Assembly: GCA_030698625.1 (NCBI GenBank)
Contig: JAUYMS010000040.1
Span: forward strand, 21,499 to 85,498
Direction of reading: 5' to 3'
Length of the DNA stretch: 64,000 nt
Source of the DNA: Candidatus Omnitrophota bacterium
GTDB lineage: Bacteria; Omnitrophota; Omnitrophia; Omnitrophales; Aquincolibacteriaceae
Part shown: positions 1 to 64,000 of the stretch, piece after piece
Layout: every line of letters begins with the position of its first letter
Numbering within the stretch: the first letter of the stretch is position 1
The notes under the pieces: generated by a model
What the model was told of the DNA's origin: nothing
Databases searched by the model: none
Seen by the model: only the letters and a program-made list of their open reading frames with translations
Translations under genes and position numbers: made by a program

Positions 1-3000
1 CTGAAGGCGCTTCAATTCAAACCTGCAGGAGAGACGGGTAAGGACGCTAACGTTTTGCGCTTCGACGAAGCTGTCTACGATCCGGCCGCCAGAGCAAATT
101 GGCAGAATCTGCTCGTCAATCTCCGGGCCACCCTGAAGGCGGTTAATGAAAATTTTGACGAACAGCTCTCCCGGACGGCGGGTGCGGAGGACGAACATTA
201 CCACCCTCTGCGGCTTACCGATGCACGGCCGGTGCGCGTCCTTCAGAATTTTCTCTCTCAGTACAGCGACAGGATCAATCAGGTCGAGACCGCAAGGCTT
301 TTCATCTTCCTCTTCTCCCGCTATCCCAATGTTTCCGTAGGACGAGTCCGGGAGCTCCTCTTTCCCGGAGGTGAACGAGACCCGATCGAAACCGGGGAGG
401 TCGAACCTCCGAGTGTGGATCCGGCGCCGAGGATCCCAGGCGATGATACGGGCGCTCCGGCTGAGGACACAGGAGATGCTGATGCAGAGCGGAGCGCCCT
501 TGTGCGCGCCAAGATTCCGCCCGAGGCCGTTGAGATCACGGCAGCACTCAATATCGACCAGCGCGATGCCGACGCGAAAGAGCAGATGGAGCAGGTTGTC
601 AGGGAACTCGGCGCGAAGCATAGGGTAAGCGATGAGTACAGCATGCGCGTCCTTAAAGTTAAGGTGCAGGAATTTAACAATCTCGTCACGCACTACATTC
701 CCGAAAATGACGGGCCTCGCCAGGTCTATCTCGAGAGCCACGATGAGGGCAACCTCGAGATCGCTTTTCACAGGGATCCGCTCGAAGGCCCGAACGCGTT
801 GGTCCCGCTCGGGTTTCACATGCATCGCCGGGGCGCGGGTGGAATCGGCACTGAGTCGTGGACCTTTCCGCTGGGCGACCCCACAAATCTGGTGGGGGTC
901 CACATTGTGCCTGAGCCGGACTATAACGGTCACCGGAACATCTACCTGCATTTCCGTGAATTGACTCCGCCCATGATGGAAGTGATCCGGGAATTTGCCA
1001 GGGCACTCGCCTATCTTGAAAAGCGCCGCAGCATTCACACCAAGGACGGGGTTATCCAAATCGAAACTCTCTATACAACCTGGCATATTCTGGCAGACAA
1101 GACACCGGTTTGGAACCCTGAATCACGGCGTCCCGATTTCACGGTTACAGAAGGCTTCAGTCAGGCTCTGACCAAGGCATTGAAGAAACAAAAGGACACA
1201 TGGAAGCGAACGGAAAATAAGAATTCGTATGCTAAATATGTCCCTGAGGACCGTGGCCTGGAAGAAGGTAAAGGGCACTTCGAAGTGATGAAGGATTCCT
1301 GGCATGATGCGCAACTATTCCTTCCCGGATTGTTTTTTGACTTCACCAAGACTGAGAGCGCGACTCGGTTTGGAGCGACACCTGATAGCGGAATCCTTAA
1401 ATGGGAAGTTCGAAAAGAGGATATCCGCGGGGTCAGTCTCAAAAGGACCGATGCGGGCAAAGAGCGGCTGGAACTCTACTTTGATGCCGATGAATTTGAG
1501 ACGTACCGCATTGCGGCCCTGGCCGGCAAGGATTATGACGGCCGGTCGTACGACCGCACGAAGACCGCAGAACATACCGAGATCGACGAGAATGGCGTCA
1601 TCACGGTAACAAGCGATGACGGCGACGAGATCGTGTTTATATTTAATCAAAGTCACACACCAAGATCGGATCGGCGGCTCGCGCCTGTCAGGCGAGGCGG
1701 CCCGCTGCTGACGACACCGGACGAGCTACGGCGTGTGCTCGCACCCTTTGAGGGTTTCAGGGCCGCTGCTGATCTTTTGGAGATCGAGCCCAGTTTCGAA
1801 TACGGCCAGCTGAAGATGAAGCATCGGCTCGGTATTCCGCCACAGGTTGGCGCCACGATCGTGGCTGAAAACGGGAACGTGGTCGGCGGCGAGCTCATGC
1901 TGATTCAAGACGCCCGCGCCGGTGAAATCGTGGGGCCGGCCATTCACACTCAGGGCTTCAAAGGAATCCGCGTTCGCGTTGATGCGGATCCGGAAACGGG
2001 CATCCAGCACAAAGTCATCGAATTCCATTTCTCGGGCTATGTTCTTCCGAGCACCGAAGACCTCGTAAAAATACGCACTCATGCGGCCTTCAAACAGGCC
2101 CTGCTGCTTAAAGGCCAATTCCGCGAGGACGTGCATTATGAAATTCTGGCCGGCAACGATGTCGAATTCCTAAATACGCTTCGAGGCAATGCAGAACCGC
2201 GCGGAAACGAGTCCGTCTCGCCCGCATCTCAAGCGCTTGTCGGTGACCGGCTCGCTTCGGAAGCCGAACCGGCGGGAGAACCAAGAGAAGAATCGCCGCC
2301 TTCTGCGCTGGAACAAAGGGAGCTGCGCGCCGTTTTTGTGGCGGGACGATTTGACGAGTTCCTTGAGCGCGAGAATTCGCCCAAGTTATTGACCGGCCAG
2401 CAGGTGCTTAAAGCACTGCACAAGTTTGTTCGCTCGACCGAATACGAAATCGAACTTGAAGAAGCCGAGGCGATTCTTAAGCATCTCAATGATTCCTATG
2501 CTGCATATCAACTCGAGACAAAGATACTATCTGCCGAAGCGCAGATAGAAAGCGAATGGGCCCCTACTTTCACTGAGGCCCTCGGAGGCAACGCCCTATT
2601 TACTCGATTGAGGACACTGGACTTTTCTGCAACCCTCGATGGGTTGAAAAAATTCTTATCGGCATTCCGGGGTGCGGGCGAGGGCATTATCCAGGTTGAG
2701 GACATTGCCAACTTTGAGGTCTTTACGGGCAAGGTCCTATCGGTCGAGGTCATTAATGAGATCGCGGCCTACGTTAACACGGAAGGCGGATTTACCCTCG
2801 ACGCACAGTTCGCGGATGATGAATTAGATGATTTTGCCCGTGAGTTGAAAGAAACCCTTCAAGATGGCCGGCCTATAAGGCAAAAACTCTTAGTGTATCT
2901 CGATAGTCAGGATGAGTACGGGGAGAACGTAACGGGAACCTGGCCGGGCCCGAATGACCAAGGCACCTTCCGCGCTTATACCGTAACGCAGTTAATCGCG

Positions 3001-4629
3001 GCCCTCATCGAATTCGACCAAGCCAATGACCAATCACTTGACGATATTACTATCGAGGCGCTAGTGCGTGAGTTAAATGCACGAGGCGGGCAACATCGAT
3101 TGCTGCAAACGGCACGCACCCCCGGAGAACTCACCGAATGGGTCGAAGATATTACCACAGCGGTGATTGCGGCGGGCCGCGACAATGGCTTCAGCCCCTT
3201 TGATGATGCCTACGGCTTAGGCGAAGAAGATTTTAGAGTCTTTTGGGAGCAAATCTTTACGGGGTTACAGCGACTAAACTTGCGCACATTAATCGCGGAA
3301 ATCGTCCGCTTTGAAGCCTATACCGGCAATGAACTCCCGGATGAAGCGATCGAAGCTATTATCGCGGGCGCCAATGACCGGAACGGGCGGCTTTTCGTAC
3401 TTGAGCAAATTCTTGATGAACGGGGACTCGGACGCGCGGCGCAGAACGCCAAGCGCGATGTGAAACGGGCCCGGCTTAAGCGTCCGAACACAGACATGCG
3501 TTCCGAACTGAGGAGTGCCGTATTCGATAAGGATGAGCTCGACAGCATGTTCTTTGAAATGCAATACGGCACGGATCAGGGTTTCCTTAGTACGTACAAG
3601 CTGACAGATGCGGATGGCCTGATATTGAGACTGCTGGCTTTGCACGGAGACAAGCTCGACTGGTTTAGCGGAACTATCGAGGTTGTTCGCGGGCCTGTCA
3701 AAAAGGCGGGAGACAACATGTTCCTGCATCTTGATCTTGAGGAGATATTGCGGGAATTCACATTTCAGATAAACGGGAAGAACTCTCACTTCCTTCTGCG
3801 TCAGAGGGGTGAGAAATTTGACGTTGTTTTGAGAGAATCGCTGGTGAACTCTTTCTTGAATGGTTACGCGGCGGGTGACGTGACCGTCGTCGAGGCCTTG
3901 GCCGGCGCTCTTAATGTGGAGGGAACCGAAGCTGCCATTGCGAAGCGTCGATCAGCCCTCATTGAAAGTGCGCAATACGCCAACACCTTGTTCCGGGATC
4001 TTGTGCCGCATATGCGCGCGCGCACTCCCGAGAACCTTGGTGCCGAGCGCTACATGATCGTCTCACAAGACGTTGTGGCTAAGAATATGGGGTTTGCCCG
4101 TACGGCGCGCTTCCTGGCGGGTATGGGCTATCGCCTCTTTGTGCGGCTGAATGAGATGCCTCAGAATGAGCAGGCGATTGAGAACTTCCTTTCTATATAT
4201 CATCTCGAGGGGCTGGCGCGGGAAGACTTCATAACGCCTGTCTACGGTAACGCGGTACAAGTAACAGCGCAGATGCACCGCGCCGGTGTGCGATATCAAT
4301 TGACAGCAGAGAACCTGATCACACTAGGGTTCGATAGCGACGGACTCGCGAATGAATTTGCAGAATACAGCCACCTGGTCTTGGGCGATGAGATATTGGG
4401 CAAACGCCGCGATGCTCGTGCCGATGCACCCACGGCTTTAATCGCGGCATTAATTCTAGAGGCGCCCGTAAAAATCAGAGAACTCGGAGAGGAAATTGTT
4501 ACGGTTACGGATGCAACCCGCCGTTGGGACTTGCACCAATCCCCGGTGGCCTTCGACATGTCGGAGTTTCTGGCCGATGAGGTCGAAAACTATCATCGTT
4601 TGGCAAAGGCTCTCAGCGCTTCGGCGTAA
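1..4629 (+). CDS. Giant acidic hypothetical protein, 5'-partial (more than 1524 aa; the reading frame is open back to window position 1)
   Basis: 4.6-kb uninterrupted ORF. The track start at 55 is a TTG, and the same frame has no stop back to nt 1, so the N-terminus lies upstream of the window. D/E-rich. I see no Walker A, radical-SAM, GT or other motif. Confidence 0.55.
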   Translation: MKALQFKPAGETGKDANVLRFDEAVYDPAARANWQNLLVNLRATLKAVNENFDEQLSRTAGAEDEHYHPLRLTDARPVRVLQNFLSQYSDRINQVETARLFIFLFSRYPNVSVGRVRELLFPGGERDPIETGEVEPPSVDPAPRIPGDDTGAPAEDTGDADAERSALVRAKIPPEAVEITAALNIDQRDADAKEQMEQVVRELGAKHRVSDEYSMRVLKVKVQEFNNLVTHYIPENDGPRQVYLESHDEGNLEIAFHRDPLEGPNALVPLGFHMHRRGAGGIGTESWTFPLGDPTNLVGVHIVPEPDYNGHRNIYLHFRELTPPMMEVIREFARALAYLEKRRSIHTKDGVIQIETLYTTWHILADKTPVWNPESRRPDFTVTEGFSQALTKALKKQKDTWKRTENKNSYAKYVPEDRGLEEGKGHFEVMKDSWHDAQLFLPGLFFDFTKTESATRFGATPDSGILKWEVRKEDIRGVSLKRTDAGKERLELYFDADEFETYRIAALAGKDYDGRSYDRTKTAEHTEIDENGVITVTSDDGDEIVFIFNQSHTPRSDRRLAPVRRGGPLLTTPDELRRVLAPFEGFRAAADLLEIEPSFEYGQLKMKHRLGIPPQVGATIVAENGNVVGGELMLIQDARAGEIVGPAIHTQGFKGIRVRVDADPETGIQHKVIEFHFSGYVLPSTEDLVKIRTHAAFKQALLLKGQFREDVHYEILAGNDVEFLNTLRGNAEPRGNESVSPASQALVGDRLASEAEPAGEPREESPPSALEQRELRAVFVAGRFDEFLERENSPKLLTGQQVLKALHKFVRSTEYEIELEEAEAILKHLNDSYAAYQLETKILSAEAQIESEWAPTFTEALGGNALFTRLRTLDFSATLDGLKKFLSAFRGAGEGIIQVEDIANFEVFTGKVLSVEVINEIAAYVNTEGGFTLDAQFADDELDDFARELKETLQDGRPIRQKLLVYLDSQDEYGENVTGTWPGPNDQGTFRAYTVTQLIAALIEFDQANDQSLDDITIEALVRELNARGGQHRLLQTARTPGELTEWVEDITTAVIAAGRDNGFSPFDDAYGLGEEDFRVFWEQIFTGLQRLNLRTLIAEIVRFEAYTGNELPDEAIEAIIAGANDRNGRLFVLEQILDERGLGRAAQNAKRDVKRARLKRPNTDMRSELRSAVFDKDELDSMFFEMQYGTDQGFLSTYKLTDADGLILRLLALHGDKLDWFSGTIEVVRGPVKKAGDNMFLHLDLEEILREFTFQINGKNSHFLLRQRGEKFDVVLRESLVNSFLNGYAAGDVTVVEALAGALNVEGTEAAIAKRRSALIESAQYANTLFRDLVPHMRARTPENLGAERYMIVSQDVVAKNMGFARTARFLAGMGYRLFVRLNEMPQNEQAIENFLSIYHLEGLAREDFITPVYGNAVQVTAQMHRAGVRYQLTAENLITLGFDSDGLANEFAEYSHLVLGDEILGKRRDARADAPTALIAALILEAPVKIRELGEEIVTVTDATRRWDLHQSPVAFDMSEFLADEVENYHRLAKALSASA

Positions 4630-5479
4630 GCCTCTTGAGCAATTTCATTATTTTCCTGGGCATTTGTGTTTGAGCGGCCTTCCACTTCTTTTCCTCCGGT
4701 GTTGTCTCAACCCAAGCGACATGCCGCTGCATACCTTTATAATGCGGATTGGGGGTCCTGTTTAAGGCATAATAATAAACGGCCAATGAGTTCCTTCTCC
4801 GGCCTTCGGGACAGGTCAATGGCTGCGGGTGCCCATGGTAGGAATACGTTCCCGTATCAAAAATAACGCAGCGATTATAAATCGGCAGAATCCGTTTTTC
4901 GCACTGAGTCGCATCCCGGTTCCATAATTCAAGATGGCCGCCGTACTCTTCACGCCAATCTTTGTTCAAAAATAGAATCAAGTTATAACGCTGATGAATC
5001 ATATCGCCGCTTTTAATGGGATGCCGGTTCGTGTCGGTATGAATCATGAGCTTGCCGCCGCGGCCCGTCGAGTGAAGGCCGCAGCCATTAAAAGAGGGGT
5101 CGACCAGTAAGTCAGTAGCCCTTGTCAAAGACTTGAGGAAGCGAAGGAATGTGCTGGAAATGAGCTGGCCCATAAAATGACGCGTGAAAGGGCCGAATTT
5201 TGCATCATTCGCTACGCCCACCTTCTCAATATTCTTGTCGCCCGTATTTTCGGTCTCGCCGGGCCCCCAGAGTTTCCATTTGATTTGATTGATCGCTGGG
5301 AACTCATCGACGGCAATATCCAGTATTTCAGGAGGCATAAAGTTGTCGATAACGACATGCGGGAAGGGCTTGGCGGATGCGAATTCGTCTCGATACTTGT
5401 CCGCAACTTGCAGCAATTCTTGTGCGTCGAAATAAAAAGCCGGTATCTTTTCCGTAGGAATTGACGTGATTTCAGGCAT
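4613..5479 (-). CDS. 2OG-Fe(II) oxygenase (prolyl-4-hydroxylase-like)
   Basis: HxD...H iron triad: LMIHTDTNRH followed by the distal YSYHGHPQP. Length and layout fit the P4H/PF13640-type fold. It is convergent with ORF1 and overlaps it by 17 nt. Confidence 0.55.
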   Translation of the reverse strand: MPEITSIPTEKIPAFYFDAQELLQVADKYRDEFASAKPFPHVVIDNFMPPEILDIAVDEFPAINQIKWKLWGPGETENTGDKNIEKVGVANDAKFGPFTRHFMGQLISSTFLRFLKSLTRATDLLVDPSFNGCGLHSTGRGGKLMIHTDTNRHPIKSGDMIHQRYNLILFLNKDWREEYGGHLELWNRDATQCEKRILPIYNRCVIFDTGTYSYHGHPQPLTCPEGRRRNSLAVYYYALNRTPNPHYKGMQRHVAWVETTPEEKKWKAAQTQMPRKIMKLLKRLTPKR

Positions 5480-5499
5480 AATTCAGCTATATTACATCT

Positions 5500-6354
5500 A
5501 TGAAGATAAAGCGCAAAGCTCAAAAAATACTCAGAAACTCAGTCAAACAACTGTATAGCACCGCTTCTATTAGGCGGTCTCTCATTCGTTTTGCTGTTGC
5601 CAGGCTAAGCGGGGACTATAGAGCGCGTCTCTATGCGGAGGCATTAGAGCGCCCTCATTACGGGTATTGCGTCTACAATGCGGCACTTCTGGCTAAAAAG
5701 CTCGGGCATAAGCGGATAAGCATTTTAGAATTTGGGGTTGCCGGAGGGGAGGGGTTGCGGAGTCTGGAATATCACGCGACTCAAGTCAGCCGTCTCTTAT
5801 CCATAGAAATCGAGCTCTATGGTTTTGACACAGGCACCGGCTTACCGGACCCTGTGGATTACAGGGATCTTCCATACCACTGGCAGGAGGGGTTCTTTCG
5901 CATGGATGTGGAGAAATTAAAGGGGTCGTTGAAGCGCGCGAAACTAGTCGTCGGCGACATTGCGGATACAGTTAAAACTTTTACCGCGACTTATAACCCT
6001 GCGCCGATTGCCGCAATTATGTTCGATCTCGACTTTTATTCCTCAACGACCGCCTCTTTTGAGATATTCAACATCCCGCGATCTTACTATCTTCCCCGCG
6101 TGTTTTGCTATTTCGACGATGTTCTCGGCGGAAACGTGGAGCTTTACAACAGCTATACGGGAGTCCTTCTGGCGATCAAGGAATTCAACGAGGGCCGGGA
6201 TGAGAAAAAGATAGATCGGGCGCATTACTTGCTGGCTAAGCCGCTGCAGAGTAAATGGTATCGGCAGATCTATGTTTTTCATGATTTTGCGCACGAGTCC
6301 TATAATTCGTTCATTGGAAAGCGAAACCCGCAGCTTTCTCTAAAGCCCGTCTAA
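5500..6354 (+). CDS. TylF/MycF-family (macrocin-O-MT-like) SAM methyltransferase
   Basis: LEFGVAGGEG...YGFDTGTGLPD...FDLDFYSST...FDDV aligns with the tandem TylF-like ORFs at 22169 and 22912 (LEFGV..YGFDTFTGLPE..HIDCDLYSST..FDEY). Confidence 0.55.
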   Translation: MKIKRKAQKILRNSVKQLYSTASIRRSLIRFAVARLSGDYRARLYAEALERPHYGYCVYNAALLAKKLGHKRISILEFGVAGGEGLRSLEYHATQVSRLLSIEIELYGFDTGTGLPDPVDYRDLPYHWQEGFFRMDVEKLKGSLKRAKLVVGDIADTVKTFTATYNPAPIAAIMFDLDFYSSTTASFEIFNIPRSYYLPRVFCYFDDVLGGNVELYNSYTGVLLAIKEFNEGRDEKKIDRAHYLLAKPLQSKWYRQIYVFHDFAHESYNSFIGKRNPQLSLKPV

Positions 6355-6371
6355 TCAGCATACTAGGAGAG

Positions 6372-6391
6372 TTATCACCAGCTAGTGATAA
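6372..6391. promoter_or_regulatory. Perfect 7-bp inverted repeat TTATCAC-N6-GTGATAA upstream of gmd (candidate operator)
   Basis: ttatcac cagcta gtgataa, read directly. It lies in the 180-bp spacer upstream of the gmd start. There is no U-tract, so it does not look like a terminator. Confidence 0.25.
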
Positions 6392-6492
6392 GGCGCAATT
6401 CCTTTCATATATTCTCAGTTTTAACTGTGAATCTAACTCTCCAAAGGGGTTGTCCTCAAAGCATTTATAGCTTAAAATGGGCGCTTGCTGCA

Positions 6493-6519
6493 CATGTAGT
6501 CAAGTCGAGACTTGACCCC
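6493..6519 (+). repeat. REP-like hairpin element, copy 1 (catgtaGTCAAGTcgagACTTGACccc)
   Basis: 7-bp stem GTCAAGT/ACTTGAC with a 4-nt loop. The same 27-mer recurs at 15747, 22142 and inverted at 21080. Confidence 0.6.
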
Positions 6520-6532
6520 TTCGAAAGGATGT

Positions 6533-7633
6533 ATGAAGAAAGCGCTGATCACGGGTGTTACGGGGCAGGACGGGAGCTATCTGGCGGAATTTCTGCTCAG
6601 TATGGGCTATGAGGTTCATGGCTTAAACCGGCGGTCGAGTTCTATTAATACGCAGCGCATTGCGCATCTGATAGATGAAGAGGACACCACCAATGAGCGG
6701 TTCTTTCTTCACCACGGTGACCTCGGCGATTCAGGAAAGCTCCTCGATCTTGTCCATAATGTAAAGCCCGATGAGATTTATCATCTCGGGGCACAGAGCC
6801 ACGTCAAAGTCAGCTTTGAAATTCCGGAGTACACCCTCGATGCCAATATCCTGGGCACGGTGAGGTTGCTCGAAGCGGTACGGCGCAGCGGCCTCCAGAC
6901 AAAGATTTATCAGGCATCGTCCAGTGAAATGTTTGGAAGCACCCCGCCGCCGCAGAATGAACAAAGCCCTTTTCATCCCCGTAGTCCCTACGCCGTCTCC
7001 AAAGTTGCGGCGTACTGGATCATGGTGAACTATCGCGAAAGTTACGGCATGTTTGCCTCCAACGGAATTCTTTTTAACCATGAGTCTCCGCGCAGGGGAG
7101 AAACCTTCATCACCCGAAAGATTACCCGCGCCGTAGCCCGCATCAAAAAAGGGCTTCAAAAGAAACTCTATCTGGGAAACCTGGAAGCACGCCGCGACTG
7201 GGGCTTTGCTCCCGAGTATGTCGAAGGCATGTGGCGTATCCTGCAGTTGGACAAGCCCGATGACTTTGTCATAGGCTCCGGTGAGACGCACAGCGTGCGC
7301 GAATTCGCGGAGGCTGCCTTTTCTTACGCGGACATGGATTGGCAGGAGTACGTCGAGGTGGATCCGCGGTATTTTCGCCCGGCCGAGGTGAACAACCTCG
7401 CCACCGAAATGGCAAAGGCGCGGGACATGCTGCATTGGCAGCCGCGCATCAAGTTTCAGGATCTCGTTAAAATTATGGTCGACTACGACCTTGAGTCTCT
7501 TGGACTTACTGCCAAGGGCGAGGGCAAAAAAGTCCTCCGGAAAAAGATGCTCTGGCTTTCTGAAAAACAAAAGTTTGAAATCTTCCAAAAGGATCTCGAA
7601 GAGGCGCTCTCGACACACAAGAGAAAGTCTTAA
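6533..7633 (+). CDS. gmd: GDP-mannose 4,6-dehydratase
   Basis: [22 protein letters not shown], a YAVSK catalytic Y/K, ~366 aa. RBS aaagga sits 7 nt upstream of the ATG at 6533. The track start at 6512 is probably too far upstream. Confidence 0.9.
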
Positions 7634-7636
7634 ATT

Positions 7637-9622
7637 GTGAAGAAACTCACCATCCAAATGCTGCAACCCAACAGCGCGTACGGCAAGCAGCAGTACCTAC
7701 CTTACAGTGTTGGCATGTTGATATCCTACGTGCAGCAATATCCCGATCTCTACAAAAAGCTCGAATTCCGGCCTCTGCTTTACAAACGTGACAAGGTCGA
7801 ATCGATTGTCGGCCAGATCGGCGAGGTGGATGTGTTGTGTCTGTCGAGCTATATTTGGAATTTTCGTTTAAATATGGCAATCGCTTGTGAAGTGCGCAAG
7901 CGTCAGCCCGGTTGTCTTATTGTTGTGGGCGGACCTCATGTGCCTGACCAAATCGAAGGCTTCTTTGAGCAAAATCCCTTCCTTGATGCGGCCTGTCACC
8001 GCGAGGGGGAAAAGACGTTTTGTCATGTGCTAAAAGCCATTACCAAAGACCAACCCCTCAATAACATTGACGGCCTCTCTTATTACGACCGCGCAACCGG
8101 AGAAATTTTCAAGAACCCCATGCGGACGCGAATCGAACATCTTGACGAAATCCCGTCGCCCTATTTGACCGGAGTTTTTGACCACCTTTTCCGGCCTGAC
8201 AATGATGTCGAGTGGCAGGTGATGTGGGAAACAAACCGCGGATGCCCGTTTACGTGCACCTTTTGTGATTGGGGTTCTGCCATTGCAAGCAAGGTGCGGA
8301 AATTCGGCATGGACCGGCTGCTGGGCGAGATTCAGTGGTTTGCGGATCATCGTGTCAGCTGGGTATTCGGCTGTGACGCCAACTTTGGGATTCTCCCGAG
8401 AGATAAAGAACTTGCGGCGGCGCTAGCTGAAGCCAAAGAGAGAACCGGCTACCCCCACCAGTTCCGAGTGTGCTTCACGAAGAACAGTAACAATCGTGTT
8501 TTTGGCGTCGCCAAGATCCTGCATGACGCTCACATGTCAAAAGGGGTGTCGCTCAGTATGCAGTCTCTCGACAGCGAAACCCTGGCAAACGTGCGGCGCG
8601 ACAACATCAAGCTTGAGGTCTTCCATGAATTGCAGGCCCGTTATCTCGAAGAGGGCGTCGCTACATTCTCCGAGCTCATCATCGGGCTACCCGGCGAAAC
8701 TTATGAGAGCTTCAGAAACGGTCTGGATGTTTTACTCGACCAGGGGCAGCATAGCGGCATCAATATCTATAACTGTTCGGTCATGCCGAACGCCGAAATG
8801 GGAGATCCTGAATATCAGAAAAAATACAAATTACGAATGGTGGATCAGCCGATTTTTCAGGCGCATGCCGCCCGGCTCGCAGATGACGTCATGGTCGAAT
8901 ACGAACCGATTGTGATAGAGACTCACAGCATGACCGTCGCCGACTGGAGGCGCATCTATCACTTTGCTTGGGCGGTGCAGTGCTTTCACTTACTCGGAAG
9001 CCTTCAGGCCGTCAGTGTACTTTTAAGGAATAGGTACGGCGTGCGGTACAGCACTTTTTACGAAGCTGTTATTGAATTCGGGCAGAGAAATCCCGGCAGT
9101 GTTTTGAACAGCGAGATGGGGATACTCGACGGAGTGCTCGATAATATTCTTTCAGGCACGGGCTCAGATCAGTACCTGACGGAGTTTCTCGACATCACCT
9201 GGCCGCCGGAAGAAGCGTCCCATTTGCGTTTTGCAAAGGATATCGACGGCTTTTATCGCGAGTGCCGCCACTTTCTCGATGAGTTTCTCCTTGCGCAAAA
9301 AGTCGACATGCCTGAGGCTTTAAAAGATGATCTTATGCGCTACCAGCAAGCGACCTTAGTGCATTACGATCGCCGGAACGACGTTACTTTAAATCTTAGA
9401 TATAATCTTGATGAGTATATCAAGGGTTGCCGCAAGGGAAATTCTGTAGCCTTCGAAAAAGGAGATTTTAAATACAAAGTAACGGCCACGCATAAACTGG
9501 AGGGTGATGCCGAAAAGTTCGCCCGTGAGGTGGTTTGGTACGGAAGAAAAGGCGGGAAATTCATTTACCCCGTGGAGCGAGTTCATGCGGATGATTTTGC
9601 ATCCATTGGGAGAGGCGTGTAG
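7637..9622 (+). CDS. Cobalamin-binding radical SAM protein (class B, 661 aa)
   Basis: N-terminal B12-binding-like region (VLCLSSY...VVGGPHV), then the CxxxCxxC cluster [16 protein letters not shown] start. About 250 aa of C-terminal extension. Confidence 0.8.
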
Positions 9623-9624
9623 CC

Positions 9625-10062
9625 ATGGGCGCAGACCCAAAAACCGTGTATGTCGCGATGGCCGCGGACATTCTTCACCCCGGTCACATGAATGTGATCA
9701 AAGTTGCCCGGGAATACGGTGATATCGTAATCGGCTTACTCACGGACAAGGCGATCGAGGAATACAAACGGTCGCCATGGATGAAGTACGACGAGCGCAA
9801 AGCGGTCGTAGAAAATATTAAGGGAGTCAGCCGCATTATGGCGCAGGATTCACTGGACTATGTGGCCAACCTGCGGGCGCTCAAGCCCGACTATGTCGTG
9901 CACGGGGATGACTGGAGGAACGGCGTTCAAACTGAAACTCGGCAGAGGGTCATCGATGCGCTTAAGGAATGGGGCGGGAAACTTATCGAAACGCCCTATA
10001 CGGCGGGGATTTCTTCAACCGCCCTTATGGAAAGAATGCGAGCCCGGGCGTCGGCGCTTTAA
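9625..10062 (+). CDS. TagD-like cytidylyltransferase (HxGH nucleotidyltransferase, 145 aa)
   Basis: [10 protein letters not shown] (HxGH), GDDW and GISST resemble glycerol-3-phosphate cytidylyltransferase. The Fom1 cytidylyltransferase domain is of the same family. Confidence 0.7.
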
Positions 10063-11684
10063 TACTTCAGGGCACTCCACTTCTTTTCAGTATAGGCGCG
10101 CGTATCGTTCTTATTGAACTCGTAATTATACTTCGCAGCGAGCTCTGCAATTTCCGTTCCCCTCCACAGCCCCGGGACATCAATCAGGCCCTGTTTATAG
10201 GACATACGGAACAGATTCACTGAAGGATCAATGAACCCTTGGCGCACGCACTCCGTTAAAAGCTCCGAGCCTACGATCGGAACCGCAGCAAAGAAAGACG
10301 CACTGCTAAATTCACACTCCTGAGCAAAACGGTAGGTTGTTGCCATCTCTTCAAGGGTCTCGCCTTCATGCCCGAACATGGGCGGCATGCCGATGATGAA
10401 GTAGCCGTGCACGTGAAGACCGATCTGGCGGGCATATTTTATAAGGTGTTTAGTCTTCTCGAGATCAAGAGGCTTCTTTATGAGCTGGTCAAGGACACGC
10501 TGCACACCGCTCTCGATCGCGAACGTCAGCTGATAGGCACCGGAGGCCACCATCAAATCGAGTAGCTCTTCATCCATTCGCCAGAGCGCCGTGCCTTGCG
10601 GGGTTTGCCAAGGCAGGCCGATCTCCCGAAAAGAACGGAAAAGAATTTTCGCATGTTTCATGTCGTTGGTGATGTTGTCATCCTGAACATGGAACTCATT
10701 GATGCCGTACTGTTCCTTCAGCGCAATGATCTCTTCGACCACGTTCTCGGGACTGCGCCGCCTGAGTTTATTGCCCCAAAAATTGGTCGTGGTGCAAAAG
10801 GTGCAGTGTGCGCTGCATCCGCGGCTCGTGTAAATCTGTGCGACTCGGTCGCCCTTCGTGTAGGGAGACTGATAGGCGCGGTAATCAAAATATTTTTCCA
10901 TGTCATAAAGATGCCACGCGGGAAAGGGGATCTGATCCAATTCAGACCAATTATTCAAATCGTTCTTGGACCGTGAACTTATGAGCACGTTTTCGGAATT
11001 GATCTTGATTTCATCGCCCTGACGAAAAGCGATGCTCCCGATCTTTTCGACATCGTAGTTACCGTTAAGATGTTCGAGATATTGGAGAAACGTCAATTCC
11101 GACTCGCCCAAAAATACGACATCAAGATTAGGATCCGAGAGGCAGGCTTTGGGAAAGTAACGGGCATGAGCGCCGCCAATCGCCGTAACCACCCCGGGCT
11201 TGGCTTGTTTGGCAAGCTTCAGGAGGTTTTGGACATTGTCAGCTTGATTGCTGAAGATGCTTGAGACCCCAACGACGTCAGGGTTGAACTCGCGTATCGC
11301 CTCGATAACCCCTTCATCGTGAAGTCCGTAACTGATGAAGTTTCCCTCCGCATCAATGGGAATACCGTCATTGTAACCCTCAGCAAAAACATCAAGAATT
11401 TTGACGGTGTATTCATGATTCTCCAGCACGGCCGCGATGTAGCCGATGCCGAGGGGATAGGTGCATCTGGGGTAATCGTTTTTGAAGAGGGTCGCGGCCG
11501 GATTAAGAAGGAAGACGCGGTTAAACTTGCGGCGATGGGGGGAAGTTATAGCCTGGGGCATTGTGACCCATTTGCCGACTTTTGGGGTCCCCGGATCAAT
11601 CTCTTGCTTCCCGAGAGACCCCACCGTTAGACGTTGTTCATAACTCATGGTGGGCATTATAGGGATTCCTCGGCTCATTTCCAA
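10059..11684 (-). CDS. Cobalamin-binding radical SAM protein (541 aa)
   Basis: B12-domain-like N-terminus (VVGVSSIF...AIGGAHA), then [14 protein letters not shown] (CxxxCxxC). Its stop overlaps the cytidylyltransferase stop by 4 nt; the two genes are convergent. Confidence 0.8.
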
Positions 11685-11736
11685 GGAGTGTTTTGTAACA
11701 TATTGTTATGAAATGAGTTAGGGGTAGTTTTAAGGC

Positions 11737-11765
11737 TTTGACGGTGTCGCCTATATTCGCTATCA
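11737..11765 (+). promoter_or_regulatory. Sigma70-like promoter TTGACG-17-TATCAT for the pepM operon
   Basis: ttgacg (11737-11742), a 17-nt spacer, then tatcat (11760-11765), inside the 100-bp divergent spacer. Confidence 0.35.
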
Positions 11766-11784
11766 TAGGCACCTATTCCACCGA

Positions 11785-13500
11785 GTGCCGGAGAGGGGCT
11801 ATCGTCCTATAATGAACAGAAAAACCACCCAACTGCGCCAGCTCTTTTCGCGGGGCGGCATCATCCGCGTTATGGGAGCGCACGACGGTTTAGGTGCGCG
11901 CCTCATCGAGCGCAATGGTTTCGATGCCGTCTGGTCGAGCGGACTGGAAATCTCCACAGCGCATGCACTCCCCGACGCCAATCTCCTAACCATGACTGAG
12001 AATCTGGCTGCAGCACAAGGCATTAACGATGCCACCCATCTACCCGTCATCTGCGATTGCGATACCGGATACGGCAACTCAACCAATGTCATGCACATGG
12101 TTAAGAAATACGAAGCTGCCGGACTGGCGGCCGTCGTGATTGAAGATAAACGTTTTCCTAAAATAAACAGCTTTATTCCCGGCAGACAGGAACTTGCAGG
12201 GATCCATGAATTCGCAGGCAAACTTCAGGCGGCAAAGAGCGTTCAAAATGATCCTGATTTTATGGTCATTGCGCGCACCGAAGCGCTCATCGCCGGATGG
12301 GGAATGGATGAGGCATTGCGGCGCGCGATTGCCTACGAGCAGGCGGGCGCGGATGCGATTGTCATTCATTCCCGGTCCCGCATGCCGGACGAAGTCTATG
12401 AATTTGCTTCTAAGTGGAAGGGGTCGGTTCCCTTGATCGCCATCCCCACGATGTATCCCGATGTGACCGCAGCTCAACTTGAAGCCGCCGGTTACGGCAT
12501 GGTCATCTATGCCAATCACGGTCTACGGGCATCGATACGCGCCATGGATGAAGTCATGCGACTGATTGCGGAAACGGGATCTTTGACCGCCGTTGAGGGA
12601 AAGATCGCCGGGATGGATGAGGTTTTTGAAATTCAGCGTATGACTGCCATGCGGGAAGACGAGAAGAGATTTACGGGAAGGGAGTCGTTAAATGCTGTGA
12701 TCCCGGCGGCCGGCAATCACGCCCTCGAATCCGATTTGGGAGATGTCCTCGGAGACAAACCCGTTTGCATGCTGAATGTCGGCGCCAAAACACTCATTGA
12801 CCGGCAGACGGATCTATTGCGCTCGGCGGGAGTCAGCGACATTTGGATCGTGGGCGGTCATCAGCATGACAAAATCCGCTCCGATGGTTCTCATATCATT
12901 CACAATCCCCGATACGACACTTGTCATAATGCCTACTCACTGATGCAGGCCGAAGCGCATATGGGGACACGATGCGTCGTGGCTTATTCGGATATCATTT
13001 ATGATCGCCAAATTCTTAATCATCTGCTCATGAGTCCGCATGACATTACACTCGTTATGGATCGTGCGTATCAGACGCTTCCGGCGCGAGATAAAAAACA
13101 TGATTTGGTGATCGCAGAAAATTCATCCGTGGGGTTTGAGTCGCGGCGGCTCGACGCCAGTCTCTTCCTTCCGGTGCGCCGTATCGGAAAGGAACTCGAC
13201 AAGGCTCGGGCCAATTATGAATTCATCGGACTGGCCTTATTTCAGGGGCAGGGCATTCATGAACTGCGAGCGGCCTGGCGTGACGCACTATCGAAATTCC
13301 GGGACAAGCAGTTTAACGAGGCCCCCTCGGCCGAAAAGGCTAGTTTGCCGGACCTGATTCAGTATCTCATTGAACGCGGTGCCGGCGTGTATGGCATGCA
13401 GATTGAGCACGGCTGGTCCGAGATTCAATCGAAAGAGGACTACCGCCGCGTAGACTCTTATTTTCAGCCGTCTTCGGCTCAGCCGTCTCAAGTCGTATGA
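11785..13500 (+). CDS. pepM: Phosphoenolpyruvate phosphomutase fused to a C-terminal nucleotidyltransferase domain
   Basis: PepM signature VVIEDKRFPKINSF (EDKxxxxxNS) and the isocitrate-lyase/PEP-mutase fold motifs in aa 1-290. Aa ~300-571 has VIPAAG...GDKP...VGG, an NTP-transferase-like fold. An alternative start is the ATG at 11812 (MNRKTTQLRQLF). Confidence 0.85.
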   Translation: MPERGYRPIMNRKTTQLRQLFSRGGIIRVMGAHDGLGARLIERNGFDAVWSSGLEISTAHALPDANLLTMTENLAAAQGINDATHLPVICDCDTGYGNSTNVMHMVKKYEAAGLAAVVIEDKRFPKINSFIPGRQELAGIHEFAGKLQAAKSVQNDPDFMVIARTEALIAGWGMDEALRRAIAYEQAGADAIVIHSRSRMPDEVYEFASKWKGSVPLIAIPTMYPDVTAAQLEAAGYGMVIYANHGLRASIRAMDEVMRLIAETGSLTAVEGKIAGMDEVFEIQRMTAMREDEKRFTGRESLNAVIPAAGNHALESDLGDVLGDKPVCMLNVGAKTLIDRQTDLLRSAGVSDIWIVGGHQHDKIRSDGSHIIHNPRYDTCHNAYSLMQAEAHMGTRCVVAYSDIIYDRQILNHLLMSPHDITLVMDRAYQTLPARDKKHDLVIAENSSVGFESRRLDASLFLPVRRIGKELDKARANYEFIGLALFQGQGIHELRAAWRDALSKFRDKQFNEAPSAEKASLPDLIQYLIERGAGVYGMQIEHGWSEIQSKEDYRRVDSYFQPSSAQPSQVV

Positions 13501-14606
13501 TCGAATCCGGCACGTTCGTGCAACAACTCAAGAATGAAGGTTTTCGTTTTTTTACGGGCGTGCCTTGTTCCTTCTTTCAATCTGCGATCAACGCTGTGGT
13601 TGACGACAAGTCTTTGAAGTATGTCACCGTACCAAACGAAGGCGCGGCCTTGGCTGCGGCATCGGGCGCCATACTTGCCGGAGAACCCGCTGTAGTCCTA
13701 ATTCAGAACTCCGGTTTTGGCAATTTGATCAACCCGCTGACATCGCTGAATATGATTTATGGGCTGGGTGTTCTTATATTTATCAGCGGGCGCGCCTATG
13801 GCGTCGCCGATGAACCGCAACACGAAATTATCGGTAAGTCTATGGCAGGAATGCTCGACGCGATGGGTGTTGCTTTCGAAGACCTGCCTTCCGAGCCCGA
13901 GGCGCTACGGTCTGCTTTGGGACGTGCGCACCTGTGGATCCGGAACGAAAAGCAGCCCTTTGTTTTCTTTGTGCGCAAGGACACCCTTTTGGAATACGCC
14001 GGGCCATCCGGCAAAGACGTCTACCCGCTAAAACGAATTGATGCCATAAAGATCATTGCGGAATCGATAGGGGACAATGACTATGTCGTTGCGACCACGG
14101 GCAAGCCGTCACGCGAACTCTTCAAGATCAAGGATAGGGTCCGCAATTTTTACATGCAGGGTTCCATGGGGCATGCGGCGGCAATTGGTTTGGGGGCTGC
14201 ACTCAGTCGTCCGGATGAGAGGATTATCGTCCTGGACGGTGACGGCGCCATTTTGATGCACCTCGGTATCCTCTCTTCGATTGGGCATTACCGGCCAAAG
14301 AACTTCTATCATATTGTTCTCGACAACGAGGCTTACGAATCAACGGGCGGCCAAGATACGACCTCTGCCTCCTCCGATTTGTGCGCTGTGGCGCATGCAT
14401 GCGGCTATGTTTGGACTAAAGAAACGTCTACAGCAGATGAGTTAAAGCGCAGCCTTGAAGAGCTCAAAGGAATTGAAGGGCCGTGTTTTTTAAGAGTTAA
14501 GATCAACCGTATTGCTACACCCGATGTCCCGCGCATATCGGGAAAGCACAGTTCACGTGATATCGCCTCGCATTTCTCCGAAGAACTGGCCAGGGGGCGC
14601 ACTTGA
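13497..14606 (+). CDS. ppd: Phosphonopyruvate decarboxylase (ThDP-dependent)
   Basis: 369 aa. ThDP motif LDGDGAILMHLG...NEAYESTGGQ. ATGA overlap with pepM. pepM-ppd synteny is canonical. Confidence 0.8.
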   Translation: MIESGTFVQQLKNEGFRFFTGVPCSFFQSAINAVVDDKSLKYVTVPNEGAALAAASGAILAGEPAVVLIQNSGFGNLINPLTSLNMIYGLGVLIFISGRAYGVADEPQHEIIGKSMAGMLDAMGVAFEDLPSEPEALRSALGRAHLWIRNEKQPFVFFVRKDTLLEYAGPSGKDVYPLKRIDAIKIIAESIGDNDYVVATTGKPSRELFKIKDRVRNFYMQGSMGHAAAIGLGAALSRPDERIIVLDGDGAILMHLGILSSIGHYRPKNFYHIVLDNEAYESTGGQDTTSASSDLCAVAHACGYVWTKETSTADELKRSLEELKGIEGPCFLRVKINRIATPDVPRISGKHSSRDIASHFSEELARGRT

Positions 14607-15739
14607 GTTGCGCTTACTGGAATCCTACGCGCCGTCTCATAGAAGAAGGTGCCCTCGACAAACTGGCTGAAGAACTATCAGCTTCCGGTGCCGCAAAGGT
14701 ATTGGTCGTGCTCGGCGAAAAATCATTTCGTAAGTCGATTCGCTACACAAAACTGCGCGATACGTTGGAACACTTTTCCCTTGTCGAATCTGAGCCCGTC
14801 GTCAAAGACCCTTCACTGGTATTCGCACAGTCATTTGCCGAAAAGTATCGCGGCAAGGCTATTGATAGCGTCGTGGCAATTGGCGGGGGCAGCGTCATGG
14901 ATATGGCGAAACTGACGGCGCTCCTGCTCAATCAGCCGGATGACACGTGGAACACTTTTTGGCGTGATCCGGTGGTACCGATTGAGTTTCCAAATGCGTC
15001 ACTCCCGCTCGTCGCGGTTCCTACAACGGCGGGCACGGGGAGCGAAGTCACTCAATACGCCTCTTTTGAGGATCACCAGCATCAAAAGATGAGCTTTGCT
15101 CACCCTTATCTTTTCCCAAAGCTTGCGCTCGTGGATCCTGAATTGGCCGTTTCGATGCCGCCTGCGATTACGGCCTCGACAGGATTTGACGCACTATCGC
15201 AAGCGATCGAGGCCTATTGGTCCATCCATCATATGCCTTCCTCAGACACCCATGCACTGCGGGCTATCCCGTTGGTTTTAGAACAGCTTCAGCGTGCCGT
15301 CGAAAAACCTGCCGATAGGGATGCTCGTTTCGCCATGGCAATTGCAGGCAACGAGGGGGGCCTAGCCATCGCACAGACACGGACGACAGCAGTTCATTCG
15401 GTTTCTTATCCCATGACGACGATATTTCACGTGCCGCATGGCCACGCTTGCGCCTTGACGCTTGCCTCATTCGTACGGTTCAACCAGGATGCGATTGAGC
15501 ACGAGCGAGCCGCCGCACTTTGGAGAGCTCTCGGGGCGGAGAACGCTGAAATGGCCGCTAAGCACATTGAGGGCCTTATGGATAATGTCGGACTCGAGCG
15601 CCGACTGAGTCAAGTAGGCATTGATGAGGAAGGACTGGAGTCCATTGTAAAATATGGGTTTAGACCGGATCGTGTAAAGAATAACCCAAGAGAACTCAAT
15701 GCCTCTCAATTAAGAACAATGCTTGTGGAAATTCTTTGA
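14603..15739 (+). CDS. Iron-containing alcohol dehydrogenase (phosphonoacetaldehyde reductase candidate, FomC/PhpC-like)
   Basis: Fe-ADH family: GGGSVMDMAKL. Positioned directly after ppd. TTG start overlaps the ppd stop. Confidence 0.7.
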   Translation: MSCAYWNPTRRLIEEGALDKLAEELSASGAAKVLVVLGEKSFRKSIRYTKLRDTLEHFSLVESEPVVKDPSLVFAQSFAEKYRGKAIDSVVAIGGGSVMDMAKLTALLLNQPDDTWNTFWRDPVVPIEFPNASLPLVAVPTTAGTGSEVTQYASFEDHQHQKMSFAHPYLFPKLALVDPELAVSMPPAITASTGFDALSQAIEAYWSIHHMPSSDTHALRAIPLVLEQLQRAVEKPADRDARFAMAIAGNEGGLAIAQTRTTAVHSVSYPMTTIFHVPHGHACALTLASFVRFNQDAIEHERAAALWRALGAENAEMAAKHIEGLMDNVGLERRLSQVGIDEEGLESIVKYGFRPDRVKNNPRELNASQLRTMLVEIL

Positions 15740-15746
15740 CGCGAAA

Positions 15747-15773
15747 CATGTCTTCAAGTCGAGACTTGACCCC
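15747..15773 (+). repeat. REP-like hairpin element, copy 2
   Basis: catgtcttcaagtcgagacttgacccc, 8 nt after the ADH stop. Identical to the copy at 22142. Confidence 0.6.
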
Positions 15774-15838
15774 TCGTGATTTTTCGCTAGACTATACGAA
15801 ATCTTCAGTTATGGCGACTGGAACCGATATAAAGAGAT

Positions 15839-17377
15839 ATGACTAAGAGCGCTGAAAAACCTACGATTTGCCTGATTATACCCCCGTCGATTTTTCTGTT
15901 GGACGAGCGGGTCTTCATTAGCGTCGGCATTCTCAAGATTGCGGCGGTTCTAGAGAGGGAACATTACCCTGTGGACGTGCTAGACCTCTCGGGCGTTGAA
16001 AACTATGAAGCCGTTATTGAAGACCACATTAATAACAGCCCGGCCCGAATCTTTGGCGTTACGTCGACAACCCCGCAAATGCCGGCTACCGCGAGAATCG
16101 CAAGGCTAATTCGTAAGCTCGTTCCTGAAGGCAGATTGATTCTTGGCGGACCTCACGCAACGTTGGTCCATTCTGCTTTCAAGAAGGAAAGCATCGAAGG
16201 GAAAAAGGGGCGGGGAACAGTTGCTATGGATAGCATTCTAGCACTCTATGACGTTGCCGTAGTCGGTGACGGTGAAGACGCCATCTTTGAAGCCATTGCT
16301 GAAAATCCGTCGCAGATCGTGGACGCAAATGACCGCACATCCAGGCTTTTTTTGACTAACCAAAGATATGACAGCCTTCCGTTTCCCGCGCGCCATCTCA
16401 TCGATATCGACAGCTATCATTATTTTATAGAGGGACATCGCACGACAAGCCTTATTGCTCAGCTTGGCTGCCCCTTTGAATGCGGTTTCTGCGGGGGACG
16501 GCAATCGCCGATGTTGAGAAATATCCGTATGCGCAGTATGGACAGCATCATTGAAGAGATGCGGCACATCCATGTCACCTACGGGCATACCGGATTCATG
16601 TTTCACGATGACGAACTTAATGTGAATCCGAAAATGATCGAGCTTATGACCAAAATCGTTGACCTGCAAAAGGAACTCGGGGTTGATTTTCGGCTTCGCG
16701 GGTTTGTTAAAGCGGAACTCTTCAATGACCGGCAGGCGGAAGTGATGATGAAGGCCGGTTTCCGCTGGCTCCTGACCGGTTTTGAATCGGGAGACCGCAG
16801 GATCTTGACGAATATTAACAAAAAGGCGACCCGTGAAGACAATTCGCGCGCCGTACAGATCGCCAAAAAACAGGGCCTTAAAGTTAAAGCGCTTATGTCT
16901 ATCGGGCATCCCGGCGAAAGCGAAGAGTCCGTCATGGCCACACGCGACTGGCTACTTGAAGCAGAACCGGAGGATTTTGACGTCACCATTATTACCACTT
17001 ATCCGGGCACGCCTTATTATGATTTTGCCGTACCGCATCCGGAAAAACATGGGATCTGGGTCTACACCTACAAGAAAACAGGGGACAAGCTCTACAGCCT
17101 TGAAGTCGATTACAATGAAGTAGCCGATTACTACAAAGGAGATCCTGACGGCGGCTATAAATCGTATGTGTATACCGACCACTTGAGTCAGAATGACCTG
17201 GTCGATTTGCGTGATTTTGTAGAAAGAGATGTTCGGGATCGCCTTGAAATTCCTTTCTACGCTGGTTCGCCCAGCATCCGCTATGAGCACTCTATGGGCC
17301 AATTCGGCAAACAGCTCCCGCCCAATATCCTAAGGCGTTCCGGCGGGGGTGCCCATGAAAAGCTGCCCGTCAGTTAG
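15839..17377 (+). CDS. Cobalamin-binding radical SAM protein (512 aa; Fom3-like methyltransferase candidate)
   Basis: N-terminal B12-binding-like region (FGVTSTTP...ILGGPHA), then GCPFECGFCGG (CxxxCxxC). Size matches class B radical-SAM methyltransferases. Confidence 0.8.
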   Translation: MTKSAEKPTICLIIPPSIFLLDERVFISVGILKIAAVLEREHYPVDVLDLSGVENYEAVIEDHINNSPARIFGVTSTTPQMPATARIARLIRKLVPEGRLILGGPHATLVHSAFKKESIEGKKGRGTVAMDSILALYDVAVVGDGEDAIFEAIAENPSQIVDANDRTSRLFLTNQRYDSLPFPARHLIDIDSYHYFIEGHRTTSLIAQLGCPFECGFCGGRQSPMLRNIRMRSMDSIIEEMRHIHVTYGHTGFMFHDDELNVNPKMIELMTKIVDLQKELGVDFRLRGFVKAELFNDRQAEVMMKAGFRWLLTGFESGDRRILTNINKKATREDNSRAVQIAKKQGLKVKALMSIGHPGESEESVMATRDWLLEAEPEDFDVTIITTYPGTPYYDFAVPHPEKHGIWVYTYKKTGDKLYSLEVDYNEVADYYKGDPDGGYKSYVYTDHLSQNDLVDLRDFVERDVRDRLEIPFYAGSPSIRYEHSMGQFGKQLPPNILRRSGGGAHEKLPVS

Positions 17378-17388
17378 AATCTGCGACC

Positions 17389-18345
17389 GTGTTCCTGATT
17401 GATTCTTACATCCGAGACCGCCTTGTAAGAAAGGTGCGTGCAAAGAAAGAAAAAATCGCCCGTTTGGGAACTCCCTATACAGAGAATCCCAAAGTTTCAG
17501 CGGTTGTCACCTCGTACAATCACAGGGCCAACATCAAGCCGATTCTCGAAGCTTACAGAGCCGCAGACCTTGAGGAATTGATCGTTTGCGAAGATGGTTC
17601 CCTCGACGGCTCCCGCGACGAATGGCTCAAGCATCTGCTTAGGCCGAATGATTTCCTGATTGTCTCCAACGAACTGAATGAACTTCGGATCTACAATCGC
17701 GCCATCAGTCTCGCTCGCGGAGAAATAGTGATCGTCAATCAGGACGACGATATTCCCCCCCAAGACGCAAGTTGGATTCGTGATGCGGTACGCCTTTTCG
17801 ACAAGTATCCGCGGTTGGCGATTTTGGGTGCGTTGGAGGGCGCTCAACAGCCAATCTTTACCCTCGACAATTACTACCGCGTCAAATCTCTGGCTGAGCG
17901 TCTCGGGCAGGCAAAATTCAGAATACCCCGTAAAGAGATACAACATCGCGATCCCGAACTCGGAGTCGGTTTTATGTTCATCGATGTCGTCAATAACGGG
18001 CCGCTGATCTTCCGCAGACAGGCTTATCTCGAACTCGGAGGCCTGGATACGTCTCGTAGTAAGGCAGGGGAATCCATGATGTTTATGGATTACGATCTTT
18101 GTTATCGTGCTTGGCTTGCCGGTTGGCAGGTGGGGCTCTATGAGCACGCTCCGTTTGTGACCAATGCGGGCCAGCGAGCCTCGGTTCTTTTTGCCCATGG
18201 GGATCGTAAGAAGCGCGGGAAGGAAACTCGCGAATACCTGAATCAAGCTTATTCACACGTCTATGAGGATGTCGGGAGCCGGGCACGTCGGTTGAACGAG
18301 GAGTTTCTCACCTTGGCTGATCACAAAGAAACGGTGAATAGTTGA
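17389..18345 (+). CDS. GT-A fold glycosyltransferase (GT2-like)
   Basis: VVTSYNH...CEDGSLDGS...NQDDD. Paralog of the ORF at 28811. GTG start. Confidence 0.6.
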   Translation: MFLIDSYIRDRLVRKVRAKKEKIARLGTPYTENPKVSAVVTSYNHRANIKPILEAYRAADLEELIVCEDGSLDGSRDEWLKHLLRPNDFLIVSNELNELRIYNRAISLARGEIVIVNQDDDIPPQDASWIRDAVRLFDKYPRLAILGALEGAQQPIFTLDNYYRVKSLAERLGQAKFRIPRKEIQHRDPELGVGFMFIDVVNNGPLIFRRQAYLELGGLDTSRSKAGESMMFMDYDLCYRAWLAGWQVGLYEHAPFVTNAGQRASVLFAHGDRKKRGKETREYLNQAYSHVYEDVGSRARRLNEEFLTLADHKETVNS

Positions 18346-19691
18346 AACCTACGGTTCAGAGGAATGTCTCGGTTGTTGGGCTCGGAAAGCTCGGGTTTCC
18401 GTTCTCTGTTTGTCTTGCCAATAAGGGATTTAACGTCTGGGCCGTCGACAACGATGCCGTAAAATTACGCACCCTCAAGGCTGGGCATTCGATGCAGTAT
18501 GAACCGGGCTTGCGGGCGTTATGGCACAAGTCACGCAAGCGGGTGCACCTCACCGCAGATTACGCGGAAGCGATAGCGAATACTAATATTACATTCGTGG
18601 TAGTTCCTACCCCGAGCAAGAAGGACGGCAGCTTTACATCCCGTTATGTTCTGGACGCCTGCCGCAAAATCGGAAAAGTCCTGAAGGATAAAAAACGTTT
18701 TCATTTAGTCGTCATCACAAGCACCGTGGTTCCGGGCACGGTGGACACGAAAATCCGGTCTGCTCTCGAGGCCGAATCCCGCAAGAAGTGCGGTGCCGGA
18801 TTCGGCCTTTGCTACAATCCGGAGTTTATCGCATTAGGCAGCGTCATCCACGACCTGTACCACCCCGATTTCGTTCTCATCGGCGAGTCTGACAAAAAGT
18901 CGGGGGACCTTCTGTCTACCGTGTACGCGAAATTCTGCGGGAAGCATGTCCCGCTTGCCAGAATGAACTTCAGTAATGCGGAGCTGACAAAACTGACGCT
19001 GAATGCCTTCGTCACAATGAAGATATCCTACGCCAATATGATTAAACAGTTCTGCGAGGGACTTCCCGGCGGAAATGTGGATGTGGTGACCGGTGCCCTC
19101 GGACTCGACAGGCGCATCGGCTCCCGCTACTTGAAGGGCGGCCTCGGCTACGGGGGCCCATGCTTCCCAAGAGACAATCTGGCATTACTGCATACGGCCC
19201 ATAAGATGTCTGTGAGGGGGAGTCTTCCGGAGGCCACGCACGAATTCAACAAACGTGAGATTCACCGCCTAGCCAAGCTTGTGATCGAAAAGCTGCCGCG
19301 AGGAGGCAAGGTCGGAATTCTGGGTCTTTCTTACAAGCCGAACACGAATGTTGCCGATGAAGCCCAGGGCGTTTTGCTGGCACGTTTTCTGGCGCGCAAA
19401 CGTATTCCCGTAATTGTGTATGACCCCGTAGCCACCGATAACGCCCGTAAATTACTCACATCAAGAGTTGAATTTGCCTCATCAAAGGCCGAATGCTTGT
19501 CGCAGGCAGATATCGCTGTCATCACGACTCCGTGGGAAAGATTCAAGCGCTTGAGGGGCACGGACTTTAAGCGATCAAAGCGCAAGCCGATCGTGATTGA
19601 TTGCTGGCGTATTCTGGACACCGCCAAGCTCCGGAACCATGTGGAGTACTTGCCGCTCGGCGTCGGGCGAGAAATAACGGTTCACACATAG
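18342..19691 (+). CDS. NDP-sugar 6-dehydrogenase (UDP-glucose/GDP-mannose dehydrogenase family)
   Basis: VVGLGKLG Rossmann motif. Catalytic-Cys motif GYGGPCFPRDN (cf. GGSCFPKD). 449 aa. Confidence 0.8.
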   Translation: MKPTVQRNVSVVGLGKLGFPFSVCLANKGFNVWAVDNDAVKLRTLKAGHSMQYEPGLRALWHKSRKRVHLTADYAEAIANTNITFVVVPTPSKKDGSFTSRYVLDACRKIGKVLKDKKRFHLVVITSTVVPGTVDTKIRSALEAESRKKCGAGFGLCYNPEFIALGSVIHDLYHPDFVLIGESDKKSGDLLSTVYAKFCGKHVPLARMNFSNAELTKLTLNAFVTMKISYANMIKQFCEGLPGGNVDVVTGALGLDRRIGSRYLKGGLGYGGPCFPRDNLALLHTAHKMSVRGSLPEATHEFNKREIHRLAKLVIEKLPRGGKVGILGLSYKPNTNVADEAQGVLLARFLARKRIPVIVYDPVATDNARKLLTSRVEFASSKAECLSQADIAVITTPWERFKRLRGTDFKRSKRKPIVIDCWRILDTAKLRNHVEYLPLGVGREITVHT

Positions 19692-19692
19692 A

Positions 19693-20427
19693 ATGAACGC
19701 ACATGATCCGCTTTACATTTTCTTTCATATTCACAAAACAGCGGGCACAACGTTTGCGATGCATTTGCAGGAAAATCTGGCCGGGGATGAACGCCTAGCT
19801 GTTTATCTGAAATCGGTTGAAGTGGATGCCTTTAATGATTCGCTTGCGCAAATGCCACCGGCTCAAAAGGGTAGACTAAAAGTAATTTACGGGCATCGGG
19901 TCTACGACGGTATTCATAAACATTTTAACCGCGAGGCCCGGTATTTCACTTTTCTCCGCGACCCCGTCGCCCGCACCCTTTCACACTACAATGGGCAGAT
20001 GCAGTTACTGGAGAAACGACACTATAAGAAGACCCCGGGCTTACCCTTCCGGCCCCAACCTTTTAAAGAATGGCTCTTCTCGGACACATCGCAGTGGAAT
20101 GCAATGGCCCAGGAACTCATCCGAGTCTTTTTACAAACGCATGTAGTCCGTGAAGAAATGAACGAGACACATCTCAATACGGCAAAAGGAGTCCTCGACC
20201 GGTTCTTTTTTGTGGGAGCTACGGAGCATTACGAGGAAGATGCGTCTTATTTGTATAATCTGATGGGAATCACCAAGTTTGTGCCTGATTGCCGAGTCAC
20301 CCTAAAATCGTACTACGAGGGGGATCCGGAGGAGGCCAGGCAATGGATACGGCAGAAAGCCCCCCTAGATGTCGCCTTATACTCCCACGCCCTCCGGCTC
20401 AGGCGCAGGAGCCAAGTCACAACTTGA
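19693..20427 (+). CDS. Sulfotransferase (PAPS-dependent)
   Basis: 5'-PSB HIHKTAGTT and 3'-PB RDPVARTLSHY. Paralog of the ORF at 43439. Confidence 0.7.
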   Translation: MNAHDPLYIFFHIHKTAGTTFAMHLQENLAGDERLAVYLKSVEVDAFNDSLAQMPPAQKGRLKVIYGHRVYDGIHKHFNREARYFTFLRDPVARTLSHYNGQMQLLEKRHYKKTPGLPFRPQPFKEWLFSDTSQWNAMAQELIRVFLQTHVVREEMNETHLNTAKGVLDRFFFVGATEHYEEDASYLYNLMGITKFVPDCRVTLKSYYEGDPEEARQWIRQKAPLDVALYSHALRLRRRSQVTT

Positions 20428-20613
20428 ATATCATGCCTGCCATATCACATTTCCCGGTGGGCGCCATGAACAATTCTTGAATTCAACCATATTCCCAGGA
20501 TAGGCCCTCTTGATAAACCGTAGGGCGCGGCGAACATCGCCTTGCGACGTGTTGTCGAAATAAGCCTTACCGTCACAAGCAACGATTCTTATATTCGCAC
20601 TCATGTAAGTCGT

Positions 20614-20964
20614 CTATGAAATTAGAATCGAGATACTCCTTACAACGACGGCTTCCTTGCTTCTGTCGAATAAGCTGCAAATCAGGGAGTAGTACAAAAG
20701 GTTCCAAGACGGATAACCGATAGTGAGGCCGGTCTTTTTTACGGCACCCTCAATACTGCTGACACCTTTCTCCTGATCTGACAGATAGGAGTTGGGTAAT
20801 AATTCATGCCGATAATCAAAGACTCTTTTCTGCTTGTCGTTCGTTCCGCAATAATGCTGTTTGCTAATCATAAGATATTTGATGGCATTTAAAGGATAGA
20901 GGCAGGCGGGCAGAACCGTACCCCAGAGGAACTTAGGCAGACCCTTTGCCACGTTGATTTCCAC
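20614..20964 (-). CDS. Hypothetical ORF in a low-GC scar; possible gene remnant
   Basis: 116-aa ORF with no motif. A 57-aa ORF (MSANIRIVACDGKAYFDN...) follows on the same strand at 20604-20434. The region is AT-richer than the flanks and adjoins the RAYT. Confidence 0.2.
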   Translation of the reverse strand: MEINVAKGLPKFLWGTVLPACLYPLNAIKYLMISKQHYCGTNDKQKRVFDYRHELLPNSYLSDQEKGVSSIEGAVKKTGLTIGYPSWNLLYYSLICSLFDRSKEAVVVRSISILIS

Positions 20965-21059
20965 CAGTGATTTAATCCTTATATCTCATATTATGAATAA
21001 CGCGCGTGATAGCGCAGATTCTAATCAATTATGTCATTTTAGCCATCATTTAGTTGCCG

Positions 21060-21085
21060 GGGCTAAGGGGTCGGGCTAAGGGGTC
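21060..21085. repeat. 13-bp perfect tandem duplication GGGCTAAGGGGTC x2 abutting the inverted REP
   Basis: gggctaaggggtc gggctaaggggtc, read directly. The second copy runs into the REP stem. Confidence 0.5.
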
Positions 21086-21106
21086 AAGTCTCGACTTGAC
21101 TACATG
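21080..21106 (-). repeat. REP-like hairpin element, copy 3 (inverted orientation)
   Basis: ggggtcaagtctcgacttgactacatg is the reverse complement of the 6493 copy. It lies 70 nt upstream of the RAYT start. Confidence 0.6.
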
Positions 21107-21177
21107 TTGTTTCCTGCGTATCATGATATCTTCGTAACATCATTCCACAACGTAACATAACCTCTATTCACCAGCTC

Positions 21178-22164
21178 ATGGCTCGTCCACTCCGTATTGA
21201 ATTCGAAAATGCCTGGTATCACGTTATGAACCGGGGCCGGAATCACATGGACATCTTCCGGGGTGAGCACGATTACCGCGTATTTCTTGAGATTCTGACG
21301 GAGGCATGCGGCCTCTTTAACGTACAGATTGCGTCTTACTGCTTGATGTCCAATCATTACCATCTGCTGATTCATACCCCTGAGGCAAATCTTTCGCGTT
21401 TTATGCGGCATATCGACGGGGTCTATACGCAGAAATACAACCGGTCTTATCAAAAAGACGGATCTTTGTTTAAGGGGCGTTACCGTGCCGTTGTATTACA
21501 GGTTGAAAGCTATCTGTTGCGCGTCATGCGTTACATCCATCTGAATCCGGTGCAGGCGCGCATTGTCCATGATCCTACAGATTATCCCTGGTCGAGTCAT
21601 CGCGACTATATTTCAGTCAACGGCCACCCGAGTTGGCTGCTTGTAGGTTTTATCCTTAATCAATTCTCTTCGCAATCGCACCTAGCCGCAGAAGCTTACA
21701 ATCAATTCATTACGGCAGGCATTGACAGTGAGACAGAGAAATTTTACTCGCAGGTAAAACTAAAACCAATTTATGCGGATGCCACGCGAACGGCGGAAAT
21801 TAAAGAAAAGTATCTCGCTCCAAATACCCGTGAGGTGGCTGAAATCCCTGAGAGACGCAAGATCCGCGGAGAGCAAATGGCGAGCCATATCCTGCGGGCA
21901 GTTTCACAAAACTTCAGCGTAGCAGCTGCCGGCATCAAGTCATCACGGCGAGGTAAGGAAAACCTGCCGCGTCAGATGGCGATCGCCCTTGCAAGGGAGC
22001 TTTCAGGAATGACGCATCGCCAAATCGCCGATTTTTTTAATATTAACTCCTACAAAACCGTCAATAAACATTGCGATCGCTTTGCGAGCAAGATTCGCGT
22101 CAGCGACGAACTGAGTGAACAGTACAAGCAACTGAGATCAACATGTCTTCAAGTCGAGACTTGA
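21178..22164 (+). CDS. IS200/IS605-like Y1 (HuH) transposase, REP-associated (RAYT-type), with C-terminal DnaA-C-like HTH
   Basis: HuH motif SNHYHLLIH, then YIHLNPV...YPWSS (catalytic Y region). The C-terminal ~100 aa (MAIALARELSGMTHRQIADFFN...NKHCDRF) resembles the DnaA C-terminal DNA-binding domain. Confidence 0.75.
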   Translation: MARPLRIEFENAWYHVMNRGRNHMDIFRGEHDYRVFLEILTEACGLFNVQIASYCLMSNHYHLLIHTPEANLSRFMRHIDGVYTQKYNRSYQKDGSLFKGRYRAVVLQVESYLLRVMRYIHLNPVQARIVHDPTDYPWSSHRDYISVNGHPSWLLVGFILNQFSSQSHLAAEAYNQFITAGIDSETEKFYSQVKLKPIYADATRTAEIKEKYLAPNTREVAEIPERRKIRGEQMASHILRAVSQNFSVAAAGIKSSRRGKENLPRQMAIALARELSGMTHRQIADFFNINSYKTVNKHCDRFASKIRVSDELSEQYKQLRSTCLQVET

Positions 22165-22168
22165 CCCC
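22142..22168 (+). repeat. REP-like hairpin element, copy 4
   Basis: catgtcttcaagtcgagacttgacccc. It overlaps the last codons and stop of the RAYT. Confidence 0.6.
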
Positions 22169-22918
22169 ATGGACCTAACGCGGGTAAAGAAGGGGATTAA
22201 TGATATTGTTTTTCGGTGGCTGATACGGCCGCATGTCAAGAGGTTGGTGAAGTACAGTCTCAAGGATCAGCGGAAGCACTTCCTTAAGGACAGGAAGATG
22301 CATGAGCTGCTCAAGACCCGGCTTGAGTCAATTGACCTTGAGGAGCAGCTCTTCAAGGACGCCAAGCCTTGCGGCAAGCGATTTGAACTGCTTTCGCGTG
22401 CCGTGGAGCAGGCCAAACGCTTTGACGGCGGGGAGCTCTGGCTTGAGTTCGGGGTCGAGGCTGGCGCATCCATTAATCACATTGCAGGCGAAGTGCAATC
22501 GACGGTCTACGGATTTGACACCTTCACGGGTCTTCCTGAGGCATGGAAGACAGGCCTCTATCATCATGCGCGAAAGGGTAAGCGCAGTCTTGATGCCGTA
22601 CTGCCGAAGGTGGCGTCGAACGTTGAGTTGATTCCGGGGCTGTTTGAAGACACCTTACAGCCGTTCTTAGAAAAGCATGCGGAGCCCGTCGCTTTTGTCC
22701 ATATCGATTGTGACTTATACAGTTCAACAAAAACAGTGTTTCGTCAATTAAAGCTGCAAGTCGGGAGCGTGATCGCCTTCGATGAGTATTACAACTACCC
22801 AAATTGGAGAGAGGGGGAATACAAAGCCTTCCATGAGTTCTTGGCCGAAAGCCAGATGACAGCGAAGTGCCTCGGTTTTTGTCCGCGATCGGGACAGGCG
22901 GCGTTTATCCTATGCTAA
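22169..22918 (+). CDS. TylF/MycF-family SAM O-methyltransferase
   Basis: LEFGVEAG...YGFDTFTGLPE...VHIDCDLYSST...FDEY. First of a tandem pair. Confidence 0.7.
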   Translation: MDLTRVKKGINDIVFRWLIRPHVKRLVKYSLKDQRKHFLKDRKMHELLKTRLESIDLEEQLFKDAKPCGKRFELLSRAVEQAKRFDGGELWLEFGVEAGASINHIAGEVQSTVYGFDTFTGLPEAWKTGLYHHARKGKRSLDAVLPKVASNVELIPGLFEDTLQPFLEKHAEPVAFVHIDCDLYSSTKTVFRQLKLQVGSVIAFDEYYNYPNWREGEYKAFHEFLAESQMTAKCLGFCPRSGQAAFILC

Positions 22919-23676
22919 GTAAAATTTTACCGAGTTCAGTGAAACGATGGTTTCATGATTTTGTGTTCAGGATCGTCCGTTCCAATTCAAGGCGTATCGT
23001 CAAGTATATCCTTGAGGACCGCCACATCCAGGAGCAGCTCAAGGCCCGACTGGAATCCATTGAGCGCGAGGATGAATTGTTTGGTGATGGGGTAATTTTC
23101 AAGAACCGCACAGGCCTTATTGAGCATGCGCTGAAACAAGTACCCGAGAGATTACGAAACGGGCTTTACCTGGAGTTTGGTGTAGCCAACGGAAAATCCG
23201 TAAACCTCATCGCGAGGAATATTCAGACGAGGGTCTATGGTTTTGATTCCTTTGAGGGACTTCCCGAGAAGTGGGTCACCGGCAAGTACAGCAGTGCGGT
23301 CCAGGGAAAACACAACCGCAACAAAACATTGCCTAAAGTGGAGCTCAATGTCGAACTCGTTCGCGGATGGTTCCACGACACTGTCCCCGGTTTCTTGCGC
23401 GACCACCCGGGTCCTGTGGCGTTTGTGCATGTCGATAGCGACCTTTATGAATCAGCGCGATACATTTTCTCACAACTAAAATTAGAAAACGAGACCGTGA
23501 TCGTTTTCGACGAGTACTTCAACTTCCCGGCCTGGAAAGAGGGCGAATATAAGGCCTTTCAAGATTTTCTGACGGCACGCGGAGCAACCGCTCGATGCAT
23601 TGGCTACTGTCCGCGAAGTCAGCAGGCGGCTTTTGTGCTCTCACTTAATTCCGAAGGAGCTCCGGCTTTTGCATAG
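22912..23676 (+). CDS. TylF/MycF-family SAM O-methyltransferase (tandem paralog)
   Basis: LEFGVANG...YGFDSFEGLPE...VHVDSDLYES...FDEY. ATG at 22912 overlaps the upstream stop (ATGCTAA). Confidence 0.7.
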   Translation: MLSKILPSSVKRWFHDFVFRIVRSNSRRIVKYILEDRHIQEQLKARLESIEREDELFGDGVIFKNRTGLIEHALKQVPERLRNGLYLEFGVANGKSVNLIARNIQTRVYGFDSFEGLPEKWVTGKYSSAVQGKHNRNKTLPKVELNVELVRGWFHDTVPGFLRDHPGPVAFVHVDSDLYESARYIFSQLKLENETVIVFDEYFNFPAWKEGEYKAFQDFLTARGATARCIGYCPRSQQAAFVLSLNSEGAPAFA

Positions 23677-25483
23677 TATCCAAACAATAGACAAACCAAC
23701 CGAGTTTTATAGCGCCTTGGAGAAGGAGGAGACTGCCTGCGTACTCTGCGGTTCTCTGCAGCATGTGCTCGTGTCAAACAGGGACCGCTATCACATGGGC
23801 ATTCGCACCGTCATGTGTCGGCAATGTGGATTGGTCTTTACGAATCCGCGCCCAAGCCAGAAGGCCATGCGGCAGTTTTACAGAGATTCCTACGCCGAGT
23901 TCTACTTCAGCACTCCGCATCCCGCCATGGATTATAGACGGGGGTCGGATATTCATAAACGGGCAAAGAGGTTATTCGGATTTATCCGGCCTATACTTGA
24001 TGCCAAGGGAAAACGTGCTCCGACCGTGTTCGATGCAGGGTGCGGATCCGGCGTACTGCTGCATCTGTTTCGTAAAGTTTACCCCACCAGTATTCTCTAC
24101 GGCGCCGAATTGAATCCGGCGCTGGCGCGCTATGCCGCTAAGCGCAACGACGCCATTGTCTATGATGGGGGAATCGAAGAAGCGGTCAGCAGCGGCACCG
24201 CCAGGCGCGGATCCTTTGATGTCATTATTCTAAATCACGTCCTTGAGCACCTCCACGATCCAGTAGGGCAGCTCGGCACCTTGCGTGAGCTTCTGAAGCC
24301 AAACGGCCATCTTTTGGTCGAGCTTCCCGACATCACATCGCCGTACTGGCGCGATCCCTATGAGATGTTCCATATCGCTCATCTGTATCACTTTTCACCG
24401 ACCACCTTGCGGGGCGTTCTAAATCGCGGAGGCTTCAATGTAATTCGAGAATTTCCGGCAAAACTTTCAGTCAACCCTTGGGCGATCGCCGTTGCCTGCG
24501 AAAGCAAGCTCGATCTACTCGACAGCCGGGACCCGTTCGAAAGTCTCAGCCGTGACAGGTTCGAAGAACTCTTCGCCAAGATTCAGGCCGTTATTTGCGC
24601 GAAAGGTTTTTCTAAATCACTCAGGCGCGCCATGCGGGCGATCCCGCCCGTTCGTTTTGTGAGGCAAGCCTTTGCCTACTGTTGGGACTACGGATTTCGC
24701 ATGGCGTTCGCCAAGGCGTCACACGTGCTTGCGGATGCGTTAGCAACTGCGGCCTATCCGGTTTTATACCCGTTTCTACGCCTGCGTTGGCGTGTGGCAC
24801 GCATCGCTAATAATCCGGTTTACGAAAAGGCCCTCCGGTCTAAGCGCGTTCTTATTTTGGGCTCCGGCCCCTCAGCGGCCGAGCTTGAGACGATTCCGAA
24901 TGATGTGGTCGTCATGACCTGCAACCGGGGGCTTCGTCTGCTGGTGGAAAAGAGGATACCGCATGCCCTCGACATCTTCGTCTGTACCGAAAGCCGCATG
25001 CAGAGGCTCCCCATGATCACGGAATGGTTATCTGAGCTTAAAACCACCACGATCTTCATGGATCATCCGGGTTTCATCAGGAAGGACAAAAAACTTCGGG
25101 ATCACTACTCGGAGGTTCGCTACGAGGACGGTCGAGACAATTTTTTCCTGAGTGACATGATTGCCCCCGAAAGGGTGCGGAATCTGAGGGGTAAATCGCG
25201 CCATCCGTGGACATCCACGAGCATTCGACAAATGCTGATCGCTCTTCATTACCAGGCCAGGGAAGTCTACTTATGCGGCGTTGATTTAGGCCGCGAGGGC
25301 TATTTCTGGGGGGTCAGCGACGCGAGCTGGGACCACGATGACATCGACGAAAACGTCCTAAAGATTGCTTCGACCAAACACCGAAATCTTTACTGCCTCT
25401 CCAAGGCCAGCCCGATTACCCAGTATATTTCGCACAAAAGCTTTGATAGCCCAGCCTATGAAACGGAGGTTGCAAATTCATGA
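23669..25483 (+). CDS. Fusion: Zn-ribbon + class I SAM methyltransferase (N-terminal) and CstII/GT42- or DUF115-like glycosyltransferase domain (C-terminal)
   Basis: N-terminus has CxxC...CxxC, then VFDAGCGSGVL...ILNHVLEHL. The C-terminus (RVLILGSGPSA...VVMTCNRG...VYLCGVDLGREGYFWG...NLYCLS) follows the CstII pattern GNGPSL...FRCNQ...YLSGIDFY. Likely TTG start near 23669. Confidence 0.6.
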   Translation: MHSIQTIDKPTEFYSALEKEETACVLCGSLQHVLVSNRDRYHMGIRTVMCRQCGLVFTNPRPSQKAMRQFYRDSYAEFYFSTPHPAMDYRRGSDIHKRAKRLFGFIRPILDAKGKRAPTVFDAGCGSGVLLHLFRKVYPTSILYGAELNPALARYAAKRNDAIVYDGGIEEAVSSGTARRGSFDVIILNHVLEHLHDPVGQLGTLRELLKPNGHLLVELPDITSPYWRDPYEMFHIAHLYHFSPTTLRGVLNRGGFNVIREFPAKLSVNPWAIAVACESKLDLLDSRDPFESLSRDRFEELFAKIQAVICAKGFSKSLRRAMRAIPPVRFVRQAFAYCWDYGFRMAFAKASHVLADALATAAYPVLYPFLRLRWRVARIANNPVYEKALRSKRVLILGSGPSAAELETIPNDVVVMTCNRGLRLLVEKRIPHALDIFVCTESRMQRLPMITEWLSELKTTTIFMDHPGFIRKDKKLRDHYSEVRYEDGRDNFFLSDMIAPERVRNLRGKSRHPWTSTSIRQMLIALHYQAREVYLCGVDLGREGYFWGVSDASWDHDDIDENVLKIASTKHRNLYCLSKASPITQYISHKSFDSPAYETEVANS

Positions 25484-27747
25484 GGTCTGAAATCTGCCTC
25501 ATCCTCACGTCATCAATACAGCCTCTAAGCGATGAGTTCGTCCGGCGGAATGACCCCGCGTTGCGGCTCGCAGATTATAAACAGGCTTTCGAGCAATGGC
25601 TGTCGAAGCAAAGCGCCTTTCAAAAGATCGTTTACGCTGATAACTCAGGCCATTCCTTGTCCGAACTGGAGTCCGTCGCACGCAGATACCCCGCCAAACA
25701 GGTTGAATTTTTATCCTACAGAGACAGCGACTCTTCACGAGGCAAGGGCTATTGCGAACTGGGCTTGATTCGCTATGCCTTGGAGCATTCGAAGCTTATG
25801 TGCGAAACAGATTATTTCGCTAAGGCCAACGGTAGAATCTTCGTTGAAAACATAGAGGCTATTGCGCGGAGGTTACCGGCGCAATTTGACTGTGTTGCCA
25901 GTTTCAAGAAAAACCTCTGCGTTGTTCTTTCTCATTTCATTCTTTTCCGTAAGCATTCCTACCTCACGCATATCCAGCCGGCCGCGCTTCGGTTCGTCGA
26001 TGACACCCAACGGAAATATCTTGAAGAGGGGTTTGCTAAGGCGATCTTATCCGGAATCTCTCACGACATGAGGTGGTATCCCTTTCCGGCAGAGCCCCGC
26101 GTAAGCGGTATTCTCGCAACAAAGAGCAAGCGGTATGAGCAAAATGCCTGGTATTCGTTTTGGGGAACCCTCATCTCTGGTCTTTTCCATACTTTCTACG
26201 GGACCGCGAACTCCAAATCACGAATGCACGTGCTTGAGGCCCGGGCGCGGCGAGAACAGAATCAGCGCGAGAAGGGGACGACGATCTCGGTTGTTTTGAC
26301 GGTACACAATAAGGAAGGCCTCATCGAGCGGGTGATCACATCCATATTCAATAACGTCTCGCCGCTGGTCAAAGAGATCATCGTTGTTTTGGACGGCTGC
26401 ACGGACCGCTCAGAACAAATATTGAGAAAACATACCGAGTCTCAGCAAAAGAGCAAACGGATCATTTACGAATATACGCCTGACGTATTCGAAACCAAGG
26501 CGAATAATGCAGGACTCAAACGGTGCTCCTCGGACTACGCCCTGCTAATCCAGGACGATATGGTTATCGAGGAGAAGCACTTTGACCGGCGGCTGCTGCA
26601 GCCGTTCCTGCATTTTGACGATGTGTTTGCGGTTACTGCCAAAAATGCCGTCAATGATGTCATCCGCAATGGACGCGTAGTTTCTGAGGACCGAGTGAGT
26701 CCGCGCTATTTGCCGCGCAATGTCTTTGCCGTTCGCGACGTGGTCAACCGCGGTCCTCTCATGATTAAGAGGTCATGCCTGGAACAACTCGATTACCTGG
26801 ATGAGTGGTTTGCGCCTCAGGATTACGACGAGCACGATCTCTGCCTGCGCGCCTACCGCGATTTTGGCTGGGTGTGCGGTGCGTATTCCGTCCGGTATAC
26901 GTCGAAACGCGGGTGGCATTCATCCATTGTCGGAAAAAATGCGGACTTCATTACACGGGCAAAACTGCAAAATGAACAGAAAATCATCGCACGACACCGC
27001 GATCTTTTGGCGGCACCGAAGCACACTGAGGATCGGATTATAGAGTATCAGGAGTACGCGCCGCCTAGGATGTCCAAGCGACTATCGAAGGGCTGGAAAC
27101 GAATGAATCCGCTTTCCCGGACCGCCAAGCAGTCGTACAAGAAGCCCTCATCATACCCTACTTATGAATCGTATCTCGATCATCAACGGGAAAAAACATC
27201 GCATGCAGGCCGGCGTAAAAAGTGGGCCGGAAAAATCGGAGTCAAGCGGAAAGCGGCTTTCCTGGCCGCCTTTGCCCGGCATAAAGATATTCTCAGCCGC
27301 TGCAGAAATGCCGCCTGTCTTGGAGCGAGGCTCGGACAAGAAGTTGAGGTCTTGCGTGAACTGGGGCTCGATGCCATAGGGATCGATCTCGTACCCCACG
27401 AACCGCTTGTCATAAGGGGGGATTTTCACCATTTGCCCTTCGAGAATCAGTCGCAAGACTTTGTCTTCACAAACTCATACGATCATGCCCTTCGGCCGCA
27501 GCAATTTCTTGCGGAAATCGAAAGAGTATTGAAACCCGGCGGGTACGTTGTGTTTCATCTGCAAATGGGCAGAGGATTAGGAAAGTACGACGTCACTCAG
27601 ATAAGCAGCAGCAGCGAAATCATAAGTCGTTTCGACCGCGTGAGCGTCGAGAGCGACGGCCGGATGGAAGACTGTTGCGCTATGAATTGGGAGATCGTTC
27701 TTCGGAAAGAGCCATCGGAGAATCTTGTGGGGCACGGAAAATCGTGA
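25480..27747 (+). CDS. Three-domain protein: unknown N-terminal domain + GT2 glycosyltransferase + class I SAM methyltransferase
   Basis: Middle domain: ISVVLTVHNKEG...VVLDGCTDRS (GT2). C-terminus: LGARLGQEVEVLRELG...GDFHHLPFENQSQDFVF...LKPGGYVV (Methyltransf_11-like). ATGA overlap with the upstream gene. Confidence 0.65.
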   Translation: MRSEICLILTSSIQPLSDEFVRRNDPALRLADYKQAFEQWLSKQSAFQKIVYADNSGHSLSELESVARRYPAKQVEFLSYRDSDSSRGKGYCELGLIRYALEHSKLMCETDYFAKANGRIFVENIEAIARRLPAQFDCVASFKKNLCVVLSHFILFRKHSYLTHIQPAALRFVDDTQRKYLEEGFAKAILSGISHDMRWYPFPAEPRVSGILATKSKRYEQNAWYSFWGTLISGLFHTFYGTANSKSRMHVLEARARREQNQREKGTTISVVLTVHNKEGLIERVITSIFNNVSPLVKEIIVVLDGCTDRSEQILRKHTESQQKSKRIIYEYTPDVFETKANNAGLKRCSSDYALLIQDDMVIEEKHFDRRLLQPFLHFDDVFAVTAKNAVNDVIRNGRVVSEDRVSPRYLPRNVFAVRDVVNRGPLMIKRSCLEQLDYLDEWFAPQDYDEHDLCLRAYRDFGWVCGAYSVRYTSKRGWHSSIVGKNADFITRAKLQNEQKIIARHRDLLAAPKHTEDRIIEYQEYAPPRMSKRLSKGWKRMNPLSRTAKQSYKKPSSYPTYESYLDHQREKTSHAGRRKKWAGKIGVKRKAAFLAAFARHKDILSRCRNAACLGARLGQEVEVLRELGLDAIGIDLVPHEPLVIRGDFHHLPFENQSQDFVFTNSYDHALRPQQFLAEIERVLKPGGYVVFHLQMGRGLGKYDVTQISSSSEIISRFDRVSVESDGRMEDCCAMNWEIVLRKEPSENLVGHGKS

Positions 27748-28814
27748 AGCTCATCTATTTCTCGCAATCTCTTGGGAAGTCGGGATCGTATCAGCGAGCC
27801 GCCGCCGATGAGCTTGCGCGTCAGCATGACGTTCATTTTTACGGGCCGGGATACGACGGGTTTGATAAACGGGCCGAGGTAGCCGATGTTATTGCCGCTG
27901 CCCCATGGGGCAGCCCGGACTTACTCCTTATCGGACACAACTGGTTGTCCGACAAACCCGGAGAGGCGCGCAGTGCCTCAGCCGCCATACACTTTGCCGA
28001 CACTTCTCTTCCGAAGGTTGCAATACTTAATAAAGAATACGTCAATCTTGATGCCAAGCTGCGGTATATGTCAGACAACAAAATCGATTTGGCTTTCACG
28101 CATCACCATGACACCAGGGCATACGAGAAGCGCACGGGAATCCCTTTCTCGTTCTTCCCGTTTGCGGTAGACCCCGAGAAATTTTCAGCGAACGGTAAGC
28201 GAAAGGATATCGATCTCTTTTTTACCGGAATCCTCAGGAATCCGTCTTGCCCTGAAACTCAGACAGATGCCCGTGCCGAAGCCCAGCATAAGTTGTTTTA
28301 CCACTGGGGGCTCACGCGACTAGCCAAGCGCATCCCGTATTGGAAGTACCGTTTTCAATGGCGGACGTACGACCAAAAGCATTTATCGGCGTTGTCACTT
28401 TTTAGGAACGGCAGTTTCTTCGCCGATGACGCTCGTTTCGGGATCGCAGAGTATGGCTGTGCCATGGCGCGCAGCCGTGTCTGTTTTACGGGGCTCTCGC
28501 CCCTCGGTTTAGTCGGCTCGCGATACTACGAAGCCATGGCGGCCGGGTCTCTGGTGATATGCCCGCGCGAGACTGTTTATGACGGACTCTTTGAGGACGG
28601 TAAGCACTGTGTAATGTTCCGGCCGGACTTCAGCGACTTCGAGGAGAAATTACGTTATTACCTTGATCACGAATCGGAACGCCGCGCCATTGCCGATACT
28701 GCTTATCGACATGTCATCACTCACCACACATGGGAAAAGCGCATCGATGTCATGGCGAAGGAAATAAAAACGCGACTACTGCCAAGCAACGTGCCGATCG
28801 GGGGTAAAGCGTGA
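27744..28814 (+). CDS. GT-B fold glycosyltransferase (GT4-like)
   Basis: C-terminal YYEAMAAGSLVICP is typical of GT-B donor-binding domains. GTG at 27744 overlaps the upstream stop (GTGA). The track start at 27675 is probably spurious. Confidence 0.5.
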   Translation: MKLIYFSQSLGKSGSYQRAAADELARQHDVHFYGPGYDGFDKRAEVADVIAAAPWGSPDLLLIGHNWLSDKPGEARSASAAIHFADTSLPKVAILNKEYVNLDAKLRYMSDNKIDLAFTHHHDTRAYEKRTGIPFSFFPFAVDPEKFSANGKRKDIDLFFTGILRNPSCPETQTDARAEAQHKLFYHWGLTRLAKRIPYWKYRFQWRTYDQKHLSALSLFRNGSFFADDARFGIAEYGCAMARSRVCFTGLSPLGLVGSRYYEAMAAGSLVICPRETVYDGLFEDGKHCVMFRPDFSDFEEKLRYYLDHESERRAIADTAYRHVITHHTWEKRIDVMAKEIKTRLLPSNVPIGGKA

Positions 28815-29737
28815 AGATAAAGTGGCCGTGGCTCAAAGAGGCGACCCGCAAAAAGGCACAACACGCCGGGCTTCGAAATCGTGTCGCTGAGATGAAAATG
28901 GCGCGAGCGGCCAGGGGGCTAATTCATAAGGACAACCCGAGTCTCTCTGTCATTATTCACTCGTTCAATCACAGGGAGAATATTGTCCCTATGATACGAA
29001 GCCTGGAGCGCATTCCGACCATTGAAGAGCTCATTATCTCTGAAGACGGCTCTCTCGACGGATCCCTGGAGGAATGGCTTCGCCACCTTGAAAAACCAAA
29101 TCATTTTTTAATCCGCTCCAACGATATTCACGAAATGCGTTCTTATGATCGGGCCATCGGACTCGCTCGTGCTCCCATATTTTGCCTGCTTCAAGATGAT
29201 GATGTCTTCTGCGGCACCCCCTGGGTAGAGCCTGTGCTTGCCCTTTTCGCAAAATATCCAAAACTCGCCATAGTGGGCGGCAACCTTGCGTCAGGGCGAA
29301 TTAGTCCCCATTTCCCCGACGGCCTTTATGGCAAGGACATCACGTCTCGTGATCCCGAAATCGATATCCCATTCCGGTTCGTCGAGAGTGCGGCGTTCGG
29401 GCCCTTCTTCATGAGGAAGGACGTGTACCGAGAGCTTGGTGGTTTTGATTACAGCATGTCACAGCCGGGACACAACTGCATCAACACAGACTCCGAAATT
29501 TGTTATCGTGCTTGGGACCGTGGCTACGCGGTGGGGCTCGCACACATACCCTTTGACCGCAGCAGCATTAAAGGCGGCAGCCATATTTTCAGCAAAGACT
29601 CGCGTGACATTGACGCTACAATTCGCACGCGAAAAATTATCAGCGATAAGTATGACAGCAGCTTCAAGGACATTCACGACAAAGTGTGCCGCGCCAACGA
29701 GCGGCTCGTTCCCATAGCTGAGGCACAACTCTTGTGA
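28811..29737 (+). CDS. GT-A fold glycosyltransferase (GT2-like), paralog of the ORF at 17389
   Basis: SVIIHSFNH...ISEDGSLDGS...LQDDD. GTGA overlap with the upstream gene. Confidence 0.6.
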   Translation: MKIKWPWLKEATRKKAQHAGLRNRVAEMKMARAARGLIHKDNPSLSVIIHSFNHRENIVPMIRSLERIPTIEELIISEDGSLDGSLEEWLRHLEKPNHFLIRSNDIHEMRSYDRAIGLARAPIFCLLQDDDVFCGTPWVEPVLALFAKYPKLAIVGGNLASGRISPHFPDGLYGKDITSRDPEIDIPFRFVESAAFGPFFMRKDVYRELGGFDYSMSQPGHNCINTDSEICYRAWDRGYAVGLAHIPFDRSSIKGGSHIFSKDSRDIDATIRTRKIISDKYDSSFKDIHDKVCRANERLVPIAEAQLL

Positions 29738-29843
29738 ACTGGTTTAAGAAATTTTGGTGCGGCGTTAAAAAATGGTTTTCACAGCGCAAAGAAAAGCAAG
29801 CGGGGGATGTCCCTGACGACATCTACCCGTTATTCTAAAAATC

Positions 29844-30869
29844 ATGAGCCTTTTTCTGAACTATCTTGCAGCATTAATCGGAGTTTTCCTGGTTGCCGAA
29901 GTGGCCGTGCGCCTCTTTGGGCAGCGTCCCTGGAAACCCTCCCGGGGAAAACGGGCCTGGCGCATTGAGCCGGAGGATACGCTCTATGCCAAGGATGCGA
30001 AACTCGGCCACACTCACTTGGCAGGCAAGCACCGCGCCGTGAGCAACCGCGATCCGAGCCATTCTTTTATCTTAACTCACGGCTCAGATACGCTGCGGGT
30101 TACCTCACCGCCCGAAAGGACGCCGCAGCATGACACCCGTTCTGAAATATGGATTTTTGGTTGCTCTTACACGCATGGGTGGGGTATCAACGATTGGGAA
30201 ACCTATCCTTGGCTATTGCAGGAGCGCTATCCCGAATATCATGTGATTAACTTTGGGGTAACGGCATACGGCACCATTCACTCGCTGATCCAGTTTGAAC
30301 AGCGGATCGCCAGCGGGCGTAAGCCTGCCTGCGTTGTCCTGGCATACAGCGGACGCCATGACATGCGCAACACAATGTCGCGTCACATGAGCAAGAAGAT
30401 AACGGCCGTCAATGCCCTCGGGGCCCTTGTCGAGCCCCATGCGTATTTTTCTGCCGACGGAAAACTTTCGTATGAGGCTCGCTTGGTGGAATATAAGCCC
30501 TGGCCGTTGATGAGGTATTCGGCATTCATACATACCCTTGAGGAGATGTTTACGCGCTGGGAGATGAGTCTTCATAGGAATCACGAAGTAACTCTCGCCG
30601 CAATCCGGCGATTCCGCGAAATTGCAACGCATCTGGGATCTCCATTTGTTATCGCGGGCATTTACCGTGTCCGGGCGAATATGCGCCGAACGCTTGAATC
30701 GGACCGGTTTCTCAAAGTCAATATTTCGGTCGACCTGGGAGATCCGAAAAATAACTGCCGGCCCTATGACCCGCATCCGAGCGCGGCGGCCAATCGGGTT
30801 TATGCCGATAAGCTTTCGGCTTTTCTAGATGCGAACGTCTTTGGCAATTTACCCGCGGAGGTGTCATGA
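29844..30869 (+). CDS. SGNH/GDSL-like hydrolase or acyltransferase with N-terminal TM helix
   Basis: N-terminal hydrophobic helix (LFLNYLAALIGVFLVAEVAV), then block I IWIFGCSYTHGWG (GDS-like). Paralog of the ORF at 46206. Confidence 0.5.
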   Translation: MSLFLNYLAALIGVFLVAEVAVRLFGQRPWKPSRGKRAWRIEPEDTLYAKDAKLGHTHLAGKHRAVSNRDPSHSFILTHGSDTLRVTSPPERTPQHDTRSEIWIFGCSYTHGWGINDWETYPWLLQERYPEYHVINFGVTAYGTIHSLIQFEQRIASGRKPACVVLAYSGRHDMRNTMSRHMSKKITAVNALGALVEPHAYFSADGKLSYEARLVEYKPWPLMRYSAFIHTLEEMFTRWEMSLHRNHEVTLAAIRRFREIATHLGSPFVIAGIYRVRANMRRTLESDRFLKVNISVDLGDPKNNCRPYDPHPSAAANRVYADKLSAFLDANVFGNLPAEVS

Positions 30870-31843
30870 TGCCCAAATGCCTCGTGCTTGGTGCCGACGG
30901 ATTCATGGGAAGTCACCTTAGCGAAAAGCTCGTGGAGGCGGGTCATGAGGTCGTCTGTTTTGACCGCTTCCGAAACGGAGAACCCAGGCACATCAAAGGC
31001 CTGTCGTTCAGGACCGAGGTCGTTCACGGTGATATCCGAGCCACATCGGCACTGGACAAAGCTTTGACGGGCTGTGATATCGTTTTCCATTTTGCTTCTG
31101 CAATCAAGCCTTACTCGGATAGCGTGGCCCCCGGCAAAGTTATTGAGGAAGAATCCGATGCCGCAATTCAGCTCTTCGATCTGTGCGTACGGCATAAAAT
31201 CAAAAAGATCATCTTCCCTTCAACAGGCGGTGCGGTGTACGGGGGAATGCCCTTATCAAAATCAACGATTTCCGAAACTCATGCTGCCAGGCCCGAACTC
31301 GCCTACGCTATTCACAAGCGCGGGCTCGAAAAGGTGCTAGCCCAATACGCCTCGGAGAAAAAGCTCAATTCTTGTGTATTGCGAATCTCGAACTGCTATG
31401 GCCCCCGCGCTCCTTTACGCGGCACTCAGGGGGTTATCAGTATTTTTATGCGGCACCTTGCGGACGGCGAACCTCCTTTGATCTACGGTGATGGCCGGTC
31501 CGTTCGAGATTATGTGTACGTGACCGACGTCATCTCGGCCATAATCCTGAGTGCGATGAATCCAACGCGCCACGCGATCTACAATATCGGAGCTGCGGAA
31601 GGTTACAGTGTCATAGAAATATTCGAAAAAATAAGAGAGATTGCGGAGCGCGATATCCGCCCCGTATTTCGTGAAGCAAGACAGAATGAGATACCCCGAA
31701 TCGTCTTGAACACCGACAGGTTTCGCCGAGAGTTCCTCTGGCGACCGCGGGTCGACTTTGAGACCGGCCTACGCCAGGTGTGGCAATGGATCGTTAATGA
31801 AACTCAGACCTCATCACTAAAGCAAATCGCGGAGAAAGCATAA
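30866..31843 (+). CDS. NAD-dependent epimerase/dehydratase (extended SDR)
   Basis: GADGFMGSHL Rossmann motif, YAIHK (YxxxK), 325 aa. Confidence 0.8.
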   Translation: MMPKCLVLGADGFMGSHLSEKLVEAGHEVVCFDRFRNGEPRHIKGLSFRTEVVHGDIRATSALDKALTGCDIVFHFASAIKPYSDSVAPGKVIEEESDAAIQLFDLCVRHKIKKIIFPSTGGAVYGGMPLSKSTISETHAARPELAYAIHKRGLEKVLAQYASEKKLNSCVLRISNCYGPRAPLRGTQGVISIFMRHLADGEPPLIYGDGRSVRDYVYVTDVISAIILSAMNPTRHAIYNIGAAEGYSVIEIFEKIREIAERDIRPVFREARQNEIPRIVLNTDRFRREFLWRPRVDFETGLRQVWQWIVNETQTSSLKQIAEKA

Positions 31844-31845
31844 AC

Positions 31846-33543
31846 ATGATAGAAGTAACCACCAGAGAGTTGTCAAAGCAGCCCTCGACTGAAAAGCCCA
31901 ATGCCGTGATCTGGTACCTGGCAGTCCGGCCGTCTATAATCGACAGTTTGCGAGGGCTCTATGAGCACTTCAATAACCAGTACAAGTACCCGGTCATCAT
32001 CTTCACTTTCGGGCAGCCCTACTCAAAGGCCTTCATTAGCAAAATTCATCGAACCATTGACCCCGCGATTCGCTTTGTCAAAGTAAAGCCGCGCATTCCG
32101 GCGAATGTGCCTGAAAGCGAGCTCTTCTATAACCGCAAAGACATTCGCTATGTGCGCAAGAATTTCCCCGAAACCCGTATCGGATATCTCCATATGTGCC
32201 ACTTTATGGCAGGCGGTTTTCTCGACACAAAAGAGTTAGATGGCTACGACTGGGGCATGCGCCTCGATGACGACTCCTTCTTTTTGGAAGACATCTCCTT
32301 TGATTTCTTCCGCGTCATGCGCGATGGGCGATATCTCTATGGCACGGGGTATGAAAATGACCGCGAGCTTGCGCCGAAGCGAAGCGTCAATGATTGCACG
32401 AGCGGACTCTGGGAATTTACGGATGCCTATATGAAGAAAAACAGTATTGAGTCTGACTGGATTCAGCGTCACAGGCGCTCAGACGGAAGCTTTCACTATG
32501 TAGTCGGTGCAGGAAACATGACGCTGTGGAATCTTAACCTGTTCCGCAGCCCAGAGTGGCGTAGTTGGTGGAAGACGCTGCTCGAATCCGGCGGAATCTA
32601 TAAGTATCGTTGGGGCGATCAAGAAATCCACCGCCTCTTTATGCAAATGCAGTTCAAAGAGTCCGAGTGGAAATCATTCGCCCCCGAGCTCCTTGATTGC
32701 CGCTACAAGCATGAGTCGGTTCCGGAAAAACGCAAGTACTGGCACGGCGGGTTGGGGATGTGGCACACAAAACCTCATCGCTCTGCCGCACTCGCAGAGC
32801 ATCTGCGCGGCTACATGCGCAACCTTGCCCGGGCGTTATCCCCGAGAAAGTTCCTCGCTAGCCTTCGCCCGAAGCAACAGATGAACCTCACCGAAATGGG
32901 CAGACGCTTTCATGCGGAAAAGGCAGACCCGACAAGGCAGTATTTTGGCAAGTGTCTTACCGAGATTTACGAGCCCTATTTGACGGCATTTTGCGGGAAA
33001 CCCATTAAGTTGCTTGAGATTGGCGTGGCACGTGGGAAATCGCTGAGGATGTGGGCGAAATATTTCCCGCAGGCAAAGATCTTCGGGCTCGACATTAACC
33101 CTATAACTAGGAAATACGAGCGCGGAAGAATTCGGATTATTATCGGGTCCCAAAACGATCCGAACGTACTAGATGGAGTGAGCCGGGAAGCGGGCACACT
33201 TGACATCATCATCGACGACGGCAGTCACGTCAACACCCACATCCTTCAGTCCTTTGAAACCCTGTTCCCAAAACTGAATTCCGGCGGCGTTTATATCATC
33301 GAGGCTCTCCACTGTTCGTATCAAGATCTCGAAACAGCCGGGGGCATCGGGGTGCGTGAGGGATCGCGTCAAGGCTTGGGGTGGAGCGGCATGCATCTCA
33401 ATCCCGAGTCGGAATCTTTCACTAATCACCGCGAAGACATGGATCGTTTCTTTCTTGAGCGCATCAAACAACTGGATCACAAAGAAGGCAGTATTCAAAG
33501 CATCCACTTCTGGTCACGGACCTGTATCATCACAAAGGTATAA
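31846..33543 (+). CDS. Fusion: GT15 (Kre2/Mnt1-type alpha-1,2-mannosyltransferase) domain + CmcI/Methyltransf_24-like SAM methyltransferase
   Basis: The N-terminus aligns by eye to yeast Mnt1: YKYPVIIF..., YLHMCHFMAGGF..DGYDWGMRLDDDSFF (cf. YRHMCRFQSGFF..EYDWYWRVEPD) and NLNLFRSPEWRSW...GGIYKYRWGDQEIH (cf. NLNLWRSPAYREY..GGFFYERWGDAPVH). The C-terminus has LLEIGVARGKS...IIDDGSH...GGVYIIE. Confidence 0.7.
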   Translation: MIEVTTRELSKQPSTEKPNAVIWYLAVRPSIIDSLRGLYEHFNNQYKYPVIIFTFGQPYSKAFISKIHRTIDPAIRFVKVKPRIPANVPESELFYNRKDIRYVRKNFPETRIGYLHMCHFMAGGFLDTKELDGYDWGMRLDDDSFFLEDISFDFFRVMRDGRYLYGTGYENDRELAPKRSVNDCTSGLWEFTDAYMKKNSIESDWIQRHRRSDGSFHYVVGAGNMTLWNLNLFRSPEWRSWWKTLLESGGIYKYRWGDQEIHRLFMQMQFKESEWKSFAPELLDCRYKHESVPEKRKYWHGGLGMWHTKPHRSAALAEHLRGYMRNLARALSPRKFLASLRPKQQMNLTEMGRRFHAEKADPTRQYFGKCLTEIYEPYLTAFCGKPIKLLEIGVARGKSLRMWAKYFPQAKIFGLDINPITRKYERGRIRIIIGSQNDPNVLDGVSREAGTLDIIIDDGSHVNTHILQSFETLFPKLNSGGVYIIEALHCSYQDLETAGGIGVREGSRQGLGWSGMHLNPESESFTNHREDMDRFFLERIKQLDHKEGSIQSIHFWSRTCIITKV

Positions 33544-33546
33544 ACG

Positions 33547-34284
33547 ATGGCAAACTCCCTACTCACAATTATCGGGTTAGGCGGTGTTGAACGATGGGCG
33601 AGAAGCAGGCTGCACAACCATCGTATCCATAAGTACTTTGCCGCAAAAAGACCCGGGGACAATAACTCCCAGTTTGCGATGCAGGAGCTCCTTTTCCACG
33701 CTGCCGACGTGCTGGAGAAGCATCGGATTCCTTATTGGCTGGACTGCGGAACGCTCCTCGGGGCCTGGCGTCAGGGAAATAATCTTCCTCAAGACGCCGA
33801 TGTGGATATTGGAATTCTGGAAGAGGACGCTGACCGCGTTGTCGACCACCTCAAAGGCGATTTGAAACCGCCCTATGAAATTGTGGCCGAAGGCCTTTGC
33901 CCGCGTGTCTATAACCGTCTCATTAAGTTCCCTAAGAAAACCCGGCACTACCTGCCGAAAATGAAGTGGCCCATCCACGTTGATTTACGAATCTTCAAAC
34001 TCGAAGACGGTTTTGTTAAATGCAGCGATAGAATGGGTTACGACCAGAAGCGAAAATATCAATCCGGGGCGATCACCCCTGAGGGGTGGTCCATGGGAAA
34101 ACCGAAACCGGTGCCGGCAGAATGGGTCTTCCCACTTGCTAAATGCAGGGTTCGCGGCAGGGAATTTTCGGCTCCTCGAGAGACTGAGACATATCTCGAA
34201 TTCAAATACGGATGCATCGGTGAAATCGGCAAAGAATGCGTGTGGAATCCCGACACCCAAAAACTGGAGAAGATAAAGCAATGA
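33547..34284 (+). CDS. LicD-family phosphotransferase (phosphocholine/phosphonate headgroup transferase-like)
   Basis: YWLDCGTLLGAWRQG followed by DADVDIGI, the LicD/fukutin nucleotidyltransferase-fold motifs. 245 aa. Confidence 0.8.
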   Translation: MANSLLTIIGLGGVERWARSRLHNHRIHKYFAAKRPGDNNSQFAMQELLFHAADVLEKHRIPYWLDCGTLLGAWRQGNNLPQDADVDIGILEEDADRVVDHLKGDLKPPYEIVAEGLCPRVYNRLIKFPKKTRHYLPKMKWPIHVDLRIFKLEDGFVKCSDRMGYDQKRKYQSGAITPEGWSMGKPKPVPAEWVFPLAKCRVRGREFSAPRETETYLEFKYGCIGEIGKECVWNPDTQKLEKIKQ

Positions 34285-35900
34285 AGAAACTGACTTTTAA
34301 TATTTGGATATCGGGAGAGGGCTATGCCAAGATATTTCTCGGGCCCCTGCTCCAAAGCATTGACGAGGTTTATCGCGGCACTGTGGGCTTGACCGTATGC
34401 TACGAAAACCTGAGTGATGATTTTCGTCTGGATTACAGCCGGCGGCTCCCATCCATTTACTGGCTCCCCGCCGGTGTCGCAGAGATGAAGCGTGACCATC
34501 TTCATGAGGGCTCCAAGCAACACTTGTGCAATTACACCTGGCTCAAAATGCTGGAGAAGGCCGATGACGGCTGGCATGCATTTATAGACGCAGACATGAT
34601 CCTGCTTCGCGATATACGCCACTTCTTTGAGGCGGACTTTGACGTAGCCTATACCTACTTTGACAGGACACACTTTTCTCCCGGAGGAGATATATCGCGG
34701 TCGGCTTCGGGCAAATATGATCGTATCAACCTGGGGGTCGTGCTCGTGAAGAACGTGGTCCACGGTTTGAGGTTTTTCCGAAAATGGGCAGAAGTGAGCG
34801 ACAAGTACTTGAGTGAACCTAAAAAATACGCCGACCTCACATGGGAGTGGGGTTCACCCGACCAAGCGGCATTCGTGAGTCTGCTAGCTACCGAGGATCA
34901 CACAAGACCCTATGAGCGTAACGGAATCAAATTACAGCCTTATTTAGCGCAGGATCTTAATGAGCCTGCGGGTCTGCCTATCACCGAAAGACAGCATGCG
35001 ATTCACCTCAAAAACTGGTGGCCGGTACTGCCGGACGGGAAGTGGGAGAACATCCGCTCTCCGAAGGCAAAGCAAGGTCGCAACGCTCGTGTTTGCGGCG
35101 AACAGTACCGCGCATGGCGGGGCTTCTATCACCGCTGGAATCGCCGCGGGGAATCCGGCTTGACTCACATCACGAGAAAGGTCGGAACGTTGATTCGTGA
35201 AGGTCGATTGCCCAATAGTTGGACGGCTTCGGTCCAGTCGTTCTTTAAGAAGCGCGGACTTGATAAACGCCTCACAAAATGGAAGAACGTGCTTGCTGCG
35301 GGTTTTTTCACAGCCAGAGCCTATGTCTGTTATAGGTTAAAGCGTCCTTTACCCGGACGGGAAGATTTGCCTTACCTCTTGCGAGTCTTGAAACTGGACG
35401 GCGAGGGAGTGGAGGTCGGAGTGCAAGGCGGCGGCTATTCCAAAAGATTGTTGCGTCACAGCGGCTTAGCGAAGCTCCATTCAGTGGATCCCTGGCAATC
35501 TTTTGAGGAGCACGAATATGTCAGCAGCGCCAACGTTTCACAGCAAGAACAGGATTGGCTCTACGCCAAGACACAAAGGAAACTGAACAGCTTCGGGGAC
35601 CGCAGCCAAATCTTGCGCATGGCGTCTACCCAGGCGGCGCCGCAATTCGCGGATGAAAGCCTGGACTTCGTATTCATCGATGCCAACCACGCCTATTCGG
35701 CGGTTAAAGAAGACATTGAGCACTGGTGGCCGAAAGTCAAAAAAGGCGGGCTCTTTGCAGGGCATGACTATCTCGATGGTGACCTCCCAACGGGCGATTA
35801 CGGGGTCAAACAAGCGGTAAATGAATTAATCAAGGAGCACGGGCAGGAACTCTTCGTCATCCCGCAAGAGTTCCCAACCTGGTATGTGATCAAGAAATGA
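34281..35900 (+). CDS. Fusion: GT-A (GT8-related) glycosyltransferase domain + class I SAM methyltransferase (Methyltransf_24-like)
   Basis: N-terminus: AFIDADMILL (DxD)...INLGVVLVK. C-terminus: VEVGVQGGGYS...FVFIDANHAYSAV...GGLFAGHDY. ATG at 34281 overlaps the upstream stop. Paralog of the ORF at 49258. Confidence 0.6.
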   Translation: MKKLTFNIWISGEGYAKIFLGPLLQSIDEVYRGTVGLTVCYENLSDDFRLDYSRRLPSIYWLPAGVAEMKRDHLHEGSKQHLCNYTWLKMLEKADDGWHAFIDADMILLRDIRHFFEADFDVAYTYFDRTHFSPGGDISRSASGKYDRINLGVVLVKNVVHGLRFFRKWAEVSDKYLSEPKKYADLTWEWGSPDQAAFVSLLATEDHTRPYERNGIKLQPYLAQDLNEPAGLPITERQHAIHLKNWWPVLPDGKWENIRSPKAKQGRNARVCGEQYRAWRGFYHRWNRRGESGLTHITRKVGTLIREGRLPNSWTASVQSFFKKRGLDKRLTKWKNVLAAGFFTARAYVCYRLKRPLPGREDLPYLLRVLKLDGEGVEVGVQGGGYSKRLLRHSGLAKLHSVDPWQSFEEHEYVSSANVSQQEQDWLYAKTQRKLNSFGDRSQILRMASTQAAPQFADESLDFVFIDANHAYSAVKEDIEHWWPKVKKGGLFAGHDYLDGDLPTGDYGVKQAVNELIKEHGQELFVIPQEFPTWYVIKK

Positions 35901-36535
35901 AACTCTTCCCCTGGCAAAAGAATAACATCGATCAGATCATCGATTTTCATCACCGCAATGACTCCGGATTCGCGCGGCATCATTTGGCACTTTACTCGGT
36001 AGTTTTGGGGCTCGAAACCAAAAGCGCATTTGAGTTTGGCTGCGGCCGTTCCACGCTTACGATACTTCGCGCCCTGCGTCAGACAGGGGGCAGGCTCATT
36101 TCCTGCGACCTGCGCGATCTTCCCGATACCGGTGTCGACGCAAACGATCTCTATCGCTTCAGGGATATATGGGATTACCTGCAGGGGGATTCGCTCGGGA
36201 TTGCTTCTGAGGTTGGGAATGAGATATTCGATTTCGTCTTACATGACGGCTCACACGAAGCGGATATCGTCCAGTCGGACCTCAGTAAGATCGTCCCCCG
36301 AATGATGAGAAACAGCATCCTCTTGCTTCATGACACCGACCACCCGACCCAGGACTATGGCCTGCAAGCTGCCGCAGAAAGAGCCCTGGCACCGTATCGC
36401 CACAGCCTGGTAACCCTTCCCTACGGTTATGGCCTCACCATCGTCAGGATCGATGAGGACTTCGGGCATGGGACAGTTCGGGTTGAGTGGAGAAAAACAA
36501 AATCCGGGAAGCCGAAGGTCAAGAAGAGAAAATGA
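35897..36535 (+). CDS. Class I SAM methyltransferase (CmcI/Methyltransf_24-like)
   Basis: FEFGCGRST...FVLHDGSHE...LLLHDTD. Confidence 0.6.
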   Translation: MKLFPWQKNNIDQIIDFHHRNDSGFARHHLALYSVVLGLETKSAFEFGCGRSTLTILRALRQTGGRLISCDLRDLPDTGVDANDLYRFRDIWDYLQGDSLGIASEVGNEIFDFVLHDGSHEADIVQSDLSKIVPRMMRNSILLLHDTDHPTQDYGLQAAAERALAPYRHSLVTLPYGYGLTIVRIDEDFGHGTVRVEWRKTKSGKPKVKKRK

Positions 36536-38181
36536 AATTATCAATCGTCATCACGACATTCAATAGGGCTGAGTGCCTCAAGGCAAATCTCCTTGAATTT
36601 GCTAAGCAGACGGACACTGACTTCGAAGTGATCGTGGCTATGGATGGGTGCACCGACAAAACCGAGGACATGCTCTCAGAACTCCTGCCGGCTCTGCCTT
36701 ATGAACTCCGTTGGGTCGATACGGGCGAAACCGGCAAATACTGCTTGGGCAAAGCAAGAAACATGGGCATCCTGGAATCAACCGGCGAAGCGGTCGTCAT
36801 CCTCGACGATGACACCTTTCCCACTCCCGAATTTGTCCAAGAGCACAAGAGGACCGCTCGCCCCAGGACGATTACATGCGGCTATCGGAATTCTCATGAT
36901 CCGGCCGATGAGCTTCACGCCAAGATGAAAAGTCAAATGCAAAAACTCAAGCAGGGGAAACTCAACCGCATCAAAGGGGTAGAGAACAATGCCTGCATGT
37001 ATCGTGAGGATTGGATCGGATGCGGGCTCTTTTCTGAGAGAATCGAGGGCTACGGCGGCGTCGGGCAGGAGTTCATGCCCCGCCTAAGGTTTCAGGGATT
37101 CGGTTACCAATTTAACCCAAAGGCCATGGCCTATCATCACCGTGAATACGAAGGCGTCAACGGCCTGACGCGTGACAAAAAAAGCGAACAGCACACCGCA
37201 AATCTGGCGCAGCTCAGAAAATTCTTCCCCAAAGATCAGGGCGATGCCGTGCCGCAGAGCTTTGATGATCTCGCTGCCGTTCCTACTGCAAAGCTCTCCG
37301 GAATCCAGAAAACAATTGAAGAGATGAGATATTCCTACGCATTGCACCATGCCCGGTCCAGGAGGGCGTTGATCCTAGCTCCGTACGGACAGGAGTACTT
37401 CGATGACGGGCTAAAACACCTCACGGCATCCCGGGCGGTACGTGCGCTCGTGGCCCAAGGGAAACTGGACGTGCTGATATTCACCTCGAAACGCACGAAG
37501 ATTTCCCGTATTCCCGAGGGCTATCAAGTGCTTGCCATCTCAGACGTGCCGCGCTGGCCGCCTGCTCCCGCGCTGCAGAATCGCTTCATCAAATGGGCTA
37601 TCCCTTTACTTTTTCCTAATATAGGCTCAAGCATTTATCTCGACACCGATTTGCGGATCACCCACAGCAGCGAAAGATTGTCACAAATCTTTGCGACAAT
37701 CGAGGATAAGAAATTCATCCTATCTTTACACCCGCGTTCGGGGTGGCAGACGGAATATGAAAAAATAGTCCGCAAGGGGGCACATGATAATCGCGAGCTG
37801 CTCGAACAACAGCGGCGCTTATTTCTCGCCCTCGGTATCCCGGAGCAGATCGCTTTTTACCAATGCAATTTTATCGGCCGCCGCCACGATGCTCTGGAGA
37901 ACAACCCCTTTTATCTAAATGTCTTACAGCAATTAAACTGCTACAGCGGACGGGACCAGTTAGCGGTCGCTTACGCGCTCTTCGTCACAGATATTAAGCC
38001 GTACAGTCTCCCGGTTGGGGAAGATCTATTCGCTTATGCACCGAAACTGCAAAACAATATGCCATGTTTCGTTGATGAAAAGGCGTGGCCTCGATTCAAA
38101 CAGCTTGCGCTCAAGGACGAGAGGCGGAAGAAATCTCCCGTTCAAAGGATACTCTCATGGTCACGAAATCCGGATTGGTAA
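36532..38181 (+). CDS. GT2 glycosyltransferase with ~300-aa C-terminal domain of unknown function
   Basis: MKLSIVITTFNRAE...VAMDGCTDKT...ILDDD. ATG at 36532 overlaps the upstream stop (ATGA). The C-terminal half has no motif I recognise. Confidence 0.65.
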   Translation: MKLSIVITTFNRAECLKANLLEFAKQTDTDFEVIVAMDGCTDKTEDMLSELLPALPYELRWVDTGETGKYCLGKARNMGILESTGEAVVILDDDTFPTPEFVQEHKRTARPRTITCGYRNSHDPADELHAKMKSQMQKLKQGKLNRIKGVENNACMYREDWIGCGLFSERIEGYGGVGQEFMPRLRFQGFGYQFNPKAMAYHHREYEGVNGLTRDKKSEQHTANLAQLRKFFPKDQGDAVPQSFDDLAAVPTAKLSGIQKTIEEMRYSYALHHARSRRALILAPYGQEYFDDGLKHLTASRAVRALVAQGKLDVLIFTSKRTKISRIPEGYQVLAISDVPRWPPAPALQNRFIKWAIPLLFPNIGSSIYLDTDLRITHSSERLSQIFATIEDKKFILSLHPRSGWQTEYEKIVRKGAHDNRELLEQQRRLFLALGIPEQIAFYQCNFIGRRHDALENNPFYLNVLQQLNCYSGRDQLAVAYALFVTDIKPYSLPVGEDLFAYAPKLQNNMPCFVDEKAWPRFKQLALKDERRKKSPVQRILSWSRNPDW

Positions 38182-38957
38182 TGAAAACAGCGAGATTACG
38201 GTCCGCTCTGGCGGACATTCGCGGAAGCGTCAGTTACAGAGTGCACCTAGCGAGCATACGCATGAAGAGTCTCTGTGCTCCTCGCGGGAAAAAAGAAGAT
38301 TTCAATTTTGACCGGCTGCTTTCGCGTCTCTGGGATAATTACAGCACAGACGACCACCCCAAAGACCGCAGAATGCGTATATTGCGCGACAAACGGGTCG
38401 CCGGCATGGGGGTTGAGAATATCCGTTATCTGACCAATGAAATGGTTAGACGGGTTGCGCAGAATGGAGTGTATCTCGAGGTCGGGACCTACCGCGGAAG
38501 CAGCCTTCTGAGTGCCGCACTCTTCAATGACACTACGCGGTGTATCGGTATTGATAATTTTTCCCAATTTAACAAAAGAGAGAAAAACGAGTATGCCTTG
38601 AAGAGAAATTTGGCAAAATTCGGGAGGCTCCGAAATATTGAGTTCTACAACAAAGATTACCGGGAAGCGCTGCGCGAACTCTTCGAGAGAGAGCCGCATT
38701 TGAAAGTGAACGTCTATTATTATGATGGGAAACACTCTTACCGCGACCAACTCGAGGGGCTTGAAGTCATGCTGCCGCATTACGCCGAGCGGTGCATAAT
38801 TCTGGTTGATGACATCAACTGGCCGGATCCTGAGCGCGCATCCGAAGATTTTCTAAGGAAGAACCCGTCATTTCGAACGCTTCTAAAAATAAAGACATCC
38901 GCGACTCCCGCGCCGAACTGGTGGAACGGATTTCAGGTGATAGCCCGTGGCATTTAA
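38181..38957 (+). CDS. Class I SAM methyltransferase (Methyltransf_24-like)
   Basis: YLEVGTYRGSS...YYYDGKHSY...LVDDINW. ATG at 38181 overlaps the upstream stop (TAATG). The track start at 38085 lies inside the upstream gene. Confidence 0.6.
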   Translation: MKTARLRSALADIRGSVSYRVHLASIRMKSLCAPRGKKEDFNFDRLLSRLWDNYSTDDHPKDRRMRILRDKRVAGMGVENIRYLTNEMVRRVAQNGVYLEVGTYRGSSLLSAALFNDTTRCIGIDNFSQFNKREKNEYALKRNLAKFGRLRNIEFYNKDYREALRELFEREPHLKVNVYYYDGKHSYRDQLEGLEVMLPHYAERCIILVDDINWPDPERASEDFLRKNPSFRTLLKIKTSATPAPNWWNGFQVIARGI

Positions 38958-39699
38958 CGTTAAAGTAACTATTCAAGAAACTCTCGTCGAACTTTGCCGG
39001 GGTATCAGCACGGGCGCTAACCGGATTGTTGCGCGCTGGGAACCCGCACGCAAACAGCGAGAGCGAAAGCGCCTGGCCGAGCAGCTTAAGGGACAGAGTC
39101 GAATTCATGTTGGCTGCGGAGAAATTTTTGTCCCGGGTTGGTTGAATATCGGACTACTGCCGAGTGATCGCTTTCCATACGCCGAGATGGTGCGGGCCCA
39201 AAACGGTGCCTTGGCACTTAGTTTCGACGTCTCAGACCTTTTGCCCATCGAGAACGATTCGCTTCATTACATCTATGCCAGCCATTTCATTGAGCATTTA
39301 AAATTGGAGACAGGAATCACATTTCTCAAGCGTTGCTACAAAATGCTGAACGCCGACGGGGTTCTACGACTTACGTTCCCAGACATGGAATTGTGGGTGA
39401 ATAAATACTACGAGAACGATGCCGCTTTTTTTGAGGGGTACAAGTCCATCTACCTCACGCCGAAGCGGGCGCGTCATGCCCAAACTAAGGGGCAGATCTT
39501 CATGTCGCAGGTTCATGGCTTCGGACATCGGTGGAATTACGACTTTGATTCCATGCGGAATATTCTGGAGAAAATCGGCTTCAGTCATATTACACGCAAA
39601 GGTGTTTGGGAAAGTGAGCTCCCGGACATAGATCGACTCGAGCCGAAGGAAGCCGGACGCATCATGGAAACAGCCTATGTTGAGGCCCATAAGGTTTAA
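38947..39699 (+). CDS. Class I SAM methyltransferase (Methyltransf_11-like)
   Basis: IHVGCGEIFVPGW...IYASHFIEHL...LNADGVLRLTFP. GTG start. Confidence 0.6.
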   Translation: MAFNVKVTIQETLVELCRGISTGANRIVARWEPARKQRERKRLAEQLKGQSRIHVGCGEIFVPGWLNIGLLPSDRFPYAEMVRAQNGALALSFDVSDLLPIENDSLHYIYASHFIEHLKLETGITFLKRCYKMLNADGVLRLTFPDMELWVNKYYENDAAFFEGYKSIYLTPKRARHAQTKGQIFMSQVHGFGHRWNYDFDSMRNILEKIGFSHITRKGVWESELPDIDRLEPKEAGRIMETAYVEAHKV

Positions 39700-39701
39700 A
39701 T

Positions 39702-40538
39702 ATGGATAAACTTAGCGTTGTAATCACATGCTACAAACCGGGCGAAAAACTGGCGGAGGCTTTCGCCAGCTTGCGGGCACAAACGGATAATGACTTTGAG
39801 ATTATCATTGTCAATGACGCCTCGCCGAGTGAGGATCTTAATCAAGCTTGCCGGCAACTTGAGACGGATGAGGCCGTTGGCGTGATTTGGCGGAGAAAAA
39901 ACGGGGGCGCGGCCGCGGCCCGAAATGACGGCTGCCGAGCCATTGCCGGCAACATCTATATACCCCTGGACGCAGATGACGTATTACCGCCGGATGCCGT
40001 TGCTACCATTCGGCACACTTTTGACGAATGGCCCGCCGCTGACTTCGTGTTCGGCGATTATCTTTACCGTCCTGATGGAGGTGCCGAAAAAGTTATGAAT
40101 GCCGGGGCTATGTGCGGTAGTGACGGCTGGCTAAGACCGCAGTCGCTAGCCAAGAGATTTGGAATCTACGGGGGAAGCCCCTTCCGAAAAATCGCGTGGG
40201 AACGAGTCAGCGGCTATGATGAAAGCGTTCCGTCAGGACATGAAGACGTCGATTTCTGGCTGCGCATGGTCAACTCCGGAGCGCGGGGCCGGTACGTGAA
40301 CCATTTGCTCTATATCTGGCAGCGCTCAGAACGGGGGATGGGAAGTCTCGTCCCCAAGGCGAAAAAGATGCGCATCAAGTGGGTAAAGAACGCCCCGTTT
40401 TATGACCGCTACGCCCATCCGATCGGATGGAGAAAAAAGGTGATACGCGAGGCCCTCAAGGAAAGTGATTACGGCTTGGCGGTAAGACTTTTTTTCGGGC
40501 TCATTCTATCGAAATTGAAATTAAGGGAGAAGGTATGA
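39702..40538 (+). CDS. GT2 glycosyltransferase
   Basis: LSVVITCYKPGE...IIVNDAS...PLDADD (DxD). Confidence 0.7.
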   Translation: MDKLSVVITCYKPGEKLAEAFASLRAQTDNDFEIIIVNDASPSEDLNQACRQLETDEAVGVIWRRKNGGAAAARNDGCRAIAGNIYIPLDADDVLPPDAVATIRHTFDEWPAADFVFGDYLYRPDGGAEKVMNAGAMCGSDGWLRPQSLAKRFGIYGGSPFRKIAWERVSGYDESVPSGHEDVDFWLRMVNSGARGRYVNHLLYIWQRSERGMGSLVPKAKKMRIKWVKNAPFYDRYAHPIGWRKKVIREALKESDYGLAVRLFFGLILSKLKLREKV

Positions 40539-41509
40539 AATCTGTTGTTACAGGAGCCGGGGGTTTTGTCGGCCATCACCTCGTCAGCTATTTAAAGAAA
40601 AAGGGGCATGAAGTCATTGCAATCGACATCAAGGAGCCGGAGTTTGCCCGTTCGGAGGCTAGTAAGTTCATACTTCAGGATCTGCGCGAGCCCGTAAAGA
40701 AAATTCAGCCGCTTTTTGAGGGCGCTGATCAAGTGTGGGCCCTGGCTGCGGATATGGGGGGAATGGGCTTTATTTCTCAGAACCACGCCTATTGCATGAG
40801 CAATAACGTCACGATTAATATTCAGACCCTCGAGGCAGCTCGAAACGCCCGCGTAAAGCGCTATCTCTACACGTCAACAGCCTGCGTTTATCCGCATCAT
40901 CTGCAGTTGACTCCGGATGTGACACCCCTCGCCGAATACATGGCCTATCCGGCAGGACCGCAAGACGGGTATGGCTGGGAGAAACTCTACACGGAGAAAC
41001 TTTGCCAGTATTACCGACTCGAATACGGCCTGGAAACCCGTATTGTGCGATTTCACACCATGTACGGTCCGCTGGGCACCTGGACGGGCGGCAAAGAAAA
41101 ATCGCCGGCTGCGCTCTGTCGCAAAGTTGCCGAGGCTGTTCTCACCGGGGGCAATTCCATTGAGATATGGGGTGACGGCGAGCAGACGAGAACCTTTTGC
41201 TATGTGGACGACACACTTAAAGGCCTGGACGGCATTATGAATTCCGATTATTCCGACCCCATCAATTTGGGGCGTGACGAGATGGTGACCATTAATGAAT
41301 TGGCGGATGTCATTATGAAGGTGGCCGGCGTTAAGCTAAAGAAGACCTATGTGGAGGGCCCGCAGGGAGTTCGGGGGCGTAATTCGGACAACACTCTTTG
41401 CCGCGAGATTCTCGCTTGGAGTCCTGAAATCGATTTGGAAACGGGCCTTCGCCTGACGTATCCGTGGATCCTTAAAGAGGTTCGCCAAGCATTAGAAATT
41501 AAGAAATAA
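40535..41509 (+). CDS. GDP-mannose 3,5-epimerase-like SDR (tandem copy 1)
   Basis: TGAGGFVGHHL, then ADMGGMGFISQNHA...YTSTACVYP matches the GME signature (DMGGMGFIQSNHS...YASSACIYP), and YGWEK (YxxxK). Confidence 0.7.
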   Translation: MKSVVTGAGGFVGHHLVSYLKKKGHEVIAIDIKEPEFARSEASKFILQDLREPVKKIQPLFEGADQVWALAADMGGMGFISQNHAYCMSNNVTINIQTLEAARNARVKRYLYTSTACVYPHHLQLTPDVTPLAEYMAYPAGPQDGYGWEKLYTEKLCQYYRLEYGLETRIVRFHTMYGPLGTWTGGKEKSPAALCRKVAEAVLTGGNSIEIWGDGEQTRTFCYVDDTLKGLDGIMNSDYSDPINLGRDEMVTINELADVIMKVAGVKLKKTYVEGPQGVRGRNSDNTLCREILAWSPEIDLETGLRLTYPWILKEVRQALEIKK

Positions 41510-41523
41510 GGGAGGAGCGTTAC

Positions 41524-42498
41524 GTGAAATTTATCGTTACAGGCGCCGGTGGTTTTATTGGGCACCACCTTGTGAGCCACTTGAAAAAATCTGGCGCGGA
41601 AGTTATCGGCATCGACATCAAGCATCCCGAATTCGAGCAGTCAAAGGCCGACCGCTTTGAGATACAGGACCTGCGCGAACCCATAACGACATGGAAGCAT
41701 CTCTTTGAGGGCGTTGACGACGTTTGGGCACTCGCGGCAGACATGGGGGGCATGGGATTCATCTCTCAGAATCATGCCCAAATTATGACGAGTAATGTCA
41801 TGATTAACATCCACACGCTTGAGGCCGCCAAGCTGGCTAAAGTGAAGCGCTATCTCTACACATCCTCAGCCTGCGTGTACCCCACACACCTGCAGTCGAA
41901 AACAAATGTCAAGCCGCTAGCCGAGGATATGGCGTATCCCGCAGACCCTCAAGACGGTTACGGCTGGGAAAAAATCTACACCGAGAAAATGTGCCAGTAC
42001 TATCATGCGGAATACGCGCTGGATACACGTATCGTGCGATTTCACAATATCTACGGACCTGCGGGTACTTGGAGGGGCGGCCGTGAAAAGGCCCCCGCCG
42101 CCTTATGCCGGAAGGTTGCCGAGGCCATCGAGACCGGGACAGATGCCATCGAGATCTGGGGCGACGGAGAGCAAACGCGAACCTTCTGTTATATCGATGA
42201 CTGCGTAACGGGTCTTCAGAAAATCATGGATTCCGGATACAACGAGCCGCTCAATCTTGGCCGAGACGAGATGGTTTCCATCAATGAGCTTGCCGATGTC
42301 GTGGCAGAAGTCGCTGGAGTAAAACTAAAAAAAGTTCATGTGGACGGACCTCAGGGCGTTCGAGGAAGAAACTCGGACAACGCTTTATTTCAAAGACTCA
42401 TGGGTTGGAGCCCGGCAATTGATCTCAAAACCGGCATAGCCCAAACCTATCCTTGGATACAGCAACAGGTACGCATGGGGTCAAAGTCCCCCACTTGA
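41524..42498 (+). CDS. GDP-mannose 3,5-epimerase-like SDR (tandem copy 2)
   Basis: Same motifs as the upstream paralog (ADMGGMGFISQNHA, YGWEK). GTG start with RBS gggaggag. Confidence 0.7.
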   Translation: MKFIVTGAGGFIGHHLVSHLKKSGAEVIGIDIKHPEFEQSKADRFEIQDLREPITTWKHLFEGVDDVWALAADMGGMGFISQNHAQIMTSNVMINIHTLEAAKLAKVKRYLYTSSACVYPTHLQSKTNVKPLAEDMAYPADPQDGYGWEKIYTEKMCQYYHAEYALDTRIVRFHNIYGPAGTWRGGREKAPAALCRKVAEAIETGTDAIEIWGDGEQTRTFCYIDDCVTGLQKIMDSGYNEPLNLGRDEMVSINELADVVAEVAGVKLKKVHVDGPQGVRGRNSDNALFQRLMGWSPAIDLKTGIAQTYPWIQQQVRMGSKSPT

Positions 42499-42509
42499 TT
42501 TGGAACCCT

Positions 42510-43442
42510 ATGGAAAAAATACAAAATAACTTGAAGAACGCTGAGACGGCCAAATTCCAGCCGAATCTCTTTATCCTCGGGGCAGCCAAATGCGGCACCA
42601 CGACCCTGCATTTTTATCTCGACACCATGCCTGAAATTTGCATGTCCATGCCCAAGGAACCTCACTTTTTTGAAAAGGAATATGATAAGGGGATTACGTT
42701 CTATAGGGACAAGTATTTTGCGCATTGGAACGGGGAAGCCATCATTGGTGAGGCGCGCCACAGAAATCTCTTTCTGCCTTATGTCGCCGAGCGAATCTAC
42801 AGGACAAATCCACAGGCCAAGTTAGTGGCGATATTGCGAAACCCGGTAGCCCGTGCCTATTCTCACTGGTGGCACTTTTATTCGCGCGGACACACCAAGC
42901 TTTCTTTCAGCAAAACGATTCGGGCCAATCGGGAGCGTCTGGAAGCGAGACTCGAAATTCGGAGACCGGATGACTACTTCAAGAGGGGCCTGAAGCCGTA
43001 TGTGAACAAAGACACATGCATCGAATCGGGCTATTACTTTGAACAGATTCAACGCTACCGCGCCTATTTCTCGGACAGCCAAATTAAGCTTATCCTTTTT
43101 GAGGATCTGGTCCAAAACCCGCAGCAAGTATTGGCCGATCTGAGAGCGTTACTGGGGCTGGAACCAGAGAGCAAAATTATTTCGCCTCTCACGAACATGA
43201 ATCCTCACAAACTCAAGCAGGTTTCTCTGCCATTGCGTCGCATTCAGAAAAAGTTTCGCCTCCGGGAAATTCTTCCTGATTTCGCTTACGAGTATCTCAA
43301 GCATTTCTTTAAGCTAAGTCTACGGCGCCCGAGAATGCCCGGACATACGCATCGCTGGCTTATTCAGCATTATGAAGTTCACAACGAAATGCTTGCCAGC
43401 TACATGAATCGTGACTTATCACACTGGAACCGGATGTCATGA
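42510..43442 (+). CDS. Sulfotransferase (PAPS-dependent)
   Basis: 5'-PSB LGAAKCGTTTL and 3'-PB ILRNPVARAYSHW. ATG at 42510; the track start at 42453 overlaps the upstream gene. Confidence 0.7.
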   Translation: MEKIQNNLKNAETAKFQPNLFILGAAKCGTTTLHFYLDTMPEICMSMPKEPHFFEKEYDKGITFYRDKYFAHWNGEAIIGEARHRNLFLPYVAERIYRTNPQAKLVAILRNPVARAYSHWWHFYSRGHTKLSFSKTIRANRERLEARLEIRRPDDYFKRGLKPYVNKDTCIESGYYFEQIQRYRAYFSDSQIKLILFEDLVQNPQQVLADLRALLGLEPESKIISPLTNMNPHKLKQVSLPLRRIQKKFRLREILPDFAYEYLKHFFKLSLRRPRMPGHTHRWLIQHYEVHNEMLASYMNRDLSHWNRMS

Positions 43443-44422
43443 ACCCCGTCTACGTCTTCCTCCATCTTCGCAAAACCGCCGGCAGTACGCTAAAGTACCA
43501 TCTGAGAAAGAATTTCCGGCCCGGCGAAATCATTTTCATAAACCCCAAAAGTGATACGCATGTAAGCGTCTACTTTGAGGATTGGCAGAAAGAAATGACT
43601 CGGGAAGAGTTGGCCGCCTATCTCGGCGGGTTACCCCAAAATAAGAAGGATCGCCTCAGGATGATCTTCGGGCATAGGGTGTATTCAGGGATCCACGAAC
43701 CTCTGGGTCGTCCGGCACGATACATTACGTTTCTTCGTAATCCCGAAACCAGAACGCTTTCCCACTACAACTGGTATCTCGAAAAGAAGATCCGCCAAAA
43801 CGGGAGTAGCACAAAAGCGCGTTTGACCGATGATCACTTCCGCGCCTGGCTTCAAGCCCCTGAATCACCGGACAATTTCATGACTCGTGTCCTCATCGAA
43901 TCCTTTCAATCGAAGCCGTCCACGAAGAGAGAGCTTGCGTCCAACGACCTCGAAAGGGCTAAGACGCTGCTCAAGTCCTTCTATTTTGTAGGTATTACCG
44001 AACAGTATGACCGCGACGCGGCATTTCTCTACGAGCAATTCAGCATCATTCGTTTTTTTTCAAATCAAAAGATCTCAACTAAATATTACGTCCCTGAAGA
44101 TCGCGAGGCCGTCGCAAAACTGATTCGAGACAAGTGTTGGATCGACTGTGACCTTTATGCCTACGCCAATCATTTAAACCAACGCTTTCGAGAGGCAAAC
44201 AAAGAGTTTGCCCGCTGCGTCGGACAGGCGAGACGGGTCAAGCGCGTTGCCGCCAGAATGGGTACGGTCATGCGGTGTGCGGGTACTCTCAAACGACTGC
44301 CATACGCGGTCCTGCCGGAACGCACCAAGCGCCGAGAAGCCTATGATGAAATTTGTCAACAGATACGCGACGCCGTAAAGCGGGTGTTTTTTCGCAAGTT
44401 GGCCCGGAGGGAGTCACGGTAA
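43439..44422 (+). CDS. Sulfotransferase (PAPS-dependent), paralog of the ORF at 19693
   Basis: LHLRKTAGST...FLRNPETRTLSHY. Confidence 0.7.
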   Translation: MNPVYVFLHLRKTAGSTLKYHLRKNFRPGEIIFINPKSDTHVSVYFEDWQKEMTREELAAYLGGLPQNKKDRLRMIFGHRVYSGIHEPLGRPARYITFLRNPETRTLSHYNWYLEKKIRQNGSSTKARLTDDHFRAWLQAPESPDNFMTRVLIESFQSKPSTKRELASNDLERAKTLLKSFYFVGITEQYDRDAAFLYEQFSIIRFFSNQKISTKYYVPEDREAVAKLIRDKCWIDCDLYAYANHLNQRFREANKEFARCVGQARRVKRVAARMGTVMRCAGTLKRLPYAVLPERTKRREAYDEICQQIRDAVKRVFFRKLARRESR

Positions 44423-44425
44423 GTC

Positions 44426-45355
44426 ATGAAACCAACCGTGTTCATAACGGGGAAACGGGAATATTTGATCACCATGAAGGTATCCGAGTATTCCTTGAAG
44501 AGAAACTCGAAGCATCCTGAGAGTTTTGACGTTAGATTGCTCTACCTGCAGGACTTCCCTTATCTGACGTCTCGGCAAGGCCGGCGCTACAAGCGGGAGC
44601 CTGGCATTTTAAAATGGCACAATGAAGACCCGCAAGCCTTTACACTCCTGCGTTTCCTTCCGCCTCAGCTCATGAACTATGAAAACCGTGCCGTGGTTAT
44701 CGACCCCGACATTTTTGCCGTGGGTGATGTCTATTCGCTCTTAACACGTGACATGCGAGGTAAGGTCATTCTGTGCAAAAAAAAGGATTACACGAACAGC
44801 AAGAAGCCCAACCGTCGATCCCATTTTGCATCGAGTGTAATGCTTCTGGATTGCGCACACCTTAAACATTGGGAGTGGGAAAAGCAGCTCGATGCCATGT
44901 TTCGCATGGAGCGGCATTACAATAACTGGATGAATATGCGTTTAGAACCCGAGGAGACAATCGGCGCTCTCGAGGATGAGTGGAATCACTACGACACCCT
45001 AACGCCCGACACGAAACTCTTGCACAACACCAACCGCAGTACGCAGCCCTGGTTGACAGGTCTGCCCTACGACCGCCGTCTTAAGAAGCATGTTGAAAAG
45101 ATGTTTGGCGTCTTTCCTGCCGCGTGGAGAGAGGGGATATGCTCTCTTTTACGCGGTGAAGGTTACTTGCCATACGGCCGCCACGAACGCCATCCGGACG
45201 CAAATCAGGAAAAGCTATGGTTTTCTCTCCTTAAAGGCGCCCTTCGCGACGGCTTTATTAGTGAGTCTGATCTACGTAACGAGATCGAAAAAAAGCATGT
45301 CAGGTCTGACGCCTTGGCAATTCTCGAGACCGCGGAGGAACCTGCACTCGCATGA
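44426..45355 (+). CDS. Putative GT-A (GT8-related) glycosyltransferase
   Basis: VVIDPDIF (DxD-like), then LLHNTNRSTQPW resembling the GT8 HxxGxxKPW tail. Weak call. Confidence 0.35.
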   Translation: MKPTVFITGKREYLITMKVSEYSLKRNSKHPESFDVRLLYLQDFPYLTSRQGRRYKREPGILKWHNEDPQAFTLLRFLPPQLMNYENRAVVIDPDIFAVGDVYSLLTRDMRGKVILCKKKDYTNSKKPNRRSHFASSVMLLDCAHLKHWEWEKQLDAMFRMERHYNNWMNMRLEPEETIGALEDEWNHYDTLTPDTKLLHNTNRSTQPWLTGLPYDRRLKKHVEKMFGVFPAAWREGICSLLRGEGYLPYGRHERHPDANQEKLWFSLLKGALRDGFISESDLRNEIEKKHVRSDALAILETAEEPALA

Positions 45356-46209
45356 TTACATTCGTAATCTTTCATGTAGATAATACGGGTAAGCGCAAGA
45401 AAAAGGGTGGGGATCCGCGACGGATGATGTACCTGCTGTTTCGATCCGCCGAACTTCACCACCCCCATTGCCGTAAGGTCGTAATCTCCGACCTCCGCAC
45501 CGACCTATCCTATCTGGCACCGGATATTGAGATCAAACGCTATGACGTTGATCCGACACAAATAGCGCTGAGCCGTTGGAACTCGCGCAATCAATTCCTT
45601 GCCGATCAGGATTTTTCATCTCATTTTGTCTTGCTTGATTACGATATTCTCGTGAACGCAAATCTCCTGCCCCTTTTCGATCAACCTTTTGACGTCGCAT
45701 TAACTTACCGCCATCGCACCGAAGCGGACAAAAGGCCAAAACTCAAGATTAACGGCGGCATCTTGTTTCTAAAGGCAAACAGAAAAGCGGCATCCATGTC
45801 ATTTTTGAACCGCGTTTTTACTACCTACAAAGAAAAATTCATTTCCCGTCCCGATTGGTGGGGAGGACAGTACTCAATGAACGAGGTTGTCGGCCATGCG
45901 AACGTGCCTGAGTCAGGGACCCGCACTGTTAAAACCGGAGATTCTACGATCCTGCTTCTGCCTTGCGACCAGTATAATTTTTCGCCCTCTAACCGCTATC
46001 GTTCGATCGCTGCGGAGTTTCAAACCCAGAAAATCCTCCATTTCAAGGCAAGATGTAGGCGACTCATGAATTTATATTGGGATATTTACTTTACAAGACG
46101 CATCACAAAGAATCCAGGGGTTGCACTGCAATCCCTTTTAAAACGATTGCACTTGCTGTGGCTCATCATCTATGAGCGGGCATTTCCCAAAAGGTCCATA
46201 AAATCATGA
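45352..46209 (+). CDS. Putative GT-A (GT8-related) glycosyltransferase
   Basis: FDVALTYRHRT...INGGILFLK aligns with the N-terminal domain of the ORF at 34281 (FDVAYTYFDRT...INLGVVLVK). Confidence 0.4.
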   Translation: MITFVIFHVDNTGKRKKKGGDPRRMMYLLFRSAELHHPHCRKVVISDLRTDLSYLAPDIEIKRYDVDPTQIALSRWNSRNQFLADQDFSSHFVLLDYDILVNANLLPLFDQPFDVALTYRHRTEADKRPKLKINGGILFLKANRKAASMSFLNRVFTTYKEKFISRPDWWGGQYSMNEVVGHANVPESGTRTVKTGDSTILLLPCDQYNFSPSNRYRSIAAEFQTQKILHFKARCRRLMNLYWDIYFTRRITKNPGVALQSLLKRLHLLWLIIYERAFPKRSIKS

Positions 46210-47342
46210 AAACGCTGCTGAGACTTGACGGAAAGCGTCTCGCCCTGAATCTTACACTCTTAGCGACGGTATTAGTCATGATCGGCTCCGTTCTAGAGGT
46301 CGGCGTATTCCGCATGAATATGCACCGTATCCCCATGAGGTTTCACGGCCATATCGACCGCTACTTCTACGCGTTTGCTCAGAGTTCTAAGGCCGTGGTT
46401 ATGCCAAAGAATTATATTGCTATTGCGGGAGATTCCTACGCTCAGGGAGAGGGGGACTGGCGGATCGAGGCGAACGTCTGGAAAAACCCGCCATTTGCCT
46501 CACAGCACGTTCTCCAGGAACTCACAGGCCAGGACGTCATTAATAGCGGCGCGGGCGGCGGAGACAGCCTTCGAACGCTCGCTGTACGCCCGGTTGCCCA
46601 ATACCGTTTTCTAAACTCGACCCTTCTTTATCGTATCAAGAAGCCTGACATCATCTTATCTTACGTCTATGAGGGAGGGCTAAACCGCAGCCTAGCCTTC
46701 CTTGAGCAGAACTATTTACCACGGTACGATCCTGCGCGAATCTACGACCGGGCCTATTTCCGGCAATTTATCGATGATATCGTGACGCAAAGCATCCCGA
46801 CGGCGATCGCACGGCGTTTTGTTTTGCCTCGATTTCTCTTACGCCTGTGGAACAATTTTCGTGTCCGGCTCGCAAAGCTTTTCCCGCCCATATCGCCCTT
46901 TTATGGTAAACGTACGCGGACAGACTCGGGGGCAAAGGAGGTTGCTAAGTCTTTCCCTGATTACAATAGTGAAGAGGGCCTCAAGCTTTCGTTGTACGTT
47001 ATTCAGCAATCGCTCACCTATCTGACGGATTTTTTTCCAGAAGCGCGTCACTACATCGTTTATATTCCCGATATCCATACCTCCTATGAAATGCCGGTTG
47101 ACGGGACGGCTCGGGACAATCTTCTGCCCGAGTTCCTACGGAGCGACGAAATCAGCGATGCTCTAAAAATAATCTCTGTAGCCGTCGGTTCAACTTATAT
47201 TGATTCACGCCCTGCCATCAGGGCTGCTTCGCAGGCAGGCCGCGTCCACGGCGTGATTGATAAGGCACACTTTAACCGCAAGGGTTACACCGTACTTGCG
47301 GAGACAATACTACCTTACCTGGAAGGGGATAAAACCCAATGA
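46206..47342 (+). CDS. SGNH/GDSL-like hydrolase or acyltransferase with N-terminal TM helix
   Basis: N-terminal hydrophobic segment LALNLTLLATVLVMIGSVL. IAIAGDSYAQGEG (GDS block I). Paralog of the ORF at 29844. Confidence 0.55.
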   Translation: MKTLLRLDGKRLALNLTLLATVLVMIGSVLEVGVFRMNMHRIPMRFHGHIDRYFYAFAQSSKAVVMPKNYIAIAGDSYAQGEGDWRIEANVWKNPPFASQHVLQELTGQDVINSGAGGGDSLRTLAVRPVAQYRFLNSTLLYRIKKPDIILSYVYEGGLNRSLAFLEQNYLPRYDPARIYDRAYFRQFIDDIVTQSIPTAIARRFVLPRFLLRLWNNFRVRLAKLFPPISPFYGKRTRTDSGAKEVAKSFPDYNSEEGLKLSLYVIQQSLTYLTDFFPEARHYIVYIPDIHTSYEMPVDGTARDNLLPEFLRSDEISDALKIISVAVGSTYIDSRPAIRAASQAGRVHGVIDKAHFNRKGYTVLAETILPYLEGDKTQ

Positions 47343-49261
47343 AATTTGATGCAAAGAAACTTAAAGTAAATCCTCAGCAGGTCTACGAGCATATGCAAAA
47401 GGAAAGCGTCCCGTGTAATATCTGCGGGGCTGAGAACCTCATCGATGTCCTCGATCGCGACCGATACGGGATGGGCATTAAAACAGTAATTTGCGAATCC
47501 TGTGGTTTTCTCTTCACGAGCCCGCGGCCGGTTCCCGCCGCGATGAGCGAATTCTACCGAACGACTTACCGGAAATTTTATACGGGAACGAAGAACCCCA
47601 AAAAGGAGTACGAGGATAAGCTCCATGTGCAAAAGAGGGAATGGCTGTACGAGCGCGTTAAGGGGCATATCGAGAAGCGCGGAAAGAAAAACCCGAAAAT
47701 CCTTGATGTCGGATGCGGTGCAGGTGCACTGCTTAACGTCTTCCGCAGAAATCTTCCCGACAGTGAACTCCATGGTGTGGAACCGACCCCTGAGTTTGCG
47801 CGTTATGCCCAGGAAAGGAATGGCGCCACGGTCTATAATGGAGGTGTCGCCGAGTTCTTCCATGAGCACCGGGGACTGCAAGGCTCGTTCGATGTCATTA
47901 CGCTTTATCACGTCCTTGAGCATCTTTATAACCCTGCGGATTTTCTCATCACCCTCAGAGATTTTCTTGTGCCCGGAGGCCTTTTGCTCATCCAGGTCCC
48001 GAATGCACTTTCTCCCCACTGGCAGAACGCCATTCAAATGTTCCACATCGCTCATATCAGCCACTTTAGCCTCTCGACACTCCGGCATGCCTACCAAGTA
48101 GCCGGTTTTCGCGTCCTTTACGAATTCGATGGGCCGCATCCCGGCAATCCGCGCGCGTTAACCCTTTTGGGCGAAAAGACGGACTCGCTATTACCGAAAG
48201 CAGACATCCCGCGGTTGACTGCGGACCGGGTTCAATCAATCACCAAATCAATTCGGGAAAGCGCCGCACCTCTCGAAGGTGTCAGTTTTGCCCGCCAATT
48301 TCTTCTCACTTATAAACGAAAGGGCGTCACGGAGGCTTTACGCGGACTCGCAGGTTACGCCAAACACAAAGTGCGGAAGTTCGCCATGAAGATGGAAGAA
48401 CTTTTTGGAAATTTCAAGCACCGCGGCATCAAGTACGGATTCGAAAAGCTTTGTTTCTATTTCGCGCAAAACGCCCTAAAAATCGCAAGGCTCGCGAAAA
48501 AGGCAGTCGTGTTCACCTACGGTTCGGCTCGAATTTCTGCAGCTTGGTCTTTACACCATCTTACCAATGACGCTCCGCTCCGAAAACTCATCCGGGGTAG
48601 GCGTGTCCTCATCCTTGGTTCAGGCCCGTCAGCGAAAGAGCTCGGCGATATCCCTGATGACGTGCTTATTTTTACCTGCAACGCAGGATTGCGCCTCTTG
48701 CGCGAGCGCGGCATAGACCGTCCGGTAGATCTCTACCTATGCCGCAAGAAGGCCATGACCGCCGATTATCCGGATATTGAGGGCCTCCTTGCCGAACAGA
48801 AAGCGAACGTCTACGTCATGGACGATGCCCGTTATGTCAAAACCAAAAAATCCTTAAAAGGGGCTTATGAGATCTTACTCCCGGACCATCAGAAAGATAA
48901 TTTTTACCTCAATAAACTCATGAAGCCGGATTCGATGCGCTTTATCCGCGAAGATGAGGTAACCTGGACCTCGGCAGGCATAAGGCTGCTCCAGTATGCC
49001 CTCTACTTCAAAGCAAGCGGCATCTTCATGATTGGGATCGACCTCAGCAACAATGGGTATTTCTGGGGCCCTGACTATGCCCACAGATTACCGACTGAGA
49101 AGAAAGGGCATAAGCACTCCATCGATTTCAATTTTCTGCGCTTCATGGCAAGGCGACATCCCAATCTATACTCGCTGTCGCCCTCGAGCCCTGTCTCGAG
49201 CCATCTCCCGTGCAGAAACTTCGATATGACAAGCCCGACCCTGGCAGGCTCGATTCTATGA
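47339..49261 (+). CDS. Fusion: Zn-ribbon + class I SAM methyltransferase (N-terminal) and CstII/GT42- or DUF115-like glycosyltransferase domain (C-terminal); paralog of the ORF at 23669
   Basis: CNICGA...CESCG, ILDVGCGAGAL...LYHVLEHL. C-terminus: RVLILGSGPSA...LIFTCNAG...IFMIGIDLSNNGYFWG...NLYSLS. Confidence 0.6.
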   Translation: MKFDAKKLKVNPQQVYEHMQKESVPCNICGAENLIDVLDRDRYGMGIKTVICESCGFLFTSPRPVPAAMSEFYRTTYRKFYTGTKNPKKEYEDKLHVQKREWLYERVKGHIEKRGKKNPKILDVGCGAGALLNVFRRNLPDSELHGVEPTPEFARYAQERNGATVYNGGVAEFFHEHRGLQGSFDVITLYHVLEHLYNPADFLITLRDFLVPGGLLLIQVPNALSPHWQNAIQMFHIAHISHFSLSTLRHAYQVAGFRVLYEFDGPHPGNPRALTLLGEKTDSLLPKADIPRLTADRVQSITKSIRESAAPLEGVSFARQFLLTYKRKGVTEALRGLAGYAKHKVRKFAMKMEELFGNFKHRGIKYGFEKLCFYFAQNALKIARLAKKAVVFTYGSARISAAWSLHHLTNDAPLRKLIRGRRVLILGSGPSAKELGDIPDDVLIFTCNAGLRLLRERGIDRPVDLYLCRKKAMTADYPDIEGLLAEQKANVYVMDDARYVKTKKSLKGAYEILLPDHQKDNFYLNKLMKPDSMRFIREDEVTWTSAGIRLLQYALYFKASGIFMIGIDLSNNGYFWGPDYAHRLPTEKKGHKHSIDFNFLRFMARRHPNLYSLSPSSPVSSHLPCRNFDMTSPTLAGSIL

Positions 49262-50763
49262 AATTTGTCACCCTCGTAACGCAGGATTATCTCCCAGGGT
49301 TCTATGCGTTAATGCAAAGCATCGCAGACCACGGCGGGCTCGAGCCCTCGGCTAAATTCCTGGTGCTTTACGCCGACGGGCAAGTTCTTCGGCACGCCCC
49401 GCAAATTCGCAAGTTTGGTTTTCAGTTTGAATTTCTGGATATCCACACCCTGGGAAAGGCCCACGCACCGCTTGCCGAACGGGGAAGAAATAAATTCCAA
49501 ATCGCCCTTCAGAAGCTTCTGATTTTTAAGATCCCGTCCGAGGAGAAGCTGTGTTTCATTGATTCCGATATGCTATGCCTCAACTCGCTCGATGGCGTCT
49601 ACGCGATGGAGCACTTTTCCATTGCTCCCGACAAACCCAAAAAGTATCTCCGTGATCGACTGCCCGTTCTAAACACCGGATTCATGGTCTTTAGCCCCTC
49701 GTCGGCCCTTTATGATGAAATCACGGAGTACATCAATCAATCATCGGAGACTTTTGATTGGGGCGATAACGGGGTCTTAAACCACTTCTTCTACGACCGG
49801 AGACCTGAGGAGATACACCTAGTCGATCGCAATTGGAACATGCGTAAAAAGGCAATGATCCATCAGCCTAAAAGCTTCGATCTTAAAAAGATTCGGCTGC
49901 TCCATTTTGTCGGCAACAACCCCTGGACTCACTTCGCCGGATTTCTGGCTGTTATGGCCTATGAGCGCGACTATCTCTCGCTCAATATACTCTGGTGGAA
50001 CTACTATCTTCGGTCTCAACTTGCGGCAGGCTTTCTGCCCGCATCCAAAGCGCTTATCGCCAGCATCCCTGCCGGCTTTATTGGGGCGGCAGTTAGCTTT
50101 CTCGATTTTTTTAAATTCGCGGCGGGAAACCGTATCAGCTCTTGGCTTGAGGCGAATCTAAAGAGTCTCTGGGCCAATACTGTCAAATATGCCCGGATTA
50201 AGTATACTCGCAAGATTCCCGCCAGGCAGGATTTTCCGCTGCTTTTGAGATCACTCAAGGCACAGGGGAAGGGCGTAGAGATCGGTGTGGCTCAGGGACG
50301 TTTTTCAGAATTCCTCCTAAAAAGCGGTGAGATTTCCCATCTCGTGTGCATCGACCCATGGAAGGAACAATCCCCGGACGTCTATCAGGATGTGAATCAC
50401 GTCTCAGATGAGGAATATGAACGCCGCTACTGGAATGTCTCGCAGCGCCTAAAGAAGTACGGAGAGAAAAGCCGGGTCATGCGCATGACATCTGAAGAGG
50501 CCGCGCCTCATTTTGACCGCGAAACCCTCGACTTTGCCTATATCGATGCCAATCACTCGTATGAGGCGGTCAAGCAGGACCTAGAGCTGTGGTGGGACAA
50601 GGTCAAGCCCGGAGGAATTTTCGCCGGTCATGATTACCTGAACGGAAAGTTGCCTGAAGGAAATTTCGGGGTCAGAAGAGCGGTCGACGAATTCGTAGAA
50701 GACCGCAACCTTCAATTGCACGTGACTCGCGAGCGCTGGCCCACGTGGTACGTGATTAAATGA
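49258..50763 (+). CDS. Fusion: GT8 glycosyltransferase domain + class I SAM methyltransferase (Methyltransf_24-like)
   Basis: N-terminus: FVTLVTQDY...CFIDSDM (DxD)...LLHFVGNNPW (GT8 HxxGxxKPW). C-terminus: VEIGVAQGRFS...FAYIDANHSYEAV...GGIFAGHDY. ATG at 49258 overlaps the upstream stop. Confidence 0.65.
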   Translation: MKFVTLVTQDYLPGFYALMQSIADHGGLEPSAKFLVLYADGQVLRHAPQIRKFGFQFEFLDIHTLGKAHAPLAERGRNKFQIALQKLLIFKIPSEEKLCFIDSDMLCLNSLDGVYAMEHFSIAPDKPKKYLRDRLPVLNTGFMVFSPSSALYDEITEYINQSSETFDWGDNGVLNHFFYDRRPEEIHLVDRNWNMRKKAMIHQPKSFDLKKIRLLHFVGNNPWTHFAGFLAVMAYERDYLSLNILWWNYYLRSQLAAGFLPASKALIASIPAGFIGAAVSFLDFFKFAAGNRISSWLEANLKSLWANTVKYARIKYTRKIPARQDFPLLLRSLKAQGKGVEIGVAQGRFSEFLLKSGEISHLVCIDPWKEQSPDVYQDVNHVSDEEYERRYWNVSQRLKKYGEKSRVMRMTSEEAAPHFDRETLDFAYIDANHSYEAVKQDLELWWDKVKPGGIFAGHDYLNGKLPEGNFGVRRAVDEFVEDRNLQLHVTRERWPTWYVIK

Positions 50764-51617
50764 ACCAGGCCACCATCGAAGAAGTGGCATCCTTCTGGAA
50801 CCGTCGTCCGTGCAATGTCCGCCATTCGCCAAAGCCGCGGGGAACTCGCGAATATTTTGAGGAGGTCGAGGCGCGGAAATACTTCGTCGAACCGCATATC
50901 CCTCGTTTTGCAAAATTTGACGAATGGAAGGGTAAAACGGTACTCGAGATCGGCTGCGGCCTGGGGACTGACACCGTCCATTTTGCCAGAGCCGGAGCCA
51001 GGGTGACGGCAGTGGATATTTCCGATCAATCCCTGGAACTCGCTAGGAAGCATGTAGACGTCTTCGGGCTTTCTGATCGCGTGTCTTTTTATCACGCGGA
51101 TGCCGAGAAACTCACGGATGTAATTTCGCCCCAACCTTTTGATTTGGTCTACTCCTTCGGCGTCATTCATCACACGCCCAATCCCGAACGGGTGATTCAG
51201 CAAATCAGAGAAAATTACGTAGAACCGGCGAGCGTGCTGAAGCTGATGGTGTATTACCGCTATGCCTACAAGGTTATTATGATTCTATTGAAGGAGGGCA
51301 GAGGGGCCTTCTGGCGACTGGACGAGCTCGTGGCCCGTCATTCTGAAGCCCAGACTGGCAGCCCCGTCACTTATCTCTATTCACGCCGCCAAATGCGACA
51401 CCTCTTAGAGGGCTTTCGAATCGAAGAAATGGGGGTGGAACACATTTTCCCTTACCGTGTCGCCGAGTATAAGAATTACCGCTACGTCAAATCCTGGCCC
51501 TTTAACTTTCTGTCGAGCGGCGTCACTCGCTGGATCGAGAGTGTTCTGGGTTGGCACCTTTGCGTAACTGCCCGGCCTTGCGCTTCAAACGACTCCAGAG
51601 CGTCAGCTTCTTTTTAG
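50760..51617 (+). CDS. Class I SAM methyltransferase (Methyltransf_11/25-like)
   Basis: VLEIGCGLGTD...VDISDQSL...FDLVYSFGVIHH. The 3' end overlaps the convergent gene by ~95 nt, so it may be over-extended. Confidence 0.65.
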   Translation: MNQATIEEVASFWNRRPCNVRHSPKPRGTREYFEEVEARKYFVEPHIPRFAKFDEWKGKTVLEIGCGLGTDTVHFARAGARVTAVDISDQSLELARKHVDVFGLSDRVSFYHADAEKLTDVISPQPFDLVYSFGVIHHTPNPERVIQQIRENYVEPASVLKLMVYYRYAYKVIMILLKEGRGAFWRLDELVARHSEAQTGSPVTYLYSRRQMRHLLEGFRIEEMGVEHIFPYRVAEYKNYRYVKSWPFNFLSSGVTRWIESVLGWHLCVTARPCASNDSRASASF

Positions 51618-52572
51618 CCGGCGCATCCTTCGTTTTATTTACCCGAAGTACAAACTTCTTCTTCACGACGTCATAGATCGCTTCAAATTCGTTCGCGGTC
51701 AAGAAAGGGAAGGGTCTTTCTCCTGATAGCCGCACGTTTTTTCTTGCCGCAAACGTCATGGCGTGACGCTTTCCCGGCGCGTAAGTGTCTGTAAATTCAT
51801 CCAAAACCTCAAAGCCAGCCTGCGTCAGAGCCCGCCGTAAGGTGCTAGGAATAAACTGGCTCACGTGGTCTATGTGCACTTTCTTTATGGGAGCGTCACA
51901 ATCGCGATGAAGAATATTCGGAACTTCGACAACAAGCAGACCTCCATCGGTCAAAAATTCACCGATTTCGCGCAGTTTTTGGACCGGATTATACATGTGT
52001 TCCAGGACGTGTACCAACGTGACAACATCCATCCGCCTATTGAGTGGCGTCTTGTAATGATTTAGTGCATGACATTGACCGCTAAAAATTTTGGCCCTGG
52101 TGTTTTCCCGTGCATAAGCCGCAAACGAATCCGTAGGCTCGATACCATACAGCTCCGCGGCAGGGAGCGATTGTCCAAGTAGATTGAGGAGAATTCCGGA
52201 AGCACAGCCGACATCCAGAATACGTATGTCTTCTGCCTGTCTGCCCCTGAGGTGCCGCAACGTAAAGTCACATATCCACTTTGCGCGCTTGTACACGCGA
52301 GAATCGGGGTTATAGTCCTTTGCCGGATCGCTAGCGCCTGTATAGAAGCCGCGATATGTTGTGCGGTAAAATGCGAGCATTTCCTTTTCAGTGGGGCGGG
52401 GATTGGTAAATATGAATCCGCATCTGCCGCAGATCACCGTTCTCAGAGGCATCCCGTTCTTGTCTAGATCAAGAATTTCTACCTGCTGGCGCGAGTCGCA
52501 GAGACTACAAGGAACGTCTTCCTTTTGCATTTGTTCATACAAACTTCGATGTTCTTCGCGCGTAAGCTTCAT
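51523..52572 (-). CDS. Zn-ribbon + class I SAM methyltransferase (paralog of the N-terminal domains of the ORFs at 23669 and 47339)
   Basis: CSLCDS...CGRCG, ILDVGCASGIL...LVHVLEHM. Confidence 0.65.
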   Translation of the reverse strand: MKLTREEHRSLYEQMQKEDVPCSLCDSRQQVEILDLDKNGMPLRTVICGRCGFIFTNPRPTEKEMLAFYRTTYRGFYTGASDPAKDYNPDSRVYKRAKWICDFTLRHLRGRQAEDIRILDVGCASGILLNLLGQSLPAAELYGIEPTDSFAAYARENTRAKIFSGQCHALNHYKTPLNRRMDVVTLVHVLEHMYNPVQKLREIGEFLTDGGLLVVEVPNILHRDCDAPIKKVHIDHVSQFIPSTLRRALTQAGFEVLDEFTDTYAPGKRHAMTFAARKNVRLSGERPFPFLTANEFEAIYDVVKKKFVLRVNKTKDAPAKKKLTLWSRLKRKAGQLRKGANPEHSRSSE

Positions 52573-53642
52573 ATAGCAAGCAGCCTTTGCAATCCCGACT
52601 TGATGGCGGGCCGGTCATCTAGCAGAGCCGTATGTGCCCTTCCATGGTAAAAGTCGCGAACTCGGATTGCGATATCATGAATAGGCACAAGCTCAATGTT
52701 TCCCTTAGACTGCAGATTGTGGAGGAAGGCGCGGTGTTTTTCATGAACAAAATGTTCCTCATCAAAAACAATGACATGCGCGCCTGACGAAGCTGCTTCT
52801 GAGACCATGTTGACGCTCTCCGGTGAAACAATCACAATGTCTGATAGACCGAGGATGCCGGCAACTGCGCCAGGGGGATTATACTCTTCCGGAATGACCA
52901 AAAGGCGACAGCGCGGATAGGGCCGCAATTCACTTTTCAGTAAGTCGATAACCGTTGTCGGGGTACGCCGTGAGGCTGTAACCATCATTTCAGCATCCAA
53001 ATTCTCGCACGCTTCCTTGACCTCCGACAAGACTCGAGCGATCATCTCTTCGCTCATGCGGAAGTGCTTATAATCTCCGCCAAGAAGTAAAGCAACTTTG
53101 AAAAGCCGCATCGGGCCAATTTCACGCGCGAGTTGAGCTGCTGATTCTAAAACCCTCTGAGGACTCATGAAATTAATAGAGCCTTCCGTACGAATAACAT
53201 TCGGCAGGTCTTCGACACGGTCGTGGCGGGGGATAATGGCAAGGTCAAATTTACTCAGACCTCGGCGCGGCGTCATCACGACGACAGATTTGGCCCCCAG
53301 GCGGCTCGCCAGCCAACGATTTACATCTGCTGTTCGCTTCCCAAACGCCGAGATAATGATATCTGCAGTCAGTCCGGAAAGTTCGGCATAATCTCGGTCT
53401 GAAACCTGATAGCGAATACATCGGTTGCAGCCGTTACAACGTTTTGCCTGCGGGTGTAGTGCGTAATAAAGGATCTTTGCCGCGAGGGATCGTTTGAACT
53501 TAACGTCTACTTTGTAATCGGTTTGCAGGATGGAGGCGGGTGGATGGCCGGATTCCACGCATGAGTCCTTGAGCATCTGAGCTACGGCTTCGCATTGACG
53601 CGCATGCCCCATGACTCCGTCACCTAAGACAAGAATCTTCAC
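52569..53642 (-). CDS. GT-B-like glycosyltransferase (possibly ELM1/DUF1022 family)
   Basis: Two-domain Rossmann-like layout with LLLGGDYKHFRMSEE in the second half. Weak recognition. Confidence 0.35.
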   Translation of the reverse strand: MKILVLGDGVMGHARQCEAVAQMLKDSCVESGHPPASILQTDYKVDVKFKRSLAAKILYYALHPQAKRCNGCNRCIRYQVSDRDYAELSGLTADIIISAFGKRTADVNRWLASRLGAKSVVVMTPRRGLSKFDLAIIPRHDRVEDLPNVIRTEGSINFMSPQRVLESAAQLAREIGPMRLFKVALLLGGDYKHFRMSEEMIARVLSEVKEACENLDAEMMVTASRRTPTTVIDLLKSELRPYPRCRLLVIPEEYNPPGAVAGILGLSDIVIVSPESVNMVSEAASSGAHVIVFDEEHFVHEKHRAFLHNLQSKGNIELVPIHDIAIRVRDFYHGRAHTALLDDRPAIKSGLQRLLAI

Positions 53643-55585
53643 GCTTTCAAAACACCCTCTTCCTCTTGCGTTTCAACAGCGGTATTACGCTGTCCGTCGA
53701 GCACCTTTTGCGCATCCCAGTACTCGTAGAATGCCCCCTTTTTAGCCAGCAACTTAGTCCACGTCCCTTCCTCGACTACGCAGCCGTCTTCGAGTACGAT
53801 AATCTTGTCGGCACTTGCAACTGTAGACAGGCGGTGCGCTATGACCACACAGGTCTCGTGCTCAGTAAGCTTGTCGATGTCCTGTTGGATCTTCCGCTCG
53901 GTTTTTGTGTCGAGCGCGCTCGTTGCTTCGTCCAGGATCACTAAATCCGCCTTTTTAAGGAAGACGCGCGCTATGGCAATACGCTGTTTCTCACCGCCTG
54001 AAAACTTGGCGCCTTTCTCCCCGACAAGAGTATCCACTCCCTGCGGAAGCCTCTTGGCAAATTCACTGAGTTGGGCATATTCGAGCGCTAGGTTCAACTC
54101 TGCATCCGAAATCTCATGGCGCAGGCCGTACGTTACATTTTCCCTGAGAGTGCCCTGAATGATCATCGGCTCCTGTGTGACAATTGCGATATGTTCGGCC
54201 AGCGAGCGCAGACTGAAGTCGCGTATGTCGACACCGTCCATAAATATAGAGCCCGGTGGGCAGTCATAGAAACGCGCAAGCAGGTGAGCAATAGTCGTTT
54301 TGCCCGCGCCGGTTTTACCCACAATCGCCGTCATTTTCCCTTTTTCAACCACCAAATTTACATTGTGCAGGACCGGACGACCTTTATCGTATCCAAATTG
54401 CAAATTCCGGAACTCGATCGATTTCTGCAGCCCTTCAAAGTTCCGATCGCCGGCTTGTACAAAATATTTGCCTTCATCACTGAGCATCGCCGTTATCCTC
54501 TCCAGACGGCCCGCGCTGCGAGCAATGGAGAGGTTGAGTGTCGCGAATAATGCGAAATTGGGCATTGCGCGCTTAATCAAATAAAAAAGCATCAGGTATT
54601 TCGTGACTTGCGCGGGCCCGTAATTCGGCGCCATCGCAGCCATGACGAAGGCCATTATCAGAAGAAAAGCGATCGTGCTAATGTCCTGAATCGGGCTGAG
54701 CAACAGTTGAAGTTTTTGCGCCTCAAAAGCATCTCTGAGCTCCGTCTCATTTAGTCTCGTAACCTCATCCCGCTCCATGTCTTCTGCCGCATAGGACTTA
54801 ACCAAGGCGATACAACTGACGGCATTATGCAATCGCTGCATAAGATCCAAACGGGAATTCTCGAACCTGATAGAGGCTTCGCGAATCTTACTCGACAAAA
54901 TGTCGGTGATGTAATGGCGCAGGGGGAAAAGCACCAGAGCAACGAGCGTGAGCTGCCATGACAACCAGAACATGATCGCGAGATACACCAAAAGCGAAAG
55001 AGCCTGCGTCAAAAGCTTTACAATCGGCTGCAATTGACCCGTGATCGCCTCAGCCCCCGCGATCACCGTTTGATTAACTTCAACTACCCGGAAACCATCG
55101 AAGTATTGTTTTCCGAAACCGAAAACGCGTTCGACCACCATATGACGCATACGCCCGTTGGCACGCCTCATCTGTTGGCCGATACTCAACGATGAAAAGT
55201 AAGTCATAGCATTCTTGATGACTGTGGCTAAGACAATCATTCCGAGCAGGAGAATAAAATAAGATGTGTTCGATTCAAAAACACCGGGAAACTTGGCTGT
55301 CAGAAATTTTGAGACACCGAGGCGGTCTCCAACCTTAGTGAAGTCTCCCTCGATCAAACCGCGACAAAGCGGGAACAAAAGCGCTATGCCGACCATATTG
55401 AAAAAAACCGAAAACGAAGAGCAGGCAATAGCGAGGAAAAAGTAGCCTGGGATTATCTGCATTTTTTTGAAGAATAAAACAATTAGCTTGAAATGGTCGA
55501 GAAGCCCGGGCGCCTTTATGGACTTGGCCTTATCGATTATTACGCGCGTTTTCAGGTGCGTTAACTCGTGATCGTTAAGTCGCAT
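53639..55585 (-). CDS. Half-type ABC exporter, fused TMD-NBD (MsbA/PglK-like flippase candidate)
   Basis: N-terminal multi-helix TMD. Walker A GKTGAGKTT, signature LSGGEKQRIAIAR, Walker B LVILDEATSALD. 648 aa. Confidence 0.85.
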   Translation of the reverse strand: MRLNDHELTHLKTRVIIDKAKSIKAPGLLDHFKLIVLFFKKMQIIPGYFFLAIACSSFSVFFNMVGIALLFPLCRGLIEGDFTKVGDRLGVSKFLTAKFPGVFESNTSYFILLLGMIVLATVIKNAMTYFSSLSIGQQMRRANGRMRHMVVERVFGFGKQYFDGFRVVEVNQTVIAGAEAITGQLQPIVKLLTQALSLLVYLAIMFWLSWQLTLVALVLFPLRHYITDILSSKIREASIRFENSRLDLMQRLHNAVSCIALVKSYAAEDMERDEVTRLNETELRDAFEAQKLQLLLSPIQDISTIAFLLIMAFVMAAMAPNYGPAQVTKYLMLFYLIKRAMPNFALFATLNLSIARSAGRLERITAMLSDEGKYFVQAGDRNFEGLQKSIEFRNLQFGYDKGRPVLHNVNLVVEKGKMTAIVGKTGAGKTTIAHLLARFYDCPPGSIFMDGVDIRDFSLRSLAEHIAIVTQEPMIIQGTLRENVTYGLRHEISDAELNLALEYAQLSEFAKRLPQGVDTLVGEKGAKFSGGEKQRIAIARVFLKKADLVILDEATSALDTKTERKIQQDIDKLTEHETCVVIAHRLSTVASADKIIVLEDGCVVEEGTWTKLLAKKGAFYEYWDAQKVLDGQRNTAVETQEEEGVLKA

Positions 55586-56687
55586 AAGCTTTCTCCTGCA
55601 TCGCGCATTTTTCTTTAATCACATGCAGGATTCGAGAGAGAACAGGCTCCGGCATTAGGACAGCGCGCACGAAATCCTGAGACTTTCGGATCAGGGCCCG
55701 TCTTTGAATCTCGATCCGTGTGCCACGAACAAACAAGAACCAGTCATCCGCCCTCTTCAGCATAGTAAGAGGTGAATAATTGTCCAGAATGAGCTTCTCA
55801 GCAAACAACGCCACAGGAAGCCCCGCCCGTGCCGCGTCCAACGCGACCGTCGATGGCGTTGTTATGACGGCGTCCGATATTGCCAGAAGACCGGTGGCCG
55901 TAAACGGCTCCCACTGTTTGCGTTTCGGATGGGCAATCACCAGATTCTTTAGACCTCTCAATTCATCATGCGGTTGCCGAACAATCCAGCACTCGTCATG
56001 ATGCGGCTTCACAATAATAGTGGTGTCCGTAAACTTCATTGCCATGCTGCGCAAATGGCACAAAAAAAGGCTGCGCTGTTCAGCATCGAACCGGGTCCAG
56101 TGCAGGTTTTCAAAAACAGAGACAACGTACGGACGATCCGCGGGGTTCTCAAACTTAGGCGGCGAAACCATAATATCCTTCGGACAGCCGACAGGGATGC
56201 AGCGTGCCTTCACGCCGGCTTTCACACTGGGGTGAAGGCGTTCCAAACTCCCCCAAGTAAGAATATGTTGGGAAGCAAAATCGGTTGTTTCCGCGGGGAA
56301 ATCATTATCAAAATAGGTCAGGCCGATATTTTCGTAACCATGTTGCAGCGTGAAAGTGGCGATTCCGGACTGGTTCGCTCGGGCGACCAGACGATGCGGA
56401 GCCAGATGGGCACTTGCCGTCGACTCACAAGCAACTACCAAGGCCATAACATTGTCAAGGGGCGGGGCAAAGCCAACGAGAATGTCGCGGCGAGGGACTT
56501 TAGTAAGCGGAAGGTCTAGCGCTTTAAGGCTCTTTCCAACCCGAGGAGAATGCTGGAGCAGGCGGTCTGTGACGCAGACTACGGGGGAAAGGCTCTTCTC
56601 AAACCGGGTTTCACGGACCAGGGGAAGGAGCAAATCGAGGTCTTGCACTAGATCAAATAGATACAATATGTTACGCGAATGGTTCAC
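55575..56687 (-). CDS. Hypothetical protein (possible glycosyl- or phosphotransferase), first gene of the minus-strand sub-operon
   Basis: 370-aa ORF with no confident motif. 11-nt overlap with the downstream ABC gene. Confidence 0.3.
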   Translation of the reverse strand: MNHSRNILYLFDLVQDLDLLLPLVRETRFEKSLSPVVCVTDRLLQHSPRVGKSLKALDLPLTKVPRRDILVGFAPPLDNVMALVVACESTASAHLAPHRLVARANQSGIATFTLQHGYENIGLTYFDNDFPAETTDFASQHILTWGSLERLHPSVKAGVKARCIPVGCPKDIMVSPPKFENPADRPYVVSVFENLHWTRFDAEQRSLFLCHLRSMAMKFTDTTIIVKPHHDECWIVRQPHDELRGLKNLVIAHPKRKQWEPFTATGLLAISDAVITTPSTVALDAARAGLPVALFAEKLILDNYSPLTMLKRADDWFLFVRGTRIEIQRRALIRKSQDFVRAVLMPEPVLSRILHVIKEKCAMQEKAYAT

Positions 56688-56739
56688 GGCGGTTATCGAA
56701 TCAAGCGCTCCTATTCAAGCTAGGAATTTATCATAAAGT

Positions 56740-56748
56740 TGGTATAAT
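56740..56748 (+). promoter_or_regulatory. Extended -10 element TGgTATAAT in the divergent spacer
   Basis: ttggtataat, read directly. The -35 is weak (ctagga). RBS aagagga precedes the ATG at 56807. Confidence 0.3.
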
Positions 56749-56806
56749 ATCACGGAATTGGGCATTTCACAACTTGTGATAAATAAAGAGGATTCGCTAA
56801 AATTTG

Positions 56807-57853
56807 ATGTTTACGAGAGACCTTACCAGCCCCCCTATTAAGCTCAGCATCGTTCTGGTCCATTTCAAGACGGTCAGTCTCACGCTGACCTGCATTGAGT
56901 CCATCTACACACATGCCCCTGACTGTTCCTTTGAAATTATCGTCGTAGATAACGGTTCAAATGACGATATCGAGGCCGTTATTTCCGATCGTTATCCGGA
57001 AGTCCGGTTTATTGAGAGCGGAGACAACCTGGGATTTACCCGGGGAAATAATCTTGGGATTCATAATTCGCACGGGGAGTATGTCGTCCTACTCAACACG
57101 GATACGGAGCTGATTGATCGCAGTTTCGATGCCATGATCACTTACATGGAAAGCCACACTGAGGTGGGCATCTTGGGCCCGCGCCATGTTGACGGGCAGG
57201 GAAACTTCCAGCTGTCTTTCGGCCATTTCCCTACTTTTTTTTCTGAAATTGTGCGCAAGCTGGCTCATTATCGGCTTCAAATTAACGACCTCCGGATCCG
57301 CGATTACTTCGAAGAAAAATATTCCGGCTCCAGCGTACTCGATTGGGTATCGGGCTCCTGCTTGATGATCCGCCGTGATGTCCTGCACGATATCGGTCTG
57401 CTGGACGAACGTTATTTCATGTACTTTGAGGACATCGACCTTTGCACTCGAGCTCGCAGGCGCGGCTGGTACGTCCATTACTTTCCCCAAACAAGCATCG
57501 TGCATTACGGGGGCCAATCGGTAAAAAGAAATCTTTTGGCCGCCCTCATCGCTTATCGCCTGAGTCAAGCCTACTTCGCGAGGAAGTATTACGGATTTTT
57601 CGGACTATTGGCAGTTCGACTCCTCCTACTTGCGAAATATGGCGTGAATTTTGCCAAGTGGGCCGTCCAATGGCTCTTCACCCGCCTCATGCGCAAAGAC
57701 ACGCGCCGAATCTACACCATGCTACTTCTCGGCAAAAAGGTCATTACCCAGGTTGCACTCGGAAGTATTTCCAAACCTGCGCCCGAACCGGCACTTCATC
57801 GGCCTGAACGTTTATGCGAGCCCGCCGCGACACGCCCTGTCGCAGTTCGATAA
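56807..57853 (+). CDS. GT2 glycosyltransferase
   Basis: LSIVLVHFKT...IIVVDNGSND...LLNTDTE, the WbbL/rhamnosyltransferase-like GT2 pattern. Confidence 0.7.
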   Translation: MFTRDLTSPPIKLSIVLVHFKTVSLTLTCIESIYTHAPDCSFEIIVVDNGSNDDIEAVISDRYPEVRFIESGDNLGFTRGNNLGIHNSHGEYVVLLNTDTELIDRSFDAMITYMESHTEVGILGPRHVDGQGNFQLSFGHFPTFFSEIVRKLAHYRLQINDLRIRDYFEEKYSGSSVLDWVSGSCLMIRRDVLHDIGLLDERYFMYFEDIDLCTRARRRGWYVHYFPQTSIVHYGGQSVKRNLLAALIAYRLSQAYFARKYYGFFGLLAVRLLLLAKYGVNFAKWAVQWLFTRLMRKDTRRIYTMLLLGKKVITQVALGSISKPAPEPALHRPERLCEPAATRPVAVR

Positions 57854-57862
57854 CCGGCGGCT

Positions 57863-59077
57863 ATGCTTCTGCTCAATCGCATTGCATTAGGGGCAATTCT
57901 CGGCATTGTTTTTTTTATTCCAATTTCATCGGCCGCAATCGAGAGTTTTTTCGGCGTCCTGGGTATTTGCGCAGCCCTCCGTCTTTTGCACGTCAGGCCC
58001 TGTCTGGCTGACGTAAAATCTTTTTTTTGGAATCCGCTCCACGCCACTCTAACTGTATTTTATGTACTTCTCGGTATTTCCATTCTTGCCGCTGGCCCGC
58101 TCTGGCCCAAGAGCCTCGAGGCTTGGCTTACCAAGTGGGGGGAGTGGCTTCTCTTGTTCTGCTTAATTCGTCTATTCGTGCAACGGGAACATTTAAAGTG
58201 GATCTCCTACATCCTTGTCTTCACGGCTGCCCTGATTTGTGTCGACGGAATCTTTCAGAAAATAACGGGGTACGATTTCATTCGCGGTTTTGAGATCGTA
58301 CCGGCAAATTATTTTTTGCCGGTACGGGCCAGCTTACACCATTACAACCACTTCGGCGGCTATCTGGCTGTGATCTTTTTTATGATCACAGCGGTGCTCA
58401 TCAACGTGAAAGATCGCGCCAAATGTATCGCTTTAATTGGGCTACTTGGCTTAATCTTCGTCAATCTTCTCTTGTCTTATTCACGCGGCGCCTGGCTCGC
58501 CTTTGCTTCGGGTTGCCTCTGGTTTTTTGCCACTAGCCCCAAGCAAAAATTCAGCTACGCTATCCTAAGTCTGCTAGGCGCGTTGCTCGGCCTCATTTTT
58601 TTACATCCCGGATTAAGAGAACGGGCTGTTTACCTATTCACGAGCGGTGGAGACGAACAGAGATTTGAGGTCTGGAAGGCAGCCCTTCGTGTTTGGATGG
58701 AGTCACCGTATATCGGGCGCGGCCTGGGGCTGCTGATGGACTATCTCCCCGAGTACCTGAGCCAGACCCGAATTAAGGAGGTGTTCTGGGCCCAGTACGC
58801 CCACAACAGCTATCTGCAAATCCTCGTCGAATCAGGCCCCCTGGCCCTATTGAGCTTCTTGCTGGCGGCCCTCGGTATTCTCCTGAGAGGGTTCAGGGCC
58901 GCTAAAGGCTATAGCCCGGCTCATGCTCTAGTCGCCGCCTATGTGGTGCTTCTCGTGCACTGTTTTTTCGAGAATCATCTCTATTCACTCCAGTTATCAG
59001 CGCTGTTTTGGGTCTCTGCCGCGTTCGTCAGCCGGATACCCGAGCTTGGCCTTGGGGAGGGGCAAAAGAGCCATTAA
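57863..59077 (+). CDS. O-antigen ligase/polymerase-like polytopic membrane protein (WaaL/Wzy_C family)
   Basis: About 10 predicted TM helices with a periplasmic loop containing YSRGAWLAF, an O-antigen-ligase-domain-like motif. Confidence 0.55.
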   Translation: MLLLNRIALGAILGIVFFIPISSAAIESFFGVLGICAALRLLHVRPCLADVKSFFWNPLHATLTVFYVLLGISILAAGPLWPKSLEAWLTKWGEWLLLFCLIRLFVQREHLKWISYILVFTAALICVDGIFQKITGYDFIRGFEIVPANYFLPVRASLHHYNHFGGYLAVIFFMITAVLINVKDRAKCIALIGLLGLIFVNLLLSYSRGAWLAFASGCLWFFATSPKQKFSYAILSLLGALLGLIFLHPGLRERAVYLFTSGGDEQRFEVWKAALRVWMESPYIGRGLGLLMDYLPEYLSQTRIKEVFWAQYAHNSYLQILVESGPLALLSFLLAALGILLRGFRAAKGYSPAHALVAAYVVLLVHCFFENHLYSLQLSALFWVSAAFVSRIPELGLGEGQKSH

Positions 59078-59083
59078 TTAGCG

Positions 59084-59111
59084 TTGATTTTTTCTCGTAA
59101 CTCGTTATAAT
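59084..59111 (+). promoter_or_regulatory. Sigma70-like promoter TTGATT-16-TATAAT for the acyltransferase-wzm-wzt operon
   Basis: ttgatt (59084-59089), a 16-nt spacer, then tataat (59106-59111), in the 88-bp AT-rich spacer. Confidence 0.4.
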
Positions 59112-59165
59112 AATTGGGCTAATAAAAATTTCGCCAACGCTCATCTTAACCCCTATCGGAAGCGC

Positions 59166-59675
59166 ATGAGTTCCGCATACGCCGCCTCGCCGCTACAAAA
59201 AATTGCGCCTGACGTACGCTTCGGTCGTGACGTGATCGTTCGTGATTTCGTCAATCTCTACGGCTGCGAGATCGGTGACGAATCGCAGATCGGCCCCTTT
59301 GTCGAAGTGCAGAAAAACGCACGCATAGGTAAGCGCTGCAAAATCTCCAGTCATTCCTTTATCTGTGAAGGAGTGACCATTGAGGATGGTGTCTTTTTAG
59401 GCCATGGCGTCATGTTCACCAATGGGAAATACCCTAGCGCCACCAATCCGGACGGCAGTTTGCAAACCGAGAAAGACTGGATCTGTGAGAAAACCCTTGT
59501 GAAAAAGGGTGCCTCGATCGGATCTGGGTCCTCGATTCTCTGCGGGATTACGATTGGCGAGAACGCGCTTATCGGTGCCGGCAGTGTGGTCACCCGCGAC
59601 ATTCCCGACGGCGCTCGTGCTTGCGGCAATCCCGCGCGTCTCATGCAAGGCGCCTCCGACATCGAAGGCCGCTGA
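59166..59675 (+). CDS. Left-handed beta-helix (hexapeptide-repeat) acyltransferase, probably a sugar N-acetyltransferase
   Basis: Repeating [LIV]G-x4 hexapeptides: IGKRCKI, IEDGVFLG, IGSGSSI, IGENALIGAGSVV. 169 aa. Confidence 0.75.
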   Translation: MSSAYAASPLQKIAPDVRFGRDVIVRDFVNLYGCEIGDESQIGPFVEVQKNARIGKRCKISSHSFICEGVTIEDGVFLGHGVMFTNGKYPSATNPDGSLQTEKDWICEKTLVKKGASIGSGSSILCGITIGENALIGAGSVVTRDIPDGARACGNPARLMQGASDIEGR

Positions 59676-60478
59676 TGCTTCGGGATCTTTTTTCCTATCT
59701 CGGGAATCTTGTCAAAGAGAGGAGAATCATTTTCGAGCTGGCGAAGCGTGATTTCCGCGTACGCTACCTCGGCTCGTATCTTGGCATTCTGTGGGCATTT
59801 CTGCAGCCGGCCGTCTTTGTGTTCCTCCTCTGGTTCATTTTTCACCTCGGCTTTAGGAGCGCGCCGGTCAAGAACATGCCGTACATCCTCTGGCTGCTTC
59901 CCGCACTCATCCCGTGGTTCTTTTTCTCCGAAAGCTTGAGCAGCGCCACCAATGCCCTCATCGACAACAGCCACATCGTCAAGAAGGTAGTCTTTCAGGT
60001 CAATATCCTGCCGGTGATCAAGATCGTCTCTTCGCTGTACGTACACCTAGTCTTCGTCGGAATCCTCTTTGTGGTCTATGCCGCATCAGGCCGCTTTTCC
60101 TTGCCCGTCTTTATCCATGTTGCCTACTATCTGAGCGCCACAATTCTATTAGTTCTTGGGTTGTCATTTTTCACCGCTTCACTCGTGGTTTTTATTCGTG
60201 ACGTCACTCAGGTGATCGCGATTCTCCTGAATTTCGGCTTTTGGATGACCCCCATATTCTGGCATGTCGACCTTCTGCCCGAGAAGTACCAGAGCCTCAT
60301 GCGGCTAAACCCCGTCTATTACATCACGGAAGGATACCGCAATAGTTTTATGCAGCATGCGCCGACCGCGGCAGAACCTCTGTGGACACTTTACTTCTGG
60401 GCTGTGGTCCTCATAACATTCGTGACCGGTGCGATGTTTTTCAAGAGGCTTAAACCGCATTTCGCCGACGTGCTTTAG
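59675..60478 (+). CDS. wzm: ABC-2 type polysaccharide exporter permease
   Basis: RDFRVRYLGSYLGILWAFLQP is a characteristic ABC-2 N-terminal motif. Six TM helices. ATG at 59675 overlaps the upstream stop. Confidence 0.75.
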   Translation: MLRDLFSYLGNLVKERRIIFELAKRDFRVRYLGSYLGILWAFLQPAVFVFLLWFIFHLGFRSAPVKNMPYILWLLPALIPWFFFSESLSSATNALIDNSHIVKKVVFQVNILPVIKIVSSLYVHLVFVGILFVVYAASGRFSLPVFIHVAYYLSATILLVLGLSFFTASLVVFIRDVTQVIAILLNFGFWMTPIFWHVDLLPEKYQSLMRLNPVYYITEGYRNSFMQHAPTAAEPLWTLYFWAVVLITFVTGAMFFKRLKPHFADVL

Positions 60479-60488
60479 GAACGTGACG

Positions 60489-61838
60489 ATGACTGACAAC
60501 ACAGCCATTCGGGTGGAGGGGCTTTCAAAGATATACCGCCTCTATGACAAGCCCATAGACCGTCTGAAAGAGGCCCTTCACATTTTTCGCCGAAAATATC
60601 ACCGTGACTTCTTTGCCCTACAGGACGTCTCGTTTGAAATAAGAAAAGGGGAGAGCATCGGTATCATTGGGAGAAACGGCGCGGGAAAATCAACGCTTCT
60701 AAAAATTCTCACGGGCGTTCTGACTGCCAGCTCCGGCCGGGTCGATGTCACCGGAAAAGTTTCGGCCCTCCTGGAATTGGGGCTGGGCTTCAACCCCGAA
60801 ATGACTGGCATCGAAAACGTTCGCTTTGGCGGCGCGATCATGGGTTACTCAAAGGAGGCGTTTGAAGCGAAAATCGATGAGATCCTGTCTTTCGCCGATA
60901 TCGGGGAGTTTGTCCATCAACCCGTCAAGACGTATTCAAGCGGAATGTATGTACGACTCGCCTTTGCGTTGCAGATGTCCGTTGATCCCGACATCCTGAT
61001 CGTGGACGAAGCTCTGGCCGTGGGGGATGTCTTTTTCCAGGCGAAGTGCATGACCCGTCTGCGCCACATTATCGACAAGGGAGTAACGGTGCTGTTCGTA
61101 AGTCATGATACCAGTGTCGTCAAAAGCCTTTGCAGCAAAGCCCTGCTGCTCGACCGCGGCCGCTTACTTACCTTCGACCGCCCCGGTGCTGTTGCTGAAA
61201 CTTATTTCCGCATGAAAACACAGGCCGAGCAGCCCATACTCAGCCAGTTAGCTGGGGAGCCACGAAAGTTCGTGCCGACCGGCGAAGCCACGGGTGACGA
61301 ACTCTGGGATTCTTTTACGGCTGCCACGCAACCGTTTGAAGAGCGGGCCCGGTATGAGCGGATCAGCAACGGAAAAGCCTCATTCCGAAAAGTCGCTATT
61401 CTTGATGCTGCAGGGCAGGAGATCGAAGAGGCAAATTTCGGGCAGGAGATCACGCTTCGCATGGCCGTTGAAGCGCATGAAGACGTGCCTCAACTCGGAT
61501 ACAGTTACTGCATCGCAGACAGAAACATGCACAGAATCATTTATTCCGATAGCTATATTGAAAACGGCTCCCTTGAGAATGTCCGGGCGGGCGAACGTTT
61601 TATCGTCGATTGGAACTTCAAACTGCCACTACAGGCGGGGTCTTACAACGTCCTCGCGGCTCTGTCCATTCCTGTCAATCTCGAATTGCAGAAAGTGGTA
61701 TTTTGCGACCGTATCCCTATCGCCTGTCAATTTTTGCTCAACCGCGATCCTGCCTTTCACCTATATGCACCGGTAAAATTCGAACATCGCTTACGCATTC
61801 AGCGCATGACGGCGCAAGCGGCAACGGCTGGGAATTAA
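60489..61838 (+). CDS. wzt: ABC polysaccharide exporter ATPase with C-terminal glycan-binding extension
   Basis: Walker A GRNGAGKST, signature SSGMYVRLAFA, Walker B ILIVDEA. About 200 extra C-terminal residues, Wzt_C-like. Confidence 0.8.
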   Translation: MTDNTAIRVEGLSKIYRLYDKPIDRLKEALHIFRRKYHRDFFALQDVSFEIRKGESIGIIGRNGAGKSTLLKILTGVLTASSGRVDVTGKVSALLELGLGFNPEMTGIENVRFGGAIMGYSKEAFEAKIDEILSFADIGEFVHQPVKTYSSGMYVRLAFALQMSVDPDILIVDEALAVGDVFFQAKCMTRLRHIIDKGVTVLFVSHDTSVVKSLCSKALLLDRGRLLTFDRPGAVAETYFRMKTQAEQPILSQLAGEPRKFVPTGEATGDELWDSFTAATQPFEERARYERISNGKASFRKVAILDAAGQEIEEANFGQEITLRMAVEAHEDVPQLGYSYCIADRNMHRIIYSDSYIENGSLENVRAGERFIVDWNFKLPLQAGSYNVLAALSIPVNLELQKVVFCDRIPIACQFLLNRDPAFHLYAPVKFEHRLRIQRMTAQAATAGN

Positions 61839-61839
61839 A

Positions 61840-62670
61840 ATGAGCCGACCCATGTTTCTTATTATAGGCGCGCAGCGATCCGGTACATCGGCCTTACACA
61901 CATGCCTGTCCAGGCACCCCCTTCTTTTCGGGGCACCCGTTAAGGAGATCGGTTATTTTGCTTATAACTGCAAGTACGGTAGGGGTGACGAGTGGTATGA
62001 GCGCGAACTTGAACCTGGTAATATTGACGCCGCTCGTATGACTTTCGAAACTACCCCTGAGTATGCGTATTTCCCGTGGTGCGCAGAGAGAATCCACGTG
62101 TTTGATCCCAATATCCGGTTGATCATGCTGGTCCGTGATCCGGTAGACCGCGCCTATTCGGCGTGGCAGATGTTTCTCAACGCTTTCCGGCAGAGAGCTG
62201 CATGGCTCGTCGAATATCTTTCCGGCATTGACTCAAGCATCAGCGAACCCTTTTACCGCCTATTGGAGGCCCCCGAGCCACCTGACTTTGAGACCGCCGT
62301 CGCCGCCGAACTTTCAGGAGAGAACAACCTCCCGATAGAGCCCAGTTATATTCGCAGGGGACTTTACGGGCAGCAAATCGAGAGATACCTGGGACGATTC
62401 GGCCGCGACGCTATATTGATTCTGGATGCCGCACAATTCGCAACCCGTCCGGCCGAGACCCTTCACCGTGCGTGCCGTTTTCTCGAGATCCCGTATGACT
62501 CAAGCCTCTGCGAGCCGGTATCCCTTGTCAATCGGGGTGAGTACTCACAGCCCGTTCCTGTCGAGGCACAGGAGCAGCTCCGCGAATACTACCGCCCGCA
62601 TAACGAGGTCTTCTTCAACCTCATTGGGCAAGACTTCAGCTGGGCAAAGTCAGAGGCGGTTCGGCCGTGA
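61840..62670 (+). CDS. Sulfotransferase (PAPS-dependent)
   Basis: 5'-PSB IIGAQRSGTSAL and 3'-PB LVRDPVDRAYSAW. Confidence 0.7.
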   Translation: MSRPMFLIIGAQRSGTSALHTCLSRHPLLFGAPVKEIGYFAYNCKYGRGDEWYERELEPGNIDAARMTFETTPEYAYFPWCAERIHVFDPNIRLIMLVRDPVDRAYSAWQMFLNAFRQRAAWLVEYLSGIDSSISEPFYRLLEAPEPPDFETAVAAELSGENNLPIEPSYIRRGLYGQQIERYLGRFGRDAILILDAAQFATRPAETLHRACRFLEIPYDSSLCEPVSLVNRGEYSQPVPVEAQEQLREYYRPHNEVFFNLIGQDFSWAKSEAVRP

Positions 62671-63416
62671 AGACATTGGATCTGCTCGACTATTGGAACA
62701 ACGCTGCAACGCAATCGATGTACGACAAGCATCTAGTTCGTGCAGAGTCAGACCTGACCATGAAGCATTTCCCCAAGATCATCTCACCCAAAATTCTGGA
62801 TGCGGGCTGCGGCGAAGGAGAAGGAACAGAAACCTATGCCTCCGTGAGGGGTGCGACCGTGCACGGCGTTGACTTCTCGGCCAGGCGTCTCGATCTCGCC
62901 CGGGCACGACTCTCGGAAAAATCTAACGTAACACTTTTCCGGCAGGACCTCACCGAAGCGGTTGGTCTTGTGCCCGACTACGACATTGTGATTTCACAAC
63001 GGTTTCTGATTAATATCCCCGAATGGGAGTTGCAGATGAAGGTGCTTAGACAACTCATGGGCCTACTCGCTCATCACGGCAGACTGCTCCTCCTTGAGGG
63101 GCATCAGGAAGGCGCCGCAGCACTTAACGAGTTTCGCGCTGCCGCGGGACTCGAACCGATCCCGGTAAAATGGCATAACGTCTTTCTGAGCGACACCCGA
63201 CTCAAGCGCTTCATGAAAGCGGAAGGGTATCGCCTGACGGCAGAGGATTCACTGGGCGCCTATTTTTTAATGACGCGCGGCATTCGTCCTATGCTGGACT
63301 CGAACCTTGACTGGGACTGCGACTTCAACCGCATTGCTTCCTCGCCTGAAATGATGCGCATGCTTACCGGCTGCGACCGGTACTCGCGATTAAAACTGTG
63401 GGTATATGAAAAATAA
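62667..63416 (+). CDS. Class I SAM methyltransferase
   Basis: ILDAGCGEGEG...VDFSARRL...IVISQRFLI. GTGA overlap with the upstream gene. Confidence 0.65.
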   Translation: MKTLDLLDYWNNAATQSMYDKHLVRAESDLTMKHFPKIISPKILDAGCGEGEGTETYASVRGATVHGVDFSARRLDLARARLSEKSNVTLFRQDLTEAVGLVPDYDIVISQRFLINIPEWELQMKVLRQLMGLLAHHGRLLLLEGHQEGAAALNEFRAAAGLEPIPVKWHNVFLSDTRLKRFMKAEGYRLTAEDSLGAYFLMTRGIRPMLDSNLDWDCDFNRIASSPEMMRMLTGCDRYSRLKLWVYEK

Positions 63417-64000
63417 CCCCCTATACGTAACAAGGCCCTTTTGTGCGCCTCCCGAAGAATTCGCGGAAGAATATCGCCGAATGTCTGAAGCCGCCCGCTT
63501 CACGAATCACGGCAACTGCCATGAACGCCTTGAAAGAGAGCTCGCCGGGTATCTCGGAGTGCCGTATTTTTCACTAGTCAATAATGCAACGACGGGGCTC
63601 ATGATTGCATGCAAGGCGCTGAATCTCCGCGGCGAAGTCATCGTCAGCCCCTTCACGTTCCCCGCAACCGTTAATGCCCTCACGTGGTGCGGCCTCACAC
63701 CCGTCTTTGCTGACATCGCAGAGAAGAGCTTCAATCTTGATCCCCGGCGGGCCGAGGAAGCCGTCACGACTCGGACGAGTGCCATCCTTCCGGTTCATCT
63801 CTACGGTAACGTGTGCGACACGCGCGCCTTCGACGAGATCGCCCGCCGCCGCAAGCTCCGTCTTCTCTACGACGCAGCACACGCTTTCGGCGTAACTCGC
63901 GGTGACCTTCCCGTCGGCCGCTATGGTGACATATCGGTATTCAGTTTTCATGCGACAAAGCTCTTTCACACCGGCGAAGGCGGCGGCCTCAGCTGTAGGA
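63406..64000 (+). CDS. DegT/DnrJ/EryC1/StrS-family PLP-dependent sugar aminotransferase (3'-partial, runs off the window)
   Basis: Translated by hand from the ATG at 63406: MKNNPLYVTRPF...SFHATKLFHTGEGGGLS (PLP-lysine motif SFHxxKxxxxGEGG). Not in the ORF track because no stop falls inside the window. Confidence 0.85.
   Translation, partial: MKNNPLYVTRPFCAPPEEFAEEYRRMSEAARFTNHGNCHERLERELAGYLGVPYFSLVNNATTGLMIACKALNLRGEVIVSPFTFPATVNALTWCGLTPVFADIAEKSFNLDPRRAEEAVTTRTSAILPVHLYGNVCDTRAFDEIARRRKLRLLYDAAHAFGVTRGDLPVGRYGDISVFSFHATKLFHTGEGGGLSCR

Follow-up and report, generated by a model that had tools for sequence, protein, structure and literature searches.

Described methylated-glycan systems

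The S-layer glycan cluster of Geobacillus stearothermophilus NRS 2004/3a is, like the locus described here, ABC-transporter-dependent; its WsaE protein combines methyltransferase (MT) and glycosyltransferase (GT) domains in one polypeptide, and its Wzt is considered to read the methylated terminus of the chain (PMC2943079). In chlorovirus PBCV-1 the fused MT of A064R (GT-GT-MT) methylates O-2 of the rhamnose provided by its own GT, and the stand-alone MT A061L then methylates O-3 (PMC9614988). The mycobacterial MMP and MGLP are glycans with most residues O-methylated by SAM-dependent MTs, the intracellular MMP being the product of four clustered genes that include just two for MTs along with one for a mannosyltransferase (PMC9883506).

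While WsaE contributes a single MT domain, which serves a poly-rhamnan together with its cap, our locus, compared by domain organisation, has 15, and it goes beyond the Geobacillus system in its GT2, GT8, GT15 and sialyltransferase-like fusions as well as in sulfation and phosphonate genes. It resembles PBCV-1 in the division of labor that we propose between fused and stand-alone MTs and in GT families of eukaryote- or virus-like GT-A types (GT8, GT15, GT77-like). However, the viral system deploys two MTs on a capsid-protein N-glycan, as against 15 for a predicted bacterial lipid-linked and exported glycan. MMP differs in that our locus has an export and ligation system alongside many different MTs and GTs, and these suggest structural heterogeneity rather than a methylated homopolymer. 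Among solved proteins, 22169/22912 and the MT part of 31846 (genes are denoted by the first coordinate in Table 1) come closest in sequence to the deoxysugar O-MTs of macrolide and enediyne pathways, TylF/MycF, MycE/TylE and CalS11; in contrast to these, the MTs considered here lie in a polysaccharide locus, are in some cases fused to GTs, and show low identity to them.

Organization of the Omnitrophota locus

We analyzed 64,000 nucleotides (hereinafter the window) of the metagenome-assembled genome of a Candidatus Omnitrophota bacterium, which include a surface-glycan gene cluster of ~58 kb. Pfam matches identify Wzm, WaaL, an MsbA-like exporter, ~14 GT-like domains, four sulfotransferases, one acetyltransferase, and a Wzt whose Wzt_C domain, of carbohydrate-binding type, bears out the C-terminal module noted in an earlier sequence-only reading. 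The GT-like domains and the 15 class-I SAM MT domains are soluble and adjoin Wzm, Wzt, WaaL (nine hydrophobic segments) and the MsbA-like exporter; transmembrane segments are absent from every MT, GT and sulfotransferase of the window. We consider it reasonably probable that this is a cell-surface, LPS O-antigen-type, ABC-transporter-dependent glycan locus operating by the mechanism set out in the last section.

Table 1. Features of the window (domain scores in bits; LOO, leave-one-out profile score; GA, Pfam gathering score)
Position	Strand	Feature	Evidence
5500-6354	+	TylF-like MT, divergent	33% identity to 22169, blastp E 4e-8; LOO 38.1; motifs ILEFGVAGGEG, DLDFYSS
6512-7633	+	GDP-mannose 4,6-dehydratase	GDP_Man_Dehyd 448
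7637-9622	+	B12-binding radical SAM enzyme	Radical_SAM and B12-binding domains; CxxxCxxC at residue 203
10059-11684	-	Fom3-type B12 radical SAM C-methyltransferase, predicted substrate HEP-CMP	
11785-15739	+	Phosphonate core: PEP mutase-NTP_transf_3 fusion, phosphonopyruvate decarboxylase (Ppd), Fe-alcohol dehydrogenase (Fe-ADH)	PEP_mutase 191, motif EDKRFPKINS; Ppd 360.8 (cutoff 312.5); Fe-ADH domain match
15839-17377	+	B12-binding radical SAM enzyme, directly after phosphonate genes	Radical_SAM 82.7
17389-18345	+	GT2 glycosyltransferase	Pfam
18342-19691		UDP-glucose dehydrogenase	Pfam
19693-20427	+	Sulfotransferase	Sulfotransfer_2 34.9
21073-22175	+	IS200/RAYT-like element (Y1 transposase with DnaA_C helix-turn-helix)	Y1_Tnp 56.4; 37-nt inverted repeats at 21073-21109 and 22139-22175
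22169-22918	+	TylF/Methyltransf_24 MT	TylF 34.6 (GA 23); motif HIDCDLYSS; CalS11 (TDP-rhamnose 3'-O-MT) E 3e-6
22912-23676	+	TylF/Methyltransf_24 MT	TylF 35.4; 49% paralogue of 22169, blastp E 2e-81
23669-25483	+	Four-Cys N-terminus + Methyltransf_23 + MptE-like C-terminus (MT-GT-like fusion)	78.9; MptE-like 20
25480-27747	+	Unannotated N-terminus + GT2 + Methyltransf_11 fusion	Glycos_transf_2 58.5; C-terminal Methyltransf_11 46.6; motif I CLGARLGQE; LOO 24.6
27675-28814, 28811-29737, 36532-38181, 39702-40538		Stand-alone GT-like genes	Pfam
30866-31843, 40535-41509, 41524-42498		Epimerases/reductases	Pfam
31846-33543	+	GT15 (Kre2/Mnt1-like mannosyltransferase) + MycE/TylE-like sugar O-MT	Glyco_transf_15 95.3; C-terminal Methyltransf_24 33.6; 1s4n E 2e-16; MT half (MycE/TylE) 3ssm E 9e-25, 8ia9 E 1.5e-24
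33547-34284	+	LicD-family phosphotransferase, predicted to transfer phosphonate to glycan	LicD 50
34281-35900	+	Weak GT77-like N-terminus + C-terminal Methyltransf_24	Methyltransf_24 70.0; Nucleotid_trans 19.5 (below GA 22)
35897-36535	+	Stand-alone Methyltransf_24 MT	56.5
38181-38957	+	Stand-alone Methyltransf_24 MT	48.2
38947-39699	+	Methyltransf_11-like MT, marginal	Pfam 17.3 (GA 21.2); LOO 39.7; motifs IHVGCG (GCG-type motif I), FIEHL
42453-44422	+	Two sulfotransferases (Sulfotransfer_1/3, then Sulfotransfer_2)	55.2 and 23.5
44426-45355, 45352-46209		Stand-alone GT-like genes	Pfam, under GA
47339-49261	+	Four-Cys N-terminus + Methyltransf_23 + sialyltransferase/Maf-like (GT42-type fold) C-terminus	Methyltransf_23 85.3
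49258-50763	+	GT8 (glycogenin-like) + C-terminal Methyltransf_24	Methyltransf_24 79.1; Glyco_transf_8 33; glycogenin E 2e-13
50760-51617	+	Stand-alone Methyltransf_31/25/11 MT	68.4
51523-52572	-	Four-Cys Methyltransf_23 MT	71.5; 43% identity to paralogue 47339, without its C-terminal domain
51523-59675		Envelope block: ELM1-family (-), MsbA-like exporter (-), unannotated gene (-), GT2, WaaL-type ligase, hexapeptide acetyltransferase	Pfam
59621-61838	+	Wzm (ABC-2 permease) and Wzt (nucleotide-binding domain + Wzt_C)	ABC2_membrane 55.9; Wzt_C 77.7
61840-62670	+	Sulfotransferase directly after wzt	Sulfotransfer_1 55.5
62667-63416	+	Methyltransf_25 MT, second gene after wzt	47.1

The ~14 GT-like domains exceed the usual number for an ABC-transporter-dependent polymer, and hence several glycans may be encoded. 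Accordingly, we weighed whether the locus joins at least two ordinary glycan clusters, devoted for instance to core oligosaccharide, to O-antigen and to another polymer, such that the MT count is a sum over their products rather than a trait of one hyper-methylated glycan. Partly collinear paralogues (19693/43439, 23669/47339 and 34281/49258, with 35-41% identity) point to an old internal duplication; among these, 23669 and 47339 share 36% identity over their full length and the C-termini of 34281 and 49258 share 41%. Likewise, the array is interrupted at 20428-22175 by non-coding sequence and the IS-like element, and a 2026 preprint calls the polysaccharide cassettes of Omnitrophota hypervariable. 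In Omnitrophota relatives (L002, L003 and L012) the MT-rich loci adjoin the MsbA-like exporter, the ELM1-family gene or WaaL, and this conserved block can be separated there from the variable region. Against such a fusion of clusters, 27 genes (21178-51617) form a single tightly packed same-strand array with mostly 4-bp overlaps, and the window has one Wzm/Wzt exporter and one ligase, with no Wzx/Wzy pair or second exporter found in it. On balance we regard a composite origin of this kind as unlikely, though worth serious consideration.

Methyltransferase repertoire and density

The sequence-only reading had claimed about 15 SAM MT domains in one glycan locus, and each domain that it named proved real. 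Thirteen of the 15 MT ORFs pass the Pfam gathering score, contrary to the prospect that most would fail to match MT profiles; the remaining two, 38947 (marginal in Pfam) and 5500 (no match in Pfam or NCBIfam), pass a leave-one-out profile test. None of the MTs reaches an NCBIfam curated cutoff. The domains belong to at least four sequence types. The span of 17389-51617 originally given for this concentration holds for 12 of them, with 5500, 51523-52572(-) and 62667, as well as all three B12-radical-SAM genes, falling outside it.

The MTs make up 15 of the 53 genes of the window (binomial P of 2e-15 to 3e-8 for assumed background MT frequencies of 1.5-5%) and reach 3.7 per 10 kb in the core of the locus. 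Such a density greatly surpasses chance expectation and is also higher than in the characterized clusters compared, and to that extent the earlier statement that the density exceeds known clusters stands. Nevertheless, it is not unique, as equally MT-dense loci occur in other uncultured bacteria: the unrelated metagenome locus L075 has eight MTs in 20.8 kb (3.85 per 10 kb). Omnitrophota relatives show 4-7 MTs per 20-30 kb, or 2-2.8 per 10 kb.

Six MT domains have GT-like fusion partners, GT2, GT8, GT15 and sialyltransferase-like domains among them, and environmental bacteria combine the Methyltransf_24 subfamily seen in 49258 with at least seven different GT families in fusion proteins. The six fusions, the four sulfotransferases and the phosphonate pathway are features of the locus additional to those named in the sequence-only reading. 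The TylF-like MTs display the stretch DxDxYxS, the metal-binding motif of the TylF family. As several MTs have sugar O-methyltransferases for their closest solved relatives, an O-methylated glycan is the best reading of the sequence relationships. The predicted polymethylation needs to be qualified, in that the number of MT genes would imply many distinct acceptor sites and not simply high methylation, given that two MTs suffice for the polymethylation of mycobacterial MMP.

Most of the stand-alone MTs could instead act on nucleotide-activated sugars in the manner of CalS11, or on non-sugars such as the phosphonate head group, yielding a polymer with a few types of pre-methylated 6-deoxyhexose instead of one whose residues are methylated one by one once transferred. 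CalS11, which methylates TDP-rhamnose, is the best solved relative of 22169; the GDP-mannose 4,6-dehydratase and three epimerase/reductase genes could supply 6-deoxyhexoses; and 5500, a paralogue of the TylF-like 22169 and 22912, sits in the sugar-nucleotide and phosphonate sub-cluster. However, six MTs are fused to GT-like domains, for which both characterized precedents act on the transferred residue, and MycE and TylE, to which the 31846 MT is related, methylate the sugar in mycinamicin and tylosin biosynthesis after it has been joined to the aglycone. We therefore find this explanation improbable.

That the density is an artefact of spurious ORFs, decayed pseudogenes or chimeric assembly is effectively refuted: while the source genome was assembled from a metagenome and Pfam thresholds are missed by two of the 15 domains, both of these pass the profile test, none of the 15 ORFs is a pseudogene (the disruption of many had been raised as a possibility), all are uninterrupted with the glycine-rich SAM motif I (divergent in 25480), the NCBI annotation carries the same proteins, an independent Logan assembly matches 27581-43543 at 100% identity over 16 kb, and GC content is even along the window.

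Phosphonate, export and proposed assembly

The three B12-radical-SAM genes had been taken as a possible sign of C-methylated sugars, a reading that we abandon because they belong to the module with the PEP mutase (PepM), Ppd and Fe-ADH. The best NCBIfam match of 7637 is the KedN5 C-MT (284 bits, under the cutoff of 700), and those of 15839 are PhpK and HpnJ (~108 bits, far under cutoffs). The product of 10059(-) shows 63% identity across 97% of its length to Micromonospora P0110, whose neighbors are a PEP mutase, HppE (1zz6, E 2e-74) and FomD (5zdm, E 3e-64). The presence of HppE and FomD marks P0110 as Fom3 of a fosfomycin-type cluster, and this relationship suggests that 10059(-) probably C-methylates CMP-hydroxyethylphosphonate and not a sugar. 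To our knowledge, no Fom3-type gene within a glycan locus has been characterized.

The PEP mutase-cytidylyltransferase-type fusion, Ppd, Fe-ADH and Fom3-type enzyme liken the window to fom and Pnt clusters, whose pathway logic we follow (PMC6697681, PMC8942020), and the LicD-like transferase is shared with Pnt clusters (PMC6697681). In contrast to the product predicted for the window, that of characterized Pnt clusters is AEP and not C-methylated HEP. The HppE epoxidase, FomD hydrolase and FomA/B kinases were not found in the window, which argues against an antibiotic cluster.

The nucleotide-binding domain of Wzt matches Aquifex Wzt (8dku, E 7e-71); for its C-terminal domain, significant similarity to solved structures, including solved Wzt binding domains, was not found. 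The exporter pair, with its C-terminal binding domain on Wzt, recalls the E. coli O8/O9a polymannan system, where genes for modifying enzymes also lie directly after wzt. The systems differ in that the genes at this position in the window code for a sulfotransferase and a small MT, an order found again on a JGI contig. Neither a WbdD-type kinase or coiled-coil ruler as in O8/O9a nor a polyprenyl-phosphate initiating transferase was found in the window. With the sulfotransferase and then the MT directly following wzt, sulfate is as good a candidate as methyl for the putative mark read by Wzt.

Returning to the single O-antigen-type locus, we propose that each fused MT would O-methylate the residue newly added by its own GT domain, as in A064R and WsaE, with stand-alone MTs adding further methyls or acting on NDP-6-deoxyhexoses before transfer. 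At the same time, a route of the Fom type (PepM-cytidylyltransferase, Ppd, Fe-ADH and Fom3-type radical SAM enzyme) would produce CMP-2-hydroxyethylphosphonate and probably also CMP-2-hydroxypropylphosphonate, from which LicD may place the phosphonate on the glycan. Wzm-Wzt would export the finished chain once its terminal mark, possibly sulfate and/or methyl from the two genes after wzt, is recognised, and WaaL would ligate it. Many different MTs may translate into many distinct acceptor residues or positions, and thus into a glycan with either a long and complex repeat or no repeat at all. Given the 15 intact MT domains, the four sulfotransferases and the fosfomycin-like phosphonate pathway, the surface glycan of this bacterium is probably unusually heavily decorated.

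Methyltransferase domains and glycosyltransferase fusions

We scanned the 53 long ORFs of the 64-kb window against Pfam with the gathering scores as thresholds for calling class-I SAM methyltransferase (MT) domains and recovered 13 of the 15 MT ORFs listed by an earlier sequence-only reading (see the table for their scores). The remaining two are 38947, which is sub-threshold in Pfam (17.3 versus 21.2 bits), and 5500, which has no match at all in Pfam or NCBIfam and is paralogous to the TylF-like 22169 and 22912 (E 4e-8). Both were recovered in a leave-one-out test, i.e., with profiles built from all other MT matches gathered here, excluding the tested gene, at 39.7 bits (38947) and 38.1 bits (5500). 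The list is therefore correct item by item, with only 12 of the 15 MTs lying inside 17389-51617, the range to which that reading had assigned them. All 15 ORFs are intact and display the glycine-rich motif I (divergent in 25480), and the DxDxYxS stretch is kept in all three TylF-like proteins; thus, neither the widespread failure against MT profiles nor the pseudogenes named by the same reading as counting against it were seen. None of the 10 MTs tested was given a family-level name by NCBIfam. From the sequence matches, we infer that the window MTs act on sugar hydroxyls via SAM.

The GC content is even across the window (0.48-0.57). The protein encoded by 47339-49258 has a 100% identical counterpart at NCBI, labelled "MAG: Candidatus Omnitrophota bacterium" and from a 135-kb contig; the products of 49258-50760 and 10062-11684 likewise match NCBI Omnitrophota MAG proteins with 100% identity. 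Further, the independent Logan assembly of run SRR13727534 shows 0 mismatches to window positions 27581-43543 in 15,963 nt, and the sequence is therefore reproducible. Together, the intact ORFs, the leave-one-out scores and this identical assembly dispose of a reading of the MT density as pseudogenes or an artefact. Scanning the window for Rfam families and tRNAs returned no match.

Positions of the gene blocks, methyltransferase domains and other features of the window, with Pfam scores for the methyltransferases
Feature	Position	Content or match	Pfam score (bits)
Long ORF	55-4629 (+)	1524 residues, directly upstream of the glycan locus	
Block A	4613-17377	2OG-Fe(II) oxygenase (4613-5479, -), divergent TylF-like MT, GDP-mannose 4,6-dehydratase, small cytidylyltransferase	
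Block A, phosphonate genes		PEP mutase-NTP_transf_3, phosphonopyruvate decarboxylase, Fe-alcohol dehydrogenase, three B12-binding radical SAM enzymes	
Block B	17389-51617	GTs, GT-MT fusions, UDP-glucose dehydrogenase, three epimerase/reductases, three sulfotransferases, LicD, IS200/RAYT-like element	
Non-coding stretch	within 20428-22175	646 nt, 5' of the IS200/RAYT-like element	
Inverted repeats, 37 nt	21073-21109; 22139-22175	flank the IS200/RAYT-like element	
Y1 transposase	21178-22164	with DnaA_C helix-turn-helix	
SGNH/GDSL-like pair	29844-30869; 46206-47342	block B; weak matches, N-terminal hydrophobic segments	
Tandem genes	40535-42498	NAD-dependent epimerase/dehydratase	
Block C	51523-63416	MT (-), ELM1-family (-), MsbA-like exporter (-), uncharacterised gene (-), then GT2, WaaL-type ligase, hexapeptide acetyltransferase	
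Block C, end		Wzm, Wzt with Wzt_C, fourth sulfotransferase, MT	
MT	22169	TylF / Methyltransf_24	34.6
MT	22912	TylF / Methyltransf_24	35.4
MT, four-Cys	23669-25483	Methyltransf_23	78.9
MT	25480, C-terminus	Methyltransf_11	46.6
MT	31846, C-terminus	Methyltransf_24	33.6
MT	34281, C-terminus	Methyltransf_24	70.0
MT	35897	Methyltransf_24	56.5
MT	38181	Methyltransf_24	48.2
MT, four-Cys	47339-49261	Methyltransf_23	85.3
MT	49258, C-terminus	Methyltransf_24	79.1
MT	50760	Methyltransf_31/25/11	68.4
MT, four-Cys	51523-52572 (-)	Methyltransf_23	71.5
MT	62667	Methyltransf_25	47.1

Fusion to a glycosyltransferase (GT)-like domain is seen for six of the 15 MT domains. Both halves exceed the Pfam thresholds in 25480 (GT2 and Methyltransf_11), 31846 (GT15 and Methyltransf_24) and 49258 (GT8 and Methyltransf_24), and the N-terminus of 34281 shows a weaker GT77-like match. 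The N-terminal half of 31846 is related to the yeast alpha-1,2-mannosyltransferase Kre2/Mnt1 (E 2e-16) and its C-terminal half to the sugar 2-O-methyltransferases MycE (E 9e-25) and TylE (E 1.5e-24), while the GT8 half of 49258 resembles glycogenin (E 2e-13). Homologues of the 49258 Methyltransf_24 domain are joined to GT8, GT34, Mannosyl_trans3, Nucleotid_trans, GT4, GT2, MptE-like and FkbM domains, with such fusions seen in Peribacteraceae, Pirellulales, Phycisphaerales and many metagenome contigs. This domain is a portable module for tailoring glycans and is not organism-specific: joined to at least seven GT families across many phyla, it is both widespread and uncharacterised.

The three Methyltransf_23 proteins 23669, 47339 and 51523 (-) share four invariant N-terminal cysteines (CxxC...CxxC), a pattern that suggests a zinc ribbon. 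A word-prefiltered search of 5.8 billion proteins found 30 matches to this family at E<=1e-10, the named ones being mostly from Omnitrophota. One weak match hints at a possible link of the family to the sugar 3-C-methyltransferase TcaB9 (PDB 4rv9, E 4e-4). A WbdD-like kinship was dropped, as no WbdD chain is among its PDB matches.

Locus organization, export and ligation

The locus consists of three blocks. It belongs to an already known kind of system, surface glycan clusters that depend on an ABC transporter and include tailoring enzymes. Within it, 27 genes (21178-51617) lie on one strand, mostly with 4-bp overlaps and with a largest gap of 106 bp. The exporter comprises Wzm (ABC2_membrane, 55.9 bits; 6 hydrophobic segments) and Wzt (ABC_tran, 83.2 bits), the nucleotide-binding domain of the latter matching the Aquifex Wzt (8dku) with E 7e-71. 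The C-terminus of Wzt carries a Wzt_C domain (77.7 bits as against a gathering score of 30.4), for which a sequence search of the PDB gave nothing significant. The WaaL-type ligase matches Wzy_C with 69.9 bits and has 9 hydrophobic segments. The MTs, GTs and sulfotransferases have 0 predicted membrane segments and are cytoplasmic; the SGNH/GDSL-like pair are the only tailoring enzymes of the array that are likely to be periplasmic or membrane-anchored, and perhaps act as O-acyl esterases or transferases. No match to Glycos_transf_4 or Bac_transf, i.e., to a polyprenyl-phosphate initiating transferase of the WecA/WbaP type, was found among the 53 ORFs, and the gene for this step may lie outside the window.

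Immediately 3' of wzt are the sulfotransferase 61840 and then the MT 62667, and no kinase domain was found. The same order as in window 60429-63416 recurs on a contig from JGI 3300042731, unlinked to that of the window, which codes for Wzt with Wzt_C, two sulfotransferases and an MT. In E. coli O8/O9a, the position 3' of wzt is that of the chain terminator WbdD. By analogy, the recurrence of the wzt-sulfotransferase-MT order at this position suggests that sulfate may belong to the terminal mark read for export.

Several further observations concern the history and surroundings of the locus. The tandem epimerase/dehydratase genes are 71% identical, making theirs the youngest duplication of the locus. 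The IS200/RAYT-like element, just 5' of the TylF-like 22169, is complete, and each of its flanking inverted repeats holds the palindrome GTCAAGTCTCGACTTGAC. The 1524-residue ORF upstream shows no Pfam match, PDB sequence relative or hydrophobic segment; Omnitrophota are noted for very long proteins of unassigned function (preprint 10.64898/2026.06.07.730766).

Methyltransferase density in related and unrelated loci

MTs make up 15 of the 53 genes in the window and 13 of the 31 in its core (17389-52572), the latter amounting to 13 MTs in 35.2 kb (3.7 per 10 kb). The binomial probability of this MT fraction is <1e-7 at any plausible background rate, these rates being assumed. The sequence-only reading held that such a density exceeds that of known clusters. 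This is borne out against the characterised systems that we checked: the MMP cluster has 2 MTs in 4 genes (PMC9883506), WsaE has 1 MT domain and PBCV-1 has 2 MTs, as compared to 15 in the window. The MMP/MGLP systems also differ in kind, being small clusters with one polymerising GT, 1-2 MTs and an intracellular product (PMC9883506), in contrast to the ~14 GT-like domains, 15 MTs, exporter and ligase of the window, which accordingly falls outside the MMP type.

For wider comparison, we built two iterated MT profiles, which arrive at the same counts as Pfam for the window and three Omnitrophota relatives (L002, L003 and L012) but may miss other MT families. Loci with relatives of the four-Cys protein 47339, placed in Omnitrophota by their named matches, are also MT-rich: JACPWF010000025.1 (L003 and L006 together) has 7 MTs in 30.5 kb, CAYWRU010000022.1 has 4 MT domains in 22.8 kb, and one JGI contig of 19.7 kb codes for a TylF-like protein and three tandem Methyltransf_23 proteins of 540-605 residues. 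With the JGI 3300042731 contig described above as the fourth such locus, three of the four adjoin an MsbA-like exporter, an ELM1-family gene or WaaL. A profile search of genome contigs with an ELM1-family alignment found three loci only, none of them new. In L002, L003 and L012, a conserved trio comprising an FGE-sulfatase/BNR_2 fusion, a GSCFA-family protein and a TylF-like MT, absent from the window, lies beside the MT genes, and a 2OG-Fe(II) oxygenase like that of the window recurs in L003 and L012.

In all three control loci from other phyla with a homologue of a GT-Methyltransf_24 fusion, that MT stands alone in 14-22 kb. A profile search of metagenome contigs with the four-Cys/Methyltransf_23 family yielded 75 loci, and by the iterated profiles nearly all of the distant ones hold the anchor MT alone, one per 20 kb being usual. 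Among the 48 metagenome loci of at least 6 kb, 46 show none of the exporter, ligase, sulfotransferase, LicD and PepM relatives, which makes them a poor baseline for glycan loci; we use them solely for this usual number and to mark one locus, L075, as exceptional. L075 (Ga0247841_10000026, 125930-146730; GC 37%) has 8 MTs in 20.8 kb, 8 of its 19 ORFs matching Methyltransf_11 in Pfam. These MT genes adjoin GT4, GT2, NeuB and CMP-sugar synthetase type domains and an ABC exporter, and its proteins are only 25-30% identical to those of the window. Unrelated to the window, L075 is an independent instance of a glycan locus dense in MTs; against it, the claim of unmatched density fails. The total of 15 MTs in the window is the largest seen, among comparison loci truncated at ~20 kb. 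The MT density is a trait of the Omnitrophota clade matched in at least one unrelated lineage, and the count alone is a quantitative extreme with no new principle.

Nor is the count a measure of how much methylation there is, as it had earlier been read: MMP is polymethylated with 2 MTs, so a polymethylated polymer does not need many of them. The count speaks rather to structural complexity, with many different MTs pointing, by this analogy, to many distinct acceptor contexts.

A Fom3-type enzyme and the predicted glycan

The PEP mutase (Ppm) shows the Ppm-specific motif EDKRFPKINS (EDKxxxxxNS) at residue 120 and scores 314 in NCBIfam, just under the cutoff of 319.6; the phosphonopyruvate decarboxylase exceeds its own (360.8 versus 312.5), and the Fe-alcohol dehydrogenase is also matched. 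The PepM protein carries the NTP_transf_3 domain, and LicD is matched at 50 bits in Pfam. The features of the Pnt type are all found in the window, namely a Ppm-PF12804 fusion, a LicD-like transferase and a glycan neighbourhood; such transferases and fusions characterise the phosphonyl tailoring of cell surfaces (PMC6697681).

The three B12-radical-SAM genes had been counted with the glycan set at 17389-51617 and taken as pointing to a possibly C-methylated polysaccharide. All three lie upstream of that range, in the phosphonate block, and indicate phosphonate chemistry rather than C-methyl sugars. One of them, 10059-11684 (-), belongs to an orthologous group with 56-65% identity found in Streptomyces, Micromonospora, Neorhizobium and others. 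It shares 63% identity over 97% of its length with a radical SAM gene of Micromonospora cathayae (CP118615.1, 1120240-1141862) that has a PEP mutase gene on one side and two diagnostic genes on the other. The first of these matches HppE (1zz6, E 2e-74) and the second codes for an NTP_transf_3-DUF402 protein matching FomD (5zdm, E 3e-64), with an amino-acid-kinase-family gene following. This is apparently a fosfomycin-type gene cluster, and we therefore take its radical SAM enzyme to be the Fom3 step of the fom pathway, the C-methylation of cytidylyl-2-hydroxyethylphosphonate. By identity to that enzyme, we infer that 10059 (-) is a Fom3 orthologue. The Micromonospora locus also holds an 820-residue protein and is adjoined by NRPS-type genes. 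For the other two window enzymes, the best NCBIfam matches fall far below the cutoffs: KedN5 C-methyltransferase with 284 bits for 7637-9622, and PhpK and HpnJ with ~108 bits for 15839. The former lies between the GDP-mannose dehydratase and the small cytidylyltransferase.

Thus, Fom1-like (including the cytidylylation step; PMC6697681), Fom2, FomC and Fom3-like functions are present in the window. Conversely, no Cupin_2/HTH_3, DUF402 or AA_kinase match was found among its 53 ORFs in Pfam; with the HppE epoxidase, FomD hydrolase and kinases absent, the window is not a fosfomycin cluster. The combination of Fom-type genes and LicD with no fosfomycin-release genes instead argues for a phosphonate-decorated glycan. 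Its head group would be 2-hydroxyethylphosphonate (the HEP branch accounts for ~8.5% of Ppm neighbourhoods; PMC8942020) or, more probably, 2-hydroxypropylphosphonate.

Building on the domain content, fusion architecture, cytoplasmic tailoring enzymes, exporter with ligase and Fom3 orthology, we favor a model in which the window MTs would O-methylate the sugars, each fused MT being coupled to its own GT domain, LicD would transfer the phosphonate to the glycan, and Wzt would recognise a terminal sulfate or methyl. Going further, we tentatively posit for Omnitrophota a module-with-tailoring-domain logic, a proposal we consider rather speculative, in which each of many different GTs carries or recruits its own MT. 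The product would then be a long, largely non-repeating glycan with at least a dozen distinct methyl positions, sulfated and capped or decorated with 2-hydroxypropylphosphonate made by the Fom3-type enzyme. The main rival to the model, in which the locus codes for several glycans next to one another, strikes us as possible but on the unlikely side: the old, partly collinear paralogue sets, the IS-like element in the array and the reported hypervariability of Omnitrophota polysaccharide cassettes bespeak a mosaic history, whereas the compact run of 27 genes in one array and the presence of only one Wzm/Wzt pair speak for one pathway.

We consider the collection of GT-MT fusions and the recruitment of a Fom3-type enzyme to glycan decoration to be the most interesting aspects of the locus. 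Several such fusions in one locus offer a test bed for how glycosyl transfer and methylation are coupled. If the module logic holds, 2-hydroxypropylphosphonate would be a head group so far unreported on any glycan, and the polymer class a bacterial surface chemistry with no characterised counterpart; a Fom3 orthologue encoded among glycan genes would carry the cobalamin-dependent C-methylation of phosphonates beyond antibiotic biosynthesis to cell-surface tailoring. If the prediction is right, Omnitrophota, a major uncultured phylum of ultra-small bacteria regarded as host-dependent, would present at their surface a sulfated and phosphonylated glycan that is methylated strongly enough to be partly hydrophobic. 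Such a polymer would bear on cell-cell attachment, on the evasion of phages and predators, and on how long methyl sugars and C-P compounds persist in groundwater and sediments.

Follow-up and report, generated by a model that had tools for sequence, protein, structure and literature searches.

The most abundant short repeats of bacterial genomes are attributed to RAYT-type Y1/HUH enzymes, which would both create and maintain them, and a REP is defined as a hairpin whose 5' foot carries the tetranucleotide GT[AG]G. To our knowledge, the E. coli RAYT is the only one studied biochemically, and we know of no substrate for the HTH-bearing subclass (2.1/TIRYT) beyond an 8-nt motif. The E. coli enzyme nicks ssDNA beside REPs, forming a 5'-phosphotyrosine, and a nick-primed extension model has been proposed for BIME amplification (PMC3333891). 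The HTH-bearing class was named TIRYT or 'TIRtron' by Di Nocera, De Gregorio and Rocco in 2013 (PMC3733652) and TnpA-Y1 subclass 2.1.2 by Quentin, Siguier, Chandler and Fichant in 2018 (PMC6006769). TIRYT proteins have a RAYT-like Y1 domain, are longer than canonical RAYTs and carry a C-terminal Bac_DnaA_C-like (or HTH_23/28) domain; their genes are flanked by TIRs with the outer motif GGGGWSAS, and some genomes have these TIRs singly, as dimers or in groups (PMC3733652, PMC6006769). An internal consensus of the TIRs is absent from both publications (PMC3733652, PMC6006769), and Quentin et al. found no REP-like sequences for subclass 2.1, including 2.1.2 (PMC6006769).

We analysed a 64-kb window, the whole stretch of DNA considered here, from the MAG of an uncultured Candidatus Omnitrophota bacterium and compared it with a family set of ~75 related units and 29 genome loci. 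The window contains a 1,089-bp unit (21080-22168, ~1.09 kb; Table 1) that is probably a 'TIRtron/REPtron': a Y1/HUH ssDNA nuclease-ligase with a DnaA-domain-IV-like HTH, bounded by cognate 28-bp inverted repeats and acting by the mechanism proposed below. Its architecture and TIR motif point to TnpA-Y1 subclass 2.1.2 (TIRYT/'TIRtron'), a known, uncharacterised class. The kind of element has thus been described already, and the region adds one further member; relatives of its protein make up >7,700 protein clusters at E ≤ 1e-3.

Table 1. Features of the unit and its orphan arms (positions in the window).
Feature	Position	Strand	Basis or remark
Tandem duplication, GGGCTAAGGGGTC twice	21060-21072 and 21073-21085		Perfect, 13 bp
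Left arm (TIR/REP-like)	21080-21107	-	28-mer match and inverted repeat
Sigma-70-like promoter of the transposase gene	21096-21124	+	10/12 matches
Transposase CDS, 328 aa, MDP3920777.1	21178-22164	+	PF01797 and PF08299
Coding region of the DnaA-domain-IV-like HTH (aa 237-321)	21886-22140	+	Pfam, 1J1V, Foldseek
Right arm	22141-22168	+	28-mer match; carries the stop of the gene
Orphan arm, left-arm type (GTAG, 7-bp stem)	6492-6519	+	Spacer upstream of gmd
Orphan arm, right-arm type (GTCT, 6-bp stem)	15746-15773	+	Spacer between Fe-ADH and B12/radical-SAM genes

A sequence-only reading of this DNA had described a hairpin repeat in four copies, two of them inverted around a HuH Y1 gene. A search for the 28-mer ACATGTNNTCAAGTCGAGACTTGACCCC bore this out, with exactly four matches in the window (Table 1) and none in 100 dinucleotide-preserving shuffles; these four, within the 64-kb window, are the arms countable for the source genome. 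The two copies that bracket the transposase ORF lie in a 37-nt inverted repeat (21073-21109 versus 22139-22175, 86% complementary). The left arm and the orphan at 6492 have GTAG-G and a 7-bp stem, the right arm and the orphan at 15746 GTCT-T and a 6-bp stem. On the + strand, the left arm reads GGGG-GTCAAGT(stem)-CTCG-ACTTGAC(stem)-TACATGT, which is ACATGTAG-hairpin-CCCC on the - strand; the right arm reads ACATGTCT-TCAAGT-CGAG-ACTTGA-CCCC. As ssDNA, the arm hairpins are of modest stability (-3.4 to -5.4 kcal/mol, the left arm at -5.4). The outer ends, GGGGTCAA, fit the published GGGGWSAS at 7 of 8 positions.

The arms are shared by the family. In most of the ~75 related metagenomic units, inverted repeats of the form GGGGTCAA[G/A]TCT...TTGAC occupy the same positions, and the family-wide arm consensus is GTCAA-N5-AGA-Y-TTGACCCC. 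The GTAG tag is found in two of the four window copies, the other two having GTCT, and in all arms of one related cluster (L019); family-wide, this position holds TGTAG or A[A/T]GAG. Stem covariation was not significant (pair 6-13 was Watson-Crick in 46 of 103 sequences, with 40.8 expected), and thus the palindrome could be the duplex binding site of a dimer rather than an ssDNA hairpin. Both orphans sit in intergenic spacers, as had been claimed, one of them (15746) 7 nt past the Fe-ADH gene (14603-15739) and the other (6492) immediately before the gene for GDP-mannose 4,6-dehydratase (6512-7633). Further motif matches at 20411, 22999, 50668 and 59133 occur outside any AGA/CCCC context and agree with chance expectation.

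The promoter and the 3' end of the transposase gene overlap the arms. A -35 box, TTGACT (21096-21101), lies inside the left arm and is followed after a 17-nt spacer by a -10 box, TATCAT (21119-21124); no other promoter-like site was found in 20400-22400. In the family as a whole, TGnTAnnnT comes 17 nt after TTGACT and in most relatives stands as the -10 with the ATG at +1, which suggests that their transposase mRNA is leaderless. At the other end, the last seven codons and the stop of the gene lie within the right arm, which encodes C-L-Q-V-E-T and the stop TGA (22162-22164); the arm of most related units extends 4 nt past the stop. Coding by the right arm explains the conserved protein tail, C-x-Q-x-x-[T/I]-stop, which is nearly invariant across the family. 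Elsewhere, the gene-poor 650 bp at 20428-21079 showed no homology to any locus compared, its 116-aa ORF had no Pfam or PHROG match, and no known RNA family was matched in the window (Rfam). The best homologue of the neighbouring UDP-glucose dehydrogenase in the genome collection is only 58% identical, and thus the collection contains no close relative genome.

Profile searches recovered both domains that had been read from the protein, the HuH/Y1 transposase and the DnaA-C-like C-terminus. Residues 10-121 form the Y1/HUH nuclease domain (PF01797 Y1_Tnp, E 4e-15, above the Pfam gathering score), with the HuH motif at H60-Y61-H62 and Y119, within RYIHLNP, as the candidate catalytic tyrosine; H60, Y61, H62, Y119, H121, N123 and P124 were invariant in a 20-sequence alignment. 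A helical linker (residues 140-235) precedes the DnaA-domain-IV-like HTH (residues 237-321; PF08299 Bac_DnaA_C, E 4e-10, 40.1 bits against a cut-off of 31.5), which also matched PDB 1J1V by sequence (E 7e-6 as a single protein, 3e-11 as a profile). In the AF2 model (pLDDT 87), the C-terminus aligned with the DnaA domain IV of 1J1V at TM 0.86 and rmsd 1.6 A (Foldseek). The best PDB match of the model was 4ER8, the complex of E. coli TnpA_REP with a REP hairpin (TM 0.73), and IS608/ISDra2 TnpA were further structural matches.

The protein scored 68.7 bits with the curated RAYT model NF047646 (REP_Tyr_transpos), under the cut-off of 80, and this was still its best NCBIfam match. The RAYT identity given by the sequence-only reading therefore needs adjusting: a RAYT-like Y1 domain with inverted repeats is present, but the score is below the cut-off for canonical RAYTs and the protein appears to belong to the longer, HTH-bearing subclass 2.1.2. 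It is 42-45% identical to six other proteins with identical arms, which are 56-87% identical among themselves; because its identity to these same-arm proteins is low, its specificity for the cognate arms is assumed here.

How does the unit compare with known systems? With TIRYTs it has in common a long Y1 protein, a C-terminal HTH and TIRs with GGGGWSAS-type ends, and it differs in that its TIRs contain a conserved palindrome, GTCAA N8 TTGAC. Like canonical RAYT/REPtrons (E. coli TnpA_REP/YafM, 4ER8; Pseudomonas RAYTs), it combines a Y1/HUH fold, closest in structure to 4ER8, with a gene placed between inverted hairpin repeats (at least two inverted REPs) and a GTAG tag in half of the window's copies; as in RAYT systems with REPINs, the same repeats are scattered between genes, both singly and as inverted doublets. 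Since GTAG stands at the foot of the palindrome in this sub-lineage, a GTAG-bearing arm would fit the definition of a short canonical REP, two of the four window copies having GTCT. In contrast to canonical RAYTs, the protein is twice as long, adds a dsDNA-type HTH and stays below the NCBIfam RAYT cut-off. The arms differ from classical REPs in being short (5-7-bp stem) and in their invariant GGGG/CCCC outer tail, and whereas classical REPs are lineage-specific, these arms are conserved across ~40%-identical proteins and across phyla.

The HUH/Y1 core, the end hairpins and the lack of a flanking target-site duplication are shared with IS200/IS605 (IS608, ISDra2 TnpA). The end hairpins of those elements are however direct, without TIRs, and their TnpA has ~130-150 aa and no HTH, whereas here the arms are inverted, the protein has 328 aa and tnpB is absent. 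We rejected membership in IS200/IS605 on protein length, arm orientation and the NF033573 (IS200 model) score, 23.7 bits under a cut-off of 55. The C-terminus shares its fold with DnaA domain IV (1J1V) and keeps the equivalents of the minor-groove arginine R399 and of R407 as R258 and R265, but the protein lacks the AAA+ domain and domains I-III, and SYKTVNK stands in place of the recognition helix DHTTVLH. Membership in DnaA was likewise rejected (TIGR00362, 43.9 bits under a cut-off of 343.9, the match being confined to model positions 345-435), as was a likeness of the arms to the DnaA box TTATCCACA, since at most 5-6 of 9 positions agree by eye and the recognition-helix residues differ.

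In related genomes, the exact arm 20-mer was found at 29 loci in ~12 MAGs, and a single related MAG (JAHJCZ01) has 30 exact arm copies on 8 contigs; these copies and the two orphans in the window show that the arms are dispersed. Solitary arms and MITE/REPIN-like arm doublets are scattered with sharp boundaries through other Omnitrophota MAGs, and doublets with 99% identical bodies were found in unrelated flanks.

A perfect 13-bp tandem duplication had been noted next to the upstream repeat. It is present at 21060-21085 and does more than adjoin the left arm: on the - strand it reads GACCCCTTAGCCC twice, each copy comprising the outermost 6 nt of the arm and 7 nt of outside flank. This duplication is one case of a family-wide feature and not incidental. 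Of the 208 distinct arms examined in related loci, 32 (15%) have (T)GACCCC and 4-12 nt of flank duplicated in tandem on their outer side; the inner side shows this in 1 of 208, and random positions in 1.0%. Their start points cluster at CT^T^GAC, phase -1 fitting 20 of 25 duplications and the window's own copy requiring phase 0; as the start points are not unique, a single precise nick cannot account for all of them. E. coli-like C^T cleavage (phase -2) fits 8 of 25, against 20 of 25 for phase -1, and was not adopted. The arm-end duplications may be read as nicking footprints. In the literature searched, we found no earlier description of the stop codon in an arm, the -35 box in an arm with a leaderless layout, MITE-like doublets in Omnitrophota or terminal tandem duplications; these previously unreported marks in the relatives hint at the mode of DNA cutting.

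What could the mechanism be? The HTH would bind the invariant duplex GGGGTCAAGTCT, and the Y1 domain would nick the C-rich strand near CT^TGACCCC, forming a 5'-phosphotyrosine link. Strand transfer could then place arms, doublets and perhaps even the entire unit at new positions between genes, by copying or by moving them, and would have seeded the orphans at 6492 and 15746. Binding to the left arm may also repress the transposase gene's own promoter. After the nick, a polymerase would extend the 3'-OH by ~8-18 nt and the enzyme would rejoin the displaced strand, leaving (T)GACCCC plus flank in tandem; the 13-bp duplication would be such a by-product of nicking. Where the nick falls in TIRYTs, which strand is cut and what the HTH does are all our inferences. 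A bolder proposal, which we put forward only tentatively, is that the footprints (a nick at CT^TGACCCC on the C-rich strand, then extend-and-rejoin), together with the -35 box in the arm, the leaderless ATG, the C-terminus encoded by the arm and the exact GGGG...CCCC contig ends, define an unrecognised IS-like family.

It is possible, if rather unlikely, that the whole 1,089-bp unit is itself an autonomous IS of unrecognised type (Y1 transposase plus TIRs), the orphans and doublets being decay or internal-deletion products (solo ends, MITEs) instead of what a domesticated RAYT, present in single copy, primarily acts on. The compact arrangement, in which the left arm contains the -35 box and the right arm the stop codon, resembles that of an IS; in one related locus (L004), a full unit interrupts another TIRYT gene just past its HuH motif, and the full unit's asymmetric inner flanks, CTACATGTT...AAGGTGTAG, are retained in the doublets. 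One 1,041-bp Logan contig (L112) spans exactly GGGG to CCCC, implying that ends sharing at least 31 nt occur in at least two genomic contexts in its sample; these ends suggest a mobile boundary 6-7 nt outside the proposed nick and count against the explanation that we consider best. Many homologue contigs are 1,039-1,090 bp long, but the excess at ~1.04 kb is partly a selection effect, as the list holds only full-gene contigs. Identical arms in MAGs labelled Desantisbacteria and Planctomycetales suggest horizontal spread; however, there were no relatives on viral contigs (IMG/VR) and plasmid relatives are distant (≤44% identity, mostly N-terminal only), and phage carriage was rejected on these grounds. 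In addition, each sampled MAG has one full gene with these arms beside many arm-only copies, which is the pattern of a RAYT with its REPINs, and the window has no second copy of the transposase gene.

The duplications could also stem from replication slippage, polymerase stalling at the hairpin or fill-in of staggered breaks instead of Y1 nicking, although we doubt it. Hairpins are known obstacles to replication, the start points spread over ~5 nt (-4 to +1) and not over one phosphodiester bond, and some ends carry 3-5 iterated copies (L100, L092), as in microsatellite expansion. Such an origin sits poorly with duplications that are one-sided despite a symmetric core palindrome, with hairpins as weak as -3 to -5 kcal/mol and with unit boundaries free of visible microhomology, the window's unit being followed by CGG and not GAC. 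That the repeats are immobile and serve as operators or terminators, their hairpins being bound by a regulator of the HTH type and the Y1 domain being a relic, seems to us very improbable: the HuH and Tyr motifs do not vary among thousands of homologues, near-identical doublets lie in unrelated flanks, one MAG alone has 30 exact copies and the hairpins are followed by CCCC(TT) and not by a T-tract. An operator would nonetheless suit the overlap of the left arm with the -35 box, and the hairpin structure lacks covariation support; the orphans point the same way as the genes beside them and lie in intergenic spacers, where mRNA 3' ends could be stabilised by a hairpin.

The locus and its relatives supply a precise, strongly conserved putative DNA partner, a candidate nick site and a promoter/operator arrangement, as well as evidence that arm-only derivatives exist in the candidate phylum Omnitrophota, for which genetic data are few. 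For annotation, they explain a recurrent cause of metagenome assembly breaks. If the IS-like family is real, it would consist of Y1-transposase elements with true TIRs and a DnaA-type duplex-binding domain. If the duplications are indeed nicking footprints, they would provide the first mechanistic handle on a subclass of >7,700 protein clusters.

We searched the window for the hairpin repeat ACATGTNNTCAAGTCGAGACTTGACCCC and found exactly four matches (see the table), compared with none in 100 dinucleotide-preserving shuffles; the four-copy repeat claimed by the sequence-only reading is thus real. Alignment of the copies gave 27 invariant columns, 26 of them inside the 28-nt pattern, and the two N positions of the pattern differ. 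In the arms at 6492 and 21080 the sequence is GTAG-G and the stem 7 bp long, in those at 15746 and 22141 GTCT-T and 6 bp; folded as ssDNA, the hairpins are of modest stability (-3.4 to -5.4 kcal/mol). As had been proposed, two inverted copies bracket a HuH Y1 transposase gene, forming a 37-nt repeat (86% complementary) around the ORF, and the orphan copies indeed occupy spacers next to the Fe-alcohol-dehydrogenase and GDP-mannose 4,6-dehydratase genes. The 13-bp tandem duplication reported beside the upstream arm is perfect (21060-21085, GGGCTAAGGGGTC twice) and also includes the outermost 6 nt of that arm.

Features of the window and of the remnant cluster at locus L004 (positions in the respective sequence)
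Feature	Position	Strand	Remark
Orphan arm	6492	+	just before GDP-mannose 4,6-dehydratase gene
GDP-mannose 4,6-dehydratase	6512-7633		
Fe-ADH	14603-15739		
Orphan arm	15746	+	7 nt after Fe-alcohol-dehydrogenase gene
B12-binding radical SAM	15839-17377		
UDP-glucose/GDP-mannose dehydrogenase	18342-19691		
Sulfotransferase	19693-20427		
Left arm	21080-21107	-	
Y1 transposase ORF	21178-22164		328 aa
Right arm	22141-22168	+	
Two TylF-like methyltransferases	22169-22918, 22867-23676		
Arm doublet, 71 bp, then C-terminal half of second TIRYT gene	L004 269-727 (gene half)		
Third TIRYT gene	L004 2308-2526		first 73 codons, cut off by left arm of complete unit
Complete unit	L004 2513-3611		

Around the unit extends a long cluster of glycan or secondary-metabolite genes, most of them in one orientation (window 5500-30000 and beyond), and nearly all large ORFs at 11.8-51.6 kb are on the + strand. 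From the sulfotransferase gene to the left arm, ~630 bp (20428-21059) are poor in genes and have a slightly reduced GC content (0.479 for 20001-22000). Their sole ORF (20614-20964, -, 116 aa) had no Pfam or PHROG match, and the segment showed no similarity to any of the related loci compared. On the other side, the right arm's CCCC end runs straight into the first ATG (22169) of the methyltransferase ORF downstream; judged from the sequence, the second in-frame ATG at 22210, with AAGAAGGGGA just before it, looks the more likely start.

Two Pfam domains scored above their gathering thresholds in the 328-aa product, Y1_Tnp (E 4e-15) and Bac_DnaA_C (E 4e-10), the second of which bears out the proposed DnaA-C-like tail. 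Its best NCBIfam model was REP_Tyr_transpos (68.7 bits, below the cut-off of 80); the IS200 score (23.7, cut-off 55) and the DnaA score (43.9, cut-off 343.9) fell far below threshold. H60-Y61-H62 and Y119-x-H-x-N-P are invariant in an alignment of 20 members. The top structural match of an AlphaFold model (pLDDT 87) was E. coli TnpA_REP with bound REP hairpin (4ER8, TM 0.73), followed by IS608 and ISDra2 TnpA, and its C-terminus resembles DnaA domain IV (1J1V, TM 0.86, rmsd 1.6 Å). In the 1J1V alignment, the equivalents of DnaA R399 and R407 are retained as R258 and R265. SYKTVNK stands in place of the base-reading helix DHTTVLH, so the DNA target is expected to differ from the DnaA box. The exact protein is NCBI MDP3920777.1, on a 135-kb contig of a Candidatus Omnitrophota MAG; a search of 5.8 billion clusters found no relative closer than 49% identity. 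The family is nonetheless very large (>7,700 matches), most members being ~328 aa with both domains.

Quentin et al. 2018 (PMC6006769) assigned Y1 proteins with a Bac_DnaA_C-like tail to subclass 2.1.2, reported no REP-like sequences near the genes after automatic and manual searches, and treated the subclass as the same group as the TIRYTs of Di Nocera et al. 2013. The latter authors described 'TIRtrons', RAYT-like genes between terminal inverted repeats with a common GGGGWSAS, some of whose repeats occur as singles, dimers or groups (PMC3733652). The outer ends of the window unit, GGGGTCAA, match GGGGWSAS at 7/8 positions, and from this match and the domains the locus belongs to this named, biochemically unstudied class. 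The window locus is therefore a new Omnitrophota member of the TIRYT/subclass-2.1.2 kind, and the earlier interpretation is supported with refinements.

Scanning GTDB species representatives with TCAAGTCGAGACTTGACCCC yielded 29 loci in ~12 MAGs, mostly Omnitrophota, the rest labelled Desantisbacteria, Planctomycetales or unclassified; a metagenome scan added 80 loci. Six of the 29 are full units with the identical 20-mer in their arms, and their proteins are 42-45% identical to the window protein and 56-87% among themselves. Most related units compared (~75 in total) carry inverted repeats GGGGTCAA[G/A]TCT...TTGAC, and the arm consensus, with CCCC at the 3′ end, is (W-G-K-A)GTCAA-N-NNN-AGA-Y-TTGACCCC-TT. 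A covariation test gave no support for the arm stem. The full unit may itself be an IS or may be a domesticated single-copy gene; the collection searched contained no close relative genome. The window unit shares identical 20-nt arm cores with L019, L017, L004, L016, L007 and L021 despite 42-45% protein identity, and its protein resembles this cluster no more closely than it does proteins whose arm loops differ. In the cluster, AACATGTAG is paired with AAGGTGTAG; the window unit has the 'AACATGT' inner-flank type at both arms. Either arm capture or rapid protein divergence may account for this. At L113 (ENA ERZ26222911 contig), family member P0044 adjoins several DDE transposase genes (IS66-type, DDE_Tnp_1) in an IS-rich region.

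The right arm is coding: in the sub-lineage of the window, TGT-AGT-CAA-GTC-GAG-ACT-TGA is read as C-S-Q-V-E-T-stop, which explains why the C-x-Q-x-x-[T/I] tail is nearly invariant in an otherwise variable C-terminus. The distance from the stop codon to the end of the arm is 4 nt in most units. The left arm provides a -35 box, TTGACT, with the ATG 28-31 nt (mode 29) past it in 47/58 units. Among 25 distinct sequences with 29-nt spacing, T-G at 21-22, T-A at 24-25 and T at 29 are conserved, forming an extended -10 (TGnTAnnnT) at 17-nt spacing. Because the A of the ATG falls at the expected start site, the transposase mRNA of these units is probably leaderless. The window unit has TTGACT, 17 nt and TATCAT (10/12 matches, the sole promoter-like site in 20400-22400); its distance to the ATG is longer, 76 nt.

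Arms also occur without the gene. MAG JAHJCZ01 holds 30 exact arm copies on 8 contigs, many as (-,+) doublets, inverted arms with no gene between, of 50-181 bp with the full unit's asymmetric inner flanks, CTACATGTT...AAGGTGTAG, preserved. Two doublet pairs are 99% identical inside and have unrelated flanks. Four loci carry 24-nt 'double-foot' palindromes, GGGG-TCAAGTCTCGACTTGA-CCCC (L006 7940-7963, L018 543-566, L024 554-577, L025 4591-4614), which may be excision scars, since they could be left behind when a doublet or unit undergoes recombination or deletion between its two hairpins. L004 (JAJDCB010000016.1, Omnitrophota MAG) is a cluster of TIRYT remnants at 150-3611, in which a full unit is inserted in another TIRYT gene directly after the HuH motif. 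A 1,041-bp Logan contig spans exactly GGGG to CCCC and thus marks the ends of a repeated unit. The sole other record of the exact window gene, L001 (Logan SRR13727534, window 21079-22166), is a 1,088-bp unitig broken inside both arms, as fits arms that have ~30 nt in common with the orphans and thereby split the de Bruijn graph. In the family, ~1.04-1.09-kb contigs probably arise repeatedly through such arms.

What is the mechanism of arm dispersal? Alongside the observed architecture, conservation and dispersal, we infer steps in which the HTH would bind the 12-mer duplex that is invariant at the arm tip and, at the left arm, repress the promoter of its own gene. Close to CT^TGACCCC, the Y1 domain would nick the C-rich strand and then become linked to the 5′ phosphate, a 5′-phosphotyrosine linkage being established for HUH/Y1 enzymes. 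Strand transfer would then move or copy arms, doublets and perhaps whole units. Against this nick position, the GGGG/CCCC contig boundary lies 6-7 nt outside it.

The 13-bp duplication proved systematic in the family: at 32/208 distinct arms, (T)GACCCC together with 4-12 nt of the flank outside the arm recurs in tandem, in units of 8-18 nt, as compared with 1/208 arms on the inner side and 1.0% of random positions in the same loci. At some arm ends there are 3-5 copies, and in some units both ends are affected. Such duplications could arise as a side reaction, if the 3′-OH at the nick were extended by a few nt and the displaced enzyme-bound strand rejoined; E. coli TnpA_REP cleaves at C^T, and a related nick-primed extension was proposed as its way of amplifying BIMEs (Ton-Hoang et al. 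2012, PMC3333891). Start points concentrate within CT^T^GAC, phase -1 being compatible with 20/25 perfect duplications and phase 0 with 13/25. They scatter over ~5 nt. Replication slippage or fill-in repair is a possible alternative to nick-primed extension.

In the literature searched, we found no report of the arm consensus, the arm-encoded C-terminus, the arm-embedded promoter or the one-sided terminal duplications. These four family-level regularities are testable.

Follow-up and report, generated by a model that had tools for sequence, protein, structure and literature searches.

What do two large proteins of an Omnitrophota bacterium do when each joins a methyltransferase to a domain reminiscent of bacterial sialyltransferases, and on which sugar would they act? 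To our knowledge, the Omnitrophota are uncultured, often ultra-small and host-dependent, and their cell surfaces are essentially uncharacterized. We analyzed a stretch of 64,000 nucleotides (hereafter the window) in which an initial annotation had pointed out two such fusions. Both open reading frames, here called A and B, lie where they had been placed, with a zinc ribbon, a class I methyltransferase and every motif that had been quoted (Table 1). Each continues into a domain that is homologous to glycosyltransferase family GT42 and structurally related to Maf/DUF115. The architecture had been thought undescribed, and we likewise found no description of it in the literature searched on these fold families and on Omnitrophota glycans. 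B is 100% identical to an Omnitrophota MAG protein at NCBI (P0172), which is labeled there only as "methyltransferase domain-containing protein".

A and B are paralogs with 36% identity along their full length (E 9e-127), and a six-frame profile HMM scan finds exactly two copies of the GT42-like domain in the window, these two. A starts at the ATG at 23669; the alternative TTG at 23600 is an unlikely start, as the 11 aligned fusion homologues all share a single start column. In a neighbor-joining tree, which was drawn without support values and is used solely for this placement, A and B fall into different paralog groups.

Table 1. Features of the window that bear on proteins A and B (residue numbers refer to the respective protein).
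Feature	Position	Strand	Evidence
Protein A (604 aa): zinc ribbon, SAM methyltransferase, helical spacer, GT42-like transferase domain	23669..25483	+	ORF, Pfam, family HMM
A, Cys4 zinc ribbon, residues 24-53, CVLC...CRQC	23738..23827	+	Motif positions; Cys invariance
A, class I SAM-dependent methyltransferase core, residues ~96-260	23954..24448	+	Pfam PF13489 at 96-260
A, basic helical spacer, residues ~285-385	24521..24823	+	Homology to modeled helices of B
A, GT42-like (CstII/Maf-fold) putative CMP-ulosonic-acid transferase domain, residues ~388-600	24830..25468	+	PF01973 stretch 388-541; CstII profile match; residue mapping
285-aa protein, Rosetta-stone partner of the GT42-like domain	45352..46209	+	phmmer
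Protein B (640 aa): same architecture as A	47339..49261	+	ORF, Pfam, AF2 model
B, Cys4 zinc ribbon, residues 26-55, CNIC...CESC	47414..47503	+	Motif positions; Cys invariance; modeled strands
B, class I SAM methyltransferase core, residues 113-260	47675..48118	+	
B, basic all-helical spacer, residues 295-418	48221..48592	+	AF2 secondary structure, pLDDT ~65
B, GT42-like putative CMP-ulosonic-acid transferase domain, residues ~420-630	48596..49228	+	
Standalone paralog of the zinc-ribbon/methyltransferase N-module, 349 aa	51523..52572	-	Methyltransf_23 E 9e-20
Elm1-like (PF06258) putative GT-B glycosyltransferase, conserved family neighbor	52569..53642	-	Pfam E 1.6e-53
ABC exporter (ABC_membrane + ABC_tran), conserved family neighbor	53639..55585	-	Pfam
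Wzm/Wzt ABC transporter pair; Wzt with C-terminal glycan-end-binding module Wzt_C	59621..61838	+	ABC2_membrane E 6e-15; ABC_tran + Wzt_C E 1e-21

In the N-terminal halves, the CxxC pairs begin at residues 24 and 50 in A and at 26 and 52 in B, and all four cysteines are invariant in the aligned 11 fusion homologues and 8 N-module homologues; in the model of B, this region has beta strands at 34-38, 49-52 and 58-60. The glycine-rich methyltransferase motif (DAGCGSG at 122 in A, DVGCGAG at 123 in B) lies within strong Methyltransf_23 matches (Pfam E 4e-22 and 5e-24, respectively), and the standalone paralog of this module aligns with that of B at 43% identity. Structurally, the zinc ribbon and methyltransferase of B are nearest to TcaB9, which together with KijD1 represents the NDP-sugar C-3'-methyltransferases. 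The TcaB9 type is characterized by a Cys4 zinc domain, a SAM domain and a C-terminal sugar-nucleotide-binding domain (PF08484); A and B lack the last of these, and neither PF08421 nor PF08484 has a Pfam match in either protein.

The C-terminal domains carry the motif series GSGPS, TCN, GVDL, GYFWG and NLYCLS at residues 398, 417, 537, 544 and 573 of A, and GSGPS, TCN, GIDL, GYFWG and NLYSLS at 427, 446, 566, 573 and 609 of B. On these blocks the initial annotation had based a kinship with PF01973 and PF06002, and searched with single sequences both models stay below threshold for A and B. PF01973 reaches 20.0 bits in A and 24.8 bits in B, under its gathering score of 34.6, with a match that nonetheless spans profile positions 18 to 167/168 of 171; PF06002 gives 12.1 bits (E 0.13, cut-off 25) at residues 590-627 of B, and the Pfam scan finds no match to it in A. 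Standalone members of the family, which are 200-310 aa long, carry a precomputed PF01973 match in about half of cases. The family HMM scores 279 bits on A over residues ~388-600, and a profile built from 31 family sequences is far more telling than the single sequences. In a search of PDB sequences it matches CstII of Campylobacter at E 4e-12 to 1e-11 (profile 36-231, CstII 2-221); two further GT42 enzymes follow, the sialyltransferase 9c08 at 2e-8 and CstI at 1.4e-7, so that homology to characterized GT42 enzymes is detectable over the catalytic domain. At the level of sequence, the resemblance to CstII is far above chance once this family profile is used. The AlphaFold model of the domain (pLDDT 89) adopts the fold shared by these sialyltransferases, Maf and MptE, i.e., the single-Rossmann GT-A variant of GT42, and CstII and CstI align structurally with it at 14-18% identity.

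To place CstII residues on the family, we used profile-guided hmmalign (n = 31), which reproduces the HMMER alignment; adding CstII with MAFFT --add misplaced the conserved motifs and was discarded. The nucleotide-binding loop is kept nearly throughout (G8 in 30 of 31, G10 in all, P11 in 27, S12 in all), as are C30 (31/31), T131 as Ser or Thr (31/31), G133 (30/31), E147 (30/31), G152 (31/31) and D154 (31/31), with N31 in 23 members. B itself has Gly561 where 30 of 31 members have glutamate. Tyr162 is Tyr in 24 and His in 5, and Tyr156, which we take to be a phosphate contact in CstII, is not conserved. A histidine stands one column off the catalytic His188 in 23 members and glutamate in 5; in one subclade the candidate catalytic histidine is replaced by Glu or Gln, and B has GHKHSID there. 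The acceptor-binding residues N51, Y81 and R129 of CstII (PMC4202792) are not conserved in the family. As aligned, CMP-binding and catalytic positions of CstII thus appear to be conserved, with the histidine offset by one column, whereas the acceptor-binding ones do not.

Two other activities were weighed. The domain could be a (pyro)phosphotransferase like MptE or the thiamine pyrophosphokinases, acting as a non-homologous analogue of WbdD and making a methyl-phosphate cap that is read by the C-terminal module of Wzt. We regard this as quite improbable. The family profile matches the MptE kinase at only 0.064, ten orders of magnitude worse than the 4e-12 for CstII, and along the Rossmann loop alone; there is no significant sequence match beyond that loop to archaeal MptE, the 6-hydroxymethyl-7,8-dihydropterin pyrophosphokinase (PDB 8sd5), to thiamine pyrophosphokinases or to SteA. 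The match to CstII takes in a C-terminal His-loop and the NxYxLS strand, a GT42 extension absent from the 216-aa MptE. The neighbors of the family, too, are glycan genes and CMP-sugar synthetases (beside five relatives), which a kinase would not need, with no pterin or thiamine pathway context. WbdD-like terminators occur as one copy per O-antigen cluster, and the window has two copies and relatives have arrays of up to six paralogs, which suit a single terminator poorly. Alternatively, the domain could work as Maf does, O-linking an ulosonic acid directly to Ser/Thr of a surface protein (a pilin, an S-layer-like protein or a giant adhesin) with no polysaccharide extension. This, too, we regard as improbable: the profile meets Maf at 0.086, again in the Rossmann loop alone, far from its closeness to the glycan-acting CstII; the N- and C-terminal flagellin-binding domains of Maf are lacking in the family; Pfam detects neither flagellin nor other flagellar genes in the window and no flagellin in the sampled contexts; and the genes that regularly accompany the family encode glycosyltransferases, sugar methyltransferases and polysaccharide ABC exporters.

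Between the two catalytic domains lie about 100-125 residues that are predicted to be helical (295-309, 313-328, 330-362 and 364-418 in the AF2 model of B) and are basic, with 17 Lys + Arg against 8 Asp + Glu in A and 24 against 8 in B. We looked for transmembrane segments in the spacers of both proteins and found none; the highest Kyte-Doolittle value in A is 1.17 (19-residue window). A coiled-coil ruler finds no evidence in the model of B, in which the spacer has a pLDDT of ~65 and the full-length chain a pLDDT of 81.8 and a pTM of 0.52.

The surroundings of A and B form a glycan cluster. Pfam identifies Wzm and Wzt (with Wzt_C), a second ABC exporter, a Wzy_C protein, at least 10 glycosyltransferases and at least 12 methyltransferase domains in the window. 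Besides A and B, four other proteins fuse a glycosyltransferase to a methyltransferase; such fusion is therefore typical of the cluster, and nothing about the coupling singles out an acidic sugar. Several neighbors follow the GT42-like family elsewhere. For example, orthologues of the second exporter (at least 590 bits) lie beside family members in L001, L012 and L017, and also occur in L005 and L004, and orthologues of the Elm1-like protein adjoin GT42-like genes in L004/L007 and L009. The 285-aa protein has no Pfam, NCBIfam or PDB match, and phmmer links it to two proteins that end in a GT42-like domain, matching the N-terminal half of L012 5106-6662 at 240 bits and that of L001 782-2029 at 175 bits.

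Further copies of the fusion turn up in about 15 clusters of metagenomic proteins (50% identity), with the same partners in L001, L004, L012 and L017, and the family is found in Omnitrophota and DPANN-type MAGs, often as tandem arrays. A contig scan with one peptide pattern returned 6 loci; A and B themselves do not contain this pattern, so the distribution is underestimated. One candidate context, P0177/L013, was rejected, as it matches the methyltransferase half only.

These relatives bear on the donor. The initial annotation had pointed to CMP-activated nonulosonic acids, and a link of the family to CMP-activated ulosonic acids is supported: of 13 independent genomic contexts, 5 have a relative that adjoins or lies near a CMP-ulosonic-acid synthetase of KdsB or NeuA type. 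In L008, a KdsB gene that exceeds its NCBIfam cut-offs (286.9 versus 193; TIGR00466, 204.7 versus 155.2) overlaps the start of the GT42-like gene, and in L016 a CTP_transf_3 gene overlaps it downstream. L014 has an adjoining Epimerase_2 + CTP_transf_3 (NeuC-NeuA type) fusion, L011 has CTP_transf_3 and an HpcH/HpaI 2-keto-3-deoxy-acid aldolase about 1 kb away, and L015 has a KdsB-type gene at 7 kb. At A and B, the expected genes for making and activating such a sugar did not turn up: among 51 window proteins (49 neighbors, A and B), Pfam finds no NeuB/PseI/LegI, KdsA/KdsB or CMP-synthetase domain, and phmmer with the five neighboring cytidylyltransferases as probes finds no match in window ORFs of at least 50 aa. 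Nor is there a KdsB/NeuA-type cytidylyltransferase or ulosonic-acid synthase in any of the eight Omnitrophota-type array contexts sampled (the window, L001/L006, L003, L004/L007/L010, L005, L009, L012 and L017), or a phmmer homologue of the five cytidylyltransferases or the L011 aldolase in the window or the bacterial array loci. For the donor link we therefore depend on standalone family members that are more distant.

Given this pattern, the domain as found in A, B and the other Omnitrophota-type arrays may have been turned to a donor that is not a CMP-ulosonate, with the methyltransferase still tailoring the product. A changed donor would fit the missing local KdsB/NeuA-type genes (0 of 8 array-type contexts), the lack of conservation of sugar- and acceptor-contacting residues of CstII, and growth to 3-6 tandem paralogs, which suggests diversification. 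It could be an ordinary NDP-sugar or a CMP-activated (hydroxyalkyl)phosphonate, as the window has a single cytidylyltransferase-like domain, which is fused to a PEP mutase (11785-13500) and encoded beside Ppd, Fe-ADH and B12-radical SAM genes, and carries Fom1/Fom2/FomC/Fom3-like genes. CDP/CMP-activated phospho(no) head groups are usually transferred by the LicD family, however, and the window already has a LicD-family phosphotransferase (33547-34284). With no PEP-mutase Pfam match in the other array contexts, phosphonate genes also do not co-vary with the family, and for these two reasons we keep the phosphonate as a minor rival only. More generally, all characterized glycosyltransferases of this fold use CMP-ulosonic acids, and housekeeping CMP-Kdo would account for the absent local genes, so that we judge a change of donor unlikely.

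Our preferred reading, to which we assign a probability of roughly 0.55, is that A and B are bifunctional glycan-tailoring enzymes, each a CMP-ulosonic-acid transferase and a methyltransferase. They would tailor a glycan of an ABC-transporter-dependent surface-polysaccharide (or glycoconjugate) cluster. The C-terminal domain, probably a divergent and unnamed sister family of the GT42 sialyltransferases, would bind a CMP-activated 2-keto-3-deoxy (ulosonic) acid sugar in the pocket formed by GxGPS, CN, SxG and GxD, and would pass it to a glycan hydroxyl with the histidine as general base, much as CstII does. The zinc-ribbon/SAM methyltransferase may O-methylate the same glycan, on the newly added residue or a neighbor, and the basic helical spacer would tether it, probably in association with the membrane surface. 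For this organism we infer the donor, acceptor, methylated atom, reaction order and membrane association, the donor because the window and the other Omnitrophota-type clusters have no CMP-ulosonate gene. The likeliest donor at the window is CMP-Kdo from the housekeeping LPS pathway, or otherwise a related octulosonic or nonulosonic acid. Maf (PF01973) enzymes take CMP-Kdo as well as CMP-Neu5Ac (bioRxiv 10.1101/2020.06.03.131540). The nonulosonic acid first suggested is no more likely than Kdo or a Kdo-like octulosonic acid; the sugar may also be terminal or itself the methylated residue, and its addition may be coupled to methylation. The two proteins come from separate conserved paralog lineages, so each probably has its own site of action.

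A more ambitious extension, which we hold to be doubtful, is that a new family of CMP-Kdo/ulosonic-acid transferases has expanded into tandem arrays and marks glycans for export. In the methyltransferase-fused members the spacer would fix the distance between the two active sites on the membrane surface, and the product would be an O-methylated ulosonic acid or a short methylated oligo-ulosonate segment, much as group 2 capsules carry a poly-Kdo linker and Klebsiella O12 a Kdo cap. The methylated residue would serve as an export or termination signal for the ABC transporter(s) of the cluster.

On the preferred reading, a domain that is publicly labeled only "methyltransferase" or "hypothetical" gains a testable function as a transferase of CMP-activated, Kdo-like ulosonic acids. 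It is distantly related to the Campylobacter sialyltransferases of ganglioside mimicry, is repeatedly fused to methyltransferases and has multiplied into arrays next to dedicated ABC exporters. Confirmation would make it a new CAZy-type family, would widen the chemistry of the sialyltransferase fold to include Kdo-type sugars of environmental phyla, and would lead one to expect methylated acidic sugars on the surfaces of Omnitrophota and DPANN. No new mechanism is implied, as both methyltransferase-glycosyltransferase fusions and terminal Kdo addition are already known in ABC-transporter-dependent glycan pathways.

Among known systems, the closest catalytic relatives are CstII and CstI of Campylobacter jejuni (CAZy GT42, PF06002), inverting CMP-Neu5Ac sialyltransferases that share with the family of A and B profile homology over the whole catalytic domain, the fold and, as aligned, the GxGPS loop, C-N, S/T-x-G, E, G-x-D, Tyr162 and a histidine at or next to the His188 position. 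A and B differ from them in being fused to a methyltransferase through a helical spacer and in having no sialic-acid genes nearby, and their donor is probably Kdo-like instead of Neu5Ac. In Maf, the motility accessory factor (PF01973, e.g., PDB 5mu5), the flanks are flagellin-binding domains, whereas in A and B they are the methyltransferase and spacer; there is no flagellar context, and the acceptor here is probably a glycan. In overall design, A and B recall enzymes that act on glycan ends. WbdD of E. coli O9a combines a methyltransferase, a kinase and a coiled coil, and WsaE of the Geobacillus S-layer glycan combines a methyltransferase with rhamnosyltransferases. WbbB of Raoultella/Klebsiella O12 joins a GT99 terminal beta-Kdo transferase to a coiled coil and a polymerase, and adding a terminal Kdo is an established way of ending O-antigen chains (PMC9587256). 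The catalytic domains are non-homologous, GT42-like in A and B versus a protein-kinase fold in WbdD or GT99 in WbbB, and Pfam finds no kinase-fold domain in A or B. As in the WbdD type of system, the Wzm/Wzt pair of the window carries Wzt_C, and A and B may likewise use long helices to join a methyltransferase to a second activity that modifies the end of a glycan.

The two open reading frames singled out in the initial annotation, A and B, lie where it placed them (table), and the motifs quoted from them (GSGPS, TCN, G(V/I)DL, GYFWG and NLY(C/S)LS) were all located in both proteins, which are 36% identical end to end (E 9e-127). Each carries, near its N-terminus, two CxxC pairs followed by a D-x-G-C-G-x-G SAM motif, and the four cysteines are invariant in alignments of 11 fusion homologues and 8 homologues of the N-terminal module. 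Together with Pfam matches to Methyltransf_23 (E 4e-22 and 5e-24), these cysteines bear out the proposed Zn-ribbon and class I methyltransferase; NCBIfam gives generic methyltransferase similarity and nothing more. An NCBI entry from a 135-kb contig, 'MAG: methyltransferase domain-containing protein [Candidatus Omnitrophota bacterium]', matches B with 100% identity. A full-length model of B (mean pLDDT 81.8, pTM 0.52) contains two confident globular domains (residues ~10-290 and ~420-630) and, between them, spacer helices (295-309, 313-328, 330-362 and 364-418) at pLDDT ~65, so that the model does not fix how the two domains are oriented to each other. Basic residues strongly predominate in the spacer (K+R 24 against D+E 8 in B, 17 against 8 in A), and in neither protein does it contain a hydrophobic stretch of transmembrane grade, which suggests that A and B may associate peripherally with the membrane. 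A 274-aa antisense ORF lies wholly within gene B, and is most likely a chance ORF of a GC-balanced coding region.

Coordinates of the features discussed (positions in the window unless a contig is named)
Feature	Position	Strand	Remarks
A	23669 (ATG)-25483	+	604 aa
B	47339-49261	+	640 aa
B, residues ~553-566	48996-49037		includes Gly561
Antisense ORF in B	47315-48139	-	274 aa
Standalone N-module paralog	51523-52572		43% identity
285-aa gene	45352-46209		no annotation; homologous to N-terminal halves of L012 5106-6662 and L001 782-2029
GT-methyltransferase fusion	25480-27747		N-domain without assignment + GT2 + MT11
GT-methyltransferase fusion	31846-33543		eukaryote-type GT15 (Kre2/Mnt1 alpha-1,2-mannosyltransferase, PF01793 E 6e-27) + Methyltransf_24, here in a bacterial MAG
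GT-methyltransferase fusion	34236-35900		part without assignment + MT24
GT-methyltransferase fusion	49210-50763		GT8 + MT24
Sulfotransferases (Sulfotransfer_1, _2, _3 types)	19693-20427, 42453-43442, 43439-44422, 61840-62670		four genes
Phosphonate cassette	7637-17377		
PEP mutase-nucleotidyltransferase fusion	11785-13500		TIGR02320 314 bits, just below the 319.55 cut-off
Ppd	13497		phosphonopyruvate-decarboxylase-like TPP enzyme
Fe-ADH	14603		Fe-alcohol dehydrogenase
B12-radical SAM enzyme	7637		
B12-radical SAM enzyme	10059	-	
B12-radical SAM enzyme	15839		
LicD-family phosphotransferase	33547-34284		
Divergent four-gene block	52569-56687	-	370-aa gene, ABC exporter, Elm1-like GT-B, standalone Zn-ribbon methyltransferase
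Transposase-DnaA fusion	21178-22164		
1524-aa ORF	55-4629		
Tandem domain arrays	L001 782-10729; L012 5106-12686; L003 10001-12414		six, five and three domains
FGE-sulfatase + BNR_2 protein	L001 1-578; L004 7991-9982; L012 1660-3498		
Woesearchaeota AglB locus	L011 19-6268		

The C-terminal domain had been likened both to CstII and to Maf; in profile comparison the first likeness holds over the catalytic domain, whereas the second does not extend beyond a glycine-rich loop. Searching with this domain of B gave 29 relatives at 30-44% identity, several of them from Omnitrophota MAGs and every one a standalone protein 200-310 aa long, and the family alignment is invariant at G and S of GSGPS, C of TCN, G-x-D and two serines. 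The family profile matches CstII with E 4e-12 (profile 36-231, CstII 2-221), a second GT42 sialyltransferase (9c08) with 2e-8 and CstI with 1.4e-7. An AlphaFold model of the domain from the alignment (pLDDT 89, pTM 0.88) has only CstII/CstI as its top 13 PDB matches in Foldseek (E 1e-8 to 1e-6), with eukaryotic GT29 sialyltransferases next. The two Pfam models put forward as checks fell short: PF06002 (CST-I) reaches 12 bits, in B only, and PF01973 (MptE-like/Maf/DUF115) gives 20.0 and 24.8 bits for A and B against a gathering score of 34.6, despite a match that spans 18-167 of the 171 profile positions. With the MptE kinase (8sd5) matched at 0.064 through the glycine-rich loop only, we regard as improbable a phosphotransferase of the MptE kind that would form a methyl-phosphate cap as WbdD does; direct protein glycosylation of the Maf type, for which the corresponding match (5mu5) is at 0.086 over the same loop, is likewise improbable.

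Residue comparison bears on donor and acceptor separately. CstII residues 2-222 were rebuilt from HMMER output and aligned to the family HMM, and the numbering reproduced N31, N51, R129, Y156, Y162 and H188. G10, S12, C30, G152 and D154 are kept in all 31 sequences, as is T131 in the form of Ser/Thr, G8 and G133 in 30 each, and P11 in 27; N31 is kept in 23 and is otherwise Lys, and the Y162 column holds Tyr in 24 and His in five. A histidine stands one alignment column from the catalytic His188 in 23 of the 31; five others have Glu there and one has Gln, and B reads GHKHSID, with histidines at -5 and -3 of the conserved Asp (CstII has its own at -5). The E147 column is Glu in 30/31, the sole exception being Gly561 of B, a change that may affect its activity. 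The acceptor-binding residues of CstII, N51, Y81 and R129 (PMC4202792), are not kept, nor is Tyr156. The pattern, in which donor positions are kept, a histidine stands at or next to the catalytic position and acceptor positions are changed, fits a CMP-dependent inverting transferase whose acceptor, and possibly whose ulosonic acid, would differ from that of CstII.

We compared the contexts of relatives on 13 independent contigs, the window among them, and in five a PF02348 cytidylyltransferase lies beside or near the GT42-like gene. The stop of a bona fide KdsB (NCBIfam 286.9 vs 193; TIGR00466 204.7 vs 155.2) overlaps the GT42-like start in L008, a CTP_transf_3 gene overlaps downstream in L016, and an Epimerase_2+CTP_transf_3 (NeuC-NeuA-type) fusion adjoins in L014. 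L011 has, about 1 kb away, a PseF-like cytidylyltransferase along with a 2-keto-3-deoxy-acid aldolase of the HpcH/HpaI type, and in L015 a KdsB-type gene is 7 kb off, its cluster also holding sulfotransferases and methyltransferases of the TylF and Methyltransf_23 types. A genome has one or a few such cytidylyltransferase genes, so 5/13 neighbourhoods is far above chance, by a rough estimate, not tool-computed, of ~1e-5 or less. L011, from a Woesearchaeota MAG, also encodes AglB/STT3 and a radical SAM-SPASM enzyme, a hint that the CMP-ulosonic acid of an archaeal N-glycan may be made by way of a pyruvate aldolase.

The remaining eight contexts (the window, L001/L006, L003, L004/L007/L010, L005, L009, L012 and L017), which have no local cytidylyltransferase, are Omnitrophota-type clusters that share methyltransferase fusions like A and B, Elm1-like orthologues, and ABC exporter orthologues (those of L001, L012 and L017 scoring 590 bits or more, those of L005 and L004 weaker). 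Three carry tandem arrays in which standalone, methyltransferase-fused and other-domain-fused paralogs are mixed. Directly beside arrays in three contigs, and absent from the window, is a protein of ~610-660 aa joining an FGE-sulfatase domain to BNR_2, a sialidase-like beta-propeller.

The fusion itself recurs. Exhaustive phmmer with full-length B against 1.84 billion representatives (E <= 1e-30) returned 166 proteins, about 15 of which (518-930 aa) match both halves, and an indexed search gave the same fusions. In a rough neighbour-joining tree, B clusters with methyltransferase fusions (P0173 of L012, a 930-aa L004 protein and a 591-aa L001 protein) and A falls in a different paralog set; A and B are thus old paralogs, probably with distinct roles. 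The 285-aa protein encoded upstream of B has no Pfam, NCBIfam or PDB match, and matches proteins ending in a GT42-like domain at 240 and 175 bits, a Rosetta-stone link by which the two would be functionally connected.

The window is one long glycan cluster of mostly co-directional genes. It encodes GDP-mannose 4,6-dehydratase, UDP-glucose dehydrogenase and four SDR epimerase/dehydratases; six GT2, two GT8 and one each of GT1-like, GT15 and Elm1-like GT-B glycosyltransferases; a hexapeptide acyltransferase, two GDSL-like proteins and more than a dozen methyltransferase domains; and, for export and ligation, Wzm/Wzt with a Wzt_C module, a second ABC exporter and a Wzy_C protein. The divergent block breaks into this cluster, and its exporter, Elm1-like and 370-aa genes have orthologues beside the family on other contigs. 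Mid-cluster, at the window's GC minimum (0.479 at 20-22 kb), lies a fusion of an IS200-type Y1 transposase domain with the C-terminal helix-turn-helix of DnaA. The 1524-aa ORF has no Pfam match at E <= 0.001 and could be a surface protein or acceptor. A phosphonate cassette resembles early fosfomycin genes and, with LicD, suggests that the glycan is decorated with a hydroxyalkylphosphonate, activated as its CMP derivative and possibly C-methylated; the four sulfotransferases imply that the glycan is sulfated besides methylated and phosphonylated.

The nonulosonic-acid and CMP-synthetase genes that the initial annotation proposed to look for did not turn up in the 64-kb window: none of 51 proteins (49 neighbours plus A and B) has a NeuB, KdsA, KdsB or NeuA domain by Pfam, and phmmer with five cytidylyltransferases matched no ORF of at least 50 aa. 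This, beside the phosphonate cassette, would accommodate a switch of donor among the array-type members, CMP-phosphonate included; we think such a switch unlikely. Omnitrophota are generally regarded as diderm, and if so, the simplest donor would be housekeeping CMP-Kdo; a literature search on Omnitrophota and Kdo gave no match. We favour, at a probability of roughly 0.55, a three-part reading in which A and B would each add a CMP-activated ulosonic acid, probably Kdo or Kdo-like, to a glycan assembled on the cytoplasmic side and exported by an ABC transporter, the tethered methyltransferase would methylate the added residue or a neighbouring one, and the two enzymes would act at different positions.

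Among known systems, the domain has its homologues in GT42 and would work most like CstII or Maf. It stays below the curated thresholds of both PF01973 and PF06002 and is not to be filed under either model; it is a sister family. The initial annotation's view that the architecture was undescribed agrees with our literature searches, which found no account of a methyltransferase and GT42-like fusion. For Kdo-type donors, Maf enzymes accept CMP-Kdo (bioRxiv 10.1101/2020.06.03.131540), and plant GT29 'sialyltransferase-like' proteins are candidates for Kdo/Dha transfer; both are precedents for sialyltransferase-fold enzymes with such donors. As a fusion, it resembles the multidomain tailoring or terminating enzymes of ABC-transporter-dependent pathways, WbdD, WsaE and WbbB, the last of which adds terminal beta-Kdo (PMC9587256), but has no catalytic domain in common with them.
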